Shown: positions 1 to 64,000 of the stretch, piece after piece
Numbering within the stretch: position 1 is the stretch's first letter
Layout: every line of letters starts with the position of its first letter
Assembly: GCA_963713615.1 (NCBI GenBank)
Contig: CAVQMM010000001.1
Coordinates: 1,472,001 to 1,536,000, forward strand
Source of the DNA: an uncultured Chlamydiae bacterium
Lineage (GTDB): Bacteria > Chlamydiota > Chlamydiia > Chlamydiales > JAJFMA01
Direction: 5' to 3'
Length of the DNA stretch: 64,000 nt
Notes under the pieces: model-generated
Told to the model about the DNA's origin: nothing
The model's database searches: none
Seen by the model: only the letters and a program-made list of their open reading frames with translations
Program-made: the position numbers and the translations under genes

Positions 1-141
1 AGGGCTGTTGAACTCATGTTATCAGCGACATCCTCACATGCCCTCTAACAATAATTATAAAGCAAGAAGATCATTAACGCACCTCGAAGTTCTGCAAGAA
101 AAAAACGCTGCACAAAGCTATCGAATAAGCACGACATCGAT

Positions 142-474
142 TTGAAACTAATCCGGATGGCGGACATGACCAAAGACTGCTCACTACTTAGTAACATCAT
201 TAATGAGCTCTTCACTGACATTGCAAAGGTCAAAACCACATGGGAAATAATAAGAGAACTTAATCCCCATTTTGAGCCGGTTTCAGAGGACAACTGGCGT
301 GGAAAGGAAGCTTGTTTTTGGCTTCATGGAGAGACCCGAGTAATGGAAGCAAATAAATTGGAGCAATGGCTTTGCATTAGTCCACCTGTTTCCGAGACAG
401 CCAAAAGCTCTGCAGTGAAGCACTACAGGAGTTGGTGTGAGCATAGTCTGAAGGCCAGCTTATCGCCCCGCTAG
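142..474 (+). CDS. hypothetical protein (possibly 5'-incomplete)
   Basis: 110-aa ORF, no recognised motif. Confidence 0.3.
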   Translation: MKLIRMADMTKDCSLLSNIINELFTDIAKVKTTWEIIRELNPHFEPVSEDNWRGKEACFWLHGETRVMEANKLEQWLCISPPVSETAKSSAVKHYRSWCEHSLKASLSPR

Positions 475-739
475 TGGTTTTGCACGAGCAAACGATGTTT
501 TGGCTGGGACGGGCAATGCGCCCAGAGAGAGAGAGTCGACTTCGCCATTATCTACCTAAACGGCGCTTCAAAGCTTCTGACAAGGCATCATGAAACCCTT
601 GATACCTTATTGAAATATAGGCGAAGAGGTGAGCAACGCGTTCATGTCGAACATGTTCACGTTCATGGCGGAGGACAAGCGATCGTCGGAACTGTCACTA
701 CCGAGGGTGGGACTAATAAAAAATCTGAGGAGGGTCCTC

Positions 740-1000
740 ATGCAAAGGTGTAAAGCAAAGTCAAAACGTAGCCAACAACAGTGTAAAAACTATGCGCTAA
801 GAAGCTCTACCGTCTGCCGCGTGCATGGTGCTCGTGGTGGACCAAAAAGCCAAAAAGGGCTCCAAGTCTGTAAGAAAGCTCCTTATAGGCATGGTTTCTA
901 TAGCAAAGAGATGATTGCGGAAATGCGATCCCTCAGGCGCTTCCAGAAGTGCAACGCCCTGGATTACGGAAAACTCCCTGGGTATATTGATGATTTGTAA
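740..1000 (+). CDS. HGGxSTG-like small Cys/His protein (phage/mobile-element associated)
   Basis: RCKAKSKRSQQQCKN...CRVHGARGGPKS...HGFYS pattern; GAGGAGG RBS before ATG 740. Confidence 0.7.
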   Translation: MQRCKAKSKRSQQQCKNYALRSSTVCRVHGARGGPKSQKGLQVCKKAPYRHGFYSKEMIAEMRSLRRFQKCNALDYGKLPGYIDDL

Positions 1001-1058
1001 AATCTGTTGGCGGTTACAGTGAAAGACAGTATATTGCTTTCTTCCAATGAATCATTAG

Positions 1059-1812
1059 GTGAATGTGGAAACAAATTTTAGCGACTATATCGTGTATGCG
1101 GATGAAAGCGGTGACCACAGCCTTAGCACATCCGACGAAGACTATCCTGTGTTCGTGCTGGCGTTCTGCCTATTCAAAAAGTCCGAATACGCTGAGGTCA
1201 CTTTGCCTCAGCTGAGTCAGATTAAGTTCCAATTCTGGGGCCACGATGCGGTAGTCTTGCATAGCCACAAAATTCGCAAGCAAAAGGATGACTTTGCCGT
1301 TTTGGGCAACCGACGTACTCATGAACTTTTCGTTGAGCAAATCAATAACCTCATATCGGCATCACCCTTTTCTATTGTCGCGACGGTCATTGACAAGCGT
1401 CGTTTAATAAGCAGATATGCCAAGCCAGCTAATCCGTATAACCTGGGGCTTTTGTTTTGTTTGGAACGGACCAGCAAGTTCTTAGCTGAACACGGACAGA
1501 AGGAGCGCCTCACCCATATAATTGTAGAAGCGCGTGGAAAAAAAGAAGACACTGAACTGGAATTGGAGTTCAGACGGATCATAGCCAAAGACCCAAGCCT
1601 AGCAAAGTTTGAACTCGTCTTCTCTGATAAAAAGGCAAATGGGACGGGCCTGCAAATTGCCGACCTGATCGCCCATCCAATTGGCAAGCGTGTGAATTGG
1701 CAAGCGTGTGATTAATCCAGATAAGCAGAACAGAAGCTTCGAGATCGTAGAAAAAAAATTCCACAAGTATCCCAAATACCAGGGCAAGGGCCTCAAAATT
1801 TTCCCTCTCTAA
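1059..1812 (+). CDS. DUF3800 family (RNase H-like) protein, C-terminus frameshifted by a 16-bp tandem duplication
   Basis: YADESGDH and GLQIADLIAHPIG motifs; removing one AATTGGCAAGCGTGTG copy (1679-1710) restores ...GKGLKIFPL* ending at 1812. Confidence 0.85.
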
Positions 1813-1872
1813 CAAGCGAAAGGCCCCGGTATACACCGAGGCCAGACGCCGACCGGGAATCCCCAATCCTTA
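1813..1872 (+). ncRNA. putative DUF3800-associated structured RNA motif
   Basis: Hairpin GGCCCCGGT-ATAC-ACCGAGGCC plus GCCGACCGGGAATCCCCAATCC immediately after the restored DUF3800 stop. Confidence 0.6.
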
Positions 1873-1963
1873 TTACCATTGTATAACGAGGAGCGATAAA
1901 ATTCCAGAAAATTTCTCTCGCCTCTCTCGCCTAGTGATTTATGGTCGTTAGCCTAATAGTTCT

Positions 1964-2152
1964 TTGATTTTTTATCAAACTGAGGACGGCCAGACCCGGA
2001 TTGAAGTTCGCCTTGAAGACGAAAGTGTGTGGTTAAGCCAGAAACACATGGGCGAATTGTTTCAAAAAGATGTCAGAACGATCAACGAACATATTCAAAA
2101 TATTTATGCTGAAGGAGAACTGATCGCGAATTCAACTAGAAAATTGCTTTGA
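1964..2152 (+). pseudogene. RhuM-family N-terminal fragment
   Basis: YQTEDG..IEVRLEDESVWLSQ..M.ELFQKDVRTINEHI.NIY.EGEL, then premature stop. Confidence 0.8.
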
Positions 2153-2343
2153 TTGGAGAGTTGATCATGACTAGGACGAGATATGACTCACTGCGTAGCA
2201 ATGCATTTTTAGGATTGCCGTAATAAGGAAATAAAAATCCACTTTCAAACGATTCAGAAAAACGAGAGCGAATCCCCTTCGTTTAAAATTTCTTGTATGT
2301 TACACAAAAGATACCATTTACCCAAAGTAAAACAAGGTCTCTT

Positions 2344-3667
2344 ATGACACAAATGACTGATATCTGTCCTTTACAGAAAAAATCTAAGATATCAGTGGAT
2401 ATGAATTATGTCACCACAATTATTCTCGCGGGTGGAAATGGTACACGGCTTGAGCCTCTTACAAATACTCGCTGTAAACCCGCTGTTTGCTTTGGAGGAA
2501 AATATCGTTTGATCGATATTCCTATATCGAATGCCATTCATTCGGGTTGCTCTAAAATTTTCGTTATTTCCCAATATCTTTCGTCTTCTCTTAACCAGCA
2601 CATCTTTAACACATATCATCCAGGCGCATTTTCTTCAACTGCTATTGAGCTTATATCAGCAGAACAAAGACACGCGCAAAAATCATGGTTTCAGGGAACG
2701 GCGTGTGCTGTTCGACAAAATCTGCATTACTTCACTGAAACTTCTGCAGAGTATTTTCTGATTTTGTCTGGCGATCAGATATATAATATGGATTTCCAGC
2801 ACCTGATGAATTTTGCAAAAGAGACTAATGCCGATCTCGTCATTGCAGCATTACCTGTGAATGAGGAAGATGCAAAGCGGATGGGGATTATGAAGGTGCA
2901 TCCAGACTACTCTGTTGCTGAGTTCCATGAGAAGCCTCAAGAACAAGAACATTTAAATAGTTTGCGTCTTCCTTTATCCACTTTGGAACAGATGATGGAT
3001 GGAGAGATTGGGAATCGGCAATTTCTTGGTTCGATGGGAATTTATGTATTCAAACGGCAGGCATTATTAGACTTGCTGCAATGTGATGCTCGAGAAGACT
3101 TTGGCAAACATCTGATTCCAACTAAAGTGAGCCAGGGGAATGTTGTGGTTTACCCCCACAATGGCTACTGGGAAGATATCGGAACAATAGAATCTTTTTT
3201 TAAAGCCAACATCGCATTGACGGCATCTACCTGATTTCAATTGTTGCGAACAAAAAAAACATATTTTCTTCAGGCAGCATTACTTGTCAGCTCCCAAGAT
3301 TGTTAACTCATCGATTATGAATTCCATTATCTGCGAAGGATCTTTTGTGGAAGCAGCTGAGGTGACAAAGAGTATTATTGGATTGCGGTCGATCGTTAAG
3401 CAAGGTTCTATCATTAGGAATAGCTATATCATAGGTAATGATTGCTATACTTCTTCCACTCAATCACAAAGTTCAAATTCTCCTTCAATTCGAGAAAACT
3501 GCATCATCGATCACGCTATCATCGATAAAAATGTTCACATAGGAAAAAACGTGCAGTTGATTAACAAAGATAAACTATTGAACTTCAGCAGCGATAAAAT
3601 TTGTATTCGAGATGGGATTATCGTTGTCCCTCGTGGAGCTCATCTACCGGATGGATTTATTTTATGA
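2344..3667 (+). CDS. glgC: glucose-1-phosphate adenylyltransferase (frameshifted near 3230-3280)
   Basis: ILAGG.GTRL.PLT..R.KPAV.FGGKYRLIDIPISN, DFGK, YWEDIGT; hexapeptide C-terminus in ORF 3284-3667. Confidence 0.92.
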
Positions 3668-3690
3668 TGGCAAATTATGGAAGAAATTAG

Positions 3691-4338
3691 ATGAAAAAAT
3701 CGAATGCAATTACCCACTTGTTTTTGGATATCGGCGGTGTTCTGCTCACCAATGGTTGGGATCATCATGCCCGCAAGCGGGCAGCAACAAGCTTCAAGTT
3801 GAAGTGGGCAGAGATAGAGGCGCGGCATCATTTGATTTTTGAAACCTATGAAGAGGGAAAGTTTACGCTGGAAGACTACTTGAGTCTGGTTATCTTCTAT
3901 AAAAAACAACCGTTTACAAGAGCTCAATTTCGAAGTTTCATGTTTGCACAGTCTAAGCCATATCCCAAAATGATCGATTTGGTGTGTCAGCTTAAAATAA
4001 AATATGGATTGAAGATTGTTGTGGTCAGCAACGAAGCAAGGGAATTAAATGCACATAGGATTCGGAAGTTCAAGTTAGATGAATTTGTGGATTCTTTTGT
4101 TTCGTCTTGCTTTGTCCACGTCCGCAAGCCCGACGCAGAGATCTTTCGACTTGCGTTGGACATCGGTCATGCACAAGCCGAGCAAATAGTCTATATAGAA
4201 AACACCCCGATGTTTGTCCAGATCGCGGAAGGATTGGGGATCCGAAGCATTCTTCACACAGATTACAAGTCCACATGCGAAAAACTGGCTTCATTCGGAT
4301 TTCAGACTGACGAAGGAGCCATCTATGAAACCAGCTGA
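3691..4338 (+). CDS. HAD-family phosphatase
   Basis: FLDIGGVL motif I, VSN, RKPD.EIF. Confidence 0.88.
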   Translation: MKKSNAITHLFLDIGGVLLTNGWDHHARKRAATSFKLKWAEIEARHHLIFETYEEGKFTLEDYLSLVIFYKKQPFTRAQFRSFMFAQSKPYPKMIDLVCQLKIKYGLKIVVVSNEARELNAHRIRKFKLDEFVDSFVSSCFVHVRKPDAEIFRLALDIGHAQAEQIVYIENTPMFVQIAEGLGIRSILHTDYKSTCEKLASFGFQTDEGAIYETS

Positions 4339-5539
4339 AAAACGTATCCTGACGATTAATGGCGGTTCATCGAGCATCAAATTCGCGGTGTTCGATGCGG
4401 CAGGCCCGCTTAATCGGATTCTAGGAGGCAGCATTGACCAGATTGGATTGCCGAATACCACCTTGCGTGTGAAAGGCTTGAGCAAGGCGGACAACTTTTC
4501 GCGACCGGTGGAGGCACAGAACCATACTGTTGCGGTGGCCACCCTGATGGACTGGATTGAGGAACGCTGCGGGAAGGATGGATTGACCGCGGTAGGACAT
4601 CGAGTGGTACAAGGTGGACCGAAATATAGCAATCCGCAGCGAATTACTGAGGAAATGGTTGAAGAGTTGCGTCAGCTTAGTTCTTTCGACCCTGAGCATC
4701 TACCGGAAGAAATTCTGTTAATCAAAGCGTTTCATCGCCGATTTCCTGACTTACCACAAGTGGCGTGTTTTGACACCGCTTTTCATCATGACCTGCCGTG
4801 CGTAGCTAGGTTATTACCGATTCCACGTCGTTATGAATCTCAGGGAGTGCGACGGTACGGATTTCACGGATTGTCGTATGAGTTTTTAATGGGAGAACTG
4901 GCCCGCTTGGCCGGATCTGAAGCTGCACAAGGCCGAGTCGTCCTCGCTCATCTAGGCAATGGCGCAAGCCTGGCTGCGGTGCGACATGGCAAATCCATGG
5001 ATACAAGTATGAGTTTCACTCCGACAGCTGGGGTGCCAATGGGAACCCGTTCAGGAGATCTTGATCCCGGACTGGTTTGGTATCTATCGCGCACTGATGG
5101 CATCGATGCAAAACAATTCAATGAGATGGTCAATTTTAAGTCTGGGCTGCTCGGTATATCAGAAACTAGTTCTGACATGCGTGAATTGCTTGATCATGAA
5201 ACTCAGGATGTAAGAGCTGCTGAAGCGGTCGCACTGTTTTGCTATCAAGTTAAAAAATGGATCGGTGCATTCGCAGCGGCGTTGGGTGGAATAGACACGC
5301 TGATCTTCGCTGGCGGTATTGGAGAGAATGCACCCATTGTCCGCTCCCGAATTTGCGAGGGACTCGGATTCCTTGGAATAGAACTCGAAGAAAAACAAAA
5401 CGCAACAAATGAAGGTGTGATTTCTGCGAATGCCAGCCGGGTCTCTGTCCGTGTCATTCATACGGACGAGGAATGGATGATTGCTCACACAGTTTGCGGC
5501 GTTTTGGGTTTTCGAATTGAAAATAAAAAAGATGTTTGA
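4325..5539 (+). CDS. ackA: acetate/propionate kinase
   Basis: [44 protein letters not shown]. Confidence 0.93.
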
Positions 5540-5552
5540 AAGGAGCATTGTT

Positions 5553-7966
5553 ATGAAGGTTAAAAATGGAGTTAAGGAAGACATTGCTGCGGAAATGATA
5601 AATAATCCGTTGTCTCCTGATTTGCTGCAAAAGATAAACGCCTATTGGCGTGCTGCTAATTATCTCTCGGTCGGCCAGATTTATCTCTATCGACAATCCC
5701 CTGTTGAAGGAACCGCTGAAATTATCCCACGTGAAGCCTCTGGTGGTAGGACACTGGGGCACAACGCCGGGCCAGAACTTTATCTATGTACACCTAAACC
5801 GGGTGATCAAGAAGTATGACCTAAATATGTTCTATATCGCCGGTCCCGGTCACGGCGGTCCTGCTCTGGTGGGGAATGTCTACCTCGAAGGCACCTATAC
5901 CGAGATTTATCCAAACATCACCCAGGACGAAGCCGGGATGAAAAAGCTGTTCAAACAATTTTCGTTTCCTGGAGGGATTTCCAGCCATGTTGCACCTACG
6001 ACTCCGGGGTCGATTCACGAAGGGGGTGAGCTGGGCTATTCACTCAGCCACGCATTCGGTGCCGCGTTCGATAATCCCGATTTGATTGTGGCTTGCATCA
6101 TCGGCGACGGTGAAGCAGAAACTGCCTCTTTGGCAACCGCATGGCAGTCCAACAAATTTCTCAATCCAATTAGCGATGGCGCCGTGCTGCCAATCCTGCA
6201 TCTTAATGGGTATAAGATCAGCAATCCAACTGTCCTGGCCCGTATCGAGCCAGAGGAATTGGAGCAATTCTTTCGAGGCTGCGGATGGACACCTTATTTT
6301 GTCGAAGGTGATGATCCGGAAAAAATGCATCAACTCATGGCCAGTACCTTGGAAAAAGCTATTGAAGATATCCGGCAAATCCAAGGCAATGCACGGAGCA
6401 AGAATGACACCACTCGGCGACGATGGCCTATGATCGTCCTCAAATCACCAAAAGGTTGGACGGGACCGAAAGTAGTCGACGGATTGCAAATCGAAGGCAC
6501 CTTCCGGGCACACCAGGTGCCGCTTCTGGTGGATGCCAAGCATCCCGATCATGTCAAGTTACTTGAAGAATGGATGAAAAGCTACAAAGCTGAGGAGTTA
6601 TTTGATGAAAATGGACGTCTGCGAGCGGAATTGGCCGAACTTGCGCCCAAGGGCGAACGACGCATGGGAGCAAATCCCCACGCCAACGGTGGCATTTTGC
6701 TGCGCGACTTGGAAATGCCGGACTTCCATAACCATGCGTTGAATGTCTCTTCGCCTGGTGCCATTGAAGGAGAAGATACGCTCGTATTGGGTAAGTTTCT
6801 GCGTGACGTCGCCAAGCTGAATCAAAACCCACGCAATTTCCGTGTCTTCGGTCCTGATGAGACACTCTCGAATCTCTTGGGTGCTGTTTTTGAAGTCACC
6901 AACCGTCAGTGGGACGCCAGGGAAGTAAAAAATGATGAATTTCTTGCGCCCAACGGAGGCGTCCTGGATTCGATGCTCAGTGAAAACCAGTGCGAGGGTT
7001 GGTTAGAAGGTTATCTGTTAACCGGACGACATGGGCTTATTCAACAGCTATGAGGCGTTCATTCGCATCATCGATTCGATGTTCAGCCAGCATGCCAAGT
7101 GGCTGAAGGTATGCTTGGAACTGCCCTGGCGCCGGAAAATTTCATCGTTAAACTACCTGCTTGCTTCTCACGTTTGGCAGCAAGACCACAACGGCTTTAC
7201 ACACCAAGATCCTGGTTTTCTCGACCACGTCATCAATAAGAAAGCCGATATCGTGCGCGTTTATCTGCCTCCAGACGCCAACTGCCTGTTGTCTGTGTTT
7301 GATCATTGCCTGCGCAGCCGTAATTACGTCAACGTGGTTGTTGCAGGTAAACACCCTCTCCCTCAATGGCTGAACATGGATGCTGCGGTTGTGCATTGCA
7401 CGGAAGGCATTGGCATTTGGCAATGGGCCAGCAACGATCAGGACGCTGAGCCAGATGTTGTGATGGGCTGTTGCGGAGACACTCCTACGCTAGAAACATT
7501 GGCCGCTGTTTCCATCCTTCGCGAGCATCTGCCCGATCTGAAAATTCGCGTCGTTAATGTCGTCGATCTGATGAAGCTTCAGCCTAAAAGCGAGCATCCG
7601 CATGGATTAAGCGAAGCGGATTACGATTCGCTCTTCACAAAAGACAAGCATATCATCTTTAACTTTCATGGATATCCCTGGCTAATCCACCGGCTGACCT
7701 ATCGCAGGACCAACCAAAATCTGCACGTTCGGGGATACAAGGAAGAGGGCACGATCACGACAGCCTTTGACATGCGAGTGCAAAACGATATTGACCGGTT
7801 TCATCTGGTACAAGATGTGGTTGATCGGCTGCCTCATTTAGGATCAAAAGGCGCCTATCTGAAGCAGATGATGCAGGACAAGCTCATTGAGCACAAACAT
7901 TACATTGATAAGCATGGTCAAGACATGCCGGAAATCCGAAACTGGAAATGGGGTGCTCAAAAATGA
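5553..7966 (+). CDS. xfp: phosphoketolase, copy 1 (single-base insertions near 5691 and 7036)
   Basis: [41 protein letters not shown]; colinear with the intact copy at 56802. Confidence 0.93.
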
Positions 7967-9001
7967 ATACCCAAGAGCTTATAAACACTGCTATTGCCCT
8001 GGTCGCCTGTGATAAAGGCTTATTGGCGATGGATGAAAGTAATCCAACTTGCAATAAACGATTTGCCAGATTAGGGATTCCCCAGACCGTGGAAGCTAGG
8101 CGATCATACCGGGAATTGATTGTGACTACACCTGGTTTAGGTGAGTTTATCAGTGGCGCTATCCTTTATGATGAAACTATCCGTCAGTCCACGAAAGATG
8201 GCATTCCTTTTATTAAGGTCATTACTGATGCAGGGATCATTCCCGGCATCAAAGTTGACACGGGTGCAAAGGATATGGCAGGCCATCCCGGAGAAAAAAT
8301 AACTGAAGGTCTTGATGGGTTGCGCGATCGACTTAAGGAATATTACCAAATGGGCGCCCGTTTTGCTAAGTGGCGCGCTGTTATTGCAATAGGCGATGGC
8401 ATCCCTAGCAGAGGATGCATTGAGGCTAATGCGCAGGCGTTGGCACGCTATGCCGCATTATGCCAGGAGGAGGGATTGGTACCGATTGTCGAGCCGGAAG
8501 TGCTCATGGACGGAGAGCATACCTTAGAGCATTGCTTTAAAGTAACGGAAGAAGTTCTACGAACAGTTTTCAATCATCTTTATTCACAAGGAGTGATGCT
8601 AGAAGGTATGCTTTTGAAGCCCAACATGGTGCTTCCGGGATTAACCTGTCCCAAACAAGAAACTGTTGACGAGGTAGCCGATGCTACGGTGAGATGTCTC
8701 TTGCGAACTGTCCCAGCAGCCGTTCCTGGCATTATGTTCTTATCGGGCGGTCAATCTAGTGAACACGCTTCAGCCCGCTTGAATGCGATGAATGCTCAGA
8801 TTCAAGTCAAAACTTCCTTGGGCTTTGTCATTTTCTTTTGCCCGTGCCATCCAACAACCTGCTTTAGAGATTTGGCAAGGCAAGGAGGCAAATGTATTAG
8901 CAGCACAGCAAGCTCTGTATCATCGAGCCAGATGCAACCAGGCTGCACGACGCGGCGAATACAATGCCATGTTGGAAAAAGATATGAGGATGGATTTATG
9001 A
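7963..9001 (+). CDS. fba: fructose-bisphosphate aldolase class I, copy 1 (frameshift near 8795)
   Basis: [36 protein letters not shown]; true C-terminus ([11 protein letters not shown]) in ORF 8792-9001. Confidence 0.92.
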
Positions 9002-9774
9002 GTTCATCAAATCGGAAACCTGTGATCGCAGGTAATTGGAAAATGCACAAGACAATTGAGGAAGCAGTGAGTTTTGTGCAGGAACTGATCCCATTAATCC
9101 AGAATACTCAAGCTAAAATCTATATCGCTGTTCCCTATACAGCACTTCGTTTTGCTGCTGATGCAGCCAAGGACTGCCCTATTGTCATAGGAGCAGAAAA
9201 CATGAGTGATGAAACGGAAGGCGCTTTCACCGGAGAAATTTCAGCAAATATGTTGAAAAATGCAGGAGCACAGTTTGTTATCTTAGGCCATTCTGAGAGG
9301 CGTCACATTTTTAATGAGACTAATGCTTTCATCCACAGCAAAGTCAAAAGAGCTATTTCTGAAAATATACAAATTATCTTTTGCCTCGGTGAAACAGAAC
9401 AAGAGCGCAAAGCTAAAAAAACAGAAGAAGTACTCACTCAGCAATTGGAGGAATCCCTAGGCGATATTGCGGCAGAACAGATGGCCGCGATTATTCTAGC
9501 TTATGAACCTGTATGGGCCATTGGGTCGGGTCATTCTGCTCTTCCTGAAGAAGTTCAAGCGATGCACCATTTTTGTCGTCAATGGGTGAAGCAAAAGTGG
9601 GGAGAAGAAACCGCTCAGAAAGTGATTATTCAGTATGGAGGCTCGGTGCATCCTAATGATGCAAAGGATTTTATGGAACTACCTGATGTGGATGGTGTTC
9701 TGGTAGGGGGCGCTTCCCTCACAGTCGAATCATTTAATAAAATTATTCATTATTCAAGTGTAGGCATTAGATGA
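8998..9774 (+). CDS. tpiA: triosephosphate isomerase
   Basis: AGNWKMHK, GAFTGEIS, LGHSERR, AYEPVWAIG, YGGSV, LVGGAS. Confidence 0.95.
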   Translation: MSSSNRKPVIAGNWKMHKTIEEAVSFVQELIPLIQNTQAKIYIAVPYTALRFAADAAKDCPIVIGAENMSDETEGAFTGEISANMLKNAGAQFVILGHSERRHIFNETNAFIHSKVKRAISENIQIIFCLGETEQERKAKKTEEVLTQQLEESLGDIAAEQMAAIILAYEPVWAIGSGHSALPEEVQAMHHFCRQWVKQKWGEETAQKVIIQYGGSVHPNDAKDFMELPDVDGVLVGGASLTVESFNKIIHYSSVGIR

Positions 9775-11002
9775 AATCCAATGCTGATCAGCTCAAGACT
9801 TCCAAATTGAACCCGGAATCAAAACCCAATGCAAAGGATGATCTAAAAACTATTTCCATGCCGGAATTGGAGAAAAAATTGGGCTCGTCGTCGGAAGGAC
9901 TTACTCAAGCCGAGGCGCAGAAACGATTGATTCAATATGGACCTAACGAGATTGAAGAAAAGAAAACCAATCCTTTTCTTAAATTCCTTAGCTACTTTTG
10001 GGGTCCCATCCCTTGGATGATTGAAATAGCGGTGATTCTGTCAGGCGTGGTCCGGCACTGGCCGGATTTTTTCATCATTCTGCTTTTACTTTTTACCAAT
10101 GCTATCGTCGGATTCTGGGAAGAACGGCAGGCTGGAAATGCCATTGCTGCTCTGAAAGCCAAGCTGGCGATTAAGGCTCGAGTGAAACGCGATGGAAAGT
10201 GGGTTAATCCAGCGGCGCGTGAATTGGTGCCGGGAGATGTCATTCGGTTGCGCATGGGCGATATTGTGCCGGCGGATGCGCGTTTGTTAGAGGGCGATCC
10301 GGTGGAGGTGGATCAGTCTGCGCTGACAGGAGAATCGTTGCCAGTCACCCATAAATCCGGCGAAGCTGTGTTTTCCGGATCGATTATACGCCAGGGAGAA
10401 ATCGGAGCATTAGTATATGGCACTGGTGCGAATACCTATTTCGGCAAGACAGCACAATTAGTACAGGGAGCGCATACCGTCAGTCATTTTCAAAAAGCGG
10501 TTTTGAAGATTGGCGATTATCTGATTATTCTCGCAGTGGTTTTGGTTGCTCTGATTATTACTGTGGCGATCTTCCGTGGAGATCCGATCCTCACGACATT
10601 GCAGTTCGCCTTAGTATTGACTGTAGCGGCGATTCCTGTGGCAATGCCGACAGTCCTATCGGTTACGATGGCAGTCGGTGCGCGCCTACTAGCCAGAAAA
10701 GAAGCAATTGTTAGCAGGTTAGTGGCCATCGAGGAATTAGCAGGAGTCGATGTTCTGTGCGCGGATAAAACCGGTACGCTGACTCAGAACAAGCTGACAC
10801 TTGGCGATCCCTTCAGCGTGGATAATGTTAGCGCGGAACAAGTCATCCTCAATGCCGCGCTGGCGTCCCGCGCAGATAATAACGATATTATTGATCTGGC
10901 CGTTCTGGGCGGTTTGAAAAATAAAGATGCAATGAAAGGCTATCAGGTAATTCATTTCCAGCCATTCGACCCAGTGCATAAACGTACCGAGGCCACAGTC
11001 AA
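9771..11002 (+). pseudogene. plasma-membrane-type (P3A) H+-ATPase, truncated at a hairpin repeat
   Basis: WGPIPWMIE, TGES, IPVAMP, DKTGTLT; homology to the 59188 copy ends at 11002 where GGCTAGGGGTCAG begins. Confidence 0.88.
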
Positions 11003-11130
11003 GGCTAGGGGTCAGGGCTAGGGCTAGGGGTCAGACGTGACTTGTTGACTTGTTCACTTGTTCATCGTACGAGAAACCTTAGTTGAGCAATCCAGCGGAA
11101 TTTCTGACGAACAATCACGTCTGCCCCTAC
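11003..11130. repeat. REP-like hairpin junction motif: stuttered forward copy plus degenerate inverted copy
   Basis: GGCTAGGGGTCAG-GGCTA-GGGCTAGGGGTCAGACGTGACTTGTTGACTTG; inverted TCACGTCTGCCCCTA at about 11115-11129. Confidence 0.8.
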
Positions 11131-11487
11131 TAACATCACACCTTGGAGAGCTCTAGCACTACATCCATCTTGATCTCCAAGTCACCAAAAAATTCACTAA
11201 ACACATCTCAGAACAGATTCTTCAAGAAGTAATCCAGATGACCTCAAGCAATGTGGGGGGCAATTGCCGCGAAACTGTAACGATAAGTAATGGCTTTGAA
11301 TTGTCGCTTCACCGATGCGATAATTTAACGCTAGATTACAGATTGTCATATCGTGATACGACAATCCAGCAAGCACCCTGTAGGCACAATAAGTAGGATT
11401 GATTTAGTAGCCCAAACTGGGATATTTAGGACTGAGGGAAGTGATGAATGAGAAAAAGGTAAAAGAACTTAGATGGATGGCCGCTCT

Positions 11488-11518
11488 GGGGCTAGGGTCA
11501 GATATGACTTATTGACTT
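11488..11518 (+). repeat. REP-like hairpin junction motif
   Basis: GGGGCTAGGGTCAGATATGACTTATTGACTT. Confidence 0.75.
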
Positions 11519-11522
11519 TTGT

Positions 11523-11708
11523 GCACAGCATCTGGCTGACGCCAATGCCTATCGCCGGGATAGACGTAAAGATGCTTTACTCCAACAGAATGGTTACATG
11601 GTTCTACGATTCTTAAGCGAAGATGTGGGTAAGCATCTTGATGATGTTTTGGATTCAATTCTTCGCGCCTTGACACATCAAAGTGCACTTCTAGAAGGCA
11701 AAACTTGA
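11523..11708 (+). pseudogene. 3' fragment of a DUF559/Vsr-like endonuclease domain
   Basis: Manual translation AQHLADANAYRRDRRKDALLQQNGYMVLRFLSEDVGKHLDDVLDSILRAL...*, starting right after the repeat. Confidence 0.7.
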
Positions 11709-11786
11709 ATCTATTTGTGAGATAAAATATGGGAAGGTATTATATGAAAGTTCAATTATTGAAGATACGGTTAAGGATTTATTGGT

Positions 11787-12030
11787 ATGTTTAAGTCTGC
11801 CTTTGCTTATGATGAAGAGGTCATTTTCTACTTTGATCTTTTGGGAAATAAATATGTTGCACAAGGAGGAAGTCTTGCCTGGCGTTTAAATAACCCTGGA
11901 TTGGTCAGAAGTCGTTCTCATTTTGCTAGAAAAAACGGATCTATTGGATCTTATACGGGATTTGCTATTTTTTCTTCTCCTCAACAGGGAAGGAAGGCTC
12001 TAATAGACTTGGTAAGAACGAAAAAATATT
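11787..12030 (+). pseudogene. N-terminal fragment of a protein with a WRxNNPG...FAIF motif, cut by ISL3
   Basis: ORF reads into the ISL3 left IR at 12031. Confidence 0.6.
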
Positions 12031-13414
12031 GGTTCTTGGGAAGAATTGGGGGCGCAGAGCGCAAAGATCAGCTAATACATTAATTTTTTAGGCAAAAAAA
12101 GAGAGGACATAGAAAATCCTATGTTTCGACACAATAGGAGGTTCTCTATGTCCATCTCAAAGGTCTTTTATGCCTTGATCGAAGATAAAAGTGTAGTTTT
12201 TCAAAGCGCAGAATTTCAGTCGGACTATACCATCTTTCACGGTCATCTGCGGCAAAGTGGCAAAAAATGCCCATGTTGTAAGGCTTCCAACGTGCGAATC
12301 AAGGAGACAAAGGAAAGAACTTTTCGAATGCTCAACCTTGGCCAAAAACGGACCTACCTTAAAATGGATTCCCACAAGATCTGGTGCCAGCAATGTAACG
12401 CGATTGCCTGGCTTCAACACCCTTTTACCTCTGGAAAGCTACCGATGACCAAGTCTTTCATCAATTACATCCTTCAGTTAACTGCAATGACAACCCTTCT
12501 TTGCGTAGCACTATTCCTAGGACTGCAATGGAAGACCGTAAAGAACCTAGACAAAGCCAATCTTAGAAAACGTGCAAAGCAATTTTCATTCCGAAAGCTT
12601 CGTTACATTAGCATCGACGAGATAGCAATAAGGAAGGGTCATAAATACATGACAATTTTCACAGACATCGCGACAGGCCAAATTATCCATGCTGTCGCAG
12701 GGAGGGACGAAGAATCACTTAGACCTTTTCTAAAGCTTCTTTCAAAGAAGGCCAAGCGACTTAGGGGCATTGGTATCGACATGAGTGCAGCCTATTCGAG
12801 TTCGATTCAAAAACACCTTCCTCTGGTGCCGATCATTTATGATCGCTTTCATGTTACCAAACTTCTCAATGATACGATCGACAAAATCAGGCGCGCTGAG
12901 TACGCCAAGCACATGAACACGGGTGTAGCGGTAATGAAAGGTCAGCGGTTTCTACTTCTGCGAAATTTTGTGGATCTTGATGATGGACAGAAAAGTAGCC
13001 TTGAAAGACTCCTAGAAGTTAATCACTCATTAGCAGTAGCTCACAGTATGAAAGAACAATTCAGGTTATTTTGGGAGCTTGAATCAAGACAGGAAGGAGC
13101 TAAATTTCTTGGATGGTGGATCATTCAGGCAATTGAGTCTGGGATTGAGCAGTTAGCGAGAACTGCTCGTACACTACTCCATCATTACATGGGGCTCTTA
13201 AGCTACTTCGAACACCGGATAGACAATGGAAAGGCGGAAGGAATCAATAACAAGATAAAGGTTTTGAAGAGACAGGCATATGGCTTTCGAGACCAAGAAT
13301 ACTTTAAGCTAAGGCTATACAACCTCCACAGGAAGGACTATGAATTGGTTGGTTAGACTGGAAGATACTGGGAAAGTGTCTCTGGAGGGCCGCCCCCAAT
13401 TCTTCCCAAGAACC
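12031..13414 (+). mobile_element. ISL3-family insertion sequence
   Basis: Terminal IRs GGTTCTTGGGAAGAATTGGGGGCG (12031) / CGCCCCCAATTCTTCCCAAGAACC (to 13414) enclosing a transposase. Confidence 0.92.
12121..13356 (+). CDS. ISL3-family DDE transposase (intact)
   Basis: CPCC..CQQC zinc finger, ISIDE, IDMS, DRFHV, EGINNKIKVLKRQAYGFR. Confidence 0.95.
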   Translation: MFRHNRRFSMSISKVFYALIEDKSVVFQSAEFQSDYTIFHGHLRQSGKKCPCCKASNVRIKETKERTFRMLNLGQKRTYLKMDSHKIWCQQCNAIAWLQHPFTSGKLPMTKSFINYILQLTAMTTLLCVALFLGLQWKTVKNLDKANLRKRAKQFSFRKLRYISIDEIAIRKGHKYMTIFTDIATGQIIHAVAGRDEESLRPFLKLLSKKAKRLRGIGIDMSAAYSSSIQKHLPLVPIIYDRFHVTKLLNDTIDKIRRAEYAKHMNTGVAVMKGQRFLLLRNFVDLDDGQKSSLERLLEVNHSLAVAHSMKEQFRLFWELESRQEGAKFLGWWIIQAIESGIEQLARTARTLLHHYMGLLSYFEHRIDNGKAEGINNKIKVLKRQAYGFRDQEYFKLRLYNLHRKDYELVG

Positions 13415-13435
13415 ATATTTTCTCGAGGTATTCAC

Positions 13436-14143
13436 ATGTTTTTAAACAAATCTATATGTATTTTTTGCTGTAGTCTTCTTTGTCTGTGCACTAATGGTCT
13501 TTCTACTGAACCCCATGCTAAATATCCAGAAATTGAATTCAAATATGACTGGCGTGGTTATATCATGGATTTTTTTGGTAGGTGGTATTTTGATGCACCA
13601 ATAACGGAACATCTTAAAAATCAGTTGACTAACCAGCTTCCTGAGTTGATCACTGCTTGGGAAATAAATGCTCCAATACTTTTTGGAGAAGTATTTGCCA
13701 CCTTTAATCGAGGAATTGAAGCTGAAACTAGAATTGGAGTTATTAACTTGAGTCATGGAAGCTCTTACGGTAGTCATCGATTTTTAATTTTTGGATTACG
13801 TTGGCTTCTGGATTCAGAGTGGCCCTATTCGGTGAGTAGAGAAGATGCTTTTTCGGCCCTTGTTTTTCATGAATTATTGCATGTTTGGGTCGATGAAAAT
13901 GTCAATAAGGACCTTTCGTCTATGCTAGCGAAATACAGTAATGAAGAGTTTGATGTTCTTGATCATTTACATTTAATGGCTATCCAAAAAATGGTGTATA
14001 CAAAGATAAATCGTCCGGATGTACTCGAGTATATTGGAGAGTCCTATGCATCATATCAAGGTCCTCTCTATCGTCGTGCCTGGGAAATCGTTAATGATAT
14101 TGAAGGACATGAAGCGTTACTTCAAGATATTGTGATTAAATGA
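13436..14143 (+). CDS. exported hypothetical protein with HExxH (zincin-like) motif
   Basis: N-terminal hydrophobic signal; LVFHELLHVW. Confidence 0.6.
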   Translation: MFLNKSICIFCCSLLCLCTNGLSTEPHAKYPEIEFKYDWRGYIMDFFGRWYFDAPITEHLKNQLTNQLPELITAWEINAPILFGEVFATFNRGIEAETRIGVINLSHGSSYGSHRFLIFGLRWLLDSEWPYSVSREDAFSALVFHELLHVWVDENVNKDLSSMLAKYSNEEFDVLDHLHLMAIQKMVYTKINRPDVLEYIGESYASYQGPLYRRAWEIVNDIEGHEALLQDIVIK

Positions 14144-14173
14144 TGACCCAAGCTCAGATACGACAAATGGAAT

Positions 14174-15208
14174 CTATTCCCGTACAATTCGATCCGTTAG
14201 GGATGGAATTAAATACTGTATGTCTGCCTGTATGAGAAAATCTTCGTTGCCTAGATATGATGGCAGCCCTAAATCAACTGAAATTATTTTTCCATTTGGA
14301 TTATTATTTTTATACCAACCTAAAAATCCCCTATCGTCATAACTTAACCCAATGCAAATAATATAGTCTATATTACTTAATTGAATCCCCCCTGCTTCCC
14401 TTAGCTCTTTTGCATTAATACGATAGGGCAAAATTCCACTATATTCATGAAGGCAATCTAAGTTTTCAGTCACTATCTTCGTGTTTTTGAATTTTGCTAA
14501 TTTCGTCAGAGCTTTATGTGCTTGTGTTAGGGGGCTAAAGAAACAAGCGTTGTGAAATGTGGAAATTTTTTTTGAAAATTCTTCCGGATTTCGAAAGGCA
14601 TTTTCCAATGAAATGGCAAATTCTTCTCCCTCTTTTAAGCCAAGCAAATCATTTAGTTGAGTCATTGAGGGCACGCCAGAGGCCACAGAAATTCCTGCTC
14701 CTGTATAAAAAAGAATATTTTTATCGGCAATGATTGATAAGATGCCGTCTTCAGTGATCTTTTGAGGTGTCGACTGCTCAAATATACGCCTTTTATCCAC
14801 CAAATAAGATGCGTTATCTGAACCGTGCTCCTTATTCTGTTTTCGAGGTAAATTTATAACTGATGGTTCGTTATTCTTCCATTCATAATAAAAAATATAG
14901 TACTCTTTTCCATTACTATCAACAAATTTACTTTTATCAATAAATAACTTTTTGACTGATTCATCATAGCAGATAGGAATGTCGGCAAATAAAACTTCAA
15001 AATAGACTTCATCCTTTTTACTAATAAAGTGAAAGAAGGCATTTTCTCCGAACTGCCAACACATATCAAGAGATTTAGAGTCAAGTTGCTCGTGGATCTC
15101 ATTAGTGGAAATAACTTCGGGATTAGAGAAAAAGTCTGCTTCTCTTCCATAAGCATTGCACAGGTTAACTGAAACTATCGCGGATAATAGAATTTTGTTT
15201 AAGTACAT
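14174..15208 (-). CDS. Sir2/sirtuin-family protein with a signal-peptide-like N-terminus
   Basis: YTGAGISVASGVP, TQAHKAL, VTENLDCLH, IGLS. Confidence 0.75.
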   Translation of the reverse strand: MYLNKILLSAIVSVNLCNAYGREADFFSNPEVISTNEIHEQLDSKSLDMCWQFGENAFFHFISKKDEVYFEVLFADIPICYDESVKKLFIDKSKFVDSNGKEYYIFYYEWKNNEPSVINLPRKQNKEHGSDNASYLVDKRRIFEQSTPQKITEDGILSIIADKNILFYTGAGISVASGVPSMTQLNDLLGLKEGEEFAISLENAFRNPEEFSKKISTFHNACFFSPLTQAHKALTKLAKFKNTKIVTENLDCLHEYSGILPYRINAKELREAGGIQLSNIDYIICIGLSYDDRGFLGWYKNNNPNGKIISVDLGLPSYLGNEDFLIQADIQYLIPSLTDRIVRE

Positions 15209-15349
15209 ATGCGTATACTCATTATTTTTGGGAGACAAGCTTAAAAAAAATAGCAGATCTGTCACCGCCTGTCAAATGGAAGGACTGTCAATTTTTCCGG
15301 AATTGTTTTTTGACAAAACGCACTCAAATCGAGCACATGCTCTATATGC

Positions 15350-15440
15350 GGTCAGACGTGACTTATTGACTTCTTGTCTGAAATTTTGGATCTCTCGTGC
15401 GCTAAACATCTATAAGTCACGTCTGACCCCTAGCACTAGC
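15350..15440. repeat. inverted pair of REP-like hairpin junction motifs
   Basis: GGTCAGACGTGACTTATTGACTT ... AAGTCACGTCTGACCCCTAGCACTAGC. Confidence 0.8.
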
Positions 15441-16610
15441 ATGAATGAGAGCGAAGATTGCGAAAGTACTCAGCCGCGCTTTCAGATTCTTGAACTGCAA
15501 TTTTTGCTCTGGCAAACATTTCTCTTTCAAATTTCTCTGTCAATCTTGGCCAGTCGATAGGCTTTGATGAGGAGGCTAATAGAATCGTTAGTAATCTGGC
15601 ATCTTCAAGCACATTATTTCCACCTAGCCCTCGTTGTGTGGGCATGGCATGGGCTGAATCTCCCACGAGAGTAACTCTTCCTGTTGGAACCATGGGAAAT
15701 TGTGGAGAGTCAGAAAACTGGTAGTGCGTATGAGCCAAGGCGCCATGATCGCTTCTGCCGGAGTATCGTACACGAGCTTTTTCAAATTCTCATGCCAAGG
15801 TTCATTTTTCATCAACTGCTTACAGTGGTCCAATATTCGCGTGCGACATTGCAATCCTTCATCAAACTGATACCAAGGGGCACTTCAGTCTTCTATTTCT
15901 TCTGAAAATGCCCAAAAAACCGTAGGACTTCTATCGGCCCGTTCTGAAAAGCATACTCCCATGTAATGTGAATTAGGCCCTAGAAAATGAACCAATCCTG
16001 TTTTGTTTAGTGGAAGAAGCGTGTTCCATTCGGGTGTTCGCTCAATCTGTCCTCCTAGGGTGGCGCGAGTACCCTCAATCACATTTGGAATCGATCCAAG
16101 GCCATGTTGGTATACTGATGGTAAGAGTTCTCTTACAGTCGATGCTCCTCCATCGCACCCAACAAGGAGATCCCCAGTGGCATACGAGCCATCTTCAAAA
16201 TGAGCAGTCACTTGGTCGCCATTGTCTTCGAACATGACAAGACACTTGTTCCATTCAATATTGATCCCCTCCTGCAAAAGGCTTCTCAGTTCTGAGCGAA
16301 GGAACGGGACAGCAGCATCTTGCCCTGCTGGAACACTGAAAAAAGGTTCCATTTTTTCATTCGCACAGGTAAAGCCATCACCCACATCAGTAACCTTAGC
16401 CATGGATACCCGGTTCATTTTTTCAGGCGTCAATAGTGCAGCTAGTGCGCTCATTCCCAACGAACGAATTGAAATCCGATATCCTTGAGGTCTGCTTGTA
16501 GGACTTTCATCTCTTTCAAAAACTGTGACATGGAATCCAGCCTTGGCAAGTCCCTGCGCCAAAGCCAATCCACCAAGACCTGCTCCAATTATTAATATTT
16601 TATTTCCCAT
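15436..16610 (-). CDS. FAD-dependent monooxygenase (two frameshifts)
   Basis: IIGAGLGGLALA, LVGCDG, VGDSAHAMP..G.GGN across three ORFs. Confidence 0.85.
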
Positions 16611-17131
16611 TTCTTAGCATTCTCACTACTTAACCATTTAATTTCGGATTCAAGATGAGCAATTCCATATCTCAAAGCTTTGAGGCGAATCATTTTAAGG
16701 GGCGAATCGTTTATACCCTCCAGCCTCTCCTCGATTTGTTTGTATTCTTCGTGTATCTTCTCAACTTTTTCTAATCTTTCCTGAAATAGCCGAATCATCT
16801 CATTTCGATCTGTTACGAAAAAGAGCTTGAGAAGAAACTCATTGCGTGGGGTTTCCTCCCCTGTCGGACTTTCGAACCAAGCCTTAAATTCCATCCGTCC
16901 CATTTCTGTAATAGAAAAGACCTCTTTCTTTTTCTTTCCCACATAGACGATCTCAGAAAGCACCTTTCCTTCCTTTGCCAAAACTTTCAACATCGGATAA
17001 ATTGTCGAATCGGATTCCCTCCAGAAATATACTGTCGATCTTCCCATAAGAGACTTGATCTCATATCCGGTGGTGGGTCCCTCAAGGAGAACCCCCAAAA
17101 TAGCGTATCTTGTTTTATTGACTAATCTCAT
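16592..17131 (-). CDS. PadR-family transcriptional regulator (AphA-like)
   Basis: AILGVL..GP.TGYEI, IYPML..L..EG, FLLKLFF. Confidence 0.9.
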   Translation of the reverse strand: MRLVNKTRYAILGVLLEGPTTGYEIKSLMGRSTVYFWRESDSTIYPMLKVLAKEGKVLSEIVYVGKKKKEVFSITEMGRMEFKAWFESPTGEETPRNEFLLKLFFVTDRNEMIRLFQERLEKVEKIHEEYKQIEERLEGINDSPLKMIRLKALRYGIAHLESEIKWLSSENAKKWEIKY

Positions 17132-17134
17132 AAA

Positions 17135-17182
17135 AATACCCAGTTACTGGGTATTATGGCATGGCGGGTGATTTTCAGGCAA
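17135..17182 (-). promoter_or_regulatory. probable PadR operator overlapping a sigma70-type promoter
   Basis: Perfect palindrome AATACCCAGT-T-ACTGGGTATT (17135-17155) next to the start codon; CATAAT and TTGCCT upstream on the minus strand. Confidence 0.6.
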
Positions 17183-17188
17183 TGCAAA

Positions 17189-17210
17189 GGCTAGGGTCAG
17201 ACGTGGGCTG
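17189..17210 (+). repeat. REP-like hairpin junction motif
   Basis: GGCTAGGGTCAGACGTGGGCTG. Confidence 0.7.
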
Positions 17211-17222
17211 AAACGAATCGCC

Positions 17223-17562
17223 CTACACTTTTTGATTTAATTCCAATAACCTTGGCTGAAAAGTCATGTTATAAATGTTGATTTGCTCAGGAAACCTATG
17301 TTGTTGGATCCATTCTTTAAAAAATTTATCGGCAACCTGTTTATAGAATTCAGAGATCTGGTAGTCTTTATGGCCTTTGCAGAGATCCGGATTTCCCAGG
17401 CAGAAGGAACCTCCACCCTTAATTTCTTTCCATGTCTTCTTTCCTTTGCCCTTAGACTCTTGTTCCTCCATTACCAGTCGAATACCGCAATCCTGTTTGG
17501 TTTCTTCTTCTTGCAATCCTTTCTCTAAACCAATCTCTTGATAGTGGACACAATATTTACGT
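17223..17562 (-). pseudogene. orphan copy of the last C-terminal domain of the protease at 17870-19540
   Basis: Closely similar ...QISEFYKQVADKFFKEWIQQH.FP...NMTFQP.LLEL.QKV*; 5' end cut by the repeat at 17563. Confidence 0.8.
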
Positions 17563-17666
17563 GGGCTGGGGGTCAGGCTCTATGACACTTGGGCTGGGGG
17601 TCATGGGGGTCAGGCCTGACACTATGACACTTGGGCTGGGGGTCAGGCCTGACACTATGACACTTG
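17563..17666 (+). repeat. tandem stuttered REP-like motif
   Basis: About 3 copies of GGGCTGGGGGTCAGGCCTGACACTATGACACTTG. Confidence 0.85.
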
Positions 17667-17869
17667 TGAGGGTAGTGATCTACAAAGACGGCAAAATAGT
17701 GACCGTGCCGCCCAAATTCAAATACGTACGAGTCCCCATTGACTCCCCTCCTAAAAAATCTGCTTCCCTCAAAAAATCACGTGCATAATCCCAGCGTATG
17801 GTCTGATCTTATATCTCGTGATAAGCAGGTTATCTATGACTTGCCCGCTCTAGCTTCCTGTTAGCTGCG

Positions 17870-19540
17870 CTACACTTTTTGATCTAATTCCAATAGCTTT
17901 GGCTGAAAAGTCATGTTATAGATGCGCATTTGTACAGGAAACTTATGTTGTTGGATCCATTCTTTGAAAAATTTATCCGCAACTTGTTTATAGAATTCAG
18001 AGATCTGGTAGTCCTTATGGCTTTTGCAGATATCCGGATTTCCCAGCCTGAAGGAACCTGCTCCACCCTTAATCTCCTTCCATGTCCTCCGCTTGCCCTT
18101 AACCTCTTGCTCCTCCATTACCAGCTGAATGCCGCGATCCTGTTTGGAGCTTCTCTCTTCTTCTAAACCAATGTCTTTGTAGTGGATACGATATTTACGT
18201 GTACCGTCATCGTCATTATATGCTTTAAGATTTTCATCATAGTAACGCGTACCCGGTAGTTGAGGCGTATCCCGTGCGTTTTCTGGTACAGGCGTGTTTT
18301 GATCTAGGCGGATAGGATTGAAATCTAAACCGAATGCTTTAATTTCTTGGGGAAATGATTGATGTTCAATTTGTTCCTTTAAAAACCGATCGGTTACTTG
18401 GATGTAAAATTCTGTTGCCTGTCCCTTGTTGTTATAGCGTCCGGAAGGATGAGGATCTCCAAGGTAGAAGCAACCTGAGCCTTCAATTTTTTTCCACATT
18501 TCTCCATTGCAAGAACGTTCTTTAATATCTAAACGTTCTTCCATCTCTATTCGAATACCACGCTCATTTTGATGATATTCGCTTTCTTTTCCTTCTTGTG
18601 TTGTTCGAAACTTTCCTTTCATGAAAAGTTCTGTGTAGCGGACACGGTACTTACGCTTTCCATCATCACCATTAAAGCCTTCGAGATTTTCATCATAGAA
18701 ACGATAGTCTGACACCGGGGGCTTTCCACCCTCTTGTTCAATCAGTTCGTGGGATGAAAACTGTCGTAATGGTTGCGGAGAGCCTTTTGGTGGGGTTGCG
18801 GGTGTTGCAGATTGTCGCTTAAAAATAGAAGAATGTTTCATCAGGTTTAAAGAAACCACCAATTTGTCGATTACTTTTTTACCGTCGGCGATGAGGTGAC
18901 TGACTTCTTTTACCTTTGGTTTGCCTAAGTGCATCAAGACTACTTTGTTATGTTTTGTGAAGTAGCATCCTCCTGAGCTTCCTGGAGAGGTATCGCTAAA
19001 CACCATTTGAAATGACGGGTTGGAACTGTTCTCTTTTCCAGCTTTGCTTAAGGAAAATACGGGTTGCCCATCTCTTTGATGAACCAACATGAGTTCTTCA
19101 TCTGGGCGAGCATCTCGAAGTGGCGGAATCGTGACCCAATGGTCAGCGTGATGGCCATCTTGAGGCTTGAGTTGAGCAATGCAATAATCCGTACTTTTTT
19201 CGTAATTCATGAATTCCGCTATTTCAAAACTAAGAGGGGCGTTGCCATCCACGTGAAAGACTACCGACAAATCTCGGGGATGCAAATGCTTCTTCGCAAG
19301 ATGTAAAGGGATGAGCAAACGATCAGGACCGAGCAAAATACCCGATCCTAAAGGTGCGCCGCCGGAAGTGTTAATCTGAGCTCGACAGCGATTGGCATAT
19401 TCAATTGTTTCTTTCCAATGTGGCCATTGGTGAAGAGCCTCATGGTAATCCAGCATCGATGATTTTTCGGAGATTGAAGACTCTTGAGAGACCGTCCAGC
19501 CAGTCAAAGAAGTGGGTGGAAGAGTATTGAGGATTACCAT
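17870..19540 (-). CDS. trypsin-like serine protease with two tandem C-terminal domains of unknown function
   Basis: GSGILLG..LLIPLH, DYCIAQL, DTSPGSSGG triad; repeated YDENL..DDG.RKYR...RGI...EFY.QV.D.F.KE. Confidence 0.75.
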   Translation of the reverse strand: MVILNTLPPTSLTGWTVSQESSISEKSSMLDYHEALHQWPHWKETIEYANRCRAQINTSGGAPLGSGILLGPDRLLIPLHLAKKHLHPRDLSVVFHVDGNAPLSFEIAEFMNYEKSTDYCIAQLKPQDGHHADHWVTIPPLRDARPDEELMLVHQRDGQPVFSLSKAGKENSSNPSFQMVFSDTSPGSSGGCYFTKHNKVVLMHLGKPKVKEVSHLIADGKKVIDKLVVSLNLMKHSSIFKRQSATPATPPKGSPQPLRQFSSHELIEQEGGKPPVSDYRFYDENLEGFNGDDGKRKYRVRYTELFMKGKFRTTQEGKESEYHQNERGIRIEMEERLDIKERSCNGEMWKKIEGSGCFYLGDPHPSGRYNNKGQATEFYIQVTDRFLKEQIEHQSFPQEIKAFGLDFNPIRLDQNTPVPENARDTPQLPGTRYYDENLKAYNDDDGTRKYRIHYKDIGLEEERSSKQDRGIQLVMEEQEVKGKRRTWKEIKGGAGSFRLGNPDICKSHKDYQISEFYKQVADKFFKEWIQQHKFPVQMRIYNMTFQPKLLELDQKV

Positions 19541-19719
19541 GAGATTGTCCTCGAGACATTGTGAATCATTATCGATAAAGCTAGGATATCTGAGCTTTGA
19601 TCACATCAAAGCTGGTAAATCGACCAAGCTGTAAAATGCACTGTATCGGTAAGCAGCCTATTTCTCAAGAACAGCGTTCAAGCACCAGCACTTAGGCATC
19701 AATTTCCAAGAGTAGTCAA

Positions 19720-19801
19720 GGCTGGGGGTCGGCTGGGGGTCAGGCCTGATACTAGGGGCTGGGGGTCAGGCTGGGGGTCAGGCCTGATACTATGACACTT
19801 G
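19720..19801 (+). repeat. tandem stuttered REP-like motif
   Basis: GGCTGGGGGTC(AGGCCTGATACTA) repeats ending in TGACACTTG. Confidence 0.85.
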
Positions 19802-19892
19802 TGTATATAAAATAAGGGGCTGGCGTAGCACAAATAAATTTATGGAAACGGCGCTTGATCTAACCTTCGATGTTATGGAAATGCCAAGCCCA

Positions 19893-20021
19893 CTAGCTAT
19901 TGGCCATGGCCAAAATGAACTCAGCCTTAAGGCCATGCACCTCGCTTCGTAATGCACTAGATTCTTGCATTCTGCTTTCTAACCGTGCTGCGGCCTTGCT
20001 CATACCACTGGCTTCTCGGTA
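19893..20021 (-). pseudogene. possible C-terminal HTH fragment of a Y1/RAYT-like HUH transposase
   Basis: Manual translation YREASGMSKAAARLESRMQESSALRSEVHGLKAEF...*; lies between two repeat clusters. Confidence 0.4.
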
Positions 20022-20024
20022 CGT

Positions 20025-20185
20025 CAAGTGTCATAGTGTCAGGCCTGACCCCACCCTCGTCACGTCACGTCAAGTGTCATAGTGTCAGGCCTGACCCCAC
20101 CATAGTGTCAGGCCTGACCCCACCATGACCCCACCATAAGTGTCATAGTGTCAGGCCTGACCCCACCACAGGCCTGACCCCACCA
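20025..20185 (-). repeat. tandem stuttered REP-like motif, inverted orientation
   Basis: About 5 copies of CAAGTGTCATAGTGTCAGGCCTGACCCCACC, full or partial. Confidence 0.85.
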
Positions 20186-20231
20186 TTGAAATTTCTTGGA
20201 CTCCCTATCGTCCTCAAGGTGGCTTTCCTGA

Positions 20232-20251
20232 GTGCTAGGGGTCAGACGTAG
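20232..20251 (+). repeat. REP-like motif pairing with an inverted degenerate copy at 21419-21437
   Basis: TGCTAGGGGTCAGACGTAG versus CTACATCTGACCACTAGCA. Confidence 0.65.
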
Positions 20252-20528
20252 GGTGTTGATTCAAGTGAGGCTTCCAACTCTTGTCGATAGCGGCTTCGGT
20301 TGGGCCGTAGAGTCGGAGGACGACGAAGAACCCTTTGCCAGGCGGCACGGTAGCGAGCCAGTTATAGCCGATGAGGATGAAAATACTCCAATAACAAAAT
20401 GCTGGAATAAAATGGCATAAAGCAGCAGAATTATTGTTCTTTTAAACCCTCAATTTCATTGGGTCCAAAGAGAAGCTTTTTTACACAAGAGAAAGGCATG
20501 ATAGATTCTCAATTTGAAACAAAATAAA

Positions 20529-21386
20529 ATGTTTTCTTCAAGTTATTGTCTCACCAACGAACAAATCATTCATTTTCAGCATAAAGGTTTTCTCTTATTG
20601 CCTGATTTTGTTTCAGAACAACTTTGCGAGCAACTTAAAACACGATCTTTACATTTAGTGGAAAAGTTTCAAATACCGGATATTTCAAAAGAAATTGCTG
20701 AGCAAAAAGAAATATTTTCATGGGAAAATTATTACTATAAAAACAATACCAAGGAGTGTTATTTTTTTGAGAAAGAAGCCATGCTGCCTGATGGTTCCTT
20801 AGATAGAGACAAAACGGATGCTATTCAAAAAATTAGCTACGCTTTACATTCTCTTGATCCTATCTTTAATGCATTCTCCTATTCATCTAAAATCGGAAGT
20901 TTGGTCGCTGATTTGGGCCTAAAGAAACCCGCTATCCTTCAATCAATGTATTTGTTTAAACAGCCCAAAATTGGCAGTCCTGTTTTTTGTCATCAGGATA
21001 GCTCTTTTTTATACACCGAACCCGATACATTGCTTGGACTTTGGCTTGCCATAGACGATGCTGTAATTGAGAATGGATGTCTATGGGTTATACCGTCTGC
21101 TCACAGAGAAGCTTTAAAATTTCGTACACTGTTTGATAAGAATGGGAAACAAAACTACACGATCTTAGATGAAAGACCTTGGTCCATGGAAAATATGATT
21201 CCTCTTGAAGTGAAGAAAGGCTCACTAGTTATCTTACATGGAAGAGCGCCTCATATGAGTAAGGCTAACCTTTCGAATAAATCACGCCACGCCTATGCTA
21301 TGCATCTTATGTGCACAGAAAGTTTTTATCCAGAAGATAACTGGCTACAGCCAAAACCGTGTTATGACGCAACTTTTACGCACTAG
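20529..21386 (+). CDS. phytanoyl-CoA dioxygenase family protein (PHYHD1-like)
   Basis: QSMYLFKQPKIG, HQD, WLAIDDA..ENGCL, H.S..N.S..SR. Confidence 0.9.
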   Translation: MFSSSYCLTNEQIIHFQHKGFLLLPDFVSEQLCEQLKTRSLHLVEKFQIPDISKEIAEQKEIFSWENYYYKNNTKECYFFEKEAMLPDGSLDRDKTDAIQKISYALHSLDPIFNAFSYSSKIGSLVADLGLKKPAILQSMYLFKQPKIGSPVFCHQDSSFLYTEPDTLLGLWLAIDDAVIENGCLWVIPSAHREALKFRTLFDKNGKQNYTILDERPWSMENMIPLEVKKGSLVILHGRAPHMSKANLSNKSRHAYAMHLMCTESFYPEDNWLQPKPCYDATFTH

Positions 21387-21493
21387 ACTCGTAAAAACTG
21401 GATTAAAATTTTGCAAACCTACATCTGACCACTAGCATTTCTGGATTTGAAGGTTTACAGAGTAAGATTATCTTACTAAGGCGGGGTTCCTCA

Positions 21494-22969
21494 ATGAATA
21501 GAAAAAGACTAACTTTAGCAATATGCAGCATGGTATTAGTCGGTTGTGGAAATTGTTCTAGCAAAGTCAGCTCAATTGTAGGAGATTGGTCGGGAGTTTT
21601 AGATGTCGGTATAGAAAAATTAACTTTAGCTCTTCATATTCAACAAAATCCTGATGGAGCATTGAGCGCAACTGTTGACACTTTGGGAAAAAAAATAAAC
21701 GGCTCTTTAATCGATTTAGTGACATTCGATAAGGGGTCGTTAAGATTCGAGATCAAGGAAGCTTTGACAAAATTTGAGGGGTCGTTAATTAAGAATGAAT
21801 CCGAAATTTCTGGTCAATGGACTCAAGCCGGGCAATCGTTCCTACTTGTATTTGAACGAGGTATAATATCCGTAGAAGCACCAAACCGCCCACAAGAACC
21901 TAAACTTCCACTTCCTTACACTGCAGAGCATGTTTCCTATAGTAATCCAGAGACTGGAGTTACTTTGTCTGGGACTTTGACTTTACCCGCCTCAAAAGGG
22001 CCTTTTCCAGTCGTTTTATTGATTGCCGGGTCAGGACGAATCGATAGAGATGAAACAGTATTTGGCCATAAACCCTTCTTAGTATTAGCAGATTATTTGA
22101 CTCGTCAAGGTATCGCTGTGCTTCGATTCGACAAACGTGGGTGTGGAAAATCAACAGGCAATTACGACCAAGCGACAACTCAAGACTTCTCTGATGACGT
22201 GCTTGCTGGTATTGCATATATTAAATCACGAAAAGAAGTGAATTCAAATCAAATCGGTCTGGTTGGTCATAGTGAAGGAGGGATTATTGCCCCTATGGTT
22301 GCAGCAAAATCAACAGATGTTGCTTTCATTGTACTTATGGCAGGAACTGGCGTAAATGGAGAAAAAATCCTCTATGAGCAGAGTGCATTGGTCCAACGAG
22401 CTGTGGGAGGGACAGAAGATTCTATTAATCAATGTCGAAAATTTCAAGAACAGATGTTCACACTAGTAAAAAAAGAATCAGATCCACAAATCGCTGCTGA
22501 ACAATTGCAAGAAATTGCTAAAAATTACATGGCGACGTTACCGGAAACTCAAGAAAAAGTAACTCTTGAATACTTAAAATCACTAGCAGCTCGTGTAAAT
22601 ACCAAGTGGTTTCGCTATTATCTCGCTTATGACCCGATTATCGCTTTGAAACAGGTGCGAGTTCCAGTATTAGCCCTCAATGGTGAACTTGATTTGCAAG
22701 TATCTTCCCAACAAAACCTTCCTGTTATTACTAAAGTACTAGAAGAATCTGGAATCAAAGACTTTACAACAATTGAACTGCCAAAGCTCAATCATTTCTT
22801 TCAGACATGTGAAACTGGATCTATCGCAGAATATGCAAAGATTGAAGAAACGATTTCTCCATCAGTTTTAAACTTGATTACTGAGTGGGTCTTGGAAAGA
22901 ACGGTCCAAGATAAGGGCGGTTCTTGTGAAGAATTGGAGGCGCTTTGGAAGTTTGATTCGTCTAATTGA
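21494..22969 (+). CDS. exported alpha/beta hydrolase (possible lipoprotein); last about 17 codons come from a MITE
   Basis: RPQEP, GSG..DRDE, DKRG.G.STG, GHSEGG, NGELDLQV, LNHFFQ. Confidence 0.88.
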   Translation: MNRKRLTLAICSMVLVGCGNCSSKVSSIVGDWSGVLDVGIEKLTLALHIQQNPDGALSATVDTLGKKINGSLIDLVTFDKGSLRFEIKEALTKFEGSLIKNESEISGQWTQAGQSFLLVFERGIISVEAPNRPQEPKLPLPYTAEHVSYSNPETGVTLSGTLTLPASKGPFPVVLLIAGSGRIDRDETVFGHKPFLVLADYLTRQGIAVLRFDKRGCGKSTGNYDQATTQDFSDDVLAGIAYIKSRKEVNSNQIGLVGHSEGGIIAPMVAAKSTDVAFIVLMAGTGVNGEKILYEQSALVQRAVGGTEDSINQCRKFQEQMFTLVKKESDPQIAAEQLQEIAKNYMATLPETQEKVTLEYLKSLAARVNTKWFRYYLAYDPIIALKQVRVPVLALNGELDLQVSSQQNLPVITKVLEESGIKDFTTIELPKLNHFFQTCETGSIAEYAKIEETISPSVLNLITEWVLERTVQDKGGSCEELEALWKFDSSN

Positions 22970-23101
22970 GGTAATTGCATAAGTCCGGTAGACCGTTTTT
23001 TTGGCGCCTTTATCAATCTTCTGCAACTACCTCAATTAATCCAAAACGCTGTGGCGAATGACGATTATGACTCCAAAGTGCCCCCAATTCTTCCCAATTC
23101 C
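22919..23101. mobile_element. compact MITE with ISL3-type ends
   Basis: GGTTCTTGTGAAGAATTGGAGGCG ... GCCCCCAATTCTTCCCAATTCC; inner inverted TAATTGAGGTAATTGCA arms. Confidence 0.7.
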
Positions 23102-23240
23102 GATCCGTCCTCATATGCCGTAAGTTATTAAAGCAGGTACCAGGTACTTCCAATAGGAACCAGCTTGCTTTTAATCGCTACGATCCGATAAATTATATGT
23201 ATTGCTTTTCGTTAAATGTTTAATTTTAAATGGCGGATTT

Positions 23241-24254
23241 ATGATTCATTCAGAAAGAATTAATGTAGGTGACTATTTAGAGAGGATATGGTGTGGCATT
23301 AGGGATCTCAAGGCGCAACTCCAACAGGTTTCCGGTAGCCAAGAACAAATTCAACCAATCATCGTCAAGCTCAAAGATCAAAATAGTGAACTTCAGAACC
23401 AGCTTAGCCATCCCCACTTAATTAAAGACTGGCCACATGTCGTGAATCAATTGCGCGGAGAAATCGTGCAAATTCAGAAAGAAATTGAGGGACTTCCATT
23501 TGTTCGTGCTGATTACAATCCGGTTTCCTTTCGGACACAAGAACGTCTAAAACAAGATGTGCTAGATAAGTATAAACAAGAAAAATTTCAATATGTGAAT
23601 GATCCACGACTCTCATCTGATAGTTTATTCGAACTGCAACAAACCATTACTCTTTCAAAGGATACATTAAAGATAGAAGTTGATATGTTTGATGAAGGAA
23701 GAGTTGTACAAGTTTCAAACCCTCCTGTCTTTCTCTATACCGATTATCTTGGTCCTTGCGTAGCTGCAATTGGCAAATGTAAAGTATCAGAATCCTCAAT
23801 GCTAATAGGTATCACACATCTTTATCCTGAATATGAAGAATTTGATGATACGTTAAAACTTCAAGTGAACTTAATTCTAAACATTAATAACACCTGTAAA
23901 AATATAAACAAAAATAGAGTTATTCAAGAAAAACAGTTTACACCACGCAAGTTCATTAGTTTTATTGAAAAATTTTCATTACATACAAGTTATAAAGGTG
24001 AAGCAATTGAGCTGTTTTTTGCAGGAGGAAACGGGAACCTTTATGCTACTTTTTGGAGAGAACTAACTACTGAATACGCAAAAAGTCTTCCACGCGTGAC
24101 TGTGATCGGCACTTGCTTTAATCCTTATCGAGCTACACCCGAAATCCAAGCCAACATACGCTGCGAAAATTTGAGGCTGTCTTTTTTGGCTGGTATTACA
24201 AATTATGGCTCTATTTTTTTACATAAATCTCACGCTATCGATTTTAATTTTTAA
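23241..24254 (+). CDS. hypothetical protein: coiled-coil N-terminus plus possible CheD/CNF1-like deamidase domain
   Basis: LYTDYLGPCVAAIG...IGITH...FFAGGN. Confidence 0.5.
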   Translation: MIHSERINVGDYLERIWCGIRDLKAQLQQVSGSQEQIQPIIVKLKDQNSELQNQLSHPHLIKDWPHVVNQLRGEIVQIQKEIEGLPFVRADYNPVSFRTQERLKQDVLDKYKQEKFQYVNDPRLSSDSLFELQQTITLSKDTLKIEVDMFDEGRVVQVSNPPVFLYTDYLGPCVAAIGKCKVSESSMLIGITHLYPEYEEFDDTLKLQVNLILNINNTCKNINKNRVIQEKQFTPRKFISFIEKFSLHTSYKGEAIELFFAGGNGNLYATFWRELTTEYAKSLPRVTVIGTCFNPYRATPEIQANIRCENLRLSFLAGITNYGSIFLHKSHAIDFNF

Positions 24255-24538
24255 GTATCTAATTTTGATTCCTTATTCAACGAATAATGAAAACCAAGTT
24301 TCTTGCTGAAGAGTTCCAAACTAGAGTTATGTGTATCTATTTTGCCTTGTCTGTAGCCATTTAGACCGAAAAAGGCCTCGAGTTACGGGTGCGTTACGAA
24401 CTTTGGAGTGGACTGGCCTTTCAAGAAATACAACAGTCGAAGAGATGTAATCCATCTCGAATTGACGAATTCTGGCACAATCCCCTTGACAACATCAATT
24501 TTATTATTGATAGTGGTTCGTTCGTGGAGGATTCAACT

Positions 24539-26272
24539 ATGAAAATCAAAACCATTTCTATCACACTTGCATTATTAACTGCTGTAGCCAACCTTTGTTG
24601 CGATACTCCTTATCGATGCAAAATGTCAGGGAACAAACTAGAAGCAGATGTTATAGTAGTGGGTGGTGGTGCAGCAGGTTGCGTGGTGATGAACCAGCTG
24701 TCAAAGAGGGGTCGCTTTTCCGTATTAGGAATAGAGGGTGGTCTAAATTTAACAACTGATCCAGCCATTGAGGCTGTAGGTCTTCCTGCATTGCTCTTGG
24801 CTGGAACAGGAAGGTACAAGTATTTTTGGCCAGGATGGAATCAAACCGTACCCATGCCAGGGCTCAATGGACGCACAAGTGATTGGACCACGGGAATGAT
24901 CTTGGGGGGTGGTTCATCGATTAACGGATTATACTATGGTCGTGGCTCGAATGCTGTGTACTCGCTTTGGGAAGAAGTTTCTGGCAGCAGTAATTGGAGT
25001 CTGACCAAAATTCTGGCAACCTTCAACGCTCTAGAGACATACCAAGGATTGACATTCACACCAGGATCGCGAGGGACCAGAGGTGCTGTCAATGTGCTAC
25101 AAACACCTACATTGTCTCAAATAACAACAAACGTACTCTTACCTGCGTCACAAGCAGCGTTTCCTGGAATTCCAACTGTGGATGACTATAATAATCCGAC
25201 TGTGGAGAATTGCATAGACTCTCGTGCTCAATGGTTTATTGACCCAACAGGCACCCAACGCGTGAGTAGCGCGACAGCATTTTTAAATAGCACAGTGATG
25301 ACGCCGGAAGGTCAAGGAGTTAACGGACATAAGCTATTTATGCTCTTTGACGCCGTAGCTGTGAAGATAGTCTTTAACAAGCATGGGCGTGCGGAAAAAG
25401 TACAATATATTCAGGATGGTCAACTCTTTGAAGCACGAGCTCGGAAAGGCGTTGTTTTGGCAGGTGGCATCAACAGTAGCAAATTGCTACAGCTTTCGGG
25501 CATAGGTCCATCGGAAGCGCTACAGAATGCAGGGATTAAGCCCGTTTTCATCAATGAGAACGTGGGAAAACATCTCCAAAACCATCCGCTGATCTTCATT
25601 ACGCTGCTAGCAGATCCCTCAAGTAATGGCATACCTCCTGGAGCTCCCTATGCATTTACTATCAATAGTGTCTACTTGCCAGCGGTGGGCGGTAGTGCCA
25701 GCGACCCACGAATGTTACAGATTTTGTTCGAATACATCCCGGGTACTGTACAGACACCTCCTCTAGTACTCATTGGATTTGAGCTTTTGAACCCACTGAG
25801 CGAGGGTAGCGTTACCATCCAAAGTGACAACTCATTTCAAATAGCGGCGGCAGACGATGGCTTTTACCAAAATCCTGTAGATCTGGAGAACATGAAGAAC
25901 GCCGTTAAGGTCTATATTCGCAATCTGTTAGAGCAACTAGCCTTGATTGATCCTCCTTACTATCAACCTATTATTACAGACCCCATCAATGCGGTCATCC
26001 TTTCAGGCTATGACGACGCAGTGGTTGAACAGTACGTGAAAAATAACAGCAATCTTTCATTAGATGTACACCACTTTACATCGCACTGTAAAATGGCTCC
26101 TCTGAACGCCGGAGGCGTGGTCGATGGCGACACCCGTGTTTATGGCACAAAGAACGTCTATGTGGTGGACAACTCCATCTGCCCGGTAATTCCCGATATC
26201 AATACAGCAGCAGCAGCTATGATGATAGGGTTACGAAGTAGCGAAATTCTGAAACGTGCCTTGCGCAAATGA
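24539..26272 (+). CDS. exported GMC-family oxidoreductase
   Basis: VVGGGAAG, LGGGSSING, LLQLSGIGP, VGKHLQNH, HHFTSHCKM, GVVD..TRVYG. Confidence 0.9.
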   Translation: MKIKTISITLALLTAVANLCCDTPYRCKMSGNKLEADVIVVGGGAAGCVVMNQLSKRGRFSVLGIEGGLNLTTDPAIEAVGLPALLLAGTGRYKYFWPGWNQTVPMPGLNGRTSDWTTGMILGGGSSINGLYYGRGSNAVYSLWEEVSGSSNWSLTKILATFNALETYQGLTFTPGSRGTRGAVNVLQTPTLSQITTNVLLPASQAAFPGIPTVDDYNNPTVENCIDSRAQWFIDPTGTQRVSSATAFLNSTVMTPEGQGVNGHKLFMLFDAVAVKIVFNKHGRAEKVQYIQDGQLFEARARKGVVLAGGINSSKLLQLSGIGPSEALQNAGIKPVFINENVGKHLQNHPLIFITLLADPSSNGIPPGAPYAFTINSVYLPAVGGSASDPRMLQILFEYIPGTVQTPPLVLIGFELLNPLSEGSVTIQSDNSFQIAAADDGFYQNPVDLENMKNAVKVYIRNLLEQLALIDPPYYQPIITDPINAVILSGYDDAVVEQYVKNNSNLSLDVHHFTSHCKMAPLNAGGVVDGDTRVYGTKNVYVVDNSICPVIPDINTAAAAMMIGLRSSEILKRALRK

Positions 26273-26934
26273 AAAAAAATCACAATAAGATCGTCAACAT
26301 GAAAAAAAGTATTCTTCCACTTATCATGTCATTTTTATTTTTCATGGCAGCTAATGCACAAGGTGTAGTAAAGCGTGATGACAACTTCTTCTGTTATGAA
26401 GACTCCTGCTATGTTGATGAGACGAATGTCTATGCTAAGATTTTCAGCGGTGCTAACTTCTTGCAAAACACGACAATCGAAAACACCAAAACCACATATG
26501 AGACAGGGTATGTTATTGCCGCTTCTTTGGGGTATTATTTGCCTTGTGGTTTGAGCTTGGAAGCTGAATATGCTTTTAGAGAAGATGAGATAAGGCAAAT
26601 CGATTTCTTTGGACAAGGCTTTTCCAATAATGGATATTTCCAAACTTCCTCGTGTATGGTCAACCTATGTTCATGGGGATGTCTATTTGGGAATATCAAA
26701 TCTTTCATTGGCGCAGGCATAGGCTGTGATTTCCAAAAAATGCACTCCTCAAATTCTCGTATTGTTTTTGACCAAGAGTGGAACTATTTTTCTTGGCAGG
26801 CGATGACTGGGTTAGTCTATCCAGTCTCCTGCAATACAGAGGCTACTTTGGAATACAAATTCCATCAGGGAGGCTATTTTAATAACCACTCCATCGGAGT
26901 TGGGCTCGTATATAACTTAGACTTCCTAAGGTAG
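26269..26934 (+). CDS. outer-membrane beta-barrel protein
   Basis: Signal peptide, SLGY..LSLEAEY, IGAGIG, WQAMTG; ATGA overlap with the GMC gene. Confidence 0.7.
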   Translation: MKKNHNKIVNMKKSILPLIMSFLFFMAANAQGVVKRDDNFFCYEDSCYVDETNVYAKIFSGANFLQNTTIENTKTTYETGYVIAASLGYYLPCGLSLEAEYAFREDEIRQIDFFGQGFSNNGYFQTSSCMVNLCSWGCLFGNIKSFIGAGIGCDFQKMHSSNSRIVFDQEWNYFSWQAMTGLVYPVSCNTEATLEYKFHQGGYFNNHSIGVGLVYNLDFLR

Positions 26935-27001
26935 TGCTAAGAGGATAAATCAAAAAAAAGAGTCTAATATTTCGACCATATAATCTACATAGATTTCATA
27001 G

Positions 27002-28227
27002 GTACGTCCTTAAAAAACTATGGCGCTGGCGCGCCACAGCTTTTCAATGTTTTTTAAGTTTCTCCTCAGCATCATGATGTTTAAATTTTGATTGATATTA
27101 GAAGTTCAATCGTAGATACTCTCTCAGTATGAATCTCGAGAATCTCCTCTCTGCATTTCCAGCCGAGGTACGTGAATCAGCCTCCATGAAAGGTTTGGTA
27201 GTTCTTATCCAAACCCTTCTTGAGCAGCTTCAGATTACCCAAGAGCAGCTGACAAAGTCCCAAGAGAAAATTAAAACACTAGAAGATGAGCTGGCAAAGC
27301 TAAGAAAAACACCAAAACGTCCAAAGTTTCGTTCTAATGGAATGCAACCCAGGGATCGAAGCAATGGTTCTGGCGGTCCTTCAAATTCGGTACCTCCTTC
27401 AGATGGCGCTTCTCTGGCAAAAAAAGAGATCTCGGAAATCATAATTACCGCTCTAAATGTTGCAGCAGGCTCCTGATTCAAGGGATATCAGTCATTTGTT
27501 ATTCAAGATCTTGCCCTTGTGGCCAAGGAAATCACCTATAAGTTAGAAGTTTGGCAATCCCCAAATGGCGAAGTTTTCAGAGGTAAGCTTCCAAGCGAAT
27601 TGGAAGGTCAGCATTTTGGGTCAACATTGCCCTCTTTGATCATGCTGGGTGCTGGGTACATATGGAACGTCCTTTGCGCAAAATCATCTGCACAAACGAT
27701 CAAGTGGAGCAGGAACTAAAACAAGTGCGCAATGCCATCTGGACGCTTTATCGCGCTCTTAAAAAAGCAGCCTTAGATCAAAGCGACAATGAAGCCGTGC
27801 ATAAACTATACGACGAGCTTGTCATGATGAAAACAATAAGTCCTGAGATTAATGCGGTTATAGCAAACTTTGCAGCCTATCGTGACGAGATGCTCAAGGC
27901 ATTAGACCATCCAGGTCTTCCCTTACATAACAATGACAGCGAGCGGGATATACGAAGCGTAGCTAAGCGACGAAACATTTCAGGAAGCACCAAAAGTGAT
28001 CTGGGAAGAAAATTTCGAGATGGCCTATTAAGCGTGAAACAAACGTGTTTTAGGCTTGGATATAACTTTTGGGATTATTTGCAGCGATTGTACCATGGTG
28101 ATCCTCCAGATCTTGCTGAACTAGTCCGAAGTCAATATCGAACCTCACCCTGTTAGATGAACGTTTTCTATGTTTTTTTCCTTAGAAAGCTGCGGCGCGT
28201 CAGCGCCATAGCTTTTTAAGGACTTAC
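27002..28227 (+). mobile_element. degenerate IS66-like element
   Basis: About 40-bp IRs GTACGTCCTTAAAAAACTATGGCGCT / AGCGCCATAGCTTTTTAAGGACTTAC. Confidence 0.75.
27129..28156 (+). pseudogene. IS66-like transposase with a nonsense codon (27474) and an internal deletion (about 27630)
   Basis: Coiled-coil N-terminus, HAGCWVHMER, PLHNNDSERDIR..KRR.ISG. Confidence 0.8.
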
Positions 28228-28464
28228 GATAATTGTGTGTATCTGAGTGGAGGGGTGCGCGTTCTGAGGGATCTCAATAGCTGGGAAGTGGTTAATGGCA
28301 TGAGTAGTGAAAGAGTTAATACCAGGAAATTTTTTGAGGTCCATAGTTGGGGAAACATCAATTAATGGGGGAATATAATTATATTTTTGGCTTCTGTCGG
28401 GAAATAGATTCATATCGAATAGCTCTCGTTATAATAATTGATTGTTTAATTTCGTATAGTTATA

Positions 28465-29697
28465 TCAAGTAAACACCACATCATCTGGGATTTCGACAAA
28501 CTGGCTGATAAAGGCCAGATTTTTCGATTCCTTGGGAACCGGAAGAAGGTGGTCACCACTGTTGCGTGGCATGAACATGCTGGTGATATAAGGCATTCTG
28601 CACGGTATGCAGTTTGCCCTCTCAAAGGTTGCCGGATCGAAGCGCAAATGTCCGCATAGTTCCCGCAGAATTTCTTCGCCATTGCAATCGGACATAGGTT
28701 TGGCGACAAAATTGCCGATCCGGTCGGGAGACAACGCATAACCCCAGAATAACTGTACGCCTTCAGGCTGATTCAGAAAGTGTGGTTGATGATGCAACAC
28801 AATCGACATAAACCAATTCGAATCCTTAAATGTAACCAAGCCACCGGTACCAGGCTTGTTGCCGCTGAATTGAATCATTTGATCGAAGAACGTAGGGTCT
28901 TTCAACGTAACAGTAAAAGACTCCCAAAAGGATTGCGCGATGTTGCTATTGAATACAGCTGGGTTGCCGAATTTCGGCCTGTTCTTCGCTATTTTTTCCC
29001 ACAATTCCCAACCATGGCTGTCTTTTTTAGAAAGCTTCACAGGCGCGCTGGCCATCGACCCTAGGCTGGAGGCATCAGTCATCGAGCCGTTTTGGAAAAA
29101 GACAAGATCGCCATCGGGGATGTCAATCACCTCGCGCCTGCCTTGAGATAGCGTTTGAATTCAACAGCACTATGCCAGGGTTGGAAGGCAAAGGTGGTTG
29201 CCCACATATACCAAAATTCCGTCTCGAAAAAGGAGGGCGACAGCCAATCCGTGATTCGGCTTGCACCTAAAAAGTCTTCGTTAGCATTGCTAAGCTTGAG
29301 CAATTCGATCCGATCCAGCATCGAAAAACCCATCGAACTAACTGGTACCTTGGCGCGACGCTCGTCAACCAGTCGCGCCATTGAATTGGAAGCATATTCG
29401 GTATTGAATTCGAGGGTTTCATCATATACGGTTTTACCCTTGTTGTGGAGGGATGGAATCGATTTAAAAAGATCCCACGTGCATTCGTAATTATCGTAGG
29501 TTAGCATGCGACCACCGCGCATCGAGTATCCCTTATCTGAATCTCCGGCGGCATCTAAGCTACCACCCAGAACGGGCAGCGTTTCGAGGATTGATATATT
29601 CTTACCATCCATCTTCCCGTCGCGAATCATAAAAGCAGCGGCTGCCAATGAGCCAATACCACCAACCTACCAGATATGCTTTGATAGTCTTGTTCAT
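28465..29697 (-). pseudogene. oleate hydratase (MCRA family), internally deleted and truncated
   Basis: GIGSLAAAAFMIRDG, GYSMRGGRM, WATTFAFQPWHS, QNGSMT, DSNWFMS, MPYITS.FMPR. Confidence 0.85.
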
Positions 29698-29772
29698 TTG
29701 AATTGCCTCCTTGTAAGGATAATGAAGGGGCCGGAGCTGCGATGTGCGATTCTGGGGCTAGATTCTAATTAG

Positions 29773-30110
29773 GAACCTCAACCGACTACGTCGCCAACGT
29801 TTGTTTTGCACGTCTCCATAATTGGGCCTTGTTCACCTTTACGGTCAGAATTTCGGTCGGACGAAAAAGGTCGGATGTCGTGGTTTGTGACGAGGGCATA
29901 GCGCCAGCTATGTCCGAGGAGCAAAACGCGACAGACGATCCTTTTGCAGTCGACCGAAAACTGACCGCAAAGGTGAATAAGGCCCATAATTGCAATGGAT
30001 TGTTCGCAGTCATGGAATGTTCATGGAATGACTGCGCCACATAGGAGGCCTTGTTACTTTCGGATATTGGCGACGCAGTCGGTTGGGGCTCCAAAGCGCT
30101 TCGCGCCGAG
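29773..30110. repeat. palindromic repeat family B, interrupted by the 160-bp MITE
   Basis: Shares CATGGAATGACTGCGCCACATAGGAGGCCTTGTTACTTTCGGATATTGGCGACGCAGTCGG with the 47250 and 56067 copies. Confidence 0.75.
29825..29984 (+). mobile_element. 160-bp palindromic MITE, copy A
   Basis: GGCCTTGTTCACCTTT...AAAGGTGAATAAGGCC; TSD CATAATTG on both sides. Confidence 0.92.
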
Positions 30111-30485
30111 TTTTGGGTTTGACATAGAAAACTTGACAGACTTTATGTCAATGTTTTATTTTACTTTTAGCGCATGGGAGAAGCCCATTTTGGCTTTGTA
30201 AAATTTCAATTTTTCTATTCTCTGTCTATTTTACCTCGCCCTAGGGGTGATTGGACGCATTCAGAATGTGTGCAACACGAAGTCGCAGAGGAATTGTCTC
30301 TTTCATGAGACAACTCCTACCGCGGGAATTAATCAGGAGCCTGAATAAAGCAACGGATCTGCAAAAAAACAAGATTTTTTAAAGAAAGTGATTAACCTGA
30401 GTTTTTGATTTTTTCGATTTTAGCTTGAGTGAAAGCTCTTGTGATGACAAAATCACAAAATTCATCTCGTTACATGGGGTAAATT

Positions 30486-31049
30486 ATGTTTAAACAAGGT
30501 ATTGGTATAGAACAGCTCAATTTCATAAAGAAAAGTTACGTGAAACTTTTCCTATTGTTATGCGTTTGTTTTATCTATCAGCCGCACACTCTCTATAGTG
30601 GTCAGACCCAAGCATTAATATATTATCTGAACATCTCAGACTTTGCAGATAGTTTTATTGAAATACCAACATCTAATGTGTCAATTGGAAGTTCTACAAT
30701 AAGTTCAACATATCTTGCCGGAAGAGCAGCGGTTTATGATAGTAATAATGTAAAGGTTGGAACATGTTCTGCTTCGTTTTTATGCATGCAAAATGCGGAT
30801 GGAATCTATACAGATATATCAAATTATTTTTCTGTTGATAGTGGATTAATAGTGTCATGGTTTACTCCTACAACATTGATAAATTTAGAATTAGATACTA
30901 TTATAAATTCCATGGTAACTGAATGCATGGTGCTGGCATCAACACAGGTTGGTGTTAATCCTTTTTATGGACAGACCTTTGACTTAATTGTTTCATCGGA
31001 TAGCCAAAAAATCTATTTTGCATTTACAAGAACAGGAACGATTTTCTGA
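30486..31049 (+). CDS. hypothetical exported protein
   Basis: 187-aa AT-rich ORF with a hydrophobic N-terminal segment. Confidence 0.6.
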   Translation: MFKQGIGIEQLNFIKKSYVKLFLLLCVCFIYQPHTLYSGQTQALIYYLNISDFADSFIEIPTSNVSIGSSTISSTYLAGRAAVYDSNNVKVGTCSASFLCMQNADGIYTDISNYFSVDSGLIVSWFTPTTLINLELDTIINSMVTECMVLASTQVGVNPFYGQTFDLIVSSDSQKIYFAFTRTGTIF

Positions 31050-31081
31050 ATTTGGACGTTAGTTGATTCAAATTCAAAGAT

Positions 31082-32163
31082 GCCTCTTGGGAAGGATTGG
31101 GGACGCTTTGGAATCACAATCGCAACTCGGGGCCTTATTCACCTTTGCGGTCAGTTTTCGGTCGACTGCAAAAGGATCGTCTGTCGCGTTTTGCTCCTCG
31201 GACATAGCTGGCGCTATGCCCTCGTCACAAACCACGACATCCGACCTTTTTCGTCCGACCGAAATTCTGACCGTAAAGGTGAACAAGGCCCAACTCGGCG
31301 CGAAGCGCTTTGGGCTATGGACGAAATGGACTAATTGAGGTAATTGCAGAAGTCCGATTCTCCGAAATCAATTTCCTGAAAATCGGATGCCGGTGAAGAG
31401 AGAGTCATTCCCTTCCCAGGCCCGCCCGAAGGGTCGATATTGCAACAGGCCATGGCATCGCCACATAGGCCTCAACCTAACAGGTCTTTTGAGCTTATAT
31501 CTCAATGACTTAGGACTTCACAATCGTATCTCGGCGCGCAGCGCTTTGGAGTGCGGTCGCTTGCGACCGCTTTTCGTTCCTTGGGACGGCAATGCTAAAC
31601 GGCATTGTATGGATTCGTCGAAGGCTGCATGTACTAACTATTTTACCCTTAGGGAATTATAGTGATGCCGTTGCACACGACCGTCGCAAGGAACCCAAAG
31701 CGGTCGCAAGCGACCGCACTCCAAAGCGCTGCGCGCCGAGATACGATTGTTAGGCTTAGGTTGAGGCCTATGTGGCATCGCCATGGTATATGCCAAAACG
31801 GTTTTAGCAGCCTGTAGGGCTGCCATAAAGCGCATGCATAAATGGTGTTTGTAAACTGGCGTCTTGTAGCAGTCCTTCAGACTGCGAAATCCCTTCCTGG
31901 CATATACCATGGCGATGCCATGGCCTGTTGCAATATCGACCCTTCGGGCCTGGGAAGGGAATGGATTCTCTCTCTTTGCCGGCATTCGAGTTTCGGAAAT
32001 TGACTTCGGGAAACCGGACTTCTTCAATTACCTCAATTAGTCCAGAGAATCAACCTTGTTACTTTCGGATATTGGCGGCGCAGTCGGCTGAGGCTCTATA
32101 GCGCAGCACATCTATTCGATGGTTTGTGGAAGCAAAAAGCGCCCCCAGTTCTTCACAAGAACC
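31082..32163. mobile_element. nested composite MITE with ISL3-type ends
   Basis: Ends GCCTCTTGGGAAGGATTGGGG / CCCCCAGTTCTTCACAAGAACC; several concentric inverted repeats. Confidence 0.8.
31131..31290 (-). mobile_element. 160-bp palindromic MITE, copy B
   Basis: TSD CAACTCGG on both sides. Confidence 0.92.
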
Positions 32164-32317
32164 AAATATTTTCGAACCCAAGAACTTTAGAAATCAATCG
32201 CAGGATCGCAGGTCCAGTCCTTTCGTTCGAGAAATTTACCTCTTTTGAATTTTTTCTTTCTGCTATTTACCCTGGATGCTATGGTGACTTCCTTAAATTG
32301 GTCATAAAGGAAGTTTT

Positions 32318-33127
32318 ATGAAACGCATCTTGCCCTCGCTTTTTTTACTGGCAGTCAGCCTTACAGGTACTATTCATGCTGAAGACTGCTGCTGTCAGCC
32401 CCAGGATTATTCCTTCTGTATTCCCCAGGATTATTCTTTCTATATTAAGGTTGGCACAGGCATCTCATTTGCTGAACCTGCTCATGTCGTCGCGCCTCCC
32501 CCAACATGGAATCCTGCGCTTCAAGGTTATAATTCGAAATTAGGAAATCAAGCAATTGCCGATTTAAGTATTGGTTGCGAATTCATGCATTTAGTGGATT
32601 TAGAAGTCAGTATTTCCAATCGTTCTGCTTTTAAATATAGAAAATTTCAAACTCCGGTTGCCGGCGGAGGATCTTACACAAGAGAATTTGATCTCGGTGT
32701 AACGCCCATTCTCTTTTCGGTAAATCTTCTTGGAAGAGATATCCCATGTTTAAATTGGGATATCGGTTGTGGCTATATCTATCCGATTCTAGGGGCTGGT
32801 ATAGGAGCTAGCGATCTTTTAATAACAAATTTTAGAACAACAGGATTGCCTCCTTCGGGAAGTTCTGCTCCATTTGACAGTTTTTCTGCCGAAAATCAAT
32901 ACACCCTTCGCAAAAATTTTACTTACACGGCTCTTCTTGGCTTGGAATACAATTACAATGGCTCTTGGGCTATTGCAACAGGTTACCGCTGGTTTGATGC
33001 CGGTAAATTTAAAGGACCTCGATTTCAAAGAGTTGCTACCGGTGGAGCGGTTGATATAGCTGGTGAGGAATGGGAAATGCGTTTTAGATCCAATGAGTGG
33101 TTTGTTGAATTTAAGATTTTCATTTAA
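32318..33127 (+). CDS. outer-membrane beta-barrel protein
   Basis: Signal peptide, FYIKVGTG, PILGAGIG, GYRWFDAG, terminal aromatic beta-strand. Confidence 0.7.
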   Translation: MKRILPSLFLLAVSLTGTIHAEDCCCQPQDYSFCIPQDYSFYIKVGTGISFAEPAHVVAPPPTWNPALQGYNSKLGNQAIADLSIGCEFMHLVDLEVSISNRSAFKYRKFQTPVAGGGSYTREFDLGVTPILFSVNLLGRDIPCLNWDIGCGYIYPILGAGIGASDLLITNFRTTGLPPSGSSAPFDSFSAENQYTLRKNFTYTALLGLEYNYNGSWAIATGYRWFDAGKFKGPRFQRVATGGAVDIAGEEWEMRFRSNEWFVEFKIFI

Positions 33128-33150
33128 GAAGACAATAGCCGCAGCAGCTC

Positions 33151-33215
33151 GGGGTCAGGCCTGGGCTGAAACTGAGCGTCCAAAGGCATGTCAAGTATCA
33201 CAGAGTCAGGCCCGA
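33151..33215. repeat. degenerate pair of REP-like junction motifs
   Basis: GGGGTCAGGCCTGGGCTG ... CAAGTATCACAGAGTCAGGCCCGA. Confidence 0.55.
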
Positions 33216-33354
33216 TTCTGACTTTTGATTGTTGGAAACTACAAGAAAAGATTAAAATTTTCTTTACCAACAAACTTGAGGAATGCCGTTCAATGAATCC
33301 ATCTGACGACCTACTCCCAGCGCGTGCTAGCACCTCTTTCAAGTCTATGAAAAG

Positions 33355-34235
33355 GTGAATAAATATGGTATTGAGTATAGAAGCGTAAGGTTGTTTGCAC
33401 TTGGCATGGTGGCGTTAAGTGTGGCTTCAGTTGGGAAGGCGAGTGCTACCCCATTTACTTTAACAGTCGACACGTATACAGATACCCCAAACGCTTACCC
33501 AGGCGGTCAAACAGACTCCTCTGGTGCTACTACTGGTGATCTGCGCTATTGCATTAATTACATCCTCAATGAACAAGCAGAAGGCGTCTCCCAAGACTAC
33601 GAAATTGTCTTTGCTACGGGAATTGAATCGATTCAGCTGGGCGCGAAGCTGTCGATGGTTAACCTTCTTGGCTCTGATACAATTGTGATCGGTAACCCTG
33701 ACCCTGCTGCGCCTGTCACCATCACAGGTAACTCCGGCATAGGCGGTCTATTTATCCGCCAAGGCGCCGTCACCTTGCAAAACCTCAACTTCCAGAGCTG
33801 CAACGCTACCGGCGGTAGCGGGGGTGATGGGGGTGGCGGTGGGATGGGTGGAGGGGGCGCCCTCTTTATCGACACAGCCAACGTAACCCTCCACAATGTC
33901 AACTTCAGCAGCTGCTCAGCCACAGCGGCACCGGTGCCACACCTGGCCTCACCACTCAAGGCGGCAATGGCGCCGCCTTAGGTGGCGCCGTATTCCTCGG
34001 CAGCTCGAATGCCCAACCTACTCTCACCCTCACCGGCAACTGCAGCACTTCTCTCAACTCCACCTCGAATAATTCCGGCGGCGGCTTCGCCGGCGGCAAC
34101 GACTTTTTTCTCTACTCAGGCACTACTCTCAACCTCGAACCCAACGTCGGTGAAACGATCTCCATCAGCCAATCTATCATCGATGACAGCGTGCAGGCCA
34201 TTCCTGTATCCCCCAATTGGCAAGCAGGTAAGTCC
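33355..34235 (+). pseudogene. N-terminal fragment of a Gly-rich Pmp/autotransporter-like surface protein
   Basis: Signal peptide, GDLRYCI, GGSGGDGGGGGMGGGGALF; frame lost after about 33925. Confidence 0.65.
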
Positions 34236-34357
34236 GAGTGTCTACTACGACCATAATCGGCAAAAAAACACGAGCTATGTCTACACAATCGTTTTCATTA
34301 AACGCTAGCGGGGCTCAGAGCTCCGTTTTATCAATTACTTTATAAAAGAGGCGATCT

Positions 34358-34508
34358 ACTTCCAAGTAACTCAAAGGGTTGGCGGCGCAATTTCCTATGT
34401 GGCGCAGTCATTCCATGACTGCGAAGACGGTTGAAACAGTTTCTGCTTGCTTCACATGGGATGTTTGTTTTGAAGCCATTCCCACTCAGCAATTGGGCTA
34501 GGGGTCAA
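34358..34508. repeat. repeat family B fragment followed by a REP-like motif
   Basis: GGCGCAATTTCCTATGTGGCGCAGTCATTCCATG; GGGCTAGGGGTCAA at 34495. Confidence 0.65.
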
Positions 34509-34519
34509 CTGCTTTTATT

Positions 34520-36577
34520 TTAATATTTTAAATGGAAGTTCAACAAGTTCCAATAGGAGATAAACCAGAAAAACCCCACACATGCAAGGGCCAGAAATGT
34601 ATTCCAAATTTTGCTCCAAAACCATTGTTGCTTATCCGTCCAGCATTTGATGCTGTTATAGATAACTGTCACAAAGCCTAAGCCTGCAATCAGAGCGACC
34701 ATTTGCAGCATTCGTAGCCACCGATCACTCCGCTCTGATAGCATGGATAAATCACTGAGTGTACCGGCAAAAACCAGTAGTCCTATAATGTAAACCACTA
34801 TGCTAAGACAAGTCAGATGCGCTATCGTCCGCAGTCTTTTTTCATTTGGTGCGATGACGAGCGACCTGCCGTAGTGCTTGCGAATCATGGCGGCGATGGG
34901 CCAAGCGAGCAGGGTTAACACGATCACAAACAAGCTGAAACCAAGGACAAAATAATTAAAGCTCTGTTTATTGAGCGTATTGTTCACTTGCATAAATACC
35001 GAAGATGGGTACTTGGTATCATAATTGGCATATGCGATATGGCGTCCACTGCCATCCTTTACAAATGCAATCTTAGCTTTCCCATTGACTTCGCGAAATA
35101 CCATGGGTGCGATTTCACGAAAATGAAGCGGTTGCTGATTTAATCCATTGAAACCCGTCATCGAAATGGTATTGTCCTTCAAATTGGCCGTTACTGTTGC
35201 ATTTAGTAACAACGTTGATAGCGCCAAGAAAGTTGTTTCAGCGCGACGGCTGAGTTCATAAGTCCCGAGGATGCTTTGCACATCTTGAGCCGTTATAGGT
35301 TGCTCAGGTTCCTGCGATGAAATTTCCGGAAAATACCGATCCATAAACTTATCGAATAACATGCTACTTAGATCTAGCTTGGACTGGCCTGCGCTGTTGT
35401 ATGAGATAAAGAGTCCAGTATTAGCATCCAAATTCAAGAAAAGATTACTGTGAAATAAAATCGTGTGTCCTTCATGTCCAATGATGCGATAACCGTTTTG
35501 TGACTGTTCATAAAATCCCAAACACATCGCATTCATTGCTTTTGGCCATCCCTCCTGCCTTGCATGCATTTGTATTGCTGTTTCTGGCTTTAGAACTTGC
35601 GCATTCCCGTAGCGTCCATTTTGTAATTGCATGATCATGAAATGCGTCATATCCAATGCAGATACTGAAAGAGCCCCTACAGGGGCTGCCTGAATCCATT
35701 CAAACGACTTTGGATCGTCAGAACCAAGTATGTATCCATTAGACATCGATGTTTTAAGAGTCTCCGGAAGAGGTTGACGAAATGTAGAATTGTGCATCTC
35801 AAGCGGTTTGAAAATGTGTTCTTCAACATAATCATTAAAATTCTGTCCCGAAACACGCTCTACAATATACGCCGCCATGGTTGCTGCATAATTAGAATAA
35901 GCAGGTGTTATTCCTGCTGGAAAAATTCTGGAAGGCATATGTGATTGTAAATATTGAGATAGGGAATGCAAATCCTCTGGGGACCTTACAAATAAATCTT
36001 TAATTGACTCTTCAAAACCTGCTCTATGCGTCATGATGTCACGCAAAGTAATGGGTTTATCAAAAGTTGGAGGAATCTTAAAATCAAGGTAATCGTTCAC
36101 ATCGCGATCCAAGTCTAATTTACCTTGTTCCACCTGTTGCATAACGGCTGTCCAAGTGAATAATTTTGAAATTGATGCAGGGCGGAAAAGGGTCTTTTCA
36201 GGAGAAATCGGAGTTTTTTTTGCTATATCTGCATACCCATAGCCTTTGGCAAAAATCAATGCGCCATCTCTTACCACTGAAATCACCGCACCAGCGACGT
36301 TTGCCTGTTCAATTTGCAGGGGCATGAACCCATCTAGGAATGCACCGACATCCGCAGTGGTTAATTCATGTCTATTCTTACTTCCTTCTTCAGAAATAGC
36401 TAAGCTGGGAAACGCCTCGGAAGCTTTGATATCAATCGACTCCGGTGCTTGGGCAAAAACCGCCGAGCAACTGAAAAGTAATGCACAACACAACCAACAG
36501 AATTTTTTACACGTCTTTTTTTTCACTGTAATGGTCCCTTGGCACTTGTCAATTTGTTTGCGAAAGAGGATTTTCAC
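34520..36577 (-). CDS. serine hydrolase (beta-lactamase class C-like) with C-terminal TM helices
   Basis: FRPASISKLFT (SxxK), YSN, GHEG; hydrophobic C-terminus. Confidence 0.88.
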   Translation of the reverse strand: MKILFRKQIDKCQGTITVKKKTCKKFCWLCCALLFSCSAVFAQAPESIDIKASEAFPSLAISEEGSKNRHELTTADVGAFLDGFMPLQIEQANVAGAVISVVRDGALIFAKGYGYADIAKKTPISPEKTLFRPASISKLFTWTAVMQQVEQGKLDLDRDVNDYLDFKIPPTFDKPITLRDIMTHRAGFEESIKDLFVRSPEDLHSLSQYLQSHMPSRIFPAGITPAYSNYAATMAAYIVERVSGQNFNDYVEEHIFKPLEMHNSTFRQPLPETLKTSMSNGYILGSDDPKSFEWIQAAPVGALSVSALDMTHFMIMQLQNGRYGNAQVLKPETAIQMHARQEGWPKAMNAMCLGFYEQSQNGYRIIGHEGHTILFHSNLFLNLDANTGLFISYNSAGQSKLDLSSMLFDKFMDRYFPEISSQEPEQPITAQDVQSILGTYELSRRAETTFLALSTLLLNATVTANLKDNTISMTGFNGLNQQPLHFREIAPMVFREVNGKAKIAFVKDGSGRHIAYANYDTKYPSSVFMQVNNTLNKQSFNYFVLGFSLFVIVLTLLAWPIAAMIRKHYGRSLVIAPNEKRLRTIAHLTCLSIVVYIIGLLVFAGTLSDLSMLSERSDRWLRMLQMVALIAGLGFVTVIYNSIKCWTDKQQWFWSKIWNTFLALACVGFFWFISYWNLLNFHLKY

Positions 36578-37530
36578 GGCTTGCTACCTATCACTTGTTG
36601 AAGGGTAGAACGACTGACGTTGCGCCCTGTAAGAACAATGACTGTAGGTCCTTTCGGACGCACATGGCCAAAAAGACAGCTAGCAAGAGCCACAGCAGCA
36701 GAAGGCTCTATGAGATACTGATGATGTTCTAAAAGCCAGCAAAGAGCCAATCGTAGCTCATCCTCTTTGATAAGATGAATTTCATCGACTCTAGTCTTTA
36801 AGATGTCAAAACATTTATCTCCCAAACCGCCTTCAAGGCCACCTGCAAGAGTATCGATAGAAGGCATATAAGTAATTGGCTTTCCCTGCTCCAAAGAAAG
36901 CTTAAGAGCGGCACAATCGGCAAGTTGGCAAATAATCATGTGCGCTTGGGGATTTTTGGATTTTACATACCACGAAAAACCAGCAGAAAGCCCTCCGCCG
37001 CCCATAGGAAGCACAAAATGCGTAGCTTCAGGCACCTGAGATAGCACTTCTACCGCCAGAGTGCCTCCGTTACCAGCCATGATCTTTTCATCGTTAAAAG
37101 CTGATATCATCGGGATCTGCAACTTGGCGGCCTCTTTTGCGGCCCATCCTAACGTATCATCATATCCGATATACTCTGATTTTTTGACTTTAGCCCCGAG
37201 TTGAAGCAGCTTATCATACTTCGCTTGATCAACACTTTTAGGCACAAACACTGTGCAGGGAATCTGTAATTCCTTAGCAGCATAAGCCATTCCAAGGCCG
37301 TGATTACCTGCAGAACAAGTGGCAACGCCCAATCTTCTTTCTTTTTCATTCAACGTAGAGAGGTAGAAAAAGGCTCCTCGTAGTTTAAAAGACCCAGTAG
37401 CTTGCAAACACTCGAGTTTTAAGTAGATCGGTTGACCAAAACATTTTGATAATTCTGGAGAAAACTCAACTGGCGTATTCCTGATTTTTCCTTTGAGGAA
37501 TTCGGTGGCTTGTTCAATTAACTGCTTCAT
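36574..37530 (-). CDS. threonine/serine dehydratase (PLP fold II)
   Basis: KLECLQATGSFKLRGA, SAGNHG, GGGGL, EPSAA, TGRN. Confidence 0.9.
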   Translation of the reverse strand: MKQLIEQATEFLKGKIRNTPVEFSPELSKCFGQPIYLKLECLQATGSFKLRGAFFYLSTLNEKERRLGVATCSAGNHGLGMAYAAKELQIPCTVFVPKSVDQAKYDKLLQLGAKVKKSEYIGYDDTLGWAAKEAAKLQIPMISAFNDEKIMAGNGGTLAVEVLSQVPEATHFVLPMGGGGLSAGFSWYVKSKNPQAHMIICQLADCAALKLSLEQGKPITYMPSIDTLAGGLEGGLGDKCFDILKTRVDEIHLIKEDELRLALCWLLEHHQYLIEPSAAVALASCLFGHVRPKGPTVIVLTGRNVSRSTLQQVIGSKP

Positions 37531-38101
37531 CTATTTTCCATAATGGTTTATATAAATTTTTCAAAGCTATCCAGAGCCTCAAGTATATCTTTCTGTCAGA
37601 CATAGATCAATGGGTGACAGAAAGAAATCGCCCAGAGCGTCAAAAAATCACTACCATCGAAATTGCCCTTTTGAGGTGTCTGCAAAGAGACTACGGTTGG
37701 ACTATGTTGGCAACTGCGAAGCGGACTGCTGACCCCAATTTCTGAACGTGTACCAGCGTGTGGCAGGCTCGGGATGTACCGTGATGCAAATGCCATCATA
37801 CAGCCAACTCCTATCACGGCGCTAATCACCGTCACGTCCATCAGTACTCCGGATTGACTACGTTGAAGAGTTTATGCGTCTTGCCCTCAGCTTGAAGGAG
37901 TGGAAAAGATAAATACAATTTAGTAGTATACCCAGCCTGTGAGCCATTGTGCGGTTCCTATTCCTATCTATTCTGGATGGTACTGACCAATGTGTCTCGG
38001 TCCGCTTAGTCACAAGGACGTGAGAATGAAAGCCGATAGTCGGTGTGATTCTCCGTCAAGCACGGGTTAACGAACATTAGAATTTAAAAGGTTATGTATT
38101 T

Positions 38102-38764
38102 ATGGCGGGTTTTAAAGTTCATGCTGCTACGGCTTTTGCGTTCAGCGTCAGCTTTGCTTCTTATGTTTCCGTTTCGAATCACTTTCCCCTGCCTTGGGGG
38201 ATTGTACTGGGTGCCTTAGGTGTGATTGGTGGTTTGTTACCTGATATCGATTCGGGGGAGACAAAGATTGCTCGCTATAGCGGATTGCTAGCAGGTGCTA
38301 TTCTTAGCCTAGTCACTTTCTTGTTTTTTGAAGCGTCTTCGTTATTGTTTAACTACTTTGTGGCTTTTATTCTTTTTATTCCCTTCGTGAAGATCACTCA
38401 GATGGGGGTCAAAAACTGGATGACTCATCGGGGTGTTTTTCACTCGATTCCAATGGGAATCCTTCTATCCATTGCAGTTTTTCATCTTTTTGATTTACTC
38501 AATTTTCCTCACATTTATTCTCTATATTGTGCAGGGTTTCTTGGAGGAGGGTATCTGATTCATCTTGTCTTAGATGAACTATGGAGCCTAAGGAAGGGAA
38601 TAAGTAAACATTCCTCTTTTGGAACGGCTCTTCAGATTTTTCGGTTCGTCTTTTGGAAGTCCTTTCTTGCCACTTATGCTTTGCTTGCGGTTGTTGTATA
38701 CAAAACTCCTTTTTTGAAGACCTGGATTCAAAAAAGCACTGTTTTTGTAAATTTTTCAATCTAG
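38102..38764 (+). CDS. membrane-bound metal-dependent hydrolase (YdjM-like)
   Basis: LLPDIDS, HRGVFHS, GYLIHLVLDE. Confidence 0.85.
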   Translation: MAGFKVHAATAFAFSVSFASYVSVSNHFPLPWGIVLGALGVIGGLLPDIDSGETKIARYSGLLAGAILSLVTFLFFEASSLLFNYFVAFILFIPFVKITQMGVKNWMTHRGVFHSIPMGILLSIAVFHLFDLLNFPHIYSLYCAGFLGGGYLIHLVLDELWSLRKGISKHSSFGTALQIFRFVFWKSFLATYALLAVVVYKTPFLKTWIQKSTVFVNFSI

Positions 38765-38801
38765 TTGTGTTGGGTTGTAGGTCGTCGTCTGATGCATTCT
38801 T

Positions 38802-39315
38802 ATGATTAAATATCTAAAACACTTATTGTTTGTTGCTTTATGTTGCGCTTCACTTTCAGCTGAAAAATGTTCTTATTCGGATCTCTTAAAAGGATGTGAA
38901 GCTGAACAGGCAAGGGCGTTGCAGGAGGTGAGCTCTTTTCTTAGGTTAACTGAAAGAACTCAATTTCAATCTCTTGAGGGTGGATTGACTCGAGCTAAAC
39001 TTTATTCCTTTGAGTTTGAAGGGAAAAAATACGTTCTTCGTTTCCTAGCTCCAAATCACTCAACGAAAATGCGACATAATGAGGTCCGCGCTTTAAAGAT
39101 TGGTAACCAGTTGGGAATTGCTCCACCTTGTATTTTTTCAGATCAAAACGCTGTTTTGACGGTTATGCCGTTTGTTGAAGGTCAAGCGTTATACCAGCCA
39201 GAGGATCATCAGCTATCACAACTTGGCAAAATGCTAAGAGCGCTGCATAATTATTCTGATTCATATCCAACGAGATATTCCTTAAAAGACAGGGTGGAAC
39301 TGCATTATCAAAAGG
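38802..39315 (+). pseudogene. choline/aminoglycoside kinase-like phosphotransferase truncated by a MITE
   Basis: LEGGLT, KYVLR, GIAP, LRALH; no HxD catalytic half after 39315. Confidence 0.75.
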
Positions 39316-39475
39316 GGCCTTGTTCACCTTTACGGTCAGAATTTCGGTCGGACGAAAAAGGTCGAATGTCGTGGTTTGTGACGAGGGCATAGCGCCAGCT
39401 ATGTCCGAGGAGCAAAACGCGACAGACGATCCTTTTGCAGTCGACCGAAAACTGACCGTAAAGGTGAACAAGGCC
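39316..39475 (+). mobile_element. 160-bp palindromic MITE, copy C (no TSD)
   Basis: Near-identical to copy A; flanks TCAAAAGG and CTTATCTG differ. Confidence 0.9.
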
Positions 39476-39685
39476 CTTATCTGAAAGACAAAGCTGTTGA
39501 CGAATCTGTTAATCGTATAACTTTGCCTGATGCATTAAAGTAAAAATATATTTCTACAGCAAACGTTTTTTTATTTTTCATCTAATTAAAAATTTAAACA
39601 ATAATTATACTTATTTAAATTGCATTATTACTGTTGCCAGGTGTAAATTCGCAGCGCCGATTAACGTTCAAAACAGGTAATAACA

Positions 39686-40234
39686 ATGAAGAATACATTC
39701 TCATATCTGATAGCTTCTTTTGTTGTAAATTTTTTATTTATAGGTACTGGATATTGTCAACCTATGACAAATGATGCTGGTTGGCCTTGTGTGGAAACGT
39801 CTAATTCGGATTTTGATCAGGTCTGCGATGCATATCGCTACGTGTCTTTGGGTGAAGGTCCAATTATCTTGATTCCTAATCTTGGTATCGGCTACAGAGC
39901 ACGCCATGGTCAATTTGGTTCGGACGCAGCGGTTAGTTTTTCGACTATTGGGTTTGCTCATCAACTGAGCGTTCATCTAGTTGGTCATTATTATCTTAAT
40001 CCTTTGCAAAAGACTTCTGCATATCTGGGCTTAGGATTGATGGGAAGTGGAATTTCCACTAATCGAAAGATCGTCGGTGGTACCCTATCACCAGACTTTG
40101 TTTTTGGTAAGGAACTTGGCGGCGGGCATTTCATCGAAACGCATATTGCCATTCCAAGCCTGTGGATGGACTCAAAACACATTTATTCGACGTTCCTTCC
40201 ACTCATGTATTTTAAATATGGAACTTCATTTTAA
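39686..40234 (+). CDS. probable outer-membrane beta-barrel protein
   Basis: Signal-like N-terminus, GIGYR, YLGLG, terminal YGTSF. Confidence 0.6.
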   Translation: MKNTFSYLIASFVVNFLFIGTGYCQPMTNDAGWPCVETSNSDFDQVCDAYRYVSLGEGPIILIPNLGIGYRARHGQFGSDAAVSFSTIGFAHQLSVHLVGHYYLNPLQKTSAYLGLGLMGSGISTNRKIVGGTLSPDFVFGKELGGGHFIETHIAIPSLWMDSKHIYSTFLPLMYFKYGTSF

Positions 40235-40329
40235 ATCCGGTTGGGCACCGATCTCGCAGGCATTTAGAGCCTTCACAATTGTGCTTCGACGCGTAGCGCT
40301 TTGGTGCCCCAATCGATTGGTAACAAGGC

Positions 40330-41241
40330 TCAATTCGGTTGTCTTAGATGAGTTGGTAGGTTAGTCAGCAAATATGTCTCCAATTGGTCAGGAACGCCTG
40401 CAATAATCTCGCCGATTTTGCCGTCGGTACCCAGGATAAACATCGTAGGATATCCGGCTACTTTGAAGAGCGTGCGCAGCTTGCCCTCTTTGTCCTCAAC
40501 CCATTCGGTTGCTGATGCCAGCTGCACAAATTCGGGCGGCAACTCAGGGCTGACATTGATAAAGCGGTACCGGCTATTCTTCATCTGCGCGGCAACGGCA
40601 TTGACAATTGGCAGCTGCTCTTTGCAATAGGGACAGCCAGATGCGACGAAGTTCATGATCATCCCCTGCGACTGAGAGGGATCAAGATCCCCCAGAAGGA
40701 CCTTAGCAGCAACAATCGGTGCTGCATCACCGGTTTGCAAGCTGGTGGCAGCAACAGGAGATCGATTTTTGGCGTTGTAGATCATGAGAGTGAGATTGAG
40801 GCAACTAAACAAAGCTACGAGAGAGATGGGCACTAAGAGTAGCACACACAGGCGCTCTCTGATCGGCGTGCTAAAGGATTCGTTGGCCGGTGGAGGAACT
40901 AGTAACCAGATCATCCAGATGAAAATATTGGCAGCATGAACGATCAGGCAGGCGACACACCAATTGGGCAAATTGAGATAGGTTAATGCTATGGCTAGCA
41001 GCACTGCCCAGAGCATCCCGCCTCGAGCCATTTGGGGTCCAGGAAAACTCGGAAATAGCAACGCAGCAGCCACTAGGATGGCAAAGTAGGCCGAACCCGA
41101 TAGAGGTAGGTAAGGGCTGGTTGAGCCACAAGTCTTGCATCCAAAAATCCCGAATGGATTCGGCATTTCGGGCAATTTCAGGAATAACAGGACCAAGGCA
41201 AGGATCCCAAGAAGGGGGACCCAGTTACGAAATTGTTTCAT
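40330..41241 (-). CDS. membrane protein with a VKOR/MauE-like TM region plus a thioredoxin domain
   Basis: CKTC and WCVAC in the TM region, CPYC, VAGYPT (cis-Pro loop). Confidence 0.65.
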   Translation of the reverse strand: MKQFRNWVPLLGILALVLLFLKLPEMPNPFGIFGCKTCGSTSPYLPLSGSAYFAILVAAALLFPSFPGPQMARGGMLWAVLLAIALTYLNLPNWCVACLIVHAANIFIWMIWLLVPPPANESFSTPIRERLCVLLLVPISLVALFSCLNLTLMIYNAKNRSPVAATSLQTGDAAPIVAAKVLLGDLDPSQSQGMIMNFVASGCPYCKEQLPIVNAVAAQMKNSRYRFINVSPELPPEFVQLASATEWVEDKEGKLRTLFKVAGYPTMFILGTDGKIGEIIAGVPDQLETYLLTNLPTHLRQPN

Positions 41242-41804
41242 GGAGAAACTGCTTGACACCACTTTGCAGGGGAACTGTCGAGGCCTAATGCCTTGATCAG
41301 AAAGGCCCCGTTCTGCTCGGAACCAGATACGGTAGCTCCGGACCAATATCCGGTCTTGCATGTGGAGGTATCACAGTTACCACCCAGCGTCATCCATTCT
41401 CCAGTACGCATAACGTCACAGGTACAAATGGCTTTCTTAGGATTTGATGGGTCCACTGTGCAGCGTTTATTCAAACACCAGCTCCATGGTGTGCCTTCAG
41501 GACACTTCATCCGTTGCAAGCCTTGATCAAACTGCAACAGGGAAAAGGTGGAATAGACTGTCTGAATCCCATTGGCATCCGTGCTGGGCTTGATTGTGTC
41601 ACAGTCTACTGTAGCCATACTTTGGCCTTCTTCAACATCGCAGAAGCAGATAGCTTTGGTAGGATCACCAGGCTGTGGGACGCATTTAGCCGAAGTACAA
41701 AGGGCATACTGCTGCTTGCACAAGCGCATACCTTGACTTGTTTGGCTACCCGAGGCCGCGGCGATCACAGCCACAATGGGAACAATATAAGTGAGTAAAT
41801 TCAT
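41238..41804 (-). CDS. exported Cys-rich protein (14 Cys, two internal repeats)
   Basis: Signal peptide; PGDPTKAICFCDV / PSNPKKAICTCDV. Confidence 0.75.
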   Translation of the reverse strand: MNLLTYIVPIVAVIAAASGSQTSQGMRLCKQQYALCTSAKCVPQPGDPTKAICFCDVEEGQSMATVDCDTIKPSTDANGIQTVYSTFSLLQFDQGLQRMKCPEGTPWSWCLNKRCTVDPSNPKKAICTCDVMRTGEWMTLGGNCDTSTCKTGYWSGATVSGSEQNGAFLIKALGLDSSPAKWCQAVSP

Positions 41805-41910
41805 CTTTCATCCCTGATTGCAAAATGTCTGCCGGATCCGCCTCGGACAACCAGCACCAATTCAATAAATAATTGTACTTTATAAGATGCCCCTGTGTGG
41901 ATGTCAAGCA

Positions 41911-43560
41911 CTACCGTTGTTCCTTCGCTCTCTTATAACGCTGGATTAGGTTGTTGGTTGAACTGTCATGCTTGAGTTGGGACTTGTTCCCGGTTTCAAG
42001 TTCGGGAATGATGCGCACAGCAAGCGCTTTTCCCAGTTCGACACCCCACTGGTCGAATGAGTCAATTTCCCATATGGTACCTTGAGTGAAAACGCTGTGT
42101 TCATATAGTGCTACCAGTTTCCCCAAAGCTTGAGGAGTCAGTTGTTCCAGAAAGATTGTGCTTGATGGCCGGTTGCCTTCGAAAGTTCGGTGCGGTATTA
42201 GCTCTTCCGGTATGTTCCCTTCTCGTAACTCCTGCGGCGTTTTGCCAAAAGCCAGAGCCTCTGCCTGAGCAAAAACGTTGGCCAATAGCAAATCATGGTG
42301 ACGACCAAGGGGATTTAATGACTGAGCAAACGCAATAAAATCGCAGGGGATGAGCTTGGTCCCTTGATGAATCAGTTGATAGAAGGAATGCTGCCCATTG
42401 GTTCCTGGTTCACCCCAAAATATCGGTCCAGTTTGATAGGTGACTTTAGTTCCATCCAGCGTAACATGCTTACCGTTGCTTTCCATCGTCAACTGCTGGA
42501 GATAAGCGGGGAAACGCTTCAAGTACTGTTCATACGGTAGAACTGCTATGGTCTGTGTATCGAAGAAGTTGTTGTACCACAGAGCAAGCAAACCCATCAA
42601 CACTGGTAGATTGCTCTCGAAAGGGGCTGTGCGAAAATGTTCATCCATCTGGTGGAAGCCGTCGAGCATGGCATGAAAGTTGTCCGGGCCGATAGCGATC
42701 ATTGTTGAAAGGCCGATCGCTGCATCCATTGAATATCGACCACCTACCCAATCCCAAAACACAAACATATTTGCGGTGTCGATACCAAACTTAGCTACTT
42801 CCTCGGCATTAGTCGATACAGCAACGAAATGCTTAGCAACAGCGGCGGGGTGCTTTAACGTGTTGAGGGCCCATTCACGGGCTGTGTGCGCATTCGTCAT
42901 CGTCTCTAAGGTCGTAAAGGTCTTCGACGAGATGATGAATAGTGTCTCCTCAGCGTCAAGGTCATGGGTCGCCTCGGCGAAGTCAGTGCCATCAATATTA
43001 GAGACGAAGCGGAAGGTCAGGTTTCGCTGGCTATAGTGACGCAATGCCTCATATGCCATCACAGGACCTAGATCAGATCCGCCAATGCCGATATTGATGA
43101 TGTTGCGGATAGGCTTGCCCGTATGACCTTTCCATTCTCCGCTGCGAATTCGATTAGAAAAACTGGCCATCTTTTCAAGAACGGCGTGAACCTGAGGTAC
43201 AACGTCTTCCCCTTCTAGGACAATAGACTGCCCTTTGGGGGCTCGCAGCGCGACATGCAGGACAGCTCGCTTCTCTGTGACGTTAATTTTGTCACCCCTG
43301 AACATGGCTTCTATGCGAGCCCGCAACCCAGATTCCTCCGCCAATTGTAGAAGGAGCTTAAGTGTCTCGTCGGTGATGCGATGCTTAGAATAGTCAAAAT
43401 AGACGCCAATGGCTTCAGCTGTCATGCGCTCCCCGCGCTTGGGATCATTGGCGAAGAGTTCCCTAAGATGTGATTCTCGAATCTTGGGGTAATGAGCTTT
43501 GAGAGCATTCCATGCGGCGAGTTTTGTCAGTGGCACTTTGCTTGTTGATAACATGCTCAT
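41911..43560 (-). CDS. pgi: glucose-6-phosphate isomerase (in frame with upstream fba as assembled)
   Basis: [50 protein letters not shown]. Confidence 0.95.
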
Positions 43561-44580
43561 CTCCTTTTCTAGTGTGACATTATAATCGCCTCGACGCGCA
43601 GCCTGGTTACATCTAGCGCGATGATACAAGGCTTGCTGTGCTGCCAATACGTTTACTTCCTTGCCTTGCCAAATATCCAAGGCTGGTTGTTGAATTGCGC
43701 GAGCAAAAGAAAATGACAACGCCCAAGGGAGTTTTGACTTGAATCTGACATTCATGGCATTCAAGCGGGCTGAAGCGAGTTCACTGGATTGACCGCCTGA
43801 TAAAAACATAACTCCTGGAACGGCTGCAGGGACAGTTCTCAATAGACATCTCACTGTGGCATCGGCTACTTCGTCAACAGGTTCCTGTTTGGAGCAAGTC
43901 AATCCCGGAAGCACCATGTTAGGTTTCAAAAGCATACCTTCCAGTAGCACTCCTTGTGTATAAAGCTGATCGAAAACTATTCGCAGGACTTCCTCCGTTA
44001 CCTCATAGCACTGCTCTAAGTTATGCTCACCGTCCATGAGCACTTCTGGCTCGACAATCGGTACCAATCCAGCCTCCTGGCATAATGCTGCATAGCGAGC
44101 CAAAGCCTGCGCATTTGCTTCGATGCACCCTCTGCTTGGAATGTCGTTACCTATTGCAATGACCGCGCGCCACTTAGCAAAACGAGCACCCATCTGATAA
44201 TATTCCTTTAACCGATCACGCAATCCGTCAAGACCTTCTGCTATTTTTTCTCCAGGATGGCCTGCCATATCCTTTGCACCGGCATCAACTTTGATGCCGG
44301 GAATAATCCCTGCATCGGTAATGACTTTAACAAAAGGAATACCAGCTTTTGTGGACTGATGGATGGTTTCATCACAAAGGATAGCGCCACTGATAAACTC
44401 GCCCAAACCAGGTGTAGTCAGAATCAATTCCCGATAGGATCGCCGAGCTTCCTCAGTCTGGGGAATCCCTAACTTGGCAAATCGTTTGTTGCAAGTTGGA
44501 TTACTTTCATCCATAGCAAGCAAACCCTTATCGCAAGCTACCAGGGCCATCGCAGTATTTATAAGCTCTTGGATATTCAC
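43561..44580 (-). CDS. fba: fructose-bisphosphate aldolase class I, copy 2
   Basis: Same motifs as copy 1; no stop before the pgi ATG. Confidence 0.93.
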
Positions 44581-44856
44581 ATTAAATCCTCGAATAGCTT
44601 CACTTTTTTCATATCATCATCTTCCACTCCTCGCTGATGGAGCGAAGAAGAAAAGACCCGGCTGGCAGTGTCCCTGGCTTGAACCTATACCGCGCGCGGT
44701 ATAAGGGCCGTCGTAACCGATTTACCATATAGCAGTCAACAGCCTTTGGCACGCGTGTATATGGGATGTTCCGCTGCTGCGTCGGGTTCTATTGAAAGCA
44801 CTTCCAAAAGCACAATACACAGGCAGGAGCGAGGAGTGAAAAAGGAGGATTTAGGA

Positions 44857-45282
44857 ATGAGGATTTTTACACAGAGAACACCGAGACGCCGAGATAGGAA
44901 AAAAATTTCAAGCTCAGCCAAAACATCTGGTGAAACTGATACGAAATTCAAAAAAGACTTCAAATATAATGAGATTGCATCCGAATTAACTAATGCATAT
45001 GTAGACAAAATAAATACTCTATTTGATCAAACGAATCAGATTGTGAACGAATTAAAGGCTGATACCGGTTTTAGTGCACATGAATCAAGACGAAAACTGT
45101 TACAAAGTTTTGACGAATTAGAAGGTTTAAATAAACTTTTGTTTGACTCAAAAATAAAAGAAAAAAATAAGCCGAAAATGAAAAAGCTAGCATCATTAGT
45201 AGAGAGAGAGAGGACTGAATTCAATATAGTTGAGATGGAACGCAGCGCTCAAGCTAGGAGAGAAAGAATCCAAAATCTTTAG
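44857..45282 (+). CDS. hypothetical charged coiled-coil protein
   Basis: AGGAGG upstream; Lys/Glu-rich. Confidence 0.45.
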   Translation: MRIFTQRTPRRRDRKKISSSAKTSGETDTKFKKDFKYNEIASELTNAYVDKINTLFDQTNQIVNELKADTGFSAHESRRKLLQSFDELEGLNKLLFDSKIKEKNKPKMKKLASLVERERTEFNIVEMERSAQARRERIQNL

Positions 45283-46005
45283 GTTCTTGGGAAGAATTAG
45301 TGGCGCTGGGTGGCGCAATTTCCCATGTGGCGCAGATCTCTTTTGTCCATGGGGGTGAGGCTCCATGGACTTCGTGGACAGTAATGAGGTAATTGCAGAA
45401 GTCCGATTCTCCGAAGTCAATTTCCTGAAAATCGGATGCCGGTGAAGAGAGAGTCATTCCCTTCCCAGGCCCGAAGGGTCGATATTGCAACAGGCCATGG
45501 CATCGCCACATAGGCCTCAACCTAACAGGTCTTTTGAGCTTATATCTCAATGACTTAGGACTTCACAATCGTATCTCGGCGCGCAGCGCTTTGGAGTGCG
45601 GTCGCTTGCGACCGCTTTTCGTTCCTTGGGACGGCAATGCTAAACGGCATTGTATGGATTCGTCGAAGGCTGCATGTACTAACTATTTTACCCTTAGGGA
45701 ATTATAGTAATGCCGTTGCACACGACCGTCGCAAGGAACCCAAAGCGGTCGCAAGCGACCGCACTCCAAAGCGCTGCGCGCCGAGATACGATTGTTAGGC
45801 TTAGGTTGAGGCCTATGTGGCATCGCCATGGTATATGCCAAAACGGTTTTAGCAGCCTGTAGGGCTGCCATAAAGCGCATGCATAAATGGTGTTTGTAAA
45901 CTGGCGTCTTGTAGCAGTCCTTCAGACTGTGAAATCCCTTCCTGGCATATACCATGGCGATGCCATGGCCTGTTGCAATATCGACCCTTCGGGCCTGGGA
46001 AGGGA
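45282..46005. mobile_element. second, truncated nested composite MITE
   Basis: ISL3-type end GGTTCTTGGGAAGAATT at 45282; 45385-46005 almost identical to 31336-31960. Confidence 0.85.
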
Positions 46006-46109
46006 GAAAAGCCTGTCTTTCCAGACTGGATAGTGCCATACCACTTAAGCTCTCTAGAATCGCCTTCTCACAAAAAAAGGTAACCTTTTTTTGTGAGAAT
46101 CGATTCTCA

Positions 46110-46446
46110 AGGGCTCAAATAATTTTGCAATTACCTCGTAATGGACCCCATGGACTAGAATGCCTATGCCATTGTAGGATCTGTGATGATATTCTATTTG
46201 GGCTCTACCTTCATCTTTGCAAATACCTTTGCAGGTGCTTTTGCAAGGTGTGGAAAAATCGCGGGTTTTGCAGGCGCTTTATATGGAGGGCTTCAGGTTG
46301 CGGGCGGATCAGCTCTAGGGGCCGTCGTCGCCTATCTACCCTATAGCAGTCAACTACCTTTGGCATGCGTGTATATGGGGTGTTCCGCTGCTGCCTGGGC
46401 AGTATATAAATGTGTTGTTAGGCCCGAGGAGATCCGTAACAAGTAG
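46110..46446 (+). pseudogene. C-terminal fragment of a Bcr/CflA-type MFS transporter
   Basis: GSTFIFANTFAGAF...AGFAGALYGGLQ. Confidence 0.65.
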
Positions 46447-46454
46447 GGAGAGTC

Positions 46455-47216
46455 ATGAAAATCGCTTTTTTATTCTTGCTATATAGTTTTACAGGTCTTC
46501 TCGCTAATGAAACATCTCGCAGAGAATACTTGGAGTTAATACAGACTCACCCTGAAGTATTTATGCCAATGGGAAATGCTTCTAAAGGCGAAATTCAGAT
46601 TTTATTAGATCCCGAAAAAATGGCGGCGATTGAAATCGCTACTGATCGCGATGTCGGCGTCCTCAAAAGCGATCGCTATTGGATTTGGCTCAATGATGCA
46701 TGTCTATTCCCCGATGGCACTGAAGGGGTTATTGGCCGAATCTTAGCGAGAAATTTAGAACGTCGTCCCGGAGCGGCGGTATTGCCCGTATTGCCAAACG
46801 GCAAAATTGTGCTCAACTGTGAATTCCGCCACGCTACACGTGATTGGGAACTGGAGATGCCACGAGGGGGAATTAAACCGGGAGAGAGTACGGAAGAAGC
46901 CGCTCGTAGAGAGGTTCTCGAAGAAACAGGCTTAGTGGTGGATCGGCTAGTTCGCCTTGGAGAAGTCACAGGAGACTCAGGGGTTACAGGTATGATCCTC
47001 CCTATTTTTATGGCAAAAGTCTCCGGCATCCAAAGACCTGACAGAGAAAGCTCCGAGGCCATCAACCAAACCCTATCACTATCGATATCCGCGATAAAGG
47101 AAGCCTTTGTTAGAGGATATGTAGAATGTATCATCGAAGGGGAAACTAGGCGCGTGAATGCCAGAGATCCATTCTTAGCCTATGCTTTGAATATCTTGAC
47201 TGAAATCTCAAACTGA
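46455..47216 (+). CDS. NUDIX hydrolase (ADP-ribose pyrophosphatase-like)
   Basis: EMPRGGIKPGESTEEAARREVLEETG Nudix box. Confidence 0.88.
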   Translation: MKIAFLFLLYSFTGLLANETSRREYLELIQTHPEVFMPMGNASKGEIQILLDPEKMAAIEIATDRDVGVLKSDRYWIWLNDACLFPDGTEGVIGRILARNLERRPGAAVLPVLPNGKIVLNCEFRHATRDWELEMPRGGIKPGESTEEAARREVLEETGLVVDRLVRLGEVTGDSGVTGMILPIFMAKVSGIQRPDRESSEAINQTLSLSISAIKEAFVRGYVECIIEGETRRVNARDPFLAYALNILTEISN

Positions 47217-47228
47217 AGAGAAAGTTAG

Positions 47229-47460
47229 GGTTCTTGGGAATAATTGGGAACGCTTTGGAGCCCCAACCGACTGCGTCACCAATATCCGAAAGTAACAAGG
47301 TTTCCTATGTAGCGCAGTCATTCCATGCATTCCATGACTGCGAACAATCCATTGTAATTGTGGAGACGCGTAAAACAAACGTCCCATGTGATGCAAACGG
47401 AATCTGTTTCAACCGTTCTCGCAGTCATGGAATGACTGCGCCTCATAGAAAATTGCTCCA
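47229..47460. repeat. ISL3-type end plus repeat family B (site empty of the 160-bp MITE)
   Basis: GGTTCTTGGGAATAATTGGG; reverse complement matches 29798-30095 without the MITE. Confidence 0.75.
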
Positions 47461-47485
47461 GCCACCTGCTGAGTAGGGTATACAA

Positions 47486-47745
47486 TCAGGTCGGCTTCTT
47501 TTTCTTTTCGTGTTTAGCAATAGCAATACGTGTCCGTACAACCGCATCGGGGCTTAGGCTAATGCTATCGATTCCACAATCTACCAAAAATTCTGCAAAT
47601 TTCGGATAAGTCGATGGTGCATCACCACAAATGCCGATTTTGCGCTTACGCTTTTTGGCCACTGTGATAACATGTTCGATCATACGGGTGACAGCTTCAT
47701 CGCGTTCGTCAAAGATGTCTGCCACTAGCTCACTGTCACGATTAT
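47486..47745 (-). pseudogene. ppsA: C-terminal fragment of phosphoenolpyruvate synthase
   Basis: RDSELVADIFDERDEAV, KIGICG.APS.YP.FAEFLV..GIDSISL.PD. Confidence 0.8.
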
Positions 47746-47827
47746 CTTTCACTTGAAGATTTAAGCTGATTTGCGATTTATAAAACTAAATTTTAGACAG
47801 TATCAAATTTTTATGGTCCTTGCCTTT

Positions 47828-48454
47828 TTATGGCGACTGCGCCGCATTGAGGGTTAACATTAGTGTTATAGCGATTCCCCACATCATTGCACCTACTAGG
47901 CTATCAATGATTCTCCAAGAGCTTGGCTTGGACAATAAAGGCGCCAAAAGACGGCTCCCATAGGTAATGGCAAAGAACCAGAGAAAAGAGGCACTGATCG
48001 CCCCTAACGCAAAATAGATTTGCTCATGAGAAGGCTGTTGTGAAGCTATGCTTCCTAACAAAATAACCGTATCCAGGTAGACATGAGGATTGAGCAAGCT
48101 TAAGGCTAGAAGCAAACCAACTGTCCTTTTTATAGAGGGCAAATTCTGCTCTTTTGTCCCTTCCAAAAACCTAGGCTTAAAGGCGGATTTCAAAGAAACA
48201 GCGCCATAAAAAAATAGAAAAATGATCGCAAAGTACTTCGTGAGCTCAATTAATAACGGATAGGTAGAAATAAGCTGACCGAAGCCTAAGACCCCTAGAA
48301 GGATCAACAGCGCATCGATCGAAGAACAAAGAAGCGCTGTCATAAGAAGGTGACGGCGCATCAAGCCTTGCCGAATGACAAAGGCATTCTGTGCCCCAAT
48401 GGCCATGATTAAACTACCGCTTGTGCTAAAGCCTTTCAATAGTGCTAGGAACAT
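47828..48454 (-). CDS. argO: LysE/ArgO amino-acid exporter
   Basis: AIGAQNAFVIRQGL, LLNPHVYLDT. Confidence 0.9.
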   Translation of the reverse strand: MFLALLKGFSTSGSLIMAIGAQNAFVIRQGLMRRHLLMTALLCSSIDALLILLGVLGFGQLISTYPLLIELTKYFAIIFLFFYGAVSLKSAFKPRFLEGTKEQNLPSIKRTVGLLLALSLLNPHVYLDTVILLGSIASQQPSHEQIYFALGAISASFLWFFAITYGSRLLAPLLSKPSSWRIIDSLVGAMMWGIAITLMLTLNAAQSP

Positions 48455-48502
48455 GTTGAATTAACCCTTTAAGCTTGTTTGTCCATGTATATCTCCAAAT
48501 CT

Positions 48503-48747
48503 GGCTTATCCGATTTTGTAGGATTGGGCTACAAAGGCAGAAGTAAGCAAGGAGAGGATTTAGAATTTTTCCCAAGGCTTCACAAAAGCGACAGGTGCTC
48601 AATTTAACTTTTTCTGTTAAATTGAGATCCAGTAACTAAACATTCTCCTCTCTGTCCTAAATCTCTGTGTCCTCTGTGATCTCTGTGGTAAAAATCCTAA
48701 ATCCTATTTCCCTCCTCTCATCTAAGGCCTGCAAAACCGGATGAACC
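48503..48747. mobile_element. 245-bp MITE in the argO/argP intergenic region
   Basis: IRs GGCTTATCCGATTTTGTAGG / CCTGCAAAACCGGATGAACC; flanks CCAAATCT / CTAAATCT (7 of 8); internal CTCTGTG repeats. Confidence 0.65.
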
Positions 48748-48781
48748 CTAAATCTACTCCCATTTTAGTTCCTAATCGAGT

Positions 48782-48825
48782 ATAAGTAAAATTAATCAAT
48801 TTTATGACTCATAAGTCAATCTAAT
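48782..48825. promoter_or_regulatory. two LysR-type boxes upstream of argP
   Basis: ATAAGTAAAATTAAT and ATAAGTCAATCTAAT, each containing T-N11-A. Confidence 0.45.
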
Positions 48826-48834
48826 GGATGGAAA

Positions 48835-49731
48835 ATGCTCGATTATCGCGGAATAGAGGCTCTGCACGCTGTTCAAGAACTGCAAAGCTTTGAGGCGGCA
48901 GCCAAAAAATTGCACATCACCCAGTCAGCCGTTTCGCAAAGAATCAAGGGACTGGAAAACTTCTATGGGGAACCCCTGCTCGTTCGAGTGCTGCCCTATC
49001 GCCTTACCGAACTTGGAACACACCTCATTGGCCATTTTAAGCAGATTTGCCTACTAGAAGAAGGTTTGGAAAAGCAAATCAAAAAAACAGCGGTGATTCC
49101 ACGTATCTCCATCGCATTGAATCGAGATAGTTTGGAAACTTGGTTTTTAAGTTTGATCGAAGAAACTGATGTTTTCAGAAACATCATCCTAGAGGTTATC
49201 GCAGATGATCAAGAGCTCACCTTGGACTATCTCAAAAATGGATTGGTATCGGCCTGTCTATCCACTTCAGAAAAAGAAATCGTAGGAGGCAGAATTCACT
49301 TCTTAGGAAATATGGAATACGTGCTTGTGGCATCTCCAGCATTTGCGAAAACTTTTTTTTCAAAAGGAAGTCCTAAACAGTGCCTGCGACATGCTCCAGC
49401 AATTAAGTTCGATCAAAATGATAAATTGCATGAGAGATACCTTGAGAAATTTTTTAATCTGGATGGGAGGGAATTAGACTATCATGTCGTTCCCTCTGTA
49501 GCGGCGTTTAGAAAATTCGCTCTGTTAGGCTATGGCTATGGCCTTATTCCAAGGATTGATATTGTTGACGAACTCAAGAAAAAACAATTAGTACAGCTTT
49601 ATCGCGATAAGGTGTGGAATATTCCCTTATATTGGCATTATTGGGCTGTCCAATCTGCGTCCTACCAGAAATTCAACGCCAATGTCATTCATCATGCGAT
49701 GAACAAGTTGAGCAATCCAAAGGGCAGGTGA
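48835..49731 (+). CDS. argP: ArgP/LysG-type LysR regulator
   Basis: SFEAAAKKLHITQSAVSQRIK.LE, IALN.DSLETW, LYWH; divergent from argO. Confidence 0.9.
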   Translation: MLDYRGIEALHAVQELQSFEAAAKKLHITQSAVSQRIKGLENFYGEPLLVRVLPYRLTELGTHLIGHFKQICLLEEGLEKQIKKTAVIPRISIALNRDSLETWFLSLIEETDVFRNIILEVIADDQELTLDYLKNGLVSACLSTSEKEIVGGRIHFLGNMEYVLVASPAFAKTFFSKGSPKQCLRHAPAIKFDQNDKLHERYLEKFFNLDGRELDYHVVPSVAAFRKFALLGYGYGLIPRIDIVDELKKKQLVQLYRDKVWNIPLYWHYWAVQSASYQKFNANVIHHAMNKLSNPKGR

Positions 49732-49755
49732 GAAAAAGCTCAGACCCTTAGCACG

Positions 49756-50919
49756 CTACCTCAAAACCTTTTTGATCTTGCCACCCAGACCTATAAGCCT
49801 TTCCTTTGGTTCATTGGAGAAGACAAAGCGCACATATTTGGCAGCATGATCTCCCCAACCAACCATGGGCGTCGTGGCGATTTTAGCTTCTTTAAACAGT
49901 TTTTCAGTTAATGCCTCTGAATTCATACCAAGAGCCGATGCATCCAATAGCAAAGACCATCCTCCATGTGGAGGGATAAAAGTTAGGCCTGCGAGTTCTC
50001 CAAGCAAGGTATCTCGCCTTCCTTGCCATATTTCAATCGCTGCTATTAAACCATCATCTGTAGCATTCAGTCCTGCAGCGACCCCTGCCATACTAATGCC
50101 AGTTTGACATACTACGTTTGAGATACTCACTAAGGCGACATCGTTCATGATAGCTTTGGGGCCCACAACCCAGCCTACCCGCCAGCCGATCATCCTTAGT
50201 TCCTTAGAAGCCGCTCCAACCGTTATCGTGCGCTCTTTCATGTTTGGAAAAGATGCAGGGTGAATGACTGGTCGACTATCGTACAAAATGCGTTCCATAG
50301 CTGCATCGTAGAGTAGCCATGCATCTGTCTCTATACTGATGCGTGCGACAGCTTCCCATTCCTCGCGTGTCAAAATATGACCTGTAGGCATACCTGGACT
50401 AATCAAAACAATTCTTGTCTTGTCTGAGGCTGCTTTTTCCAAAGCGTGCAAGTCTAAAAGCCAACCCGTTGAGGAGGGTATCAGAGGTACAAATTTTGTG
50501 ACGCCTCCTGCAAGACGAATGCGGTTGATAATCCCAGCATAGGTAGGGTCTGTAACAATGACTTCATCCCCAGGCTCGAGCATCGCAAGCAGACAATTCA
50601 ATATGCCTGACATACCTCCCGCTGTGACAATGCACTCGGAACGCCAATCATACTCTACATCAGCCACGCGAGAAACGCGCTTGGTAGCTGCCTGTCTTAA
50701 TGCATCTTGGCCTAAAAAAGGCAAATAGCTGTTATTTTCATCAGCTCCGACACCCCTTCTCGTGACCTCTATAGCAATAGGCGGGGGAGCGATATCTGTA
50801 TCAAGGTTTTCAAGCCGCAATATCTCGGGATCATGCGCAGCGTCAGCAGCATTTCCCATGCGGTCTACTCCAATCCCGGGAACTTGCGCAAGTCTTGAGA
50901 CTCTTGTGTGTCGAGGCAT
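49756..50919 (-). CDS. PLP-dependent aminotransferase class I/II
   Basis: DPTY, PGMPTG, YDAA, SKELRMIGWRVGW. Confidence 0.88.
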   Translation of the reverse strand: MPRHTRVSRLAQVPGIGVDRMGNAADAAHDPEILRLENLDTDIAPPPIAIEVTRRGVGADENNSYLPFLGQDALRQAATKRVSRVADVEYDWRSECIVTAGGMSGILNCLLAMLEPGDEVIVTDPTYAGIINRIRLAGGVTKFVPLIPSSTGWLLDLHALEKAASDKTRIVLISPGMPTGHILTREEWEAVARISIETDAWLLYDAAMERILYDSRPVIHPASFPNMKERTITVGAASKELRMIGWRVGWVVGPKAIMNDVALVSISNVVCQTGISMAGVAAGLNATDDGLIAAIEIWQGRRDTLLGELAGLTFIPPHGGWSLLLDASALGMNSEALTEKLFKEAKIATTPMVGWGDHAAKYVRFVFSNEPKERLIGLGGKIKKVLR

Positions 50920-51043
50920 AGTAAATCCTGAAAATGATCTATGACAACTCACGATAGCTCGACTCACAAATTTAGTCAATATGTATAAGTTTGACAAAAT
51001 GTATAAATTCGGCTAAAATAAATGTCGTACAAGGAGCATTGTT

Positions 51044-51673
51044 ATGCCGAGCAGAGAATTCACAGCCTTATGGAAACACTATGAGCCCCTGATTAAAGCG
51101 GTGGTGGATCTTTTTCATCCTTTTGTAGAAGCCGCGGTCCACGATCTTGAGAAAGGCAAAGTGGTGGCTATCTACCATAATATTTCACAAAGAGAGGTGG
51201 GTGAACCTTCGCCACTTAAAGAATTGAAAGTAGACACTGAGGATTTTCCGGAATATTTCACCCCTTACTACAAACAAAATTGGGACGGGCGCTCATTAAA
51301 ATGCACTTCCGTAACGATGCGAAATAAAAAAGGGAAGCCAATTGGATTAATCTGTCTAAACATTGACGCAAGTTTTTTTCAGGATGGATACCAATTATTG
51401 AAAACATTTTTAAATGTTAAGGATGAAGCGGAAAATCCGATTGAAATTTTTGGCAGTCAATGTGAAGAACAGGCCGAAGGGGTCATCAAACAGTTTTTGG
51501 ATGAAAAGCATCTCTCTTTGAATCATTTGAACCGTGCCCAAAAAAGAGAGCTCGTCGTACAGCTTTATCGAAAAGGGATTTTTAATTTTAAAAATGCCAC
51601 ACCCTTCATTGCAAGAAAGCTAAACACGTCCCGGGCAAGTATTTATAATTATATCAAACAAATAGGAGAATAA
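51044..51673 (+). CDS. YheO-like PAS/HTH transcriptional regulator
   Basis: EAAVHDL, GR.LKC.S, IGLICLN.D, KGIF, SRASIYNY. Confidence 0.88.
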   Translation: MPSREFTALWKHYEPLIKAVVDLFHPFVEAAVHDLEKGKVVAIYHNISQREVGEPSPLKELKVDTEDFPEYFTPYYKQNWDGRSLKCTSVTMRNKKGKPIGLICLNIDASFFQDGYQLLKTFLNVKDEAENPIEIFGSQCEEQAEGVIKQFLDEKHLSLNHLNRAQKRELVVQLYRKGIFNFKNATPFIARKLNTSRASIYNYIKQIGE

Positions 51674-51679
51674 AATTTT

Positions 51680-52162
51680 ATGGTAAACAAGCTAAAGGCA
51701 TCTGCCCAACGCATTCAGGAAATTTTACAAGATCACGATCTCGGCATAAAAGTCATAGAATTTAAGGAAACAACCCGAACTTCTCAAGAGGCTGCAAATG
51801 CGATTGGGTGCGAGGTCGGGCAAATTGCAAAAACGTTGATCTTTAAAGGCAAGACAACAGGAAAGCCGCTGTGCATCATCGCAAGTGGAAAAAACAGGGT
51901 TGATGAAAAGAAACTCGTTCAAATCCTCGGAGAGGAAGTCGAAAAACCAGACGCTGAATTCGTTTTAAAGCATACGACCTTTGCCATTGGTGGCGTGCCC
52001 CCTATTGGATATGAGTTGGAAACCAAGCCTATAATCGATGAGGACCTCATGGTGTATCCAGAAATATGGGCTGCGGCGGGCACTCCTAATTCGGTATTTA
52101 GACTTTCACCGAATGATTTATTGCACATCACTCATGGTAGAGTTGTAGATGTCAAAAAGTGA
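51680..52162 (+). CDS. YbaK/EbsC aminoacyl-tRNA editing family protein
   Basis: TRT..EAA..IGCEVGQIAKTL, IGGVPP, WAAAGTP. Confidence 0.9.
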   Translation: MVNKLKASAQRIQEILQDHDLGIKVIEFKETTRTSQEAANAIGCEVGQIAKTLIFKGKTTGKPLCIIASGKNRVDEKKLVQILGEEVEKPDAEFVLKHTTFAIGGVPPIGYELETKPIIDEDLMVYPEIWAAAGTPNSVFRLSPNDLLHITHGRVVDVKK

Positions 52163-52350
52163 TGGCTAGGAAAGGACCTTGACCCGAAGGGTCGATATTG
52201 CCACAGGCCGTGACTGCGCCACATAGGAAATTGCATCAGCCAACCTTTTGAATTACTTGGAAGGCCCTAAAGCTTGAAAGATAGGCCCAAAAGGCTCAGC
52301 GAGGCTTGGCCGGTTCTACCGCCAAGCGACCGTTCCCTTTGTTAACTCTC

Positions 52351-53097
52351 TCAAAGCAGATACCTGTTTCTTAATTTGTCGATGCATCTCCGCATATGAG
52401 GATCCGATCGTTCATAAGGAATGTCGGTCGAAAAAAACCAACAAATTTGCTTAAATTCTTCCTTGTCAAACAAAAAAGAACCACTTGCGCACCCACTGAG
52501 AAGGTACCACAGAGACACGTCTGTATGACCTGCTGTTTGACCTACCGTTTTGGTCACTGTTAAGAAAAAAGGATCCTCATTAAGGAAATCTGCTTGAATA
52601 CCAAGTTCTTCTAGACATTCTCTTTTCACAGTCTCTTTAGGAGATTCATCTGGCTCAACATGTCCTCCAGAGGGTAACCAGAGACCAGCTTTTTTGTGAT
52701 CAACCAGGAGCAGCTTCTTTACTAAGGGATCTATCACAAGAAAATAGGGGCCTTGTTCGGCTTTCCGGGCAGAATTTCGGTCAGGCGAGAGGTCCCAGAT
52801 GCAGCAGTCGACGACGAGGGAATAGCGCTAGCTATTGCCGAGGAGGCGAATGCTGCAGATGGGCGCCTCGCAGCCGACCGAAAACTGCGCGAAAAGTCGA
52901 ACAAGGCCAAAATAGGCTACCAAATGTGGATCAGGAGTTGCAGGCTTGGCAATGCGAAAAATGCCGACACCTGAGTCGACCCAATCGTTTGCAAATCGGA
53001 GATGTTCCCTCTCCTTCTCATCCCAGGGCGTAATGGAACTGATCGCCTCTTTGATTTGCTTGATAGCATTATCTCTTTGTACCGACAACAAACGCAT
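52351..53097 (-). pseudogene. NUDIX hydrolase interrupted by a 160-bp MITE (start approximate)
   Basis: KPATPDPHLVAYF [insert] LVIDP...LWLPSGGHVEPDE.P.ETV.RE..EELG. Confidence 0.85.
52749..52908 (+). mobile_element. 160-bp palindromic MITE, divergent copy E
   Basis: GGCCTTGTTCG...CGAACAAGGCC; TSD AAAATAGG on both sides. Confidence 0.9.
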
Positions 53098-53857
53098 AAT
53101 CTCCAAGTTCACTCTCATGATCTCTAATGCACTTTTCGATCTCTCCGGAAGAGATATCCTTGCTGAGGCTATCACATCCATCCATGATCTCTTCTTGGTT
53201 CTCTGCTAGTGCAAAAGTAGATATTCCAGCGCGTACAATGGGGTCTAAGTAAAGATGAGGTTGATATTTTCCAATTTGCAAAAAACCATCTTGAAGATCA
53301 TTCGTGACGAAAAAATTCTCTGCTCTAATATCTTCAAAGCCAGCAGCCGCTAGAACGGCGCAGAGTCTGTCATAACTATGCATCTGGCTGGAAGCTGTAG
53401 ACATCGCTTTTGGAAAATATCGGTTCAGCCACGAAGTTTCCATCTGTTCAGGAAAGGAAGTAAAGATGACAAAACGCCCCTGTTTTAGAACCCTGAAGAC
53501 CTCTCGAAAAGACTCTTCTATATCTTTAATGTGGTGTGTTGCCAAAATGCATGTTGCACCGTTGAATTGATTATTATGAAAAGGCAAGCTTCTCGCATTG
53601 CCAAGAATCCATTCGATGTGACGACTTTTATTCCGTGCTTTTGCTAGCATTTCTTCAGAAATATCCACACCGCACATGCGATAGCCTTTTTCGGAAATTA
53701 CCTGCGTATAGTTTCCTGAACCACATCCAACATCAAGATAGTAACCATCGTTAGTTGGGGATAAGTGCTTAATGATTTGGTTGGCAATCTGCGGATCTGC
53801 CTTCCGTGTTTGATCGTATGTTTTTCCAATCCTGTTATATGCTGCTTCTGCCAACAT
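53069..53857 (-). CDS. class I SAM-dependent methyltransferase
   Basis: LDVGCGSGNY, GVDIS.EML, LPF, RVLK.GR. Confidence 0.9.
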   Translation of the reverse strand: MLAEAAYNRIGKTYDQTRKADPQIANQIIKHLSPTNDGYYLDVGCGSGNYTQVISEKGYRMCGVDISEEMLAKARNKSRHIEWILGNARSLPFHNNQFNGATCILATHHIKDIEESFREVFRVLKQGRFVIFTSFPEQMETSWLNRYFPKAMSTASSQMHSYDRLCAVLAAAGFEDIRAENFFVTNDLQDGFLQIGKYQPHLYLDPIVRAGISTFALAENQEEIMDGCDSLSKDISSGEIEKCIRDHESELGDYAFVVGTKR

Positions 53858-53875
53858 GGTTGCGATTCCTATGTG

Positions 53876-54328
53876 CTATTCGTGTTGCTTCCTATTCTGC
53901 CACTCTTCAATGAGAAGTATGTCACGTACGTCCTTCTCTCTACCCATTTTACGTTTGTAGTATAGGACATGTTCGAGTGATTCAAACGGAAGGCCGTCAA
54001 TCATTTCAGCATGTGCAAGGCGATCAGCTATTGTCGGTTCGTCAGGGGCTTTTTCTTCGGCATAGAAGGAACATTCGCCAAGTCCTTCAACAATACCATC
54101 AGGAAAAACGATCCTTTTCTCCCCAGCGTCGTCACTTACGCCATATTTTGAGGCAAGAACATTCCATAAATCGTCAGTTACAATAATGTCGATGTCGCCT
54201 ACTTCCCGCAAATTTCGAATTCCGAGGGGACCGCTACCCGATATGAAATACTGACCGATTGGAAGGCCCAGCTTTTTTACTGCTGCAAATTTTTGCCGAT
54301 TGTTTTGAACCATTTCATCCCTTTTCAA
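53876..54328 (-). CDS. hypothetical protein, possible nucleotidyltransferase-like fold
   Basis: GSGPL.IR..R...DIDI, GREKD..DI. Confidence 0.6.
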   Translation of the reverse strand: MKRDEMVQNNRQKFAAVKKLGLPIGQYFISGSGPLGIRNLREVGDIDIIVTDDLWNVLASKYGVSDDAGEKRIVFPDGIVEGLGECSFYAEEKAPDEPTIADRLAHAEMIDGLPFESLEHVLYYKRKMGREKDVRDILLIEEWQNRKQHE

Positions 54329-54441
54329 ACGCGTATAGGGAAAATCTAGAACTTTACTTTTGCTGACTTTTCACAACCAGGATACGAGCCAAAGGGATTT
54401 TTATCCATCGCTATTCACCATTTGTACAGGCCGTTTATTTG

Positions 54442-54601
54442 GGCCTTATTCACCTTTGCGGTCAGTTTTCGGTCGACTGCAAAAGGATCGTCTGTCGCGT
54501 TTTGCTCCTCGGACATAGCTGGCGCTATGCCCTCGTCACAAACCACGACATCCGACCTTTTTCGTCCGACCGAAATTCTGACCGTAAAGGTGAACAAGGC
54601 C
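54442..54601 (-). mobile_element. 160-bp palindromic MITE, copy D
   Basis: TSD TTTATTTG on both sides, spanning the GNAT stop codon. Confidence 0.92.
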
Positions 54602-54602
54602 T

Positions 54603-55322
54603 TTATTTGTTATAGAGAAAAAATTCGAGATCTTGTTTTGCCCTTAGCCATTCGTTGTCTAGCATGCGAAACCAGGCTGTATCTCGATTGCAGCCCTTAG
54701 CGATCAGATGACTTTCTTGGATGCCTTCAAACTTAAAACCCATGCGCAAGGCTGCTTGACGCGACCGTTCATTGAGTGAGTGACACTTCCATTCAACACG
54801 GCGATAACCTAATTCAAAGCAATGCTTTAGCATCAAATAAGTCGCTTCGGTATTAGCAGGCGTTTTCTGGACTACCGGACTATACCAAATGCCCCCCAAT
54901 TCTATTTTCAGATGATAAGGGACGTTATTCAAGAAATTGGCCACGCCTACCTGCAAGCCTGTAGCGATGTTGAACACACACATACAACGCCCATTGGGCA
55001 CATCGACTTGAGATTGCAGACTAGTAGCAAGCTCTTCGGTATTTTTAAAAGGACCATCAAACATATAACGCCAGATCAAGGCATCAGCATCATAGCTGTC
55101 GATGCGTTGTTGTCCTAGTGTGATAGGGGTTCCATTGGAGATGTCAAAAAGCGGCTCGGCATCTCTTGACGTTACTAGTGGCTCAAGGCGGACATATTTT
55201 CCTAATAGCGTGACTGGATTTGGCTTTTCAGGTAGCAGCGTTCGCCTCTCAAGAGTAGCATCGGTTAGCTTTGGCAAAGGCAGTTTTTCTTTCATCGGAC
55301 TTTCCACATTAAAACTCTTCAT
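54603..55322 (-). CDS. GNAT acetyltransferase (RimJ/RimL type)
   Basis: IELGGIWYS, LGYRRVEWKC..LNERS..AA.RMGF.FEG, RDTAWF. Confidence 0.9.
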   Translation of the reverse strand: MKSFNVESPMKEKLPLPKLTDATLERRTLLPEKPNPVTLLGKYVRLEPLVTSRDAEPLFDISNGTPITLGQQRIDSYDADALIWRYMFDGPFKNTEELATSLQSQVDVPNGRCMCVFNIATGLQVGVANFLNNVPYHLKIELGGIWYSPVVQKTPANTEATYLMLKHCFELGYRRVEWKCHSLNERSRQAALRMGFKFEGIQESHLIAKGCNRDTAWFRMLDNEWLRAKQDLEFFLYNK

Positions 55323-56024
55323 AGACTGCCACCACCATCCACACAGAGCGTTTGCCCAGTGATGAAGCCAGCATCCTCAGAGAGCAAAAATGCAATTGCA
55401 GCAGCTACTTCTTGAGGTTGCCCCACTCGCCCCATCGGGATACATGTCAAAAGCTCTTTTTCTGCCTGGCTACCTGCAGGGCGGATCGCACGGAACATTG
55501 CTGTTTCAATGGGACCAGGGGCTACCGCATTAACAGTAATACCAAACGCAGCTAATTCTAGCGCCCACAGACGAGTGCAGCCAATTAAAGCGCTTTTAGC
55601 CGCTGCGTAACTAGTGCGACCAGGAGCGCCAAAAATGACTCTAGAAGCGAGATTAACAATGCGTCCCCAATTCTGTTCCTTCATCTTATCTACAAGTCCT
55701 TGGGTCATTTGAACTGCCGTGCGAACGTTGATATCATACAGGTTCGTAAGGAGTCTAGGTCGATAGACCCCAAAGGTTGAGGTCCTCCCGCTCCTACATT
55801 GTTGATCAGTGCCCCTATGTGATATTGGGCTGACAGTATCTTGATAAGGCTTTCAGTTTCCTTTTCACTGCTCAAATCGCAAGAAAAAAATCACCAGGGA
55901 ATATTTCTTCCGGCTTTCCGCGGGCGATGCCAATCACGTGATAACCACCATGTGCTAGTCGTTGGCTTGTAGCTAAGCCAATACCCCTTGAAGCTCCTGT
56001 AATAACAACCGTTTTCTTTTCCAT
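55319..56024 (-). CDS. SDR oxidoreductase (frameshifted)
   Basis: TGASRGIG at the 5' end; YAAAK and VNAVAPG in ORF 55319-55708. Confidence 0.85.
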
Positions 56025-56066
56025 GCTATTTCCGTCTCCTTCGAACTAATGCATCATCAATCGTCA

Positions 56067-56200
56067 CTCGGCGCAATTTCCTATGTGGCGCAGTCATTCC
56101 ATGCATGGAATGACTGCGCCACCTAGGAGGCCTTATTACTTTCGGATATTGGCGACGCAGTCGGTTGGGGCTCCAAAGCGCTGCGCCGAGATCCGATTGT
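56067..56200. repeat. palindromic repeat family B
   Basis: TGGCGCAGTCATTCCATGCATGGAATGACTGCGCCA palindrome plus the shared tail. Confidence 0.75.
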
Positions 56201-56261
56201 GAGTTATGAATGCCAAGAGGCATAAATAGCAGTCTTTCAAGCCTAACAGTGGTCGTAAATT

Positions 56262-56417
56262 TCAAACCCTTCCTAACAACCACAAAATGAGGACAATAAT
56301 TAAGACTGTTCCCAACAATCCGCTGGGACCATATCCCCAACCAGCACTATGCGGCCATGTGGGGAAAGCGCCAATAAGCAACAAGATCAGGACAACAATT
56401 AATACTGTACCTAGCAT
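56262..56417 (-). CDS. DUF3309 family small membrane protein
   Basis: LLLIGA.PTWPHS..WGYGPSG. Confidence 0.85.
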   Translation of the reverse strand: MLGTVLIVVLILLLIGAFPTWPHSAGWGYGPSGLLGTVLIIVLILWLLGRV

Positions 56418-56801
56418 GGTTTCTCCTTTAAAAATTGTTGTAGACAATGGCTACATTAATCCAAGCATTTACAGAACATGGCCCTAGGAATATGTTCTAG
56501 CGTTTCATGACATCTATCCGTTTTTTTGGTACCCCTTAATGGATCAAGACTTCCAACCTGGTGTGATAAATTCTTCATATTGTACCAAACAAAAGAATGT
56601 CAATCAGTATATCAAGGCATCAAAACATTTTCGTTCACATTGACTAGCTATCCGAAGCTACCACGAATGCGACTATACCACGCTCGGTATACCTAAAACG
56701 GATCTTACCCTCCGGCAGTTATTGGCACATTAAATTGCCAATTATTATTTTGAATGACATGGTTGGATTGATGAGTGCACTCGTCCAACACAAAAGGAAC
56801 C

Positions 56802-59177
56802 ATGAAGACAAAAACCCTTTCTCCAGAGCAACTTGAAAAGATGAATGCTTACTGGCGAGCTGCTAACTATCTGTCTGTGGGCCAGATTTATCTCTATGAT
56901 AATCCTTTGCTTAAGCGGCAACTGTTGTTGTCTGACGTTAAGCCATTAGTTGTCGGGCATTGGGGAACGACGCCAGGCCAGAATTTCATCTATGTGCATT
57001 TGAACCGAGTCATTAAGAAGTATGACTTGGATATGTTTTACATCGCCGGTCCCGGGCACGGCGGTCCTGCCCTGGTAGCTAATACTTATCTAGAAGGTAC
57101 CTATAGTGAGATTTATCAGGATATCAGCCAAGACGAACCTGGATTAAAAAAATTATTCAAGCAATTCTCGTTTCCCGGAGGGATATCCAGTCATGTTGGA
57201 CCAACAACACCAGGATCGATTCACGAGGGAGGCGAGCTTGGTTATTCACTCAGCCATGCCTTCGGGGCAGCTTTCGACAATCCAGATCTTATTGTCGCCT
57301 GTGTTATCGGCGATGGTGAAGCAGAAACGGGTCCTTTAGCGACCGCTTGGCAATCCAACAAATTTCTCAATCCAATTATGGATGGAGCTGTGCTACCGAT
57401 CCTGCACCTCAATGGATATAAGATTAGCAATCCAACTGTCTTGGCCCGGATCGAGCATGAGGAATTGGAGCAATTCCTTCGAGGCTGTGGCTGGACGCCT
57501 TATTTTGTGGAGGGGGATGAACCGGAGGAGATGCATCAACTCATGGCCGCAACCTTGGAAATAGCCATCGAGGAGGTTCGGTGCATTCAAAAAAATGCAA
57601 GGGATAATCGTAACGCGACCCGACCGCGCTGGCCAATGATCGTCCTCAAGTCGCCCAAAGGATGGACAGGACCGAAGGTAGTCGATGGCCTACAAATTGA
57701 AGGCACTTTTAGAGCTCATCAAGTGCCACTTCTGGTGGACGCCGAACATCCCGATCATGTTACACAACTTGAAAGCTGGCTGAAAAGCTACAAACCACAA
57801 GAACTATTCGATGACAATGGCCGTCTAATTGCGGAATTGGCTGACCTAGCGCCAAAAGGGAACCGACGGATGGGCGCCAATCCCCATACGAATGGTGGCA
57901 GTCTGCTTCGTGACCTACATATGCCCGACTTCCACGTTCATGCAGTGAACGTGTCTTCACCAGGCGCTGTTAATGCGCAGGATACGCTTGTTTTGGGTAA
58001 GTTTCTACGCGACGTGGTCACGTTAAATCAGGATCAGAGTAATTTTCGTATCTTTGGCCCTGATGAAACACTTTCGAATCTCTTAGGCGCTGTTTTTGAA
58101 GCTACCAATCGTCAATGGGACGGCCGAGAAAAAAAGAATGATGAATTTCTCGCACCCGCTGGACGCGTACTCGACTCCATGCTCAGTGAGCACCAGTGTG
58201 AGGGGTGGCTGGAAGGATATCTATTGACCGGGCGGCACGGGTTATTTAACTGCTATGAGGCGTTCATTCACATCGTTGATTCCATGTTCAACCAGCACGC
58301 CAAATGGTTGAAGGTTACAGCGCAACTACCATGGCGGAGGAAGATTGCCTCGTTAAACTATCTTCTAGCCTCTCACGTATGGCAGCAGGATCACAATGGA
58401 TTCACGCACCAAGATCCCGGGTTCCTGGACCATGTTGTGAACAAGAAAGCGGATATCGTGCGTGTTTACCTACCGCCAGATGCCAATTGCCTTCTCTCTG
58501 TAGTCGATCACTGCTTGCGCAGCCGTCATTACGTCAACGTAGTGGTAGCCGGCAAACATGCTCTGCCACAGTGGCTGACCATGGATGCCGCCGTAGTGCA
58601 TTGCACAGAAGGCATTGGCATTTGGCAATGGGCTAGCAATGACCAGGACAGCGGTCCGGACGTGGTGATGGCCTGCTGTGGCGATACTCCCACGTTAGAG
58701 ATTCTGGCTGCCGTCTCTATTCTGCGCGAGCACTTGCCAGATTTGAAAATCCGAGTGATCAATGTCGTCGATCTGATGAAGCTACAGTCAAACAGTGAAC
58801 ACCCGCATGGTTTAGACGACGCTGATTACGATTCACTCTTTACTAAAGATAGGCAAATCATTTTCGGATTCCATGGATATCCATGGCTGATCCACCGGCT
58901 GACTTACCGTCGGACAAATCAGAACCTCCACGTCCGAGGCTATAAGGAAGAAGGAACTGTCACAACGGCCTTCGACATTCGAGTGCAGAATGATCTGGAT
59001 AGGTTCCACTTAGTGCAAGATGTGATCGATCGCCTACCCCATTTAGGTACCAAGGGAGACTATCTGAAGCAGATGGTCCAGAATAAACTCATCGAGCACA
59101 AACTTTACATTAATAAACATGGTCAGGACATGCCTGAAATCCGAAACTGGAAATGGAATGCCTCCAAATGCATGTGA
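56802..59177 (+). CDS. xfp: phosphoketolase, copy 2 (intact)
   Basis: Full-length with all family motifs. Confidence 0.95.
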
Positions 59178-59187
59178 GGGCATATCC

Positions 59188-61605
59188 ATGATATCTAAAA
59201 AGGATGATTTGAAATCGCTCCTCTTGCCCGAAGTAGAGAAAAAATTGGAGTCGTCACCAGATGGACTCACTCAAGCCGAGGCGCAGAAACGGCTTACCCA
59301 ATATGGGCCTAATGAGATTGAAGAAAAGAAAGCTAATCCTTTCCTAAAATTCCTATCCTATTTTTGGGGCCCCATTCCATGGATGATCGAAGCTGCCGTG
59401 ATCCTTTCGGCTGTAGCGCGACATTGGCCGGATTTTATCATTATCCTTCTTCTACTTCTGGCCAACGCCACGGTTGGATTTTGGGAAGAATATCAGGCAG
59501 GCAATGCCATTGCTGCGCTAAAGGCCAAGCTCGCGATCAAAGCCAGGGTGAAACGTGATGGGAAGTGGATGACTCCCTCAGCGCGTGAATTGGTACCTGG
59601 AGATGTTATCCGTTTGCGTATGGGCGATATTGTGCCAGCAGATGCGCGCTTGCTAGAGGGTGATCCGCTTGAAGTGGATCAGTCCCTGTTGACAGGAGAG
59701 TCATTGCCCGTCACACGACAATCCGGCGAGGCGGTGTTTTCCGGATCGATCATCCGCCAGGGTGAAATTGGCGCAATGGTCTATGCCACGGGTACAAATA
59801 CTTATTTCGGTAAGACAACACAACTGGTGCAAGAAGCGCACACCGTCAGCCATTTTCAACGCGCGGTATTGAAGATTGGCGATTACTTGATTATCTTAGC
59901 AATACTTCTTGTGGCAGTGATTATTACCGTCGCAATTTTCCGGGGCGATCCGATCCTGACTACGTTGCAATTCGCTCTAGTTTTGACCGTCGCGGCAATT
60001 CCTGTGGCGATGCCGACAGTGATGTCAGTGACGATGGCAGTTGGAGCACGCATACTCGCCAAAAAAGAAGCGATTGTGAGTAAGCTAGTTGCCATCGAGG
60101 AATTGGCTGGTGTGGACGTTCTGTGCGTAGACAAGACAGGCACCCTAACCCAAAATAAACTGAAGTTGGGTGAACCGTTCACTGTGAACAATGTGTCTGC
60201 CGATCAAGTCATCCTGTATGCCGCGCTAGCATCGCGCACGGATGATAACGATACCATTGATTTGGCTGTTCTGAGTGGATTGAAAAACAGTGAACAATTA
60301 AAAGATTATTCTATAGTTCATTTTCAGCCATTCGACCCGGTGCACAAATACACTGAAGCTACCGTCAAAAACGGAAACGGAAAAACGTTTAAAGTGATGA
60401 AGGGCGCTCCGCAAGTGCTTTTGAAACTATCATCCAATGCCACTCAAATACAGCCAGCCATCGAGAAAGCGATCAACGAATTTGCAGCGCGCGGCTTTCG
60501 TTCATTGGGTGTGGCGCAAACCGATGAAGCAGGCTCATGGCGGTTTCTTGGTGTATTGCCTCTGTTCGATCCGCCACGGGAAGACGCAAAGGCTACTATC
60601 GCGACGGCACGCGAGATGGGCGTGACGGTTAAAATGGTGACCGGCGATCAATTGGCCATCGCCCAGGAAACCGCCAAGAAATTAGGGATGGGCATAGATA
60701 TTCTCGATGCCAGGGCTCTAGGTAATGTCGAACATCAAGAGACTGCGGAGGTGATCGATTCCATAGAGAAAGCTGACGGTTTCGCTCAGGTCTTTCCCGA
60801 ACATAAGTTCCATATTGTGGATGTCCTGCAAAAACACGGCCATATCGTTGGCATGACGGGTGATGGGGTGAATGACGCTCCGGCATTGAAGAAAGCCGAC
60901 TGTGGCATTGCTGTTTCTAATGCGACTGATGCGGCGCGCGTGGCAGCATCCATCGTATTGCTTACTCCGGGTCTTTCGGTGATTATTGATGCGATCAAGG
61001 AGAGTCGGAAAATTTTCCAGAGAATGAATAGTTACGCAATCTACCGCATTGCCGAGACGTTGGGTATCCTGTTCTTCATGACATTATCAATCCTAGTATT
61101 TAACTTCTATCCCGTAACTGCTGTCATGATCGTGATGCTTGCATTACTAAACGATGGCGCGATCCTATCCATTGCGTATGACAATGTCCACTACTCGAAC
61201 AAGCCCGAAACTTGGAATATGCCTCTTGTGCTAGAGATAGCCACCGCTATAAGCATTATTGGGGTCATGGACTCATTTGGTTTGTTTTATCTTGGTGAAC
61301 GTATCTTTCATCTCGACCGTGCGATCATCCAGACGCTAATCTACTTAAAGCTTTCTGTGGCGGGACACTTGAAAATTTTCATTACACGTACACGCGGCCC
61401 ATTCTGGTCCATTCGTCCTGCACGGATTCTGCTAGTGGCTGTATTTGGCACGCAAATCCTGGCAACTCTGGTCGCGGTTTACGGATTGTTGATGCCGCCA
61501 ATCGGCTGGGGTTGGGCTCTCGTGGTATGGGGCTATTCTTTGGTGTGGTTTCTCATCAACGACCGTGTGAAATTACTTGCGTATAGGATTCTCGATAATA
61601 AGTGA
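59188..61605 (+). CDS. plasma-membrane-type (P3A) proton-efflux ATPase
   Basis: WGPIPWMIE, DKTGT, KGAP, FDPPR, GDGVNDAPALKKA, LLNDG. Confidence 0.92.
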   Translation: MISKKDDLKSLLLPEVEKKLESSPDGLTQAEAQKRLTQYGPNEIEEKKANPFLKFLSYFWGPIPWMIEAAVILSAVARHWPDFIIILLLLLANATVGFWEEYQAGNAIAALKAKLAIKARVKRDGKWMTPSARELVPGDVIRLRMGDIVPADARLLEGDPLEVDQSLLTGESLPVTRQSGEAVFSGSIIRQGEIGAMVYATGTNTYFGKTTQLVQEAHTVSHFQRAVLKIGDYLIILAILLVAVIITVAIFRGDPILTTLQFALVLTVAAIPVAMPTVMSVTMAVGARILAKKEAIVSKLVAIEELAGVDVLCVDKTGTLTQNKLKLGEPFTVNNVSADQVILYAALASRTDDNDTIDLAVLSGLKNSEQLKDYSIVHFQPFDPVHKYTEATVKNGNGKTFKVMKGAPQVLLKLSSNATQIQPAIEKAINEFAARGFRSLGVAQTDEAGSWRFLGVLPLFDPPREDAKATIATAREMGVTVKMVTGDQLAIAQETAKKLGMGIDILDARALGNVEHQETAEVIDSIEKADGFAQVFPEHKFHIVDVLQKHGHIVGMTGDGVNDAPALKKADCGIAVSNATDAARVAASIVLLTPGLSVIIDAIKESRKIFQRMNSYAIYRIAETLGILFFMTLSILVFNFYPVTAVMIVMLALLNDGAILSIAYDNVHYSNKPETWNMPLVLEIATAISIIGVMDSFGLFYLGERIFHLDRAIIQTLIYLKLSVAGHLKIFITRTRGPFWSIRPARILLVAVFGTQILATLVAVYGLLMPPIGWGWALVVWGYSLVWFLINDRVKLLAYRILDNK

Positions 61606-61641
61606 TACTTAGTAAAATTCAGACATAGAAAGGTTTGCATT

Positions 61642-64000
61642 ATGAGTACTGTGCCACCTGATAAGGAGCCCACCTTCTGGCAGCGAAATTTGACAGACTT
61701 GTTAGAATTTTATAAGGCAAACTCAAGCGGGCTGACAAGCAGCGAGGCCGCTGAACGCCTCACACGCTATGGCCCCAATCTATTTCATCCACAGCGAAGA
61801 AACATATTGCTGTTTCAGTTTCTGTCCAAGTTTAGCAATCCGCTTGTCATCATTCTGCTTGCAGCCAGCGCTGTATCAGCTCTTACCGGTGATGTGGCTA
61901 GCTTTGTCATCATTTCGCTCATTGTCCTCATGAGCGTCACACTGGATTTTGTTCAGGAATATAGGGCTGGTAAGGAGGCAGAAAAGTTACGTCAATCAGT
62001 AACAGTGCATGTGCAGGCGCTGCGAGATGGAAAATCTCAGGAGATTCCCCTTGCTTCACTTGTTCCTGGAGATGTTGTGTTACTTGCTGCCGGTGACCTG
62101 GTCCCTGCTGATGGACGCATATTGGAAGCAAAGGATTTTTTTGTGAATCAGGCCCTTCTAACTGGAGAACCTTATCCTGTCGAGAAGAAACCTGGCGAAT
62201 TACCCAATGAAGGCCGAGATCCTATCAGCTAGCAATACGGTGCTAAGGGGGACTTCGATCATTAGCGGAACGGCAAAAGTGTTCATTTGCAATACCGGTG
62301 CAAATACAGTCCTTGGTGATATTGCTGACAGCCTTATTGCCAAAGCCTCCTCCTACTGCATTTGAACAAGGAACTCGTAGCTTCGGGCTACTTATTATGC
62401 GTTTTACAATCTTTCTTGTCCTGTTTGTTATTCTAGTCAATGCATTCTTCCACAGACCATGGCTCGAATCCTTTATCTTTGCGGTAGCACTCGCGGTCGG
62501 ACTAACTCCGGAACTCCTTCCCATGATCGTTTCAGTGACTCTTGCCCGGGGAGCACAGCGCATGGCAGCTAAAAAAGTCATTGTTAAGCAGCTTGCTTCC
62601 ATACAAAACCTGGGAAGTATGGATGTGCTTTGCACAGATAAGACCGGCACGTTAACTGAAGCGCGTATTCATTTGGAACGCCATATCGACAGCCGCGGAC
62701 GCGATAGCAACAGGGTTTTAGAGTTGGCTTATCTGAATAGTTTTTTTGAAACGGGTTTGAAAAGTCCCTTGGATGATGCGATCCTGGAACATAAAGATAT
62801 TGATATGACTGGCTGGCGAAAAATTGACGAGGTTCCTTTTGATTTTGAACGCCGCCGGGTTTCGGTGTTGGTTGATAATGGACAGAAAAGAATGCTCGTG
62901 ATCAAAGGGGCTCCTGAAGATATCTTGCGTCTTTGCACAAGTTATGAAGGGGAAAGCGAGACTGATCTGCATCCTTTGGATGATGCGGCGATGGCCACCG
63001 CGTGCGAGCACTATTTGATTCTCTAGGAAGGGAGGGATTCCGAGTCCTCGGAGTTGCCTGGCGTCAGGAAGAAACCAATTGTCCCCATATCGTTGTGGGT
63101 GATGAGGCAAAACTTGTTTTTTCAGGATTCGCCGCTTTTCTTGATCCACCTAAAGAGAGTGCAAAGAAGGCTTTAGCGGACCTTGCTGCCAGCGGCGTTT
63201 CTGTGAAAATCGTAACCGGTGATAATGAACTTGTTACGGAACATATTTGTGGACAGTTGGAACTGCCAATTACCGGGATTTTAGATGGGCGCAGATATCC
63301 TGAAAATGGATGATCAGGCCTTAGTGGGTGCAGGTGGAAAATGTTAATTTATTTTGTCGAGTCACTCCTACCCAGAAAAATCGGATCATTCTAGCCTTAA
63401 AGAAGCGCGGTCATACTGTCGGATATCTTGGAGATGGGATTAATGATGCTCCATCACTCCACTCAGCAGATATCGGCATTTCTGTAGATAGCGCGGTTGA
63501 TGTCGCTAAAGAAGCAGCAGAAATGATCCTGTTAGAACATGACTTAGGTGTTCTCCAAAATGGGGTCATTGAGGGGCGGCGTACCTTTGGCAACATTATG
63601 AAGTATATCATGATGGGGACCAGTTCCAATTTCGGCAACATGTTCAGCATGGCAGGTGGATCTTTGTTCCTTCCCTTTCTTCCCATGCTTCCCACACAGA
63701 TTTTGCTAAACAACATGCTTTATGATATATCTGAAGTCCCAATCCCACTGGACAATGTCGACGAAGAATATCTGGTGCGCCCCAGGCAATGGGACATTAA
63801 CTTTGTTCGCAAGTTCATGCTGATCATTGGCCCGATCAGTTCCATTTTTGATTTTCTGACCTTTTTTGTGATGATCAAAGTTTTTCAAGCTGGAGAGGCT
63901 CTTTTTCATACAGGCTGGTTCATCGAGTCATTGGCAACCCAGGTACTTGTCATCTTCGTAATCCGCACGCGCAAGAATCCCCTAAAAAGTCGCCCCAATC
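61642..64000 (+). CDS. mgtA: magnesium-translocating P-type ATPase (several frameshifts, runs off the window)
   Basis: AVGLTPELLP, DKTGTLT, PFDFERRR, DPPK, GDGINDA, SSNFGN.FS. Confidence 0.9.

Follow-up and report, generated by a model that had tools for sequence, protein, structure and literature searches.

The TIRtrons and their Y1-HUH transposases, the TIRYTs, were named as a family by Di Nocera et al. 2013 (PMC3733652) and constitute TnpA-Y1 subclass 2.1.2 of Quentin et al. 2018 (PMC6006769); the TIRYTs are probably also the enzymes called RAYT group 1 (PMC5581495). In the first two papers, terminal repeats (TIRs) with a GGGGWSAS consensus and an enzyme with an HTH tail are described, with TIR dimers and clusters mentioned in the earlier of them. 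TnpA-REP of the REPtrons, acting in conjunction with REP, BIME and REPIN sequences (PMC3333891, PMC8266576, PMC3337134), cuts on either side of its site and catalyses recombination in vitro; its amplification has a published nick, extend and rejoin model (PMC3333891, PMC8266576). The IS200/IS605 elements, such as IS608 and ISDra2, share the Y1 HUH fold and the lack of target site duplications (TSDs) with the elements described below, but they have short transposases, subterminal hairpins and a left end that differs from the right, and they excise precisely at both, whereas we here found inverted-repeat ends and no clean insertions. Rolling-circle elements of the IS91/ISCR type also use HUH chemistry and mobilise adjacent DNA through a variable end opposite a fixed one, but their enzymes are of the Y2 type or related to it and their ends an ori and a ter, in place of the Y1 enzyme and two inverted ends seen here. 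Integrons, with IntI, attI and attC, also have short repeats placed among accessory genes.

Within the window, i.e. the whole 64-kb stretch of DNA analysed here, GGGGTCAGNNNTGAC had 12 matches with 0.17 expected, showing that the repeated motif pointed out in the earlier note is real. Genome-wide, 78–79 motif units at a scan threshold of at least 17/20 were found in 66 arrays, with shuffles giving 1–2, a contrast somewhat inflated because the consensus set was derived from the observed copies. A Y1 HUH enzyme linked to the motif had also been proposed, and the search for a full Y1_Tnp gene flanked by it gave two intact genes on contig C1, each boxed by an inverted pair of one motif variant. 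TIRYT-A (C1:1466737-1465781), 5 kb left of the window, has A-type repeats at C1:1465664/1466835, while TIRYT-B (C1:1581920-1580931), 45 kb outside the window, has B-type repeats at 1580892/1581977. Both genes gave PF01797 (Y1_Tnp) over cut-off, with NHIH and Y-x-H-L-N-P intact and H60-I-H62 together with Y119 invariant in 14 sequences. The two proteins (about 320 aa) matched Bac_DnaA_C at E 1.6e-5 (under cut-off) and 1.7e-9 (over cut-off), and the TIRYT model had TnpA-REP 4ER8 as its best PDB match (E 5e-7), with a tail matching DnaA domain IV. NCBIfam cut-offs were not reached for either REP_Tyr_transpos (70.8 and 76.4 bits against 80) or NF033573 of IS200/IS605 (15 bits against 55).

The repeats carry GGGG[AT][CG]A[CG], that is GGGGWSAS, inverted around the TIRYT gene, and single, dimeric and clustered TIR copies are dispersed in the genome, with 20 dimers in all. 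From domain content and motif only, the two elements are assigned as TIRtrons of subclass 2.1.2, and a TIRtron having a Y1 gene between GGGGTCAG inverted repeats is an already named kind of element, not a new system. The architecture is no different from that described, comprising the Y1-HUH gene of about 320 aa with its Bac_DnaA_C-like tail, the GGGGWSAS inverted repeats and moderately abundant single, dimeric or clustered TIRs; fixed-distance outer joints, head stutters, gene truncation, self-insertion and a TIR-targeting IS are not described in the available text on that family (PMC3733652, PMC6006769). A literature search for GGGGTCAG with transposase gave nothing related by title among the matches listed, and a search of combined terms from 2019 on gave nothing. 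In the literature searched, the TIRYTs are named in only two works, with an assay in neither. Among related genes with enough flank, a TIR pair was detected at 49 of 67 and not at the other 18; none of 15 candidate stretches of viral contigs encoded a TIRYT relative.

The motif is not a REP-type hairpin, as first proposed, but the terminal repeat (GGGGWSAS) already described for TIRtrons, in which no hairpin is conserved. The family consensus from 88 ends is GGGGTCAGGC, and the GTCA..TGAC stem is perfect in only 16 of these. The GTCA-N4-TGAC core hairpin of the earlier note is present, but weak in type B (-2.1 kcal/mol) and lacking from the best structure of type A. Not being conserved, the hairpin was ruled out as a recognition feature. 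Likenesses to the REPtrons (PMC3333891, PMC8266576, PMC3337134) are found in the closest solved fold (4ER8), inverted doublets folding as long hairpins, two-sided cleavage, tandem amplification and a possible capture of flanking DNA. Compared with those elements, the repeats studied here have no GTAG foot (nor GTGG), no conserved small hairpin and far fewer copies, many of which cut coding sequences, and the enzyme has an extra HTH domain and falls below the NCBIfam RAYT cut-off.

Head-anchored tandem repetitions, here called stutters, were found at 20 of 49 TIRtrons of other bacteria (one locus being a duplicate), or 26 of 98 ends compared with 64 of 5444 control sites. Among the simply explained stutter joints the outer point fell 5-8 nt before GGGTC in 27 of 34, with the inner point varying over 6-40 nt; 32 of 66 stutter joints were not simple duplications. 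A head was also joined inside the element's own gene, both in this genome (an 830-bp duplicate, 100% identical) and at L047.

Genome-wide, 17 of 18 informative motif heads, representing about 12 independent events, lay at a homology break, compared with 26/128 and 16/181 in controls (9–20%), and the break was positioned 4-7 nt outside the motif in 13 of the 17. The anticipated enrichment at breakpoints was thereby found, but as any inserted element creates a homology break at its own end, enrichment alone is no proof of deletion. All six close A arrays lay at most 26 kb from TIRYT-A, and 23 of the 66 arrays fell in a stretch of 80 kb; arrays were also enriched near RHS core ends (14/66 versus 2.7%), and TIR-plus-passenger segments were duplicated in two cases (466 bp at 75% and 1313 bp at 82%). 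Around the 20 dimers the best repeats were at most 4 nt, the same as in controls, so that the reported lack of TSDs held at TIR dimers only; elsewhere in the genome a second IS, when inserting into the TIR, duplicates 9 bp of its target. A clean two-ended insertion was seen at none of the 20 dimers, of which three had partners on both sides (gaps of at least 63 nt); most of the other 17 lacked a partner on at least one side and were uninformative in this respect. The same-genus and same-family genomes G001-G004 gave no empty sites, since their synteny matches were only short and diverged. Several joints share TG, which is frequent at joints in this genome. Strict TG target specificity was not accepted, with several joints lacking TG and other genomes showing other 0-4-nt overlaps.

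The ends of Tn3-family elements also begin with GGGG, and tandem repeats are troublesome for assemblers. That the motif should be a Tn3-family inverted repeat, or the stutters and junctions assembly artefacts, is nevertheless highly improbable. The Tn3 transposase (PF01526) is absent from the genome and no 5-bp TSD was seen, the repeats around the dimers being as in controls, and a Tn3-family inverted repeat or MITE was accordingly rejected. As for artefacts, the contig, at 3.9 Mb, is nearly complete, 20 of 49 unrelated assemblies show stutters too, and a public record, possibly from the source sample, spans one of the joints. The four public DNA runs covered (shares 0.05-0.08) were used as contigs only, with a depth of about 2 on near-identical pieces; at that depth they showed neither circles nor alternative joints. 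No RNA run was listed among those containing this DNA.

In the left part of the window, the 5′ half of an H+-ATPase gene (9771..11004, plus strand; Pfam E1-E2_ATPase) is indeed cut at a TIR head, as homology to its 88% paralogue at C1:842577 stops at 11004, at the motif head. This head belongs to a B-type TIR dimer (11004..11133) with a stuttered left head and a long-hairpin fold, non-autonomous and MITE/REPIN-like, the two heads of which join two unrelated broken genes. Its right head cuts a tyrosine integrase, leaving a 3′ remnant (11134..11241, plus strand) that matches an integrase end in G001 (L030) and the 359-aa integrase at C1:1435976-1437055. The first codons of a Gp49/DUF891 (RelE/HigB-like) gene (11444..11487, plus strand) are also followed by a TIR head that cuts the gene, while its paralogues at C1:1437184 and ~C1:1471230 run on without a TIR; the breaks in the integrase (head ~11133) and in the Gp49/DUF891 gene (head 11488) come in addition to those listed earlier. 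The B-type TIR at 11488..11520 (plus strand) lies in a segment, 11397-11520, that matches TIRtron B at 100% identity over its right end and the flank outside it (C1:1580793-1580916). On its inner side it opens, as had been noted, a DUF559 3′ fragment (11521..11753, plus strand; Pfam DUF559), whose counterpart in G109 (locus L153), 94% identical, forms the end of a longer gene. The far junction of this fragment, at 11753, has no TIR, nor do the junctions (~12030-13414) of an ISL3 element (12028..13414, plus strand), which is unrelated and has two further identical genome copies.

Such a junction would fit with clean two-ended insertion of the TIR dimers and TIRtrons, the flanks being broken later by other IS and by repeat recombination in a decaying island, as would the presence in the region of ISL3, IS21-like, IS66-like and TIR-targeting DDE elements and the fact that 17 of 20 dimers were uninformative. 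We consider this explanation unlikely, as homologous recombination between TIRs swaps flanks and would not create joints inside unrelated genes or stutters of variable length, as no clean empty site was seen among testable cases, and as the element's own gene was cut at the head in two genomes.

Further to the right, the duplicated right head of a second B-type dimer (15343..15442) supplies the monooxygenase stop codon (15436-15438), as the earlier note had stated, with the joint falling on the native TGA stop of the homologues. The PadR and FAD monooxygenase unit (15440..17155, minus strand) lies outside two TIR heads and has about 80% DNA identity to seven chlamydial loci, none of which has a TIR at the ends and six of which include PadR; the monooxygenase is a pseudogene (frameshift at 15720, premature stop at 15885). 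Beyond a B-type head that runs into the end of the second, DDE-type, IS (17186..17225, plus strand), a tandem copy (17220..17563, minus strand), 84% identical to the 3′ part of an orphan gene (17870-19540), is cut at an A-type head. The proposed cut of an orphan protease domain is thus real as a cut, but hits the duplicate of aa 448-556, at the C-terminal end of the 556-aa protein, and not the protease-like part; that protein had no Pfam or NCBIfam match. The A-type stutter array at 17563..17668 (plus strand) joins non-element DNA on its inner side at 17668, a joint bridged with 0 differences by the 151-nt public record X2-14, which may come from the source sample. Of the claimed 3′ fragment opening at 17667 the joint stood, but the putative fragment (17660-17785, 42 aa) had no homologue in one word-seeded search for longer proteins or in its own genome, a weak negative. 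An internally deleted mini-TIRtron A (19720..20181) keeps both TIR arrays, the final ~50 codons of TIRYT-A and DNA from downstream of that gene; 251 bp of it are 99% identical to TIRtron A, and tblastn aligned it with residues 266-318. An intact PhyH-family gene (20514..21386, plus strand), with homologues 37-46% identical in three other genomes, lies between two inward-reading TIR-head/IS-end sites, on the left a B-type head running into the second IS end (20231..20265, plus strand) and on the right a weak, degenerate head with a probable IS end, called by eye and resembling C1:1604982 (21400..21437, minus strand). At 33147..33200 (plus strand), a TIR head with an end of the second IS is followed by a degenerate reversed A-type tail.

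The copies listed earlier at 17189, 20232 and 33151 are hence TIR heads running into the second IS, with 21419 probably likewise (degenerate). Of the copies listed as weaker, 33192 is the degenerate reversed tail and 34495 a short stub, while 49741 is too weak to call; these three were judged by eye and, together with 21419, fall below the scan threshold. The second-IS transposase adopts a DDE fold containing a helical insert, and sequence searches of Pfam, NCBIfam and PDB gave no family for it. In its insertion into a repeat, its 9-bp duplications and this fold, the second IS resembles REP-targeting insertion sequences (PMC1525189) and prokaryotic Mutator-like transposases (PMC3942029), except that the target here is the TIR of a TIRtron.

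A host-useful, integron-like system, with TIRs for cassette sites and TIRYT as the enzyme that captures genes, orders them and cuts them out, would agree with the accessory genes flanked by TIRs, the arrays near RHS core ends, the two duplicated TIR-plus-passenger segments, the joint exactly on a native TGA stop and the sharing of TG by several joints. The integron-like array of the earlier note was not supported, however, and we regard such a system as quite improbable. None of 11 matches in the genome to the integron integrase model (TIGR02249) was over cut-off, orientations are mixed with no one-gene-one-site cassettes, the cargo is mostly fragments and pseudogenes, and other junctions lack a TIR. 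Moreover, the tested intact window genes have no second copy in the genome, the PadR-monooxygenase relatives lack end TIRs, with no TIR-bounded cassette seen in a second context among these seven loci, and at 16 of 21 long related loci no TIR copy was found apart from the gene.

We instead find it probable that the motif is the TIR of two TIRtrons, that the enzyme binds this repeat, makes a nick in single-stranded DNA some 4-7 bases beyond the repeat and joins that single end to another nick in the vicinity, and that the outcome is a scrambled, decaying island and not an ordered cassette array. The motif is linked to the gene, outer joints have a fixed position, stutter arrays and gene truncations occur and TIR dimers lack TSDs; cleavage and joining by the enzyme at the TIR are what we infer from this junction geometry. 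The position of motif copies on real host-gene breaks would likely follow from this cleavage a few bases beyond the repeat, with ends rejoined singly. TIRYT may bind GGGGTCAGGC and the 8-bp-periodic repeat through its DnaA-like C-terminal HTH, and a covalent 5′-phosphotyrosine intermediate would form. With fill-in synthesis, a head joined to a site downstream of it, whether within the TIR or past it, would produce tandem head stutters and duplicate part of the element itself. Joints made upstream or elsewhere would remove flanking genes or fuse them, while an inner-side cut joined to a distant site would give dimers, mini-elements and TIR-fragment fusions. A DDE-type IS inserting into TIRs, together with ISL3, adds further junctions. 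The activity appears to be mostly local, so that the island beside TIRYT-A has been filled with ends and broken genes. The chemistry is borrowed by analogy from RAYTs, as no TIRYT assay was found in the literature, and the one-ended part draws on few cases, namely the three of 20 dimers with both partners and the window dimer joining two unrelated genes; later IS activity or host recombination could also have removed flanks.

Subclass 2.1, which includes the TIRYTs, is the second-largest Y1 HUH subclass, found in 14.9% of strains according to Quentin et al. (PMC6006769). It is conceivable, but rather doubtful, that TIRtrons are integrase-free gene shufflers whose HUH enzyme, guided by its HTH, cuts at a set distance beyond the repeat and joins the end to TG-rich sites including stop codons, that hosts keep them for fusing, trimming and duplicating genes in accessory islands and RHS arrays, and that one lineage of DDE IS has become dedicated to their repeats. 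With two intact enzyme-repeat pairs and about 12 before/after junctions in this genome, the preferred reading of one-ended rejoining makes the mechanism of the family directly testable, since the junctions predict a cut 4-7 nt outside GGTCAG, binding to GGGGTCAGGC and the 8-bp periodic repeat instead of a hairpin, and one-ended joins. If this is right, deletions, duplications and gene fusions would be generated locally by an element that is widespread.

The window, C1:1472001-1536000, belongs to a genome (3.97 Mb in three contigs, C1 being the main one, 99% complete) that contains six matches to Y1_Tnp, including two long genes each enclosed by inverted copies of the motif, and a Y1 HUH gene flanked by the motif, as sought after the earlier note, was thus found twice. 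TIRYT-A (318 aa, C1:1466737-1465781, 5 kb left of the window) is flanked by A repeats, GGGGTCAGGCCTGACACTATGACACTT, and TIRYT-B (C1:1581920-1580931) by B repeats, GGGGTCAGACGTGACTTATTGACTT, these being the two variants of the terminal inverted repeat (TIR). Both proteins have Y1_Tnp, a Bac_DnaA_C-like tail and intact HUH and Tyr motifs, and a model of TIRYT-A (pLDDT 85) gave TnpA-REP 4ER8 as best match, its tail matching DnaA domain IV. The motif and these genes constitute the TIRtron/TIRYT arrangement described with the consensus GGGGWSAS by Di Nocera et al. (2013, PMC3733652), which by domain content and motif corresponds to subclass 2.1.2 of TnpA-Y1 as given by Quentin et al. (2018, PMC6006769). 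The closest named relatives of the transposase were mostly chlamydial. When 112 related loci were examined and 45 with partial genes or short flanks left out, a TIR pair was present at 49 of the remaining 67. The C-terminal residues QMSECQA of several chlamydial TIRYTs (L034, L035, L036, L038, L049 and others) are, judging from the alignment, apparently encoded by the right TIR itself, and in some cases (L008:1432-1490 and 2448-2506; L056) the TIRYT gene lies between palindromic TIR doublets rather than single ones.

Recurrence of the motif within the window was evident from 12 matches to GGGGTCAGNNNTGAC, compared with 0.17 expected by chance. Scanning the genome with consensus 20-mers built from observed copies, at a threshold of 17/20, gave 78 TIR units, against 1-2 in shuffled sequences. 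These fall into 66 arrays, 40 of which pair into inverted dimers (20 in all, each about 80-140 bp long), and 23 of the 66 lie within 80 kb around the window. The stretch at 19720-20181 is a mini-TIRtron A with most of the gene deleted, and the TIR at 11488 together with 92 bp of its outer flank matches the right end of TIRtron B without a difference. What is conserved among 88 distinct ends is GGGGTCAGGC and, after it, a repeat with a period of 8 bp (identity 0.63 at that period, compared with 0.40 between sequences). The small hairpin, proposed earlier as the core of the motif, was perfect in just 16 of these ends; the HTH would read the repeat, and the hairpin would be incidental.

The breakpoints at TIR heads, i.e. 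the outer ends of the repeats, are real. Homology broke 2-50 nt before the array at 24 of 66 arrays, compared with 30 of 400 sites chosen at random and 29 of 375 sites close by. Within a zone of 2-16 nt it broke at 17 of 18 informative heads (about 12 independent events), compared with 26/128 and 16/181 control sites, so that the motif is indeed enriched at breakpoints genome-wide, with the caveat that homology breaks at the end of any insertion. In 13 of the 17 breaking heads the distance was 4-7 nt. The absence of empty sites is the stronger point: no uninterrupted empty site was found for any of the 20 dimers, with partners on both sides for three, where at least 63 nt were missing, and no partner on one side or both for most others. 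No target site duplication flanks the dimers; the earlier note had likewise seen none around the motif.

Most of the individual breaks that had been proposed in the window were confirmed. At the H+-ATPase the paralogue match runs to 11004, where the head begins, and the opposite head of the same dimer interrupts an integrase gene, one dimer thereby connecting two broken genes that are unrelated to each other. A Gp49/DUF891 gene is interrupted by the head at 11488, and this TIR is fused on its inner side to the end of a DUF559 gene, 94% identical to a gene of comparison genome G109. At 15436 the head coincides with the native TGA of the monooxygenase, the motif supplying its stop. The cut placed near 17562 is a genuine break at 17563, the severed piece being a tandem copy of the 3′ part of the orphan gene; the joint near 17667 is also real, spanned at 17668 without difference by one public 151-nt record that may represent the source sample. 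For the orphan (556 aa, 17870-19540) neither Pfam nor NCBIfam gave a match; by eye its N-terminal part looks protease-like, and its C-terminal part is internally repeated. An integrase, decayed gene and Gp49/HTH_37 unit occurs in three copies (C1:1435976-1437600, C1:1470864-1472000 and window 11134-11487), the same B dimer joint interrupting two of them.

The integron-like assembly of genes and fragments suggested earlier was rejected, with no IntI integron integrase in the genome, mixed TIR orientations, pseudogene cargo and TIR-less homologues. The PadR-monooxygenase unit, whose monooxygenase is a pseudogene, is located on the outer side of two heads, and TIRs were absent from the ends of 80%-identical homologues at 7 of 7 loci. 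None of the intact window genes tested had a second genomic copy, and further junctions derive from ISL3 or lack a TIR. The unit itself (15440-17155) retains about 80% DNA identity across several chlamydial families in differing contexts, which suggests horizontal exchange. A broader role of TIRs in shuffling would fit the joint that falls on a stop codon, two TIR-plus-passenger segments duplicated long ago and the proximity of arrays to RHS core ends (14 of 66 at a distance of 3 kb or less, compared with 2.7% expected), but this last enrichment may simply mark places that tolerate damage. RHS/YD-repeat arrays at C1:2366000-2422000 and 3077000-3086000 contain TIR dimers and solo ends, and several RHS fragments start or stop at a head. 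Several paralogous phosphoketolase, aldolase-fusion and H+-ATPase clusters were also seen (window 5650-11021, 41911-44580 and 56775-61605; C1:842577-843873), the window phosphoketolase at 5650-7966 being split in two frames. Other abundant repeats in the window (29824-31750, 39315-39486, 45385-46005 and 52748-54612) comprise inverted elements of about 160-175 bp and palindromic units of about 470 bp; at C1:1971243, 177 nt of one such repeat are replaced by a B dimer.

A second element explains some motif copies. At 17189, 20232 and 33151 the TIR ends after GGTCAGACG or GGTCAGGCC and a different end then starts; at C1:1451042-1454528, C1:1604991-1605133 and L036:3893-5812 such ends bound an insertion with a 9-bp duplication of the TIR segment. 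In the three window copies this second IS is placed at 17204, 20249 and 33162, with further sites at C1:1458117-1459900, L165 and L166, and 12 of 15 exact end motifs genome-wide lie inside TIRs. Its transposase belongs to no family in Pfam or NCBIfam, and a model built from an alignment of relatives folds like the Hermes and ISCth4 DDE transposases. Ends could be defined for 15 of 28 related loci; of these, 2 lie in TIRtron repeats and the other 13 at sites unrelated to them, so that TIR targeting may be limited to one sublineage. TIRtron repeats serve as its insertion sites in four genomes, other relatives inserting at unrelated sites.

TIRtron ends also carry stutters, head-anchored tandem repeats whose unit starts a few bases outside GGGG, extends variably into the TIR and then repeats. 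In other bacteria they were found at 26 of 98 ends (20 of 49 loci, including one duplicate), compared with 64 of 5444 control sites. Simple tandem duplications made up 34 of 66 stutter joints; the outer point lay 5-8 nt before GGGTC in 27 of these 34 and the inner point at 6 to 40 nt, with at least 2 shared bases at 15 of the 34, compared with about 18% by chance. One head is joined inside the TIRYT-A gene with 830 bp duplicated, a stutter event on a larger scale with a mirror case at locus L047. For TnpA-REP, an enzyme that cuts both sides of its site, a model of nicking, extension, second nicking and rejoining has been proposed (PMC3333891, PMC8266576), and the stutters and the 830-bp self-duplication match it. 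TIRYT would by analogy nick, allow extension, nick again and rejoin.

A literature search found no later work on TIRtron/TIRYT. The six close A arrays are all found no more than 26 kb from TIRYT-A, which suggests that TIRtron action is mostly local. The TIRtron family is already described, and this genome holds an unusually informative member of a biochemically untested kind.

Follow-up and report, generated by a model that had tools for sequence, protein, structure and literature searches.

A 160 bp palindromic element of an uncultured chlamydial genome, its likely DUF6399-family partner and a G·A rod kept between different ends

The window analysed here, a 64,000-nucleotide stretch from an uncultured Chlamydiae bacterium, contains five copies of a 160 bp palindrome, and the locus raises the question of what moves so short an element and whether its interior has a role. 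An earlier note had proposed a recently active, ISL3-mobilised MITE that donates peptide inserts to proteins, as Rickettsia palindromic elements (RPEs) do. A sequence check of all five copies bore out their positions, lengths and GGCC ends, and they fall into two subtypes. The first subtype A copy (29825..29984, + strand) has its G·A-loop strand on the + strand, is flanked by the target-site duplication (TSD) CATAATTG at 29817-29824 and 29985-29992, and is intergenic, 5′ of a split MCRA-family gene. The copies at 31131..31290 (− strand, TSD CAACTCGG; intergenic, 3′ of the ORF 30486-31049) and 54442..54601 (− strand, TSD TTTATTTG) are identical to it; the right TSD of the latter contains the stop codon of a GNAT ORF (54603-55322), which is intact. 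The remaining A copy (39316..39475, + strand; 157/160 identical) is without a TSD, and an APH-family ORF (38802-39392) enters it and meets its stop codon there. Subtype B is represented by 52749..52908 (+ strand, TSD AAAATAGG), which lies between a methyltransferase ORF and a NUDIX ORF, is identical to A at 115/160 positions and folds end to end in the same way. The four different, perfect 8 bp TSDs, the near-identity of four copies and the divergent fifth copy of equal length and fold-back were thus correctly described in the note.

The whole genome holds 126 full-length copies; 106 have a perfect 8 bp TSD and an empty paralogous site was found for 24 of those 106, which supports the recent expansion that had been claimed. 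With a length of 160 bp, no transposase gene, a 16 bp terminal stem, TSDs with empty sites and an autonomous insertion sequence (IS) that has the same ends, the element has the make-up of a MITE. One contig is without the 168 nt at one site, which is not independent evidence because an insertion-free paralogue of that site is present in the genome. Matches in sequencing runs were confined to metagenome contigs and made up small shares. The MITE had no match in the plasmid collection, where three other end types produced nothing beyond chance fragments, and viral contigs gave 0 matches to the core. The element resembles the bacterial type II MITEs (Correia/NEMIS, ERIC, RUP, YPAL, QMITE2 and Chunjie), as these appear in the available parts of PMC10969869 and PMC2229807, in being short and non-coding, in sharing terminal repeats with an IS, in its TSDs, and in its long stem-loop, mostly intergenic location and many copies. 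It differs from them, so described, in that its partner is an unclassified DUF6399 IS, that a one-strand tandem-G·A core recurs with the ends of three or more transposase families and that its orientation follows the replichore. A literature search produced no relevant paper on MITEs of environmental chlamydiae, on tandem-GA MITEs or on MITEs with a shared core.

The autonomous element with matching ends that the earlier note had called for was found at C1:1035800-1037682. It is an IS of 1,883 bp with the 8 bp TSD CTCAAAGG, and it encodes a DUF6399 protein. The two ends of subtype A agree with the left and right termini of this IS, respectively, in the first 16 nt. A further DUF6399 IS, decayed and located beyond the window, agrees with the end of subtype B over 20 nt. 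ISL3 elements have GG termini and an 8 bp duplication; the partner IS has both, but these traits are not specific to ISL3. The proposed ISL3-type mobilisation is not supported, as the three ISL3 copies in the genome, one of which lies in the window (12031..13414, + strand), have other ends (GGTTCTTGGG) that share just the opening GG with those of the MITE. The partner protein itself matched PF19936 alone, with no match to PF01610, to NF033550 or to any other NCBIfam transposase and an hhalign probability of 0.1 to the genomic ISL3 proteins, although its nearest look-alikes are ISL3/Mutator clusters. IS1595 was also considered as a partner, and the genome contains no PF12762 match.

The partner protein has 559 residues. 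In the DUF6399 alignment D166/E167, D221 and E473 are invariant and D240-x-F-H243 is near-invariant. The predicted structure (pLDDT 93) has an RNase H fold with a DDE triad and aligns with integrase and transposase cores at Z 12-14; the top Foldseek matches were Hermes and ISCth4, and VIA-align gave Z 12.7 over 318 residues and Z 12.2 over 256 residues. In the same model D240-x-x-H243 follows the second aspartate and helices occupy residues 241-462, while the available part of PMC3942029 defines Mutator-like transposases by a C/D(2)H signature and a long helical insert. A Pfam search of the protein returned no Mutator family, a sequence search against solved structures was uninformative, and some members of the neighbouring Atlas clusters carry PF01610 or PF00872. 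The DUF6399 IS shares with the Mutator-like prokaryotic IS (IS256/ISCth4 and p-MULT, as far as PMC3942029 was available) and with ISL3 a (here predicted) DDE fold interrupted by a long insert of helices, a DxxH after the second aspartate, GG termini and 8-9 bp duplications; in contrast to them it encodes a 559-residue DUF6399 protein without a PF01610 or NF033550 match and without a profile match to the genomic ISL3. The family comprises at least 1,563 proteins. A scan of the genome contigs with a single protein gave no match and a scan with the alignment did; across phyla, 53/67 DUF6399 loci have paired ends starting with GG, 19 have perfect 8-9 bp TSDs, and the IS have a length of 1.8-2.0 kb and their own terminal consensus, GGCCTTG(A/T)TC. 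A literature search on DUF6399/PF19936 found nothing relevant and no paper naming DUF6399. In our view, a DUF6399-family protein, a predicted DDE transposase, probably mobilises the MITE in trans.

The model built on the earlier note also has selection for a footprint of 168 nt that keeps the frame and would donate 56-residue inserts to working proteins, as RPEs often do (in frame, in 19 genes, according to the part of PMC2229807 available). The arithmetic of the note is correct (160 + 8 = 168) and the note's count of at least three open frames holds, with exactly 3/6 in A and again 3/6 in B, but each count is near chance (1.2 and 1.6 expected, P 0.06 and 0.16, respectively) and the footprint is not conserved in relatives: 6/22 footprint classes are multiples of three, 7/10 GGCC-type metagenomic copies are 158 bp long, and among the shortened derivatives those of 67 and 139 bp keep the frame and those of 56, 57, 161 and 162 bp do not. 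Open frames in related rods are at chance level, with 35 versus 35.7 expected in one comparison and 13 versus 9.5 in another. Most copies are intergenic, and at most 23 of the 106 sites are in coding DNA, compared with about 77% of the DNA being coding. Five in-frame insertions were verified by a paralogue, two of them in non-transposase genes, beside four in closed frames (10/23 open when unverified sites are included); the other three of the five lie in transposase genes, and a glycosyltransferase with an in-frame insert carries two more frameshifts. The six open-frame peptides matched 0 NCBIfam families at E 1 and no RPE model. The peptide-donor model is thus already largely refuted, and we consider it very improbable; the in-frame insertions are proposed to be a chance by-product. 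In favour of the model is the likeness to RPE-1 (TIGR01045), a rod of about 145-160 bp with G·A-rich loops on one strand (66 versus 7 in RPE1-family rods) and a YGAGGA-like right arm beside the terminal hairpin. Unlike in RPEs, coding DNA is avoided here, frames are unbiased and the ends are different; the RPE set lacks an excess of G·T (16 versus 31), and the three best matches of our core model to RPE1-like rods, although in register, were not significant (E 0.49-0.99). 'RPE-like' survives, weakly, as a structural resemblance only.

The interior is the conserved part of the element. Subtypes A and B fold end to end far beyond shuffled sequences (z −14.1 and −12.3), forming a rod whose loops, tandem G·A and GA/GCA on one strand, are better conserved than its stems. 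The covariation between subtypes that the note had suggested checking is present, with the same fold and 16 double-changed pairs. The central core of copy 1 (29889..29921, + strand) is a GA-C-GA/GA-G-GA double tandem G·A loop below a 9 bp hairpin. In 12 GGCC-type elements 36/63 pairs covary, and across 38 sequences with the core pairing extends to 88.6% of cells and covariation reaches 0.536 (0.152 shuffled, at most 0.116 slid), values that, like the mismatch counts below, are inflated by relatedness. The invariant columns of the first rod set are invariant by construction because a fixed G·A pattern served to select its members. Outside the core, arm mismatches are biased to G·A over T·C (140 versus 11) and to G·T over A·C (89 versus 32) in 26 representatives, and likewise in 22 model-found chlamydial representatives (96 versus 7 and 58 versus 23); the one-strand G·A bias holds in 25/26 and 21/22 of them, respectively.

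These observations bear on a rival explanation, in which DUF6399 drives an ordinary MITE and the core is carried along as an inherited passenger, with arm-to-arm template switching maintaining the rod and making the compensatory changes, end swaps being accidental and any orientation bias stemming from unequal transposase ends. Young A copies do show arm-to-arm copying, with changes that perfect the arms, and double changes can arise in this way without selection; internal deletions of 56-139 bp that retain TSDs also occur. Arm copying should remove mismatches, but between A and B unpaired bases are kept at 28/32 positions and paired bases at 87/128. Further points against a passenger are the one-strand G·A bias, the central C-G pair, which is flipped to G-C in six rods with all four GA steps retained, and the scarcity of shortened derivatives beside the 106 full-length TSD copies. 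We regard this explanation as rather unlikely.

The same core also occurs between other transposon ends. A partial IS66-family element in the window (27002..28227, + strand) has ends, GTACGTCC, that match 157-158 bp genomic MITEs with the same core; in one of these, C1:191206-191362, the core is identical to 29889..29921 at 30/33 nt. The core is found between IS1182-type ends in a second genome (G236), which places it under the ends of three transposase families (DUF6399, IS66 and IS1182), and between many further end types. Partner transposases for the CAGACCAC, CCCGCATT and CTCACCTT ends were not found among 12 scanned ORFs. The core model matched 37/149 genomes of the phylum and, among the DUF6399-carrying genomes searched, no non-chlamydial one (3/36 matched, all chlamydial, and 0/5, with limited candidates scored). 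A core shared between unrelated ends suggests an undescribed common device for mobility. Our preferred reading, held with moderate confidence, is a non-autonomous MITE, likely moved by DUF6399, whose G·A rod is likely a single-stranded DNA structure that aids transposition whichever ends surround it.

Copy orientation follows the replichore (89/122, p 4e-7) in every gene context and to the same extent whether copies are identical (57/77) or changed (32/45); subtype B alone gave 8/13, and the other repeat clusters of the genome showed no such bias. Target polarity predicts only about 53%. Purging by SbcCD was likewise set aside, there being no sbcD match in the 99%-complete genome and no increase in the bias with copy age. 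Gene direction is no better as a cause, as within replichore classes orientation tracks the fork and not the neighbouring genes. Other end types did not reproduce the bias (20/36, p 0.62, by a local-skew method that is 79% accurate), and it may therefore belong to the transposase and not to the core, as the passenger explanation has it; unequal ends are known to orient Mutator-like insertions, according to the part of PMC3942029 available.

The independence from neighbouring genes also weighs against a role in RNA, in which the co-transcribed rod, a G·U/G·A helix, would stabilise or terminate neighbouring transcripts or direct their processing by RNase III; a role of this kind has been proposed for NEMIS in the available part of PMC2229807. 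As RNA, the G·A strand folds more stably than the other strand (−103.9 versus −84.5), the excess of G·T over A·C and the intergenic location would suit such a role, and one RNA-library contig spans the element, which is not proof of transcription. Both mismatch preferences, G·T and G·A, are as compatible with RNA as with DNA. Rfam gave no match to the element at the gathering score or at E 10, and a host-RNA function leaves unexplained why the core accompanies many unrelated IS ends. We consider this role improbable.

Our preferred DNA-level reading draws directly on the end match, the 8 bp duplications, the predicted DDE fold, the one-strand loops, the core under three families' ends and the replichore-linked orientation, from which we infer a single-strand fold that would aid transposition whatever the transposase. 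The transposase would bind the 16-22 bp terminal repeats and cut A-rich targets with an 8 bp stagger, and by analogy with IS256/Mutator-like elements the element may be copied out as a circle (no circle junction was seen in four contig sets, contigs only and of thin cover). At the replication fork, where DNA is transiently single-stranded, the G·A strand would fold and draw both termini of so short an element together, and new ends could be acquired through arm-to-arm copying next to another IS end.

A broader reading, which we put forward tentatively as possible, is that these elements belong to an undescribed and widespread 'chassis' class, in which one G·A-stabilised single-strand rod of about 160 bp acts at the fork and can use almost any DDE transposase once it has captured the matching ends. 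DUF6399, IS66, IS1182 and more would be the end donors, and Rickettsia RPE-1 would be a distant member with protein insertions as a side effect. For the RPE idea the present element serves as a clean negative control, since a footprint that preserves the frame is not sufficient for peptide donation. DUF6399, a family listed as of unknown function, gains a job as a predicted transposase, together with ends and a target duplication. MITE interiors are usually regarded as decayed filler, whereas here the interior is conserved and the ends are exchangeable, which bears on why many bacterial MITEs are imperfect rods of about 150 bp.

The five 160 bp MITE copies in the window (beginning at 29825, 31131, 39316, 52749 and 54442) agree in length, GGCC termini and four TSDs with their description in the earlier note. 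Three are identical and one has three differing sites, these four representing subtype A; the copy at 52749, subtype B, is 115/160 identical. A BLAST search of the 3.97 Mb genome (three contigs, with the window in contig C1) found 156 loci. At order level the genome is probably one of the environmental Chlamydiales. Ungapped 160 bp copies number 126 (113 of subtype A and 13 of subtype B), 106 of which carry a perfect 8 bp TSD, and for 24 of these 106 the genome also contains a paralogous site without the insertion. A related family (70–74% identity) was present in one of 40 relatives searched. The element is a genuine, recently expanded MITE. We note a segmental duplication at C1:3502697-3508041 in which two copies 5.2 kb apart share their TSD and flanks. 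Other inverted-repeat families are abundant, comprising a ~720 bp element and short GTCATTCCATG palindromes (window 31327-32044, 45385-46039, 30022-30104, 34369-34471, 47251-47474 and 56069-56186), and the MITE is frequently inserted inside or next to them. A search for sbcD gave no match in the whole genome, with matches in 13 of 14 control genomes, which may allow long palindromic repeats to accumulate.

The earlier note had assigned mobilization to an ISL3-type element. The three ISL3 copies of this genome have different ends, and the MITE is not ISL3-borne. A search for paired MITE-like ends with an 8 bp duplication yielded one 1,883 bp element (C1:1035800-1037682), the left and right ends of which are those of subtype A over 16 nt each; the subtype B end is that of a second, decayed IS of the DUF6399 type over 20 nt. 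The single ORF of the 1,883 bp IS (559 aa) has DUF6399 (PF19936) as its sole Pfam match and matched no NCBIfam transposase model. Alignment of 129 relatives of the protein shows Asp166, Glu167, Asp221 and Glu473 to be invariant, with a D-x-F-H motif at 240-243. The predicted structure (pLDDT 93) has Hermes and ISCth4 as its best Foldseek matches; using VIA-align, integrase cores rank highest (Z 13-14, ~140 residues) and the longest alignments are again those with Hermes and ISCth4. The anatomy is Mutator-like as defined in PMC3942029. Some members among the Atlas neighbours belong to ISL3 or Mutator families, and a profile comparison between DUF6399 and the genome's own ISL3 gave no match. At the 67 of 80 DUF6399 loci examined in other genomes (the other 13 being partial or broken matches), paired ends starting with GG were found at 53, spaced 1,779-2,049 bp apart, and perfect TSDs at 19 (13 of 8 bp and six of 9 bp). 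In our view the link between the MITE and DUF6399 is very probable, and the DUF6399 IS would be the agent of mobilization. At one locus (L014:1489-4400) the autonomous IS and a MITE copy lie ~250 bp apart within a single unclassified transposase gene. A literature search returned no paper with DUF6399, and none of the best 10 of 169 matches had PF19936 or IPR045650; a search for such MITEs returned nothing pertinent. The family may already be represented in the cMITE catalogue or in ISfinder.

The MITE had also been proposed to donate peptides in the manner of Rickettsia palindromic elements (RPEs), which lie in frame within 19 genes (PMC2229807; see also PMC10969869). Subtypes A and B each have three open frames. 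Each TSD site was tested by open frames on both flanks and by paralogues, which verified five open coding insertions (in a GT92 glycosyltransferase gene with two further frameshifts that could be assembly errors, a small repeat-family protein and three transposase genes, two of which are ISAs1-type); the verified closed insertions number four (two each in an RHS gene and a transposase gene). With 14 unverified candidates added, ten of 23 coding insertions are open, and coding sites (23/106) fall far below the ~77% coding share of the genome, as estimated by a crude gene caller. Open frames number 35 in 26 representatives of related rods (35.7 expected) and 13 in 22 chlamydial representatives (9.5 expected). 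The footprint is a multiple of three in six of 22 classes, some of the automatic boundaries being imprecise, and seven of ten GGCC-type metagenomic copies with 8 bp TSDs are 158 bp long. With few coding sites, under half of them open, and frame openness near chance in relatives, the MITE is not a peptide donor, in contrast to the in-frame RPEs. The RHS-repeat gene with two closed insertions (C1:3692509 and 3694341) has a paralogue that runs uninterrupted for 1,721 codons.

Elsewhere in the window, class I fructose-bisphosphate aldolase and phosphoglucose isomerase are fused in one 889-aa ORF (41911-44580, minus strand), part of which is 84–87% alike to 7964-8992. An MCRA (oleate hydratase) family gene (28465-29648, minus strand) is split into two ORFs and is either a pseudogene or an assembly indel. 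Short direct-repeat clusters based on GGGGTCAGGCCTGACAC (17571-17678 and 19731-20185) lie on both sides of ORF 17870-19540, which has no NCBIfam match.

Subtypes A and B share one rod fold, more stable on one strand, with tandem GA/GA and GA/GCA loops. Between them 16 of 64 pairs are changed on both sides yet still paired and five are broken; unpaired bases are kept at 28 of 32 positions, paired bases at only 87 of 128. A fixed-pattern search for the core (29889-29921 in the window) found at least 122 metagenomic stretches; most of the 80 analysed form the centre of 150-185 bp rods with varied ends. In 38 aligned cores, the pattern-fixed columns of which are invariant by construction, pairing holds in 88.6% of cells, and both partners have changed in 14 of 21 pairs; the covariation score, a statistic that ignores kinship, exceeds shuffled and slid controls. 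Arm mismatches outside the core are strongly asymmetric (G·A 140 versus T·C 11; G·T 89 versus A·C 32). Among 149 genomes from the phylum, 37 gave a match to a covariance model of the core, with none in the 26 from one family of mostly 1.0-1.2 Mb genomes. Rods found by this model, and chosen without the pattern, repeat the asymmetry (G·A 96 versus T·C 7; G·T 58 versus A·C 23), and six of them have a flipped central pair. Selection on a one-strand fold is likely.

The core occurs with exchanged ends. Its 33 nt are also present in two MITEs of 157-158 bp in this genome, which have 8 bp TSDs and ends matching an IS66 fragment (window 27002-28227), and the model-found rods show more than a dozen end types. 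One of these, in genome G236, also begins an IS1182 transposase gene, the far end lying off the contig; searches for a partner transposase for three other end types found none. At C1:2417796-2417974 a DUF6399 IS adjoins, by its right end, an IS66-type core rod that is truncated; such a chimera could start an end swap. The core model matched in three of 36 and none of five genomes reached through DUF6399 loci (limited candidates were scored): the DUF6399 IS family is wider than the core.

The GC skew of the genome turns at 0.81 and 2.87 Mb. Of 122 chromosomal copies, 89 have their G·A strand on the leading-strand template, which is the C-rich strand (p 4e-7), compared with ~53% agreement expected from target polarity. 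The bias is present in convergent, divergent and tandem gene contexts. It does not increase with copy age and is absent from other repeat clusters, and was therefore likely set at insertion. An orientation linked to replication has been described for several IS families, ISL3 among them (PMC3971601). Other end types gave 20/36 by a 79%-accurate method, which is compatible with a core effect or none.

In an alphaproteobacterial sample of 401 genomes, six had a match to the RPE model TIGR01045, one of them above the cut-off; this tally includes genome G330, the loci of which were left out of the rod analysis. Ten RPE rods (11 loci) share the G·A excess (66 versus T·C 7) but differ from the MITE in the left core and in having fewer G·T (16) than A·C (31) mismatches. 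The three best matches of the core model are in register on these rods (E 0.49-0.99), a likeness which is suggestive only.

Sheared G·A pairs are stable in DNA. Selection on the fold, if it outlives transposase swaps, should act on the spread of the element, and the copies are oriented with the fork and not with transcripts, which points to action at the DNA level. The analysis shows the ends, the TSDs, the predicted fold of the partner, conserved loops specific to one strand, the exchange of ends and, in this genome, the fork-linked orientation. The proposed mechanism is a DNA-level fold that would help a very short element in synapsis or copy-out; we regard this mechanism as a whole as evenly balanced. 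The interest of the MITE lies in a newly assignable IS family and in a conserved core with exchangeable ends.
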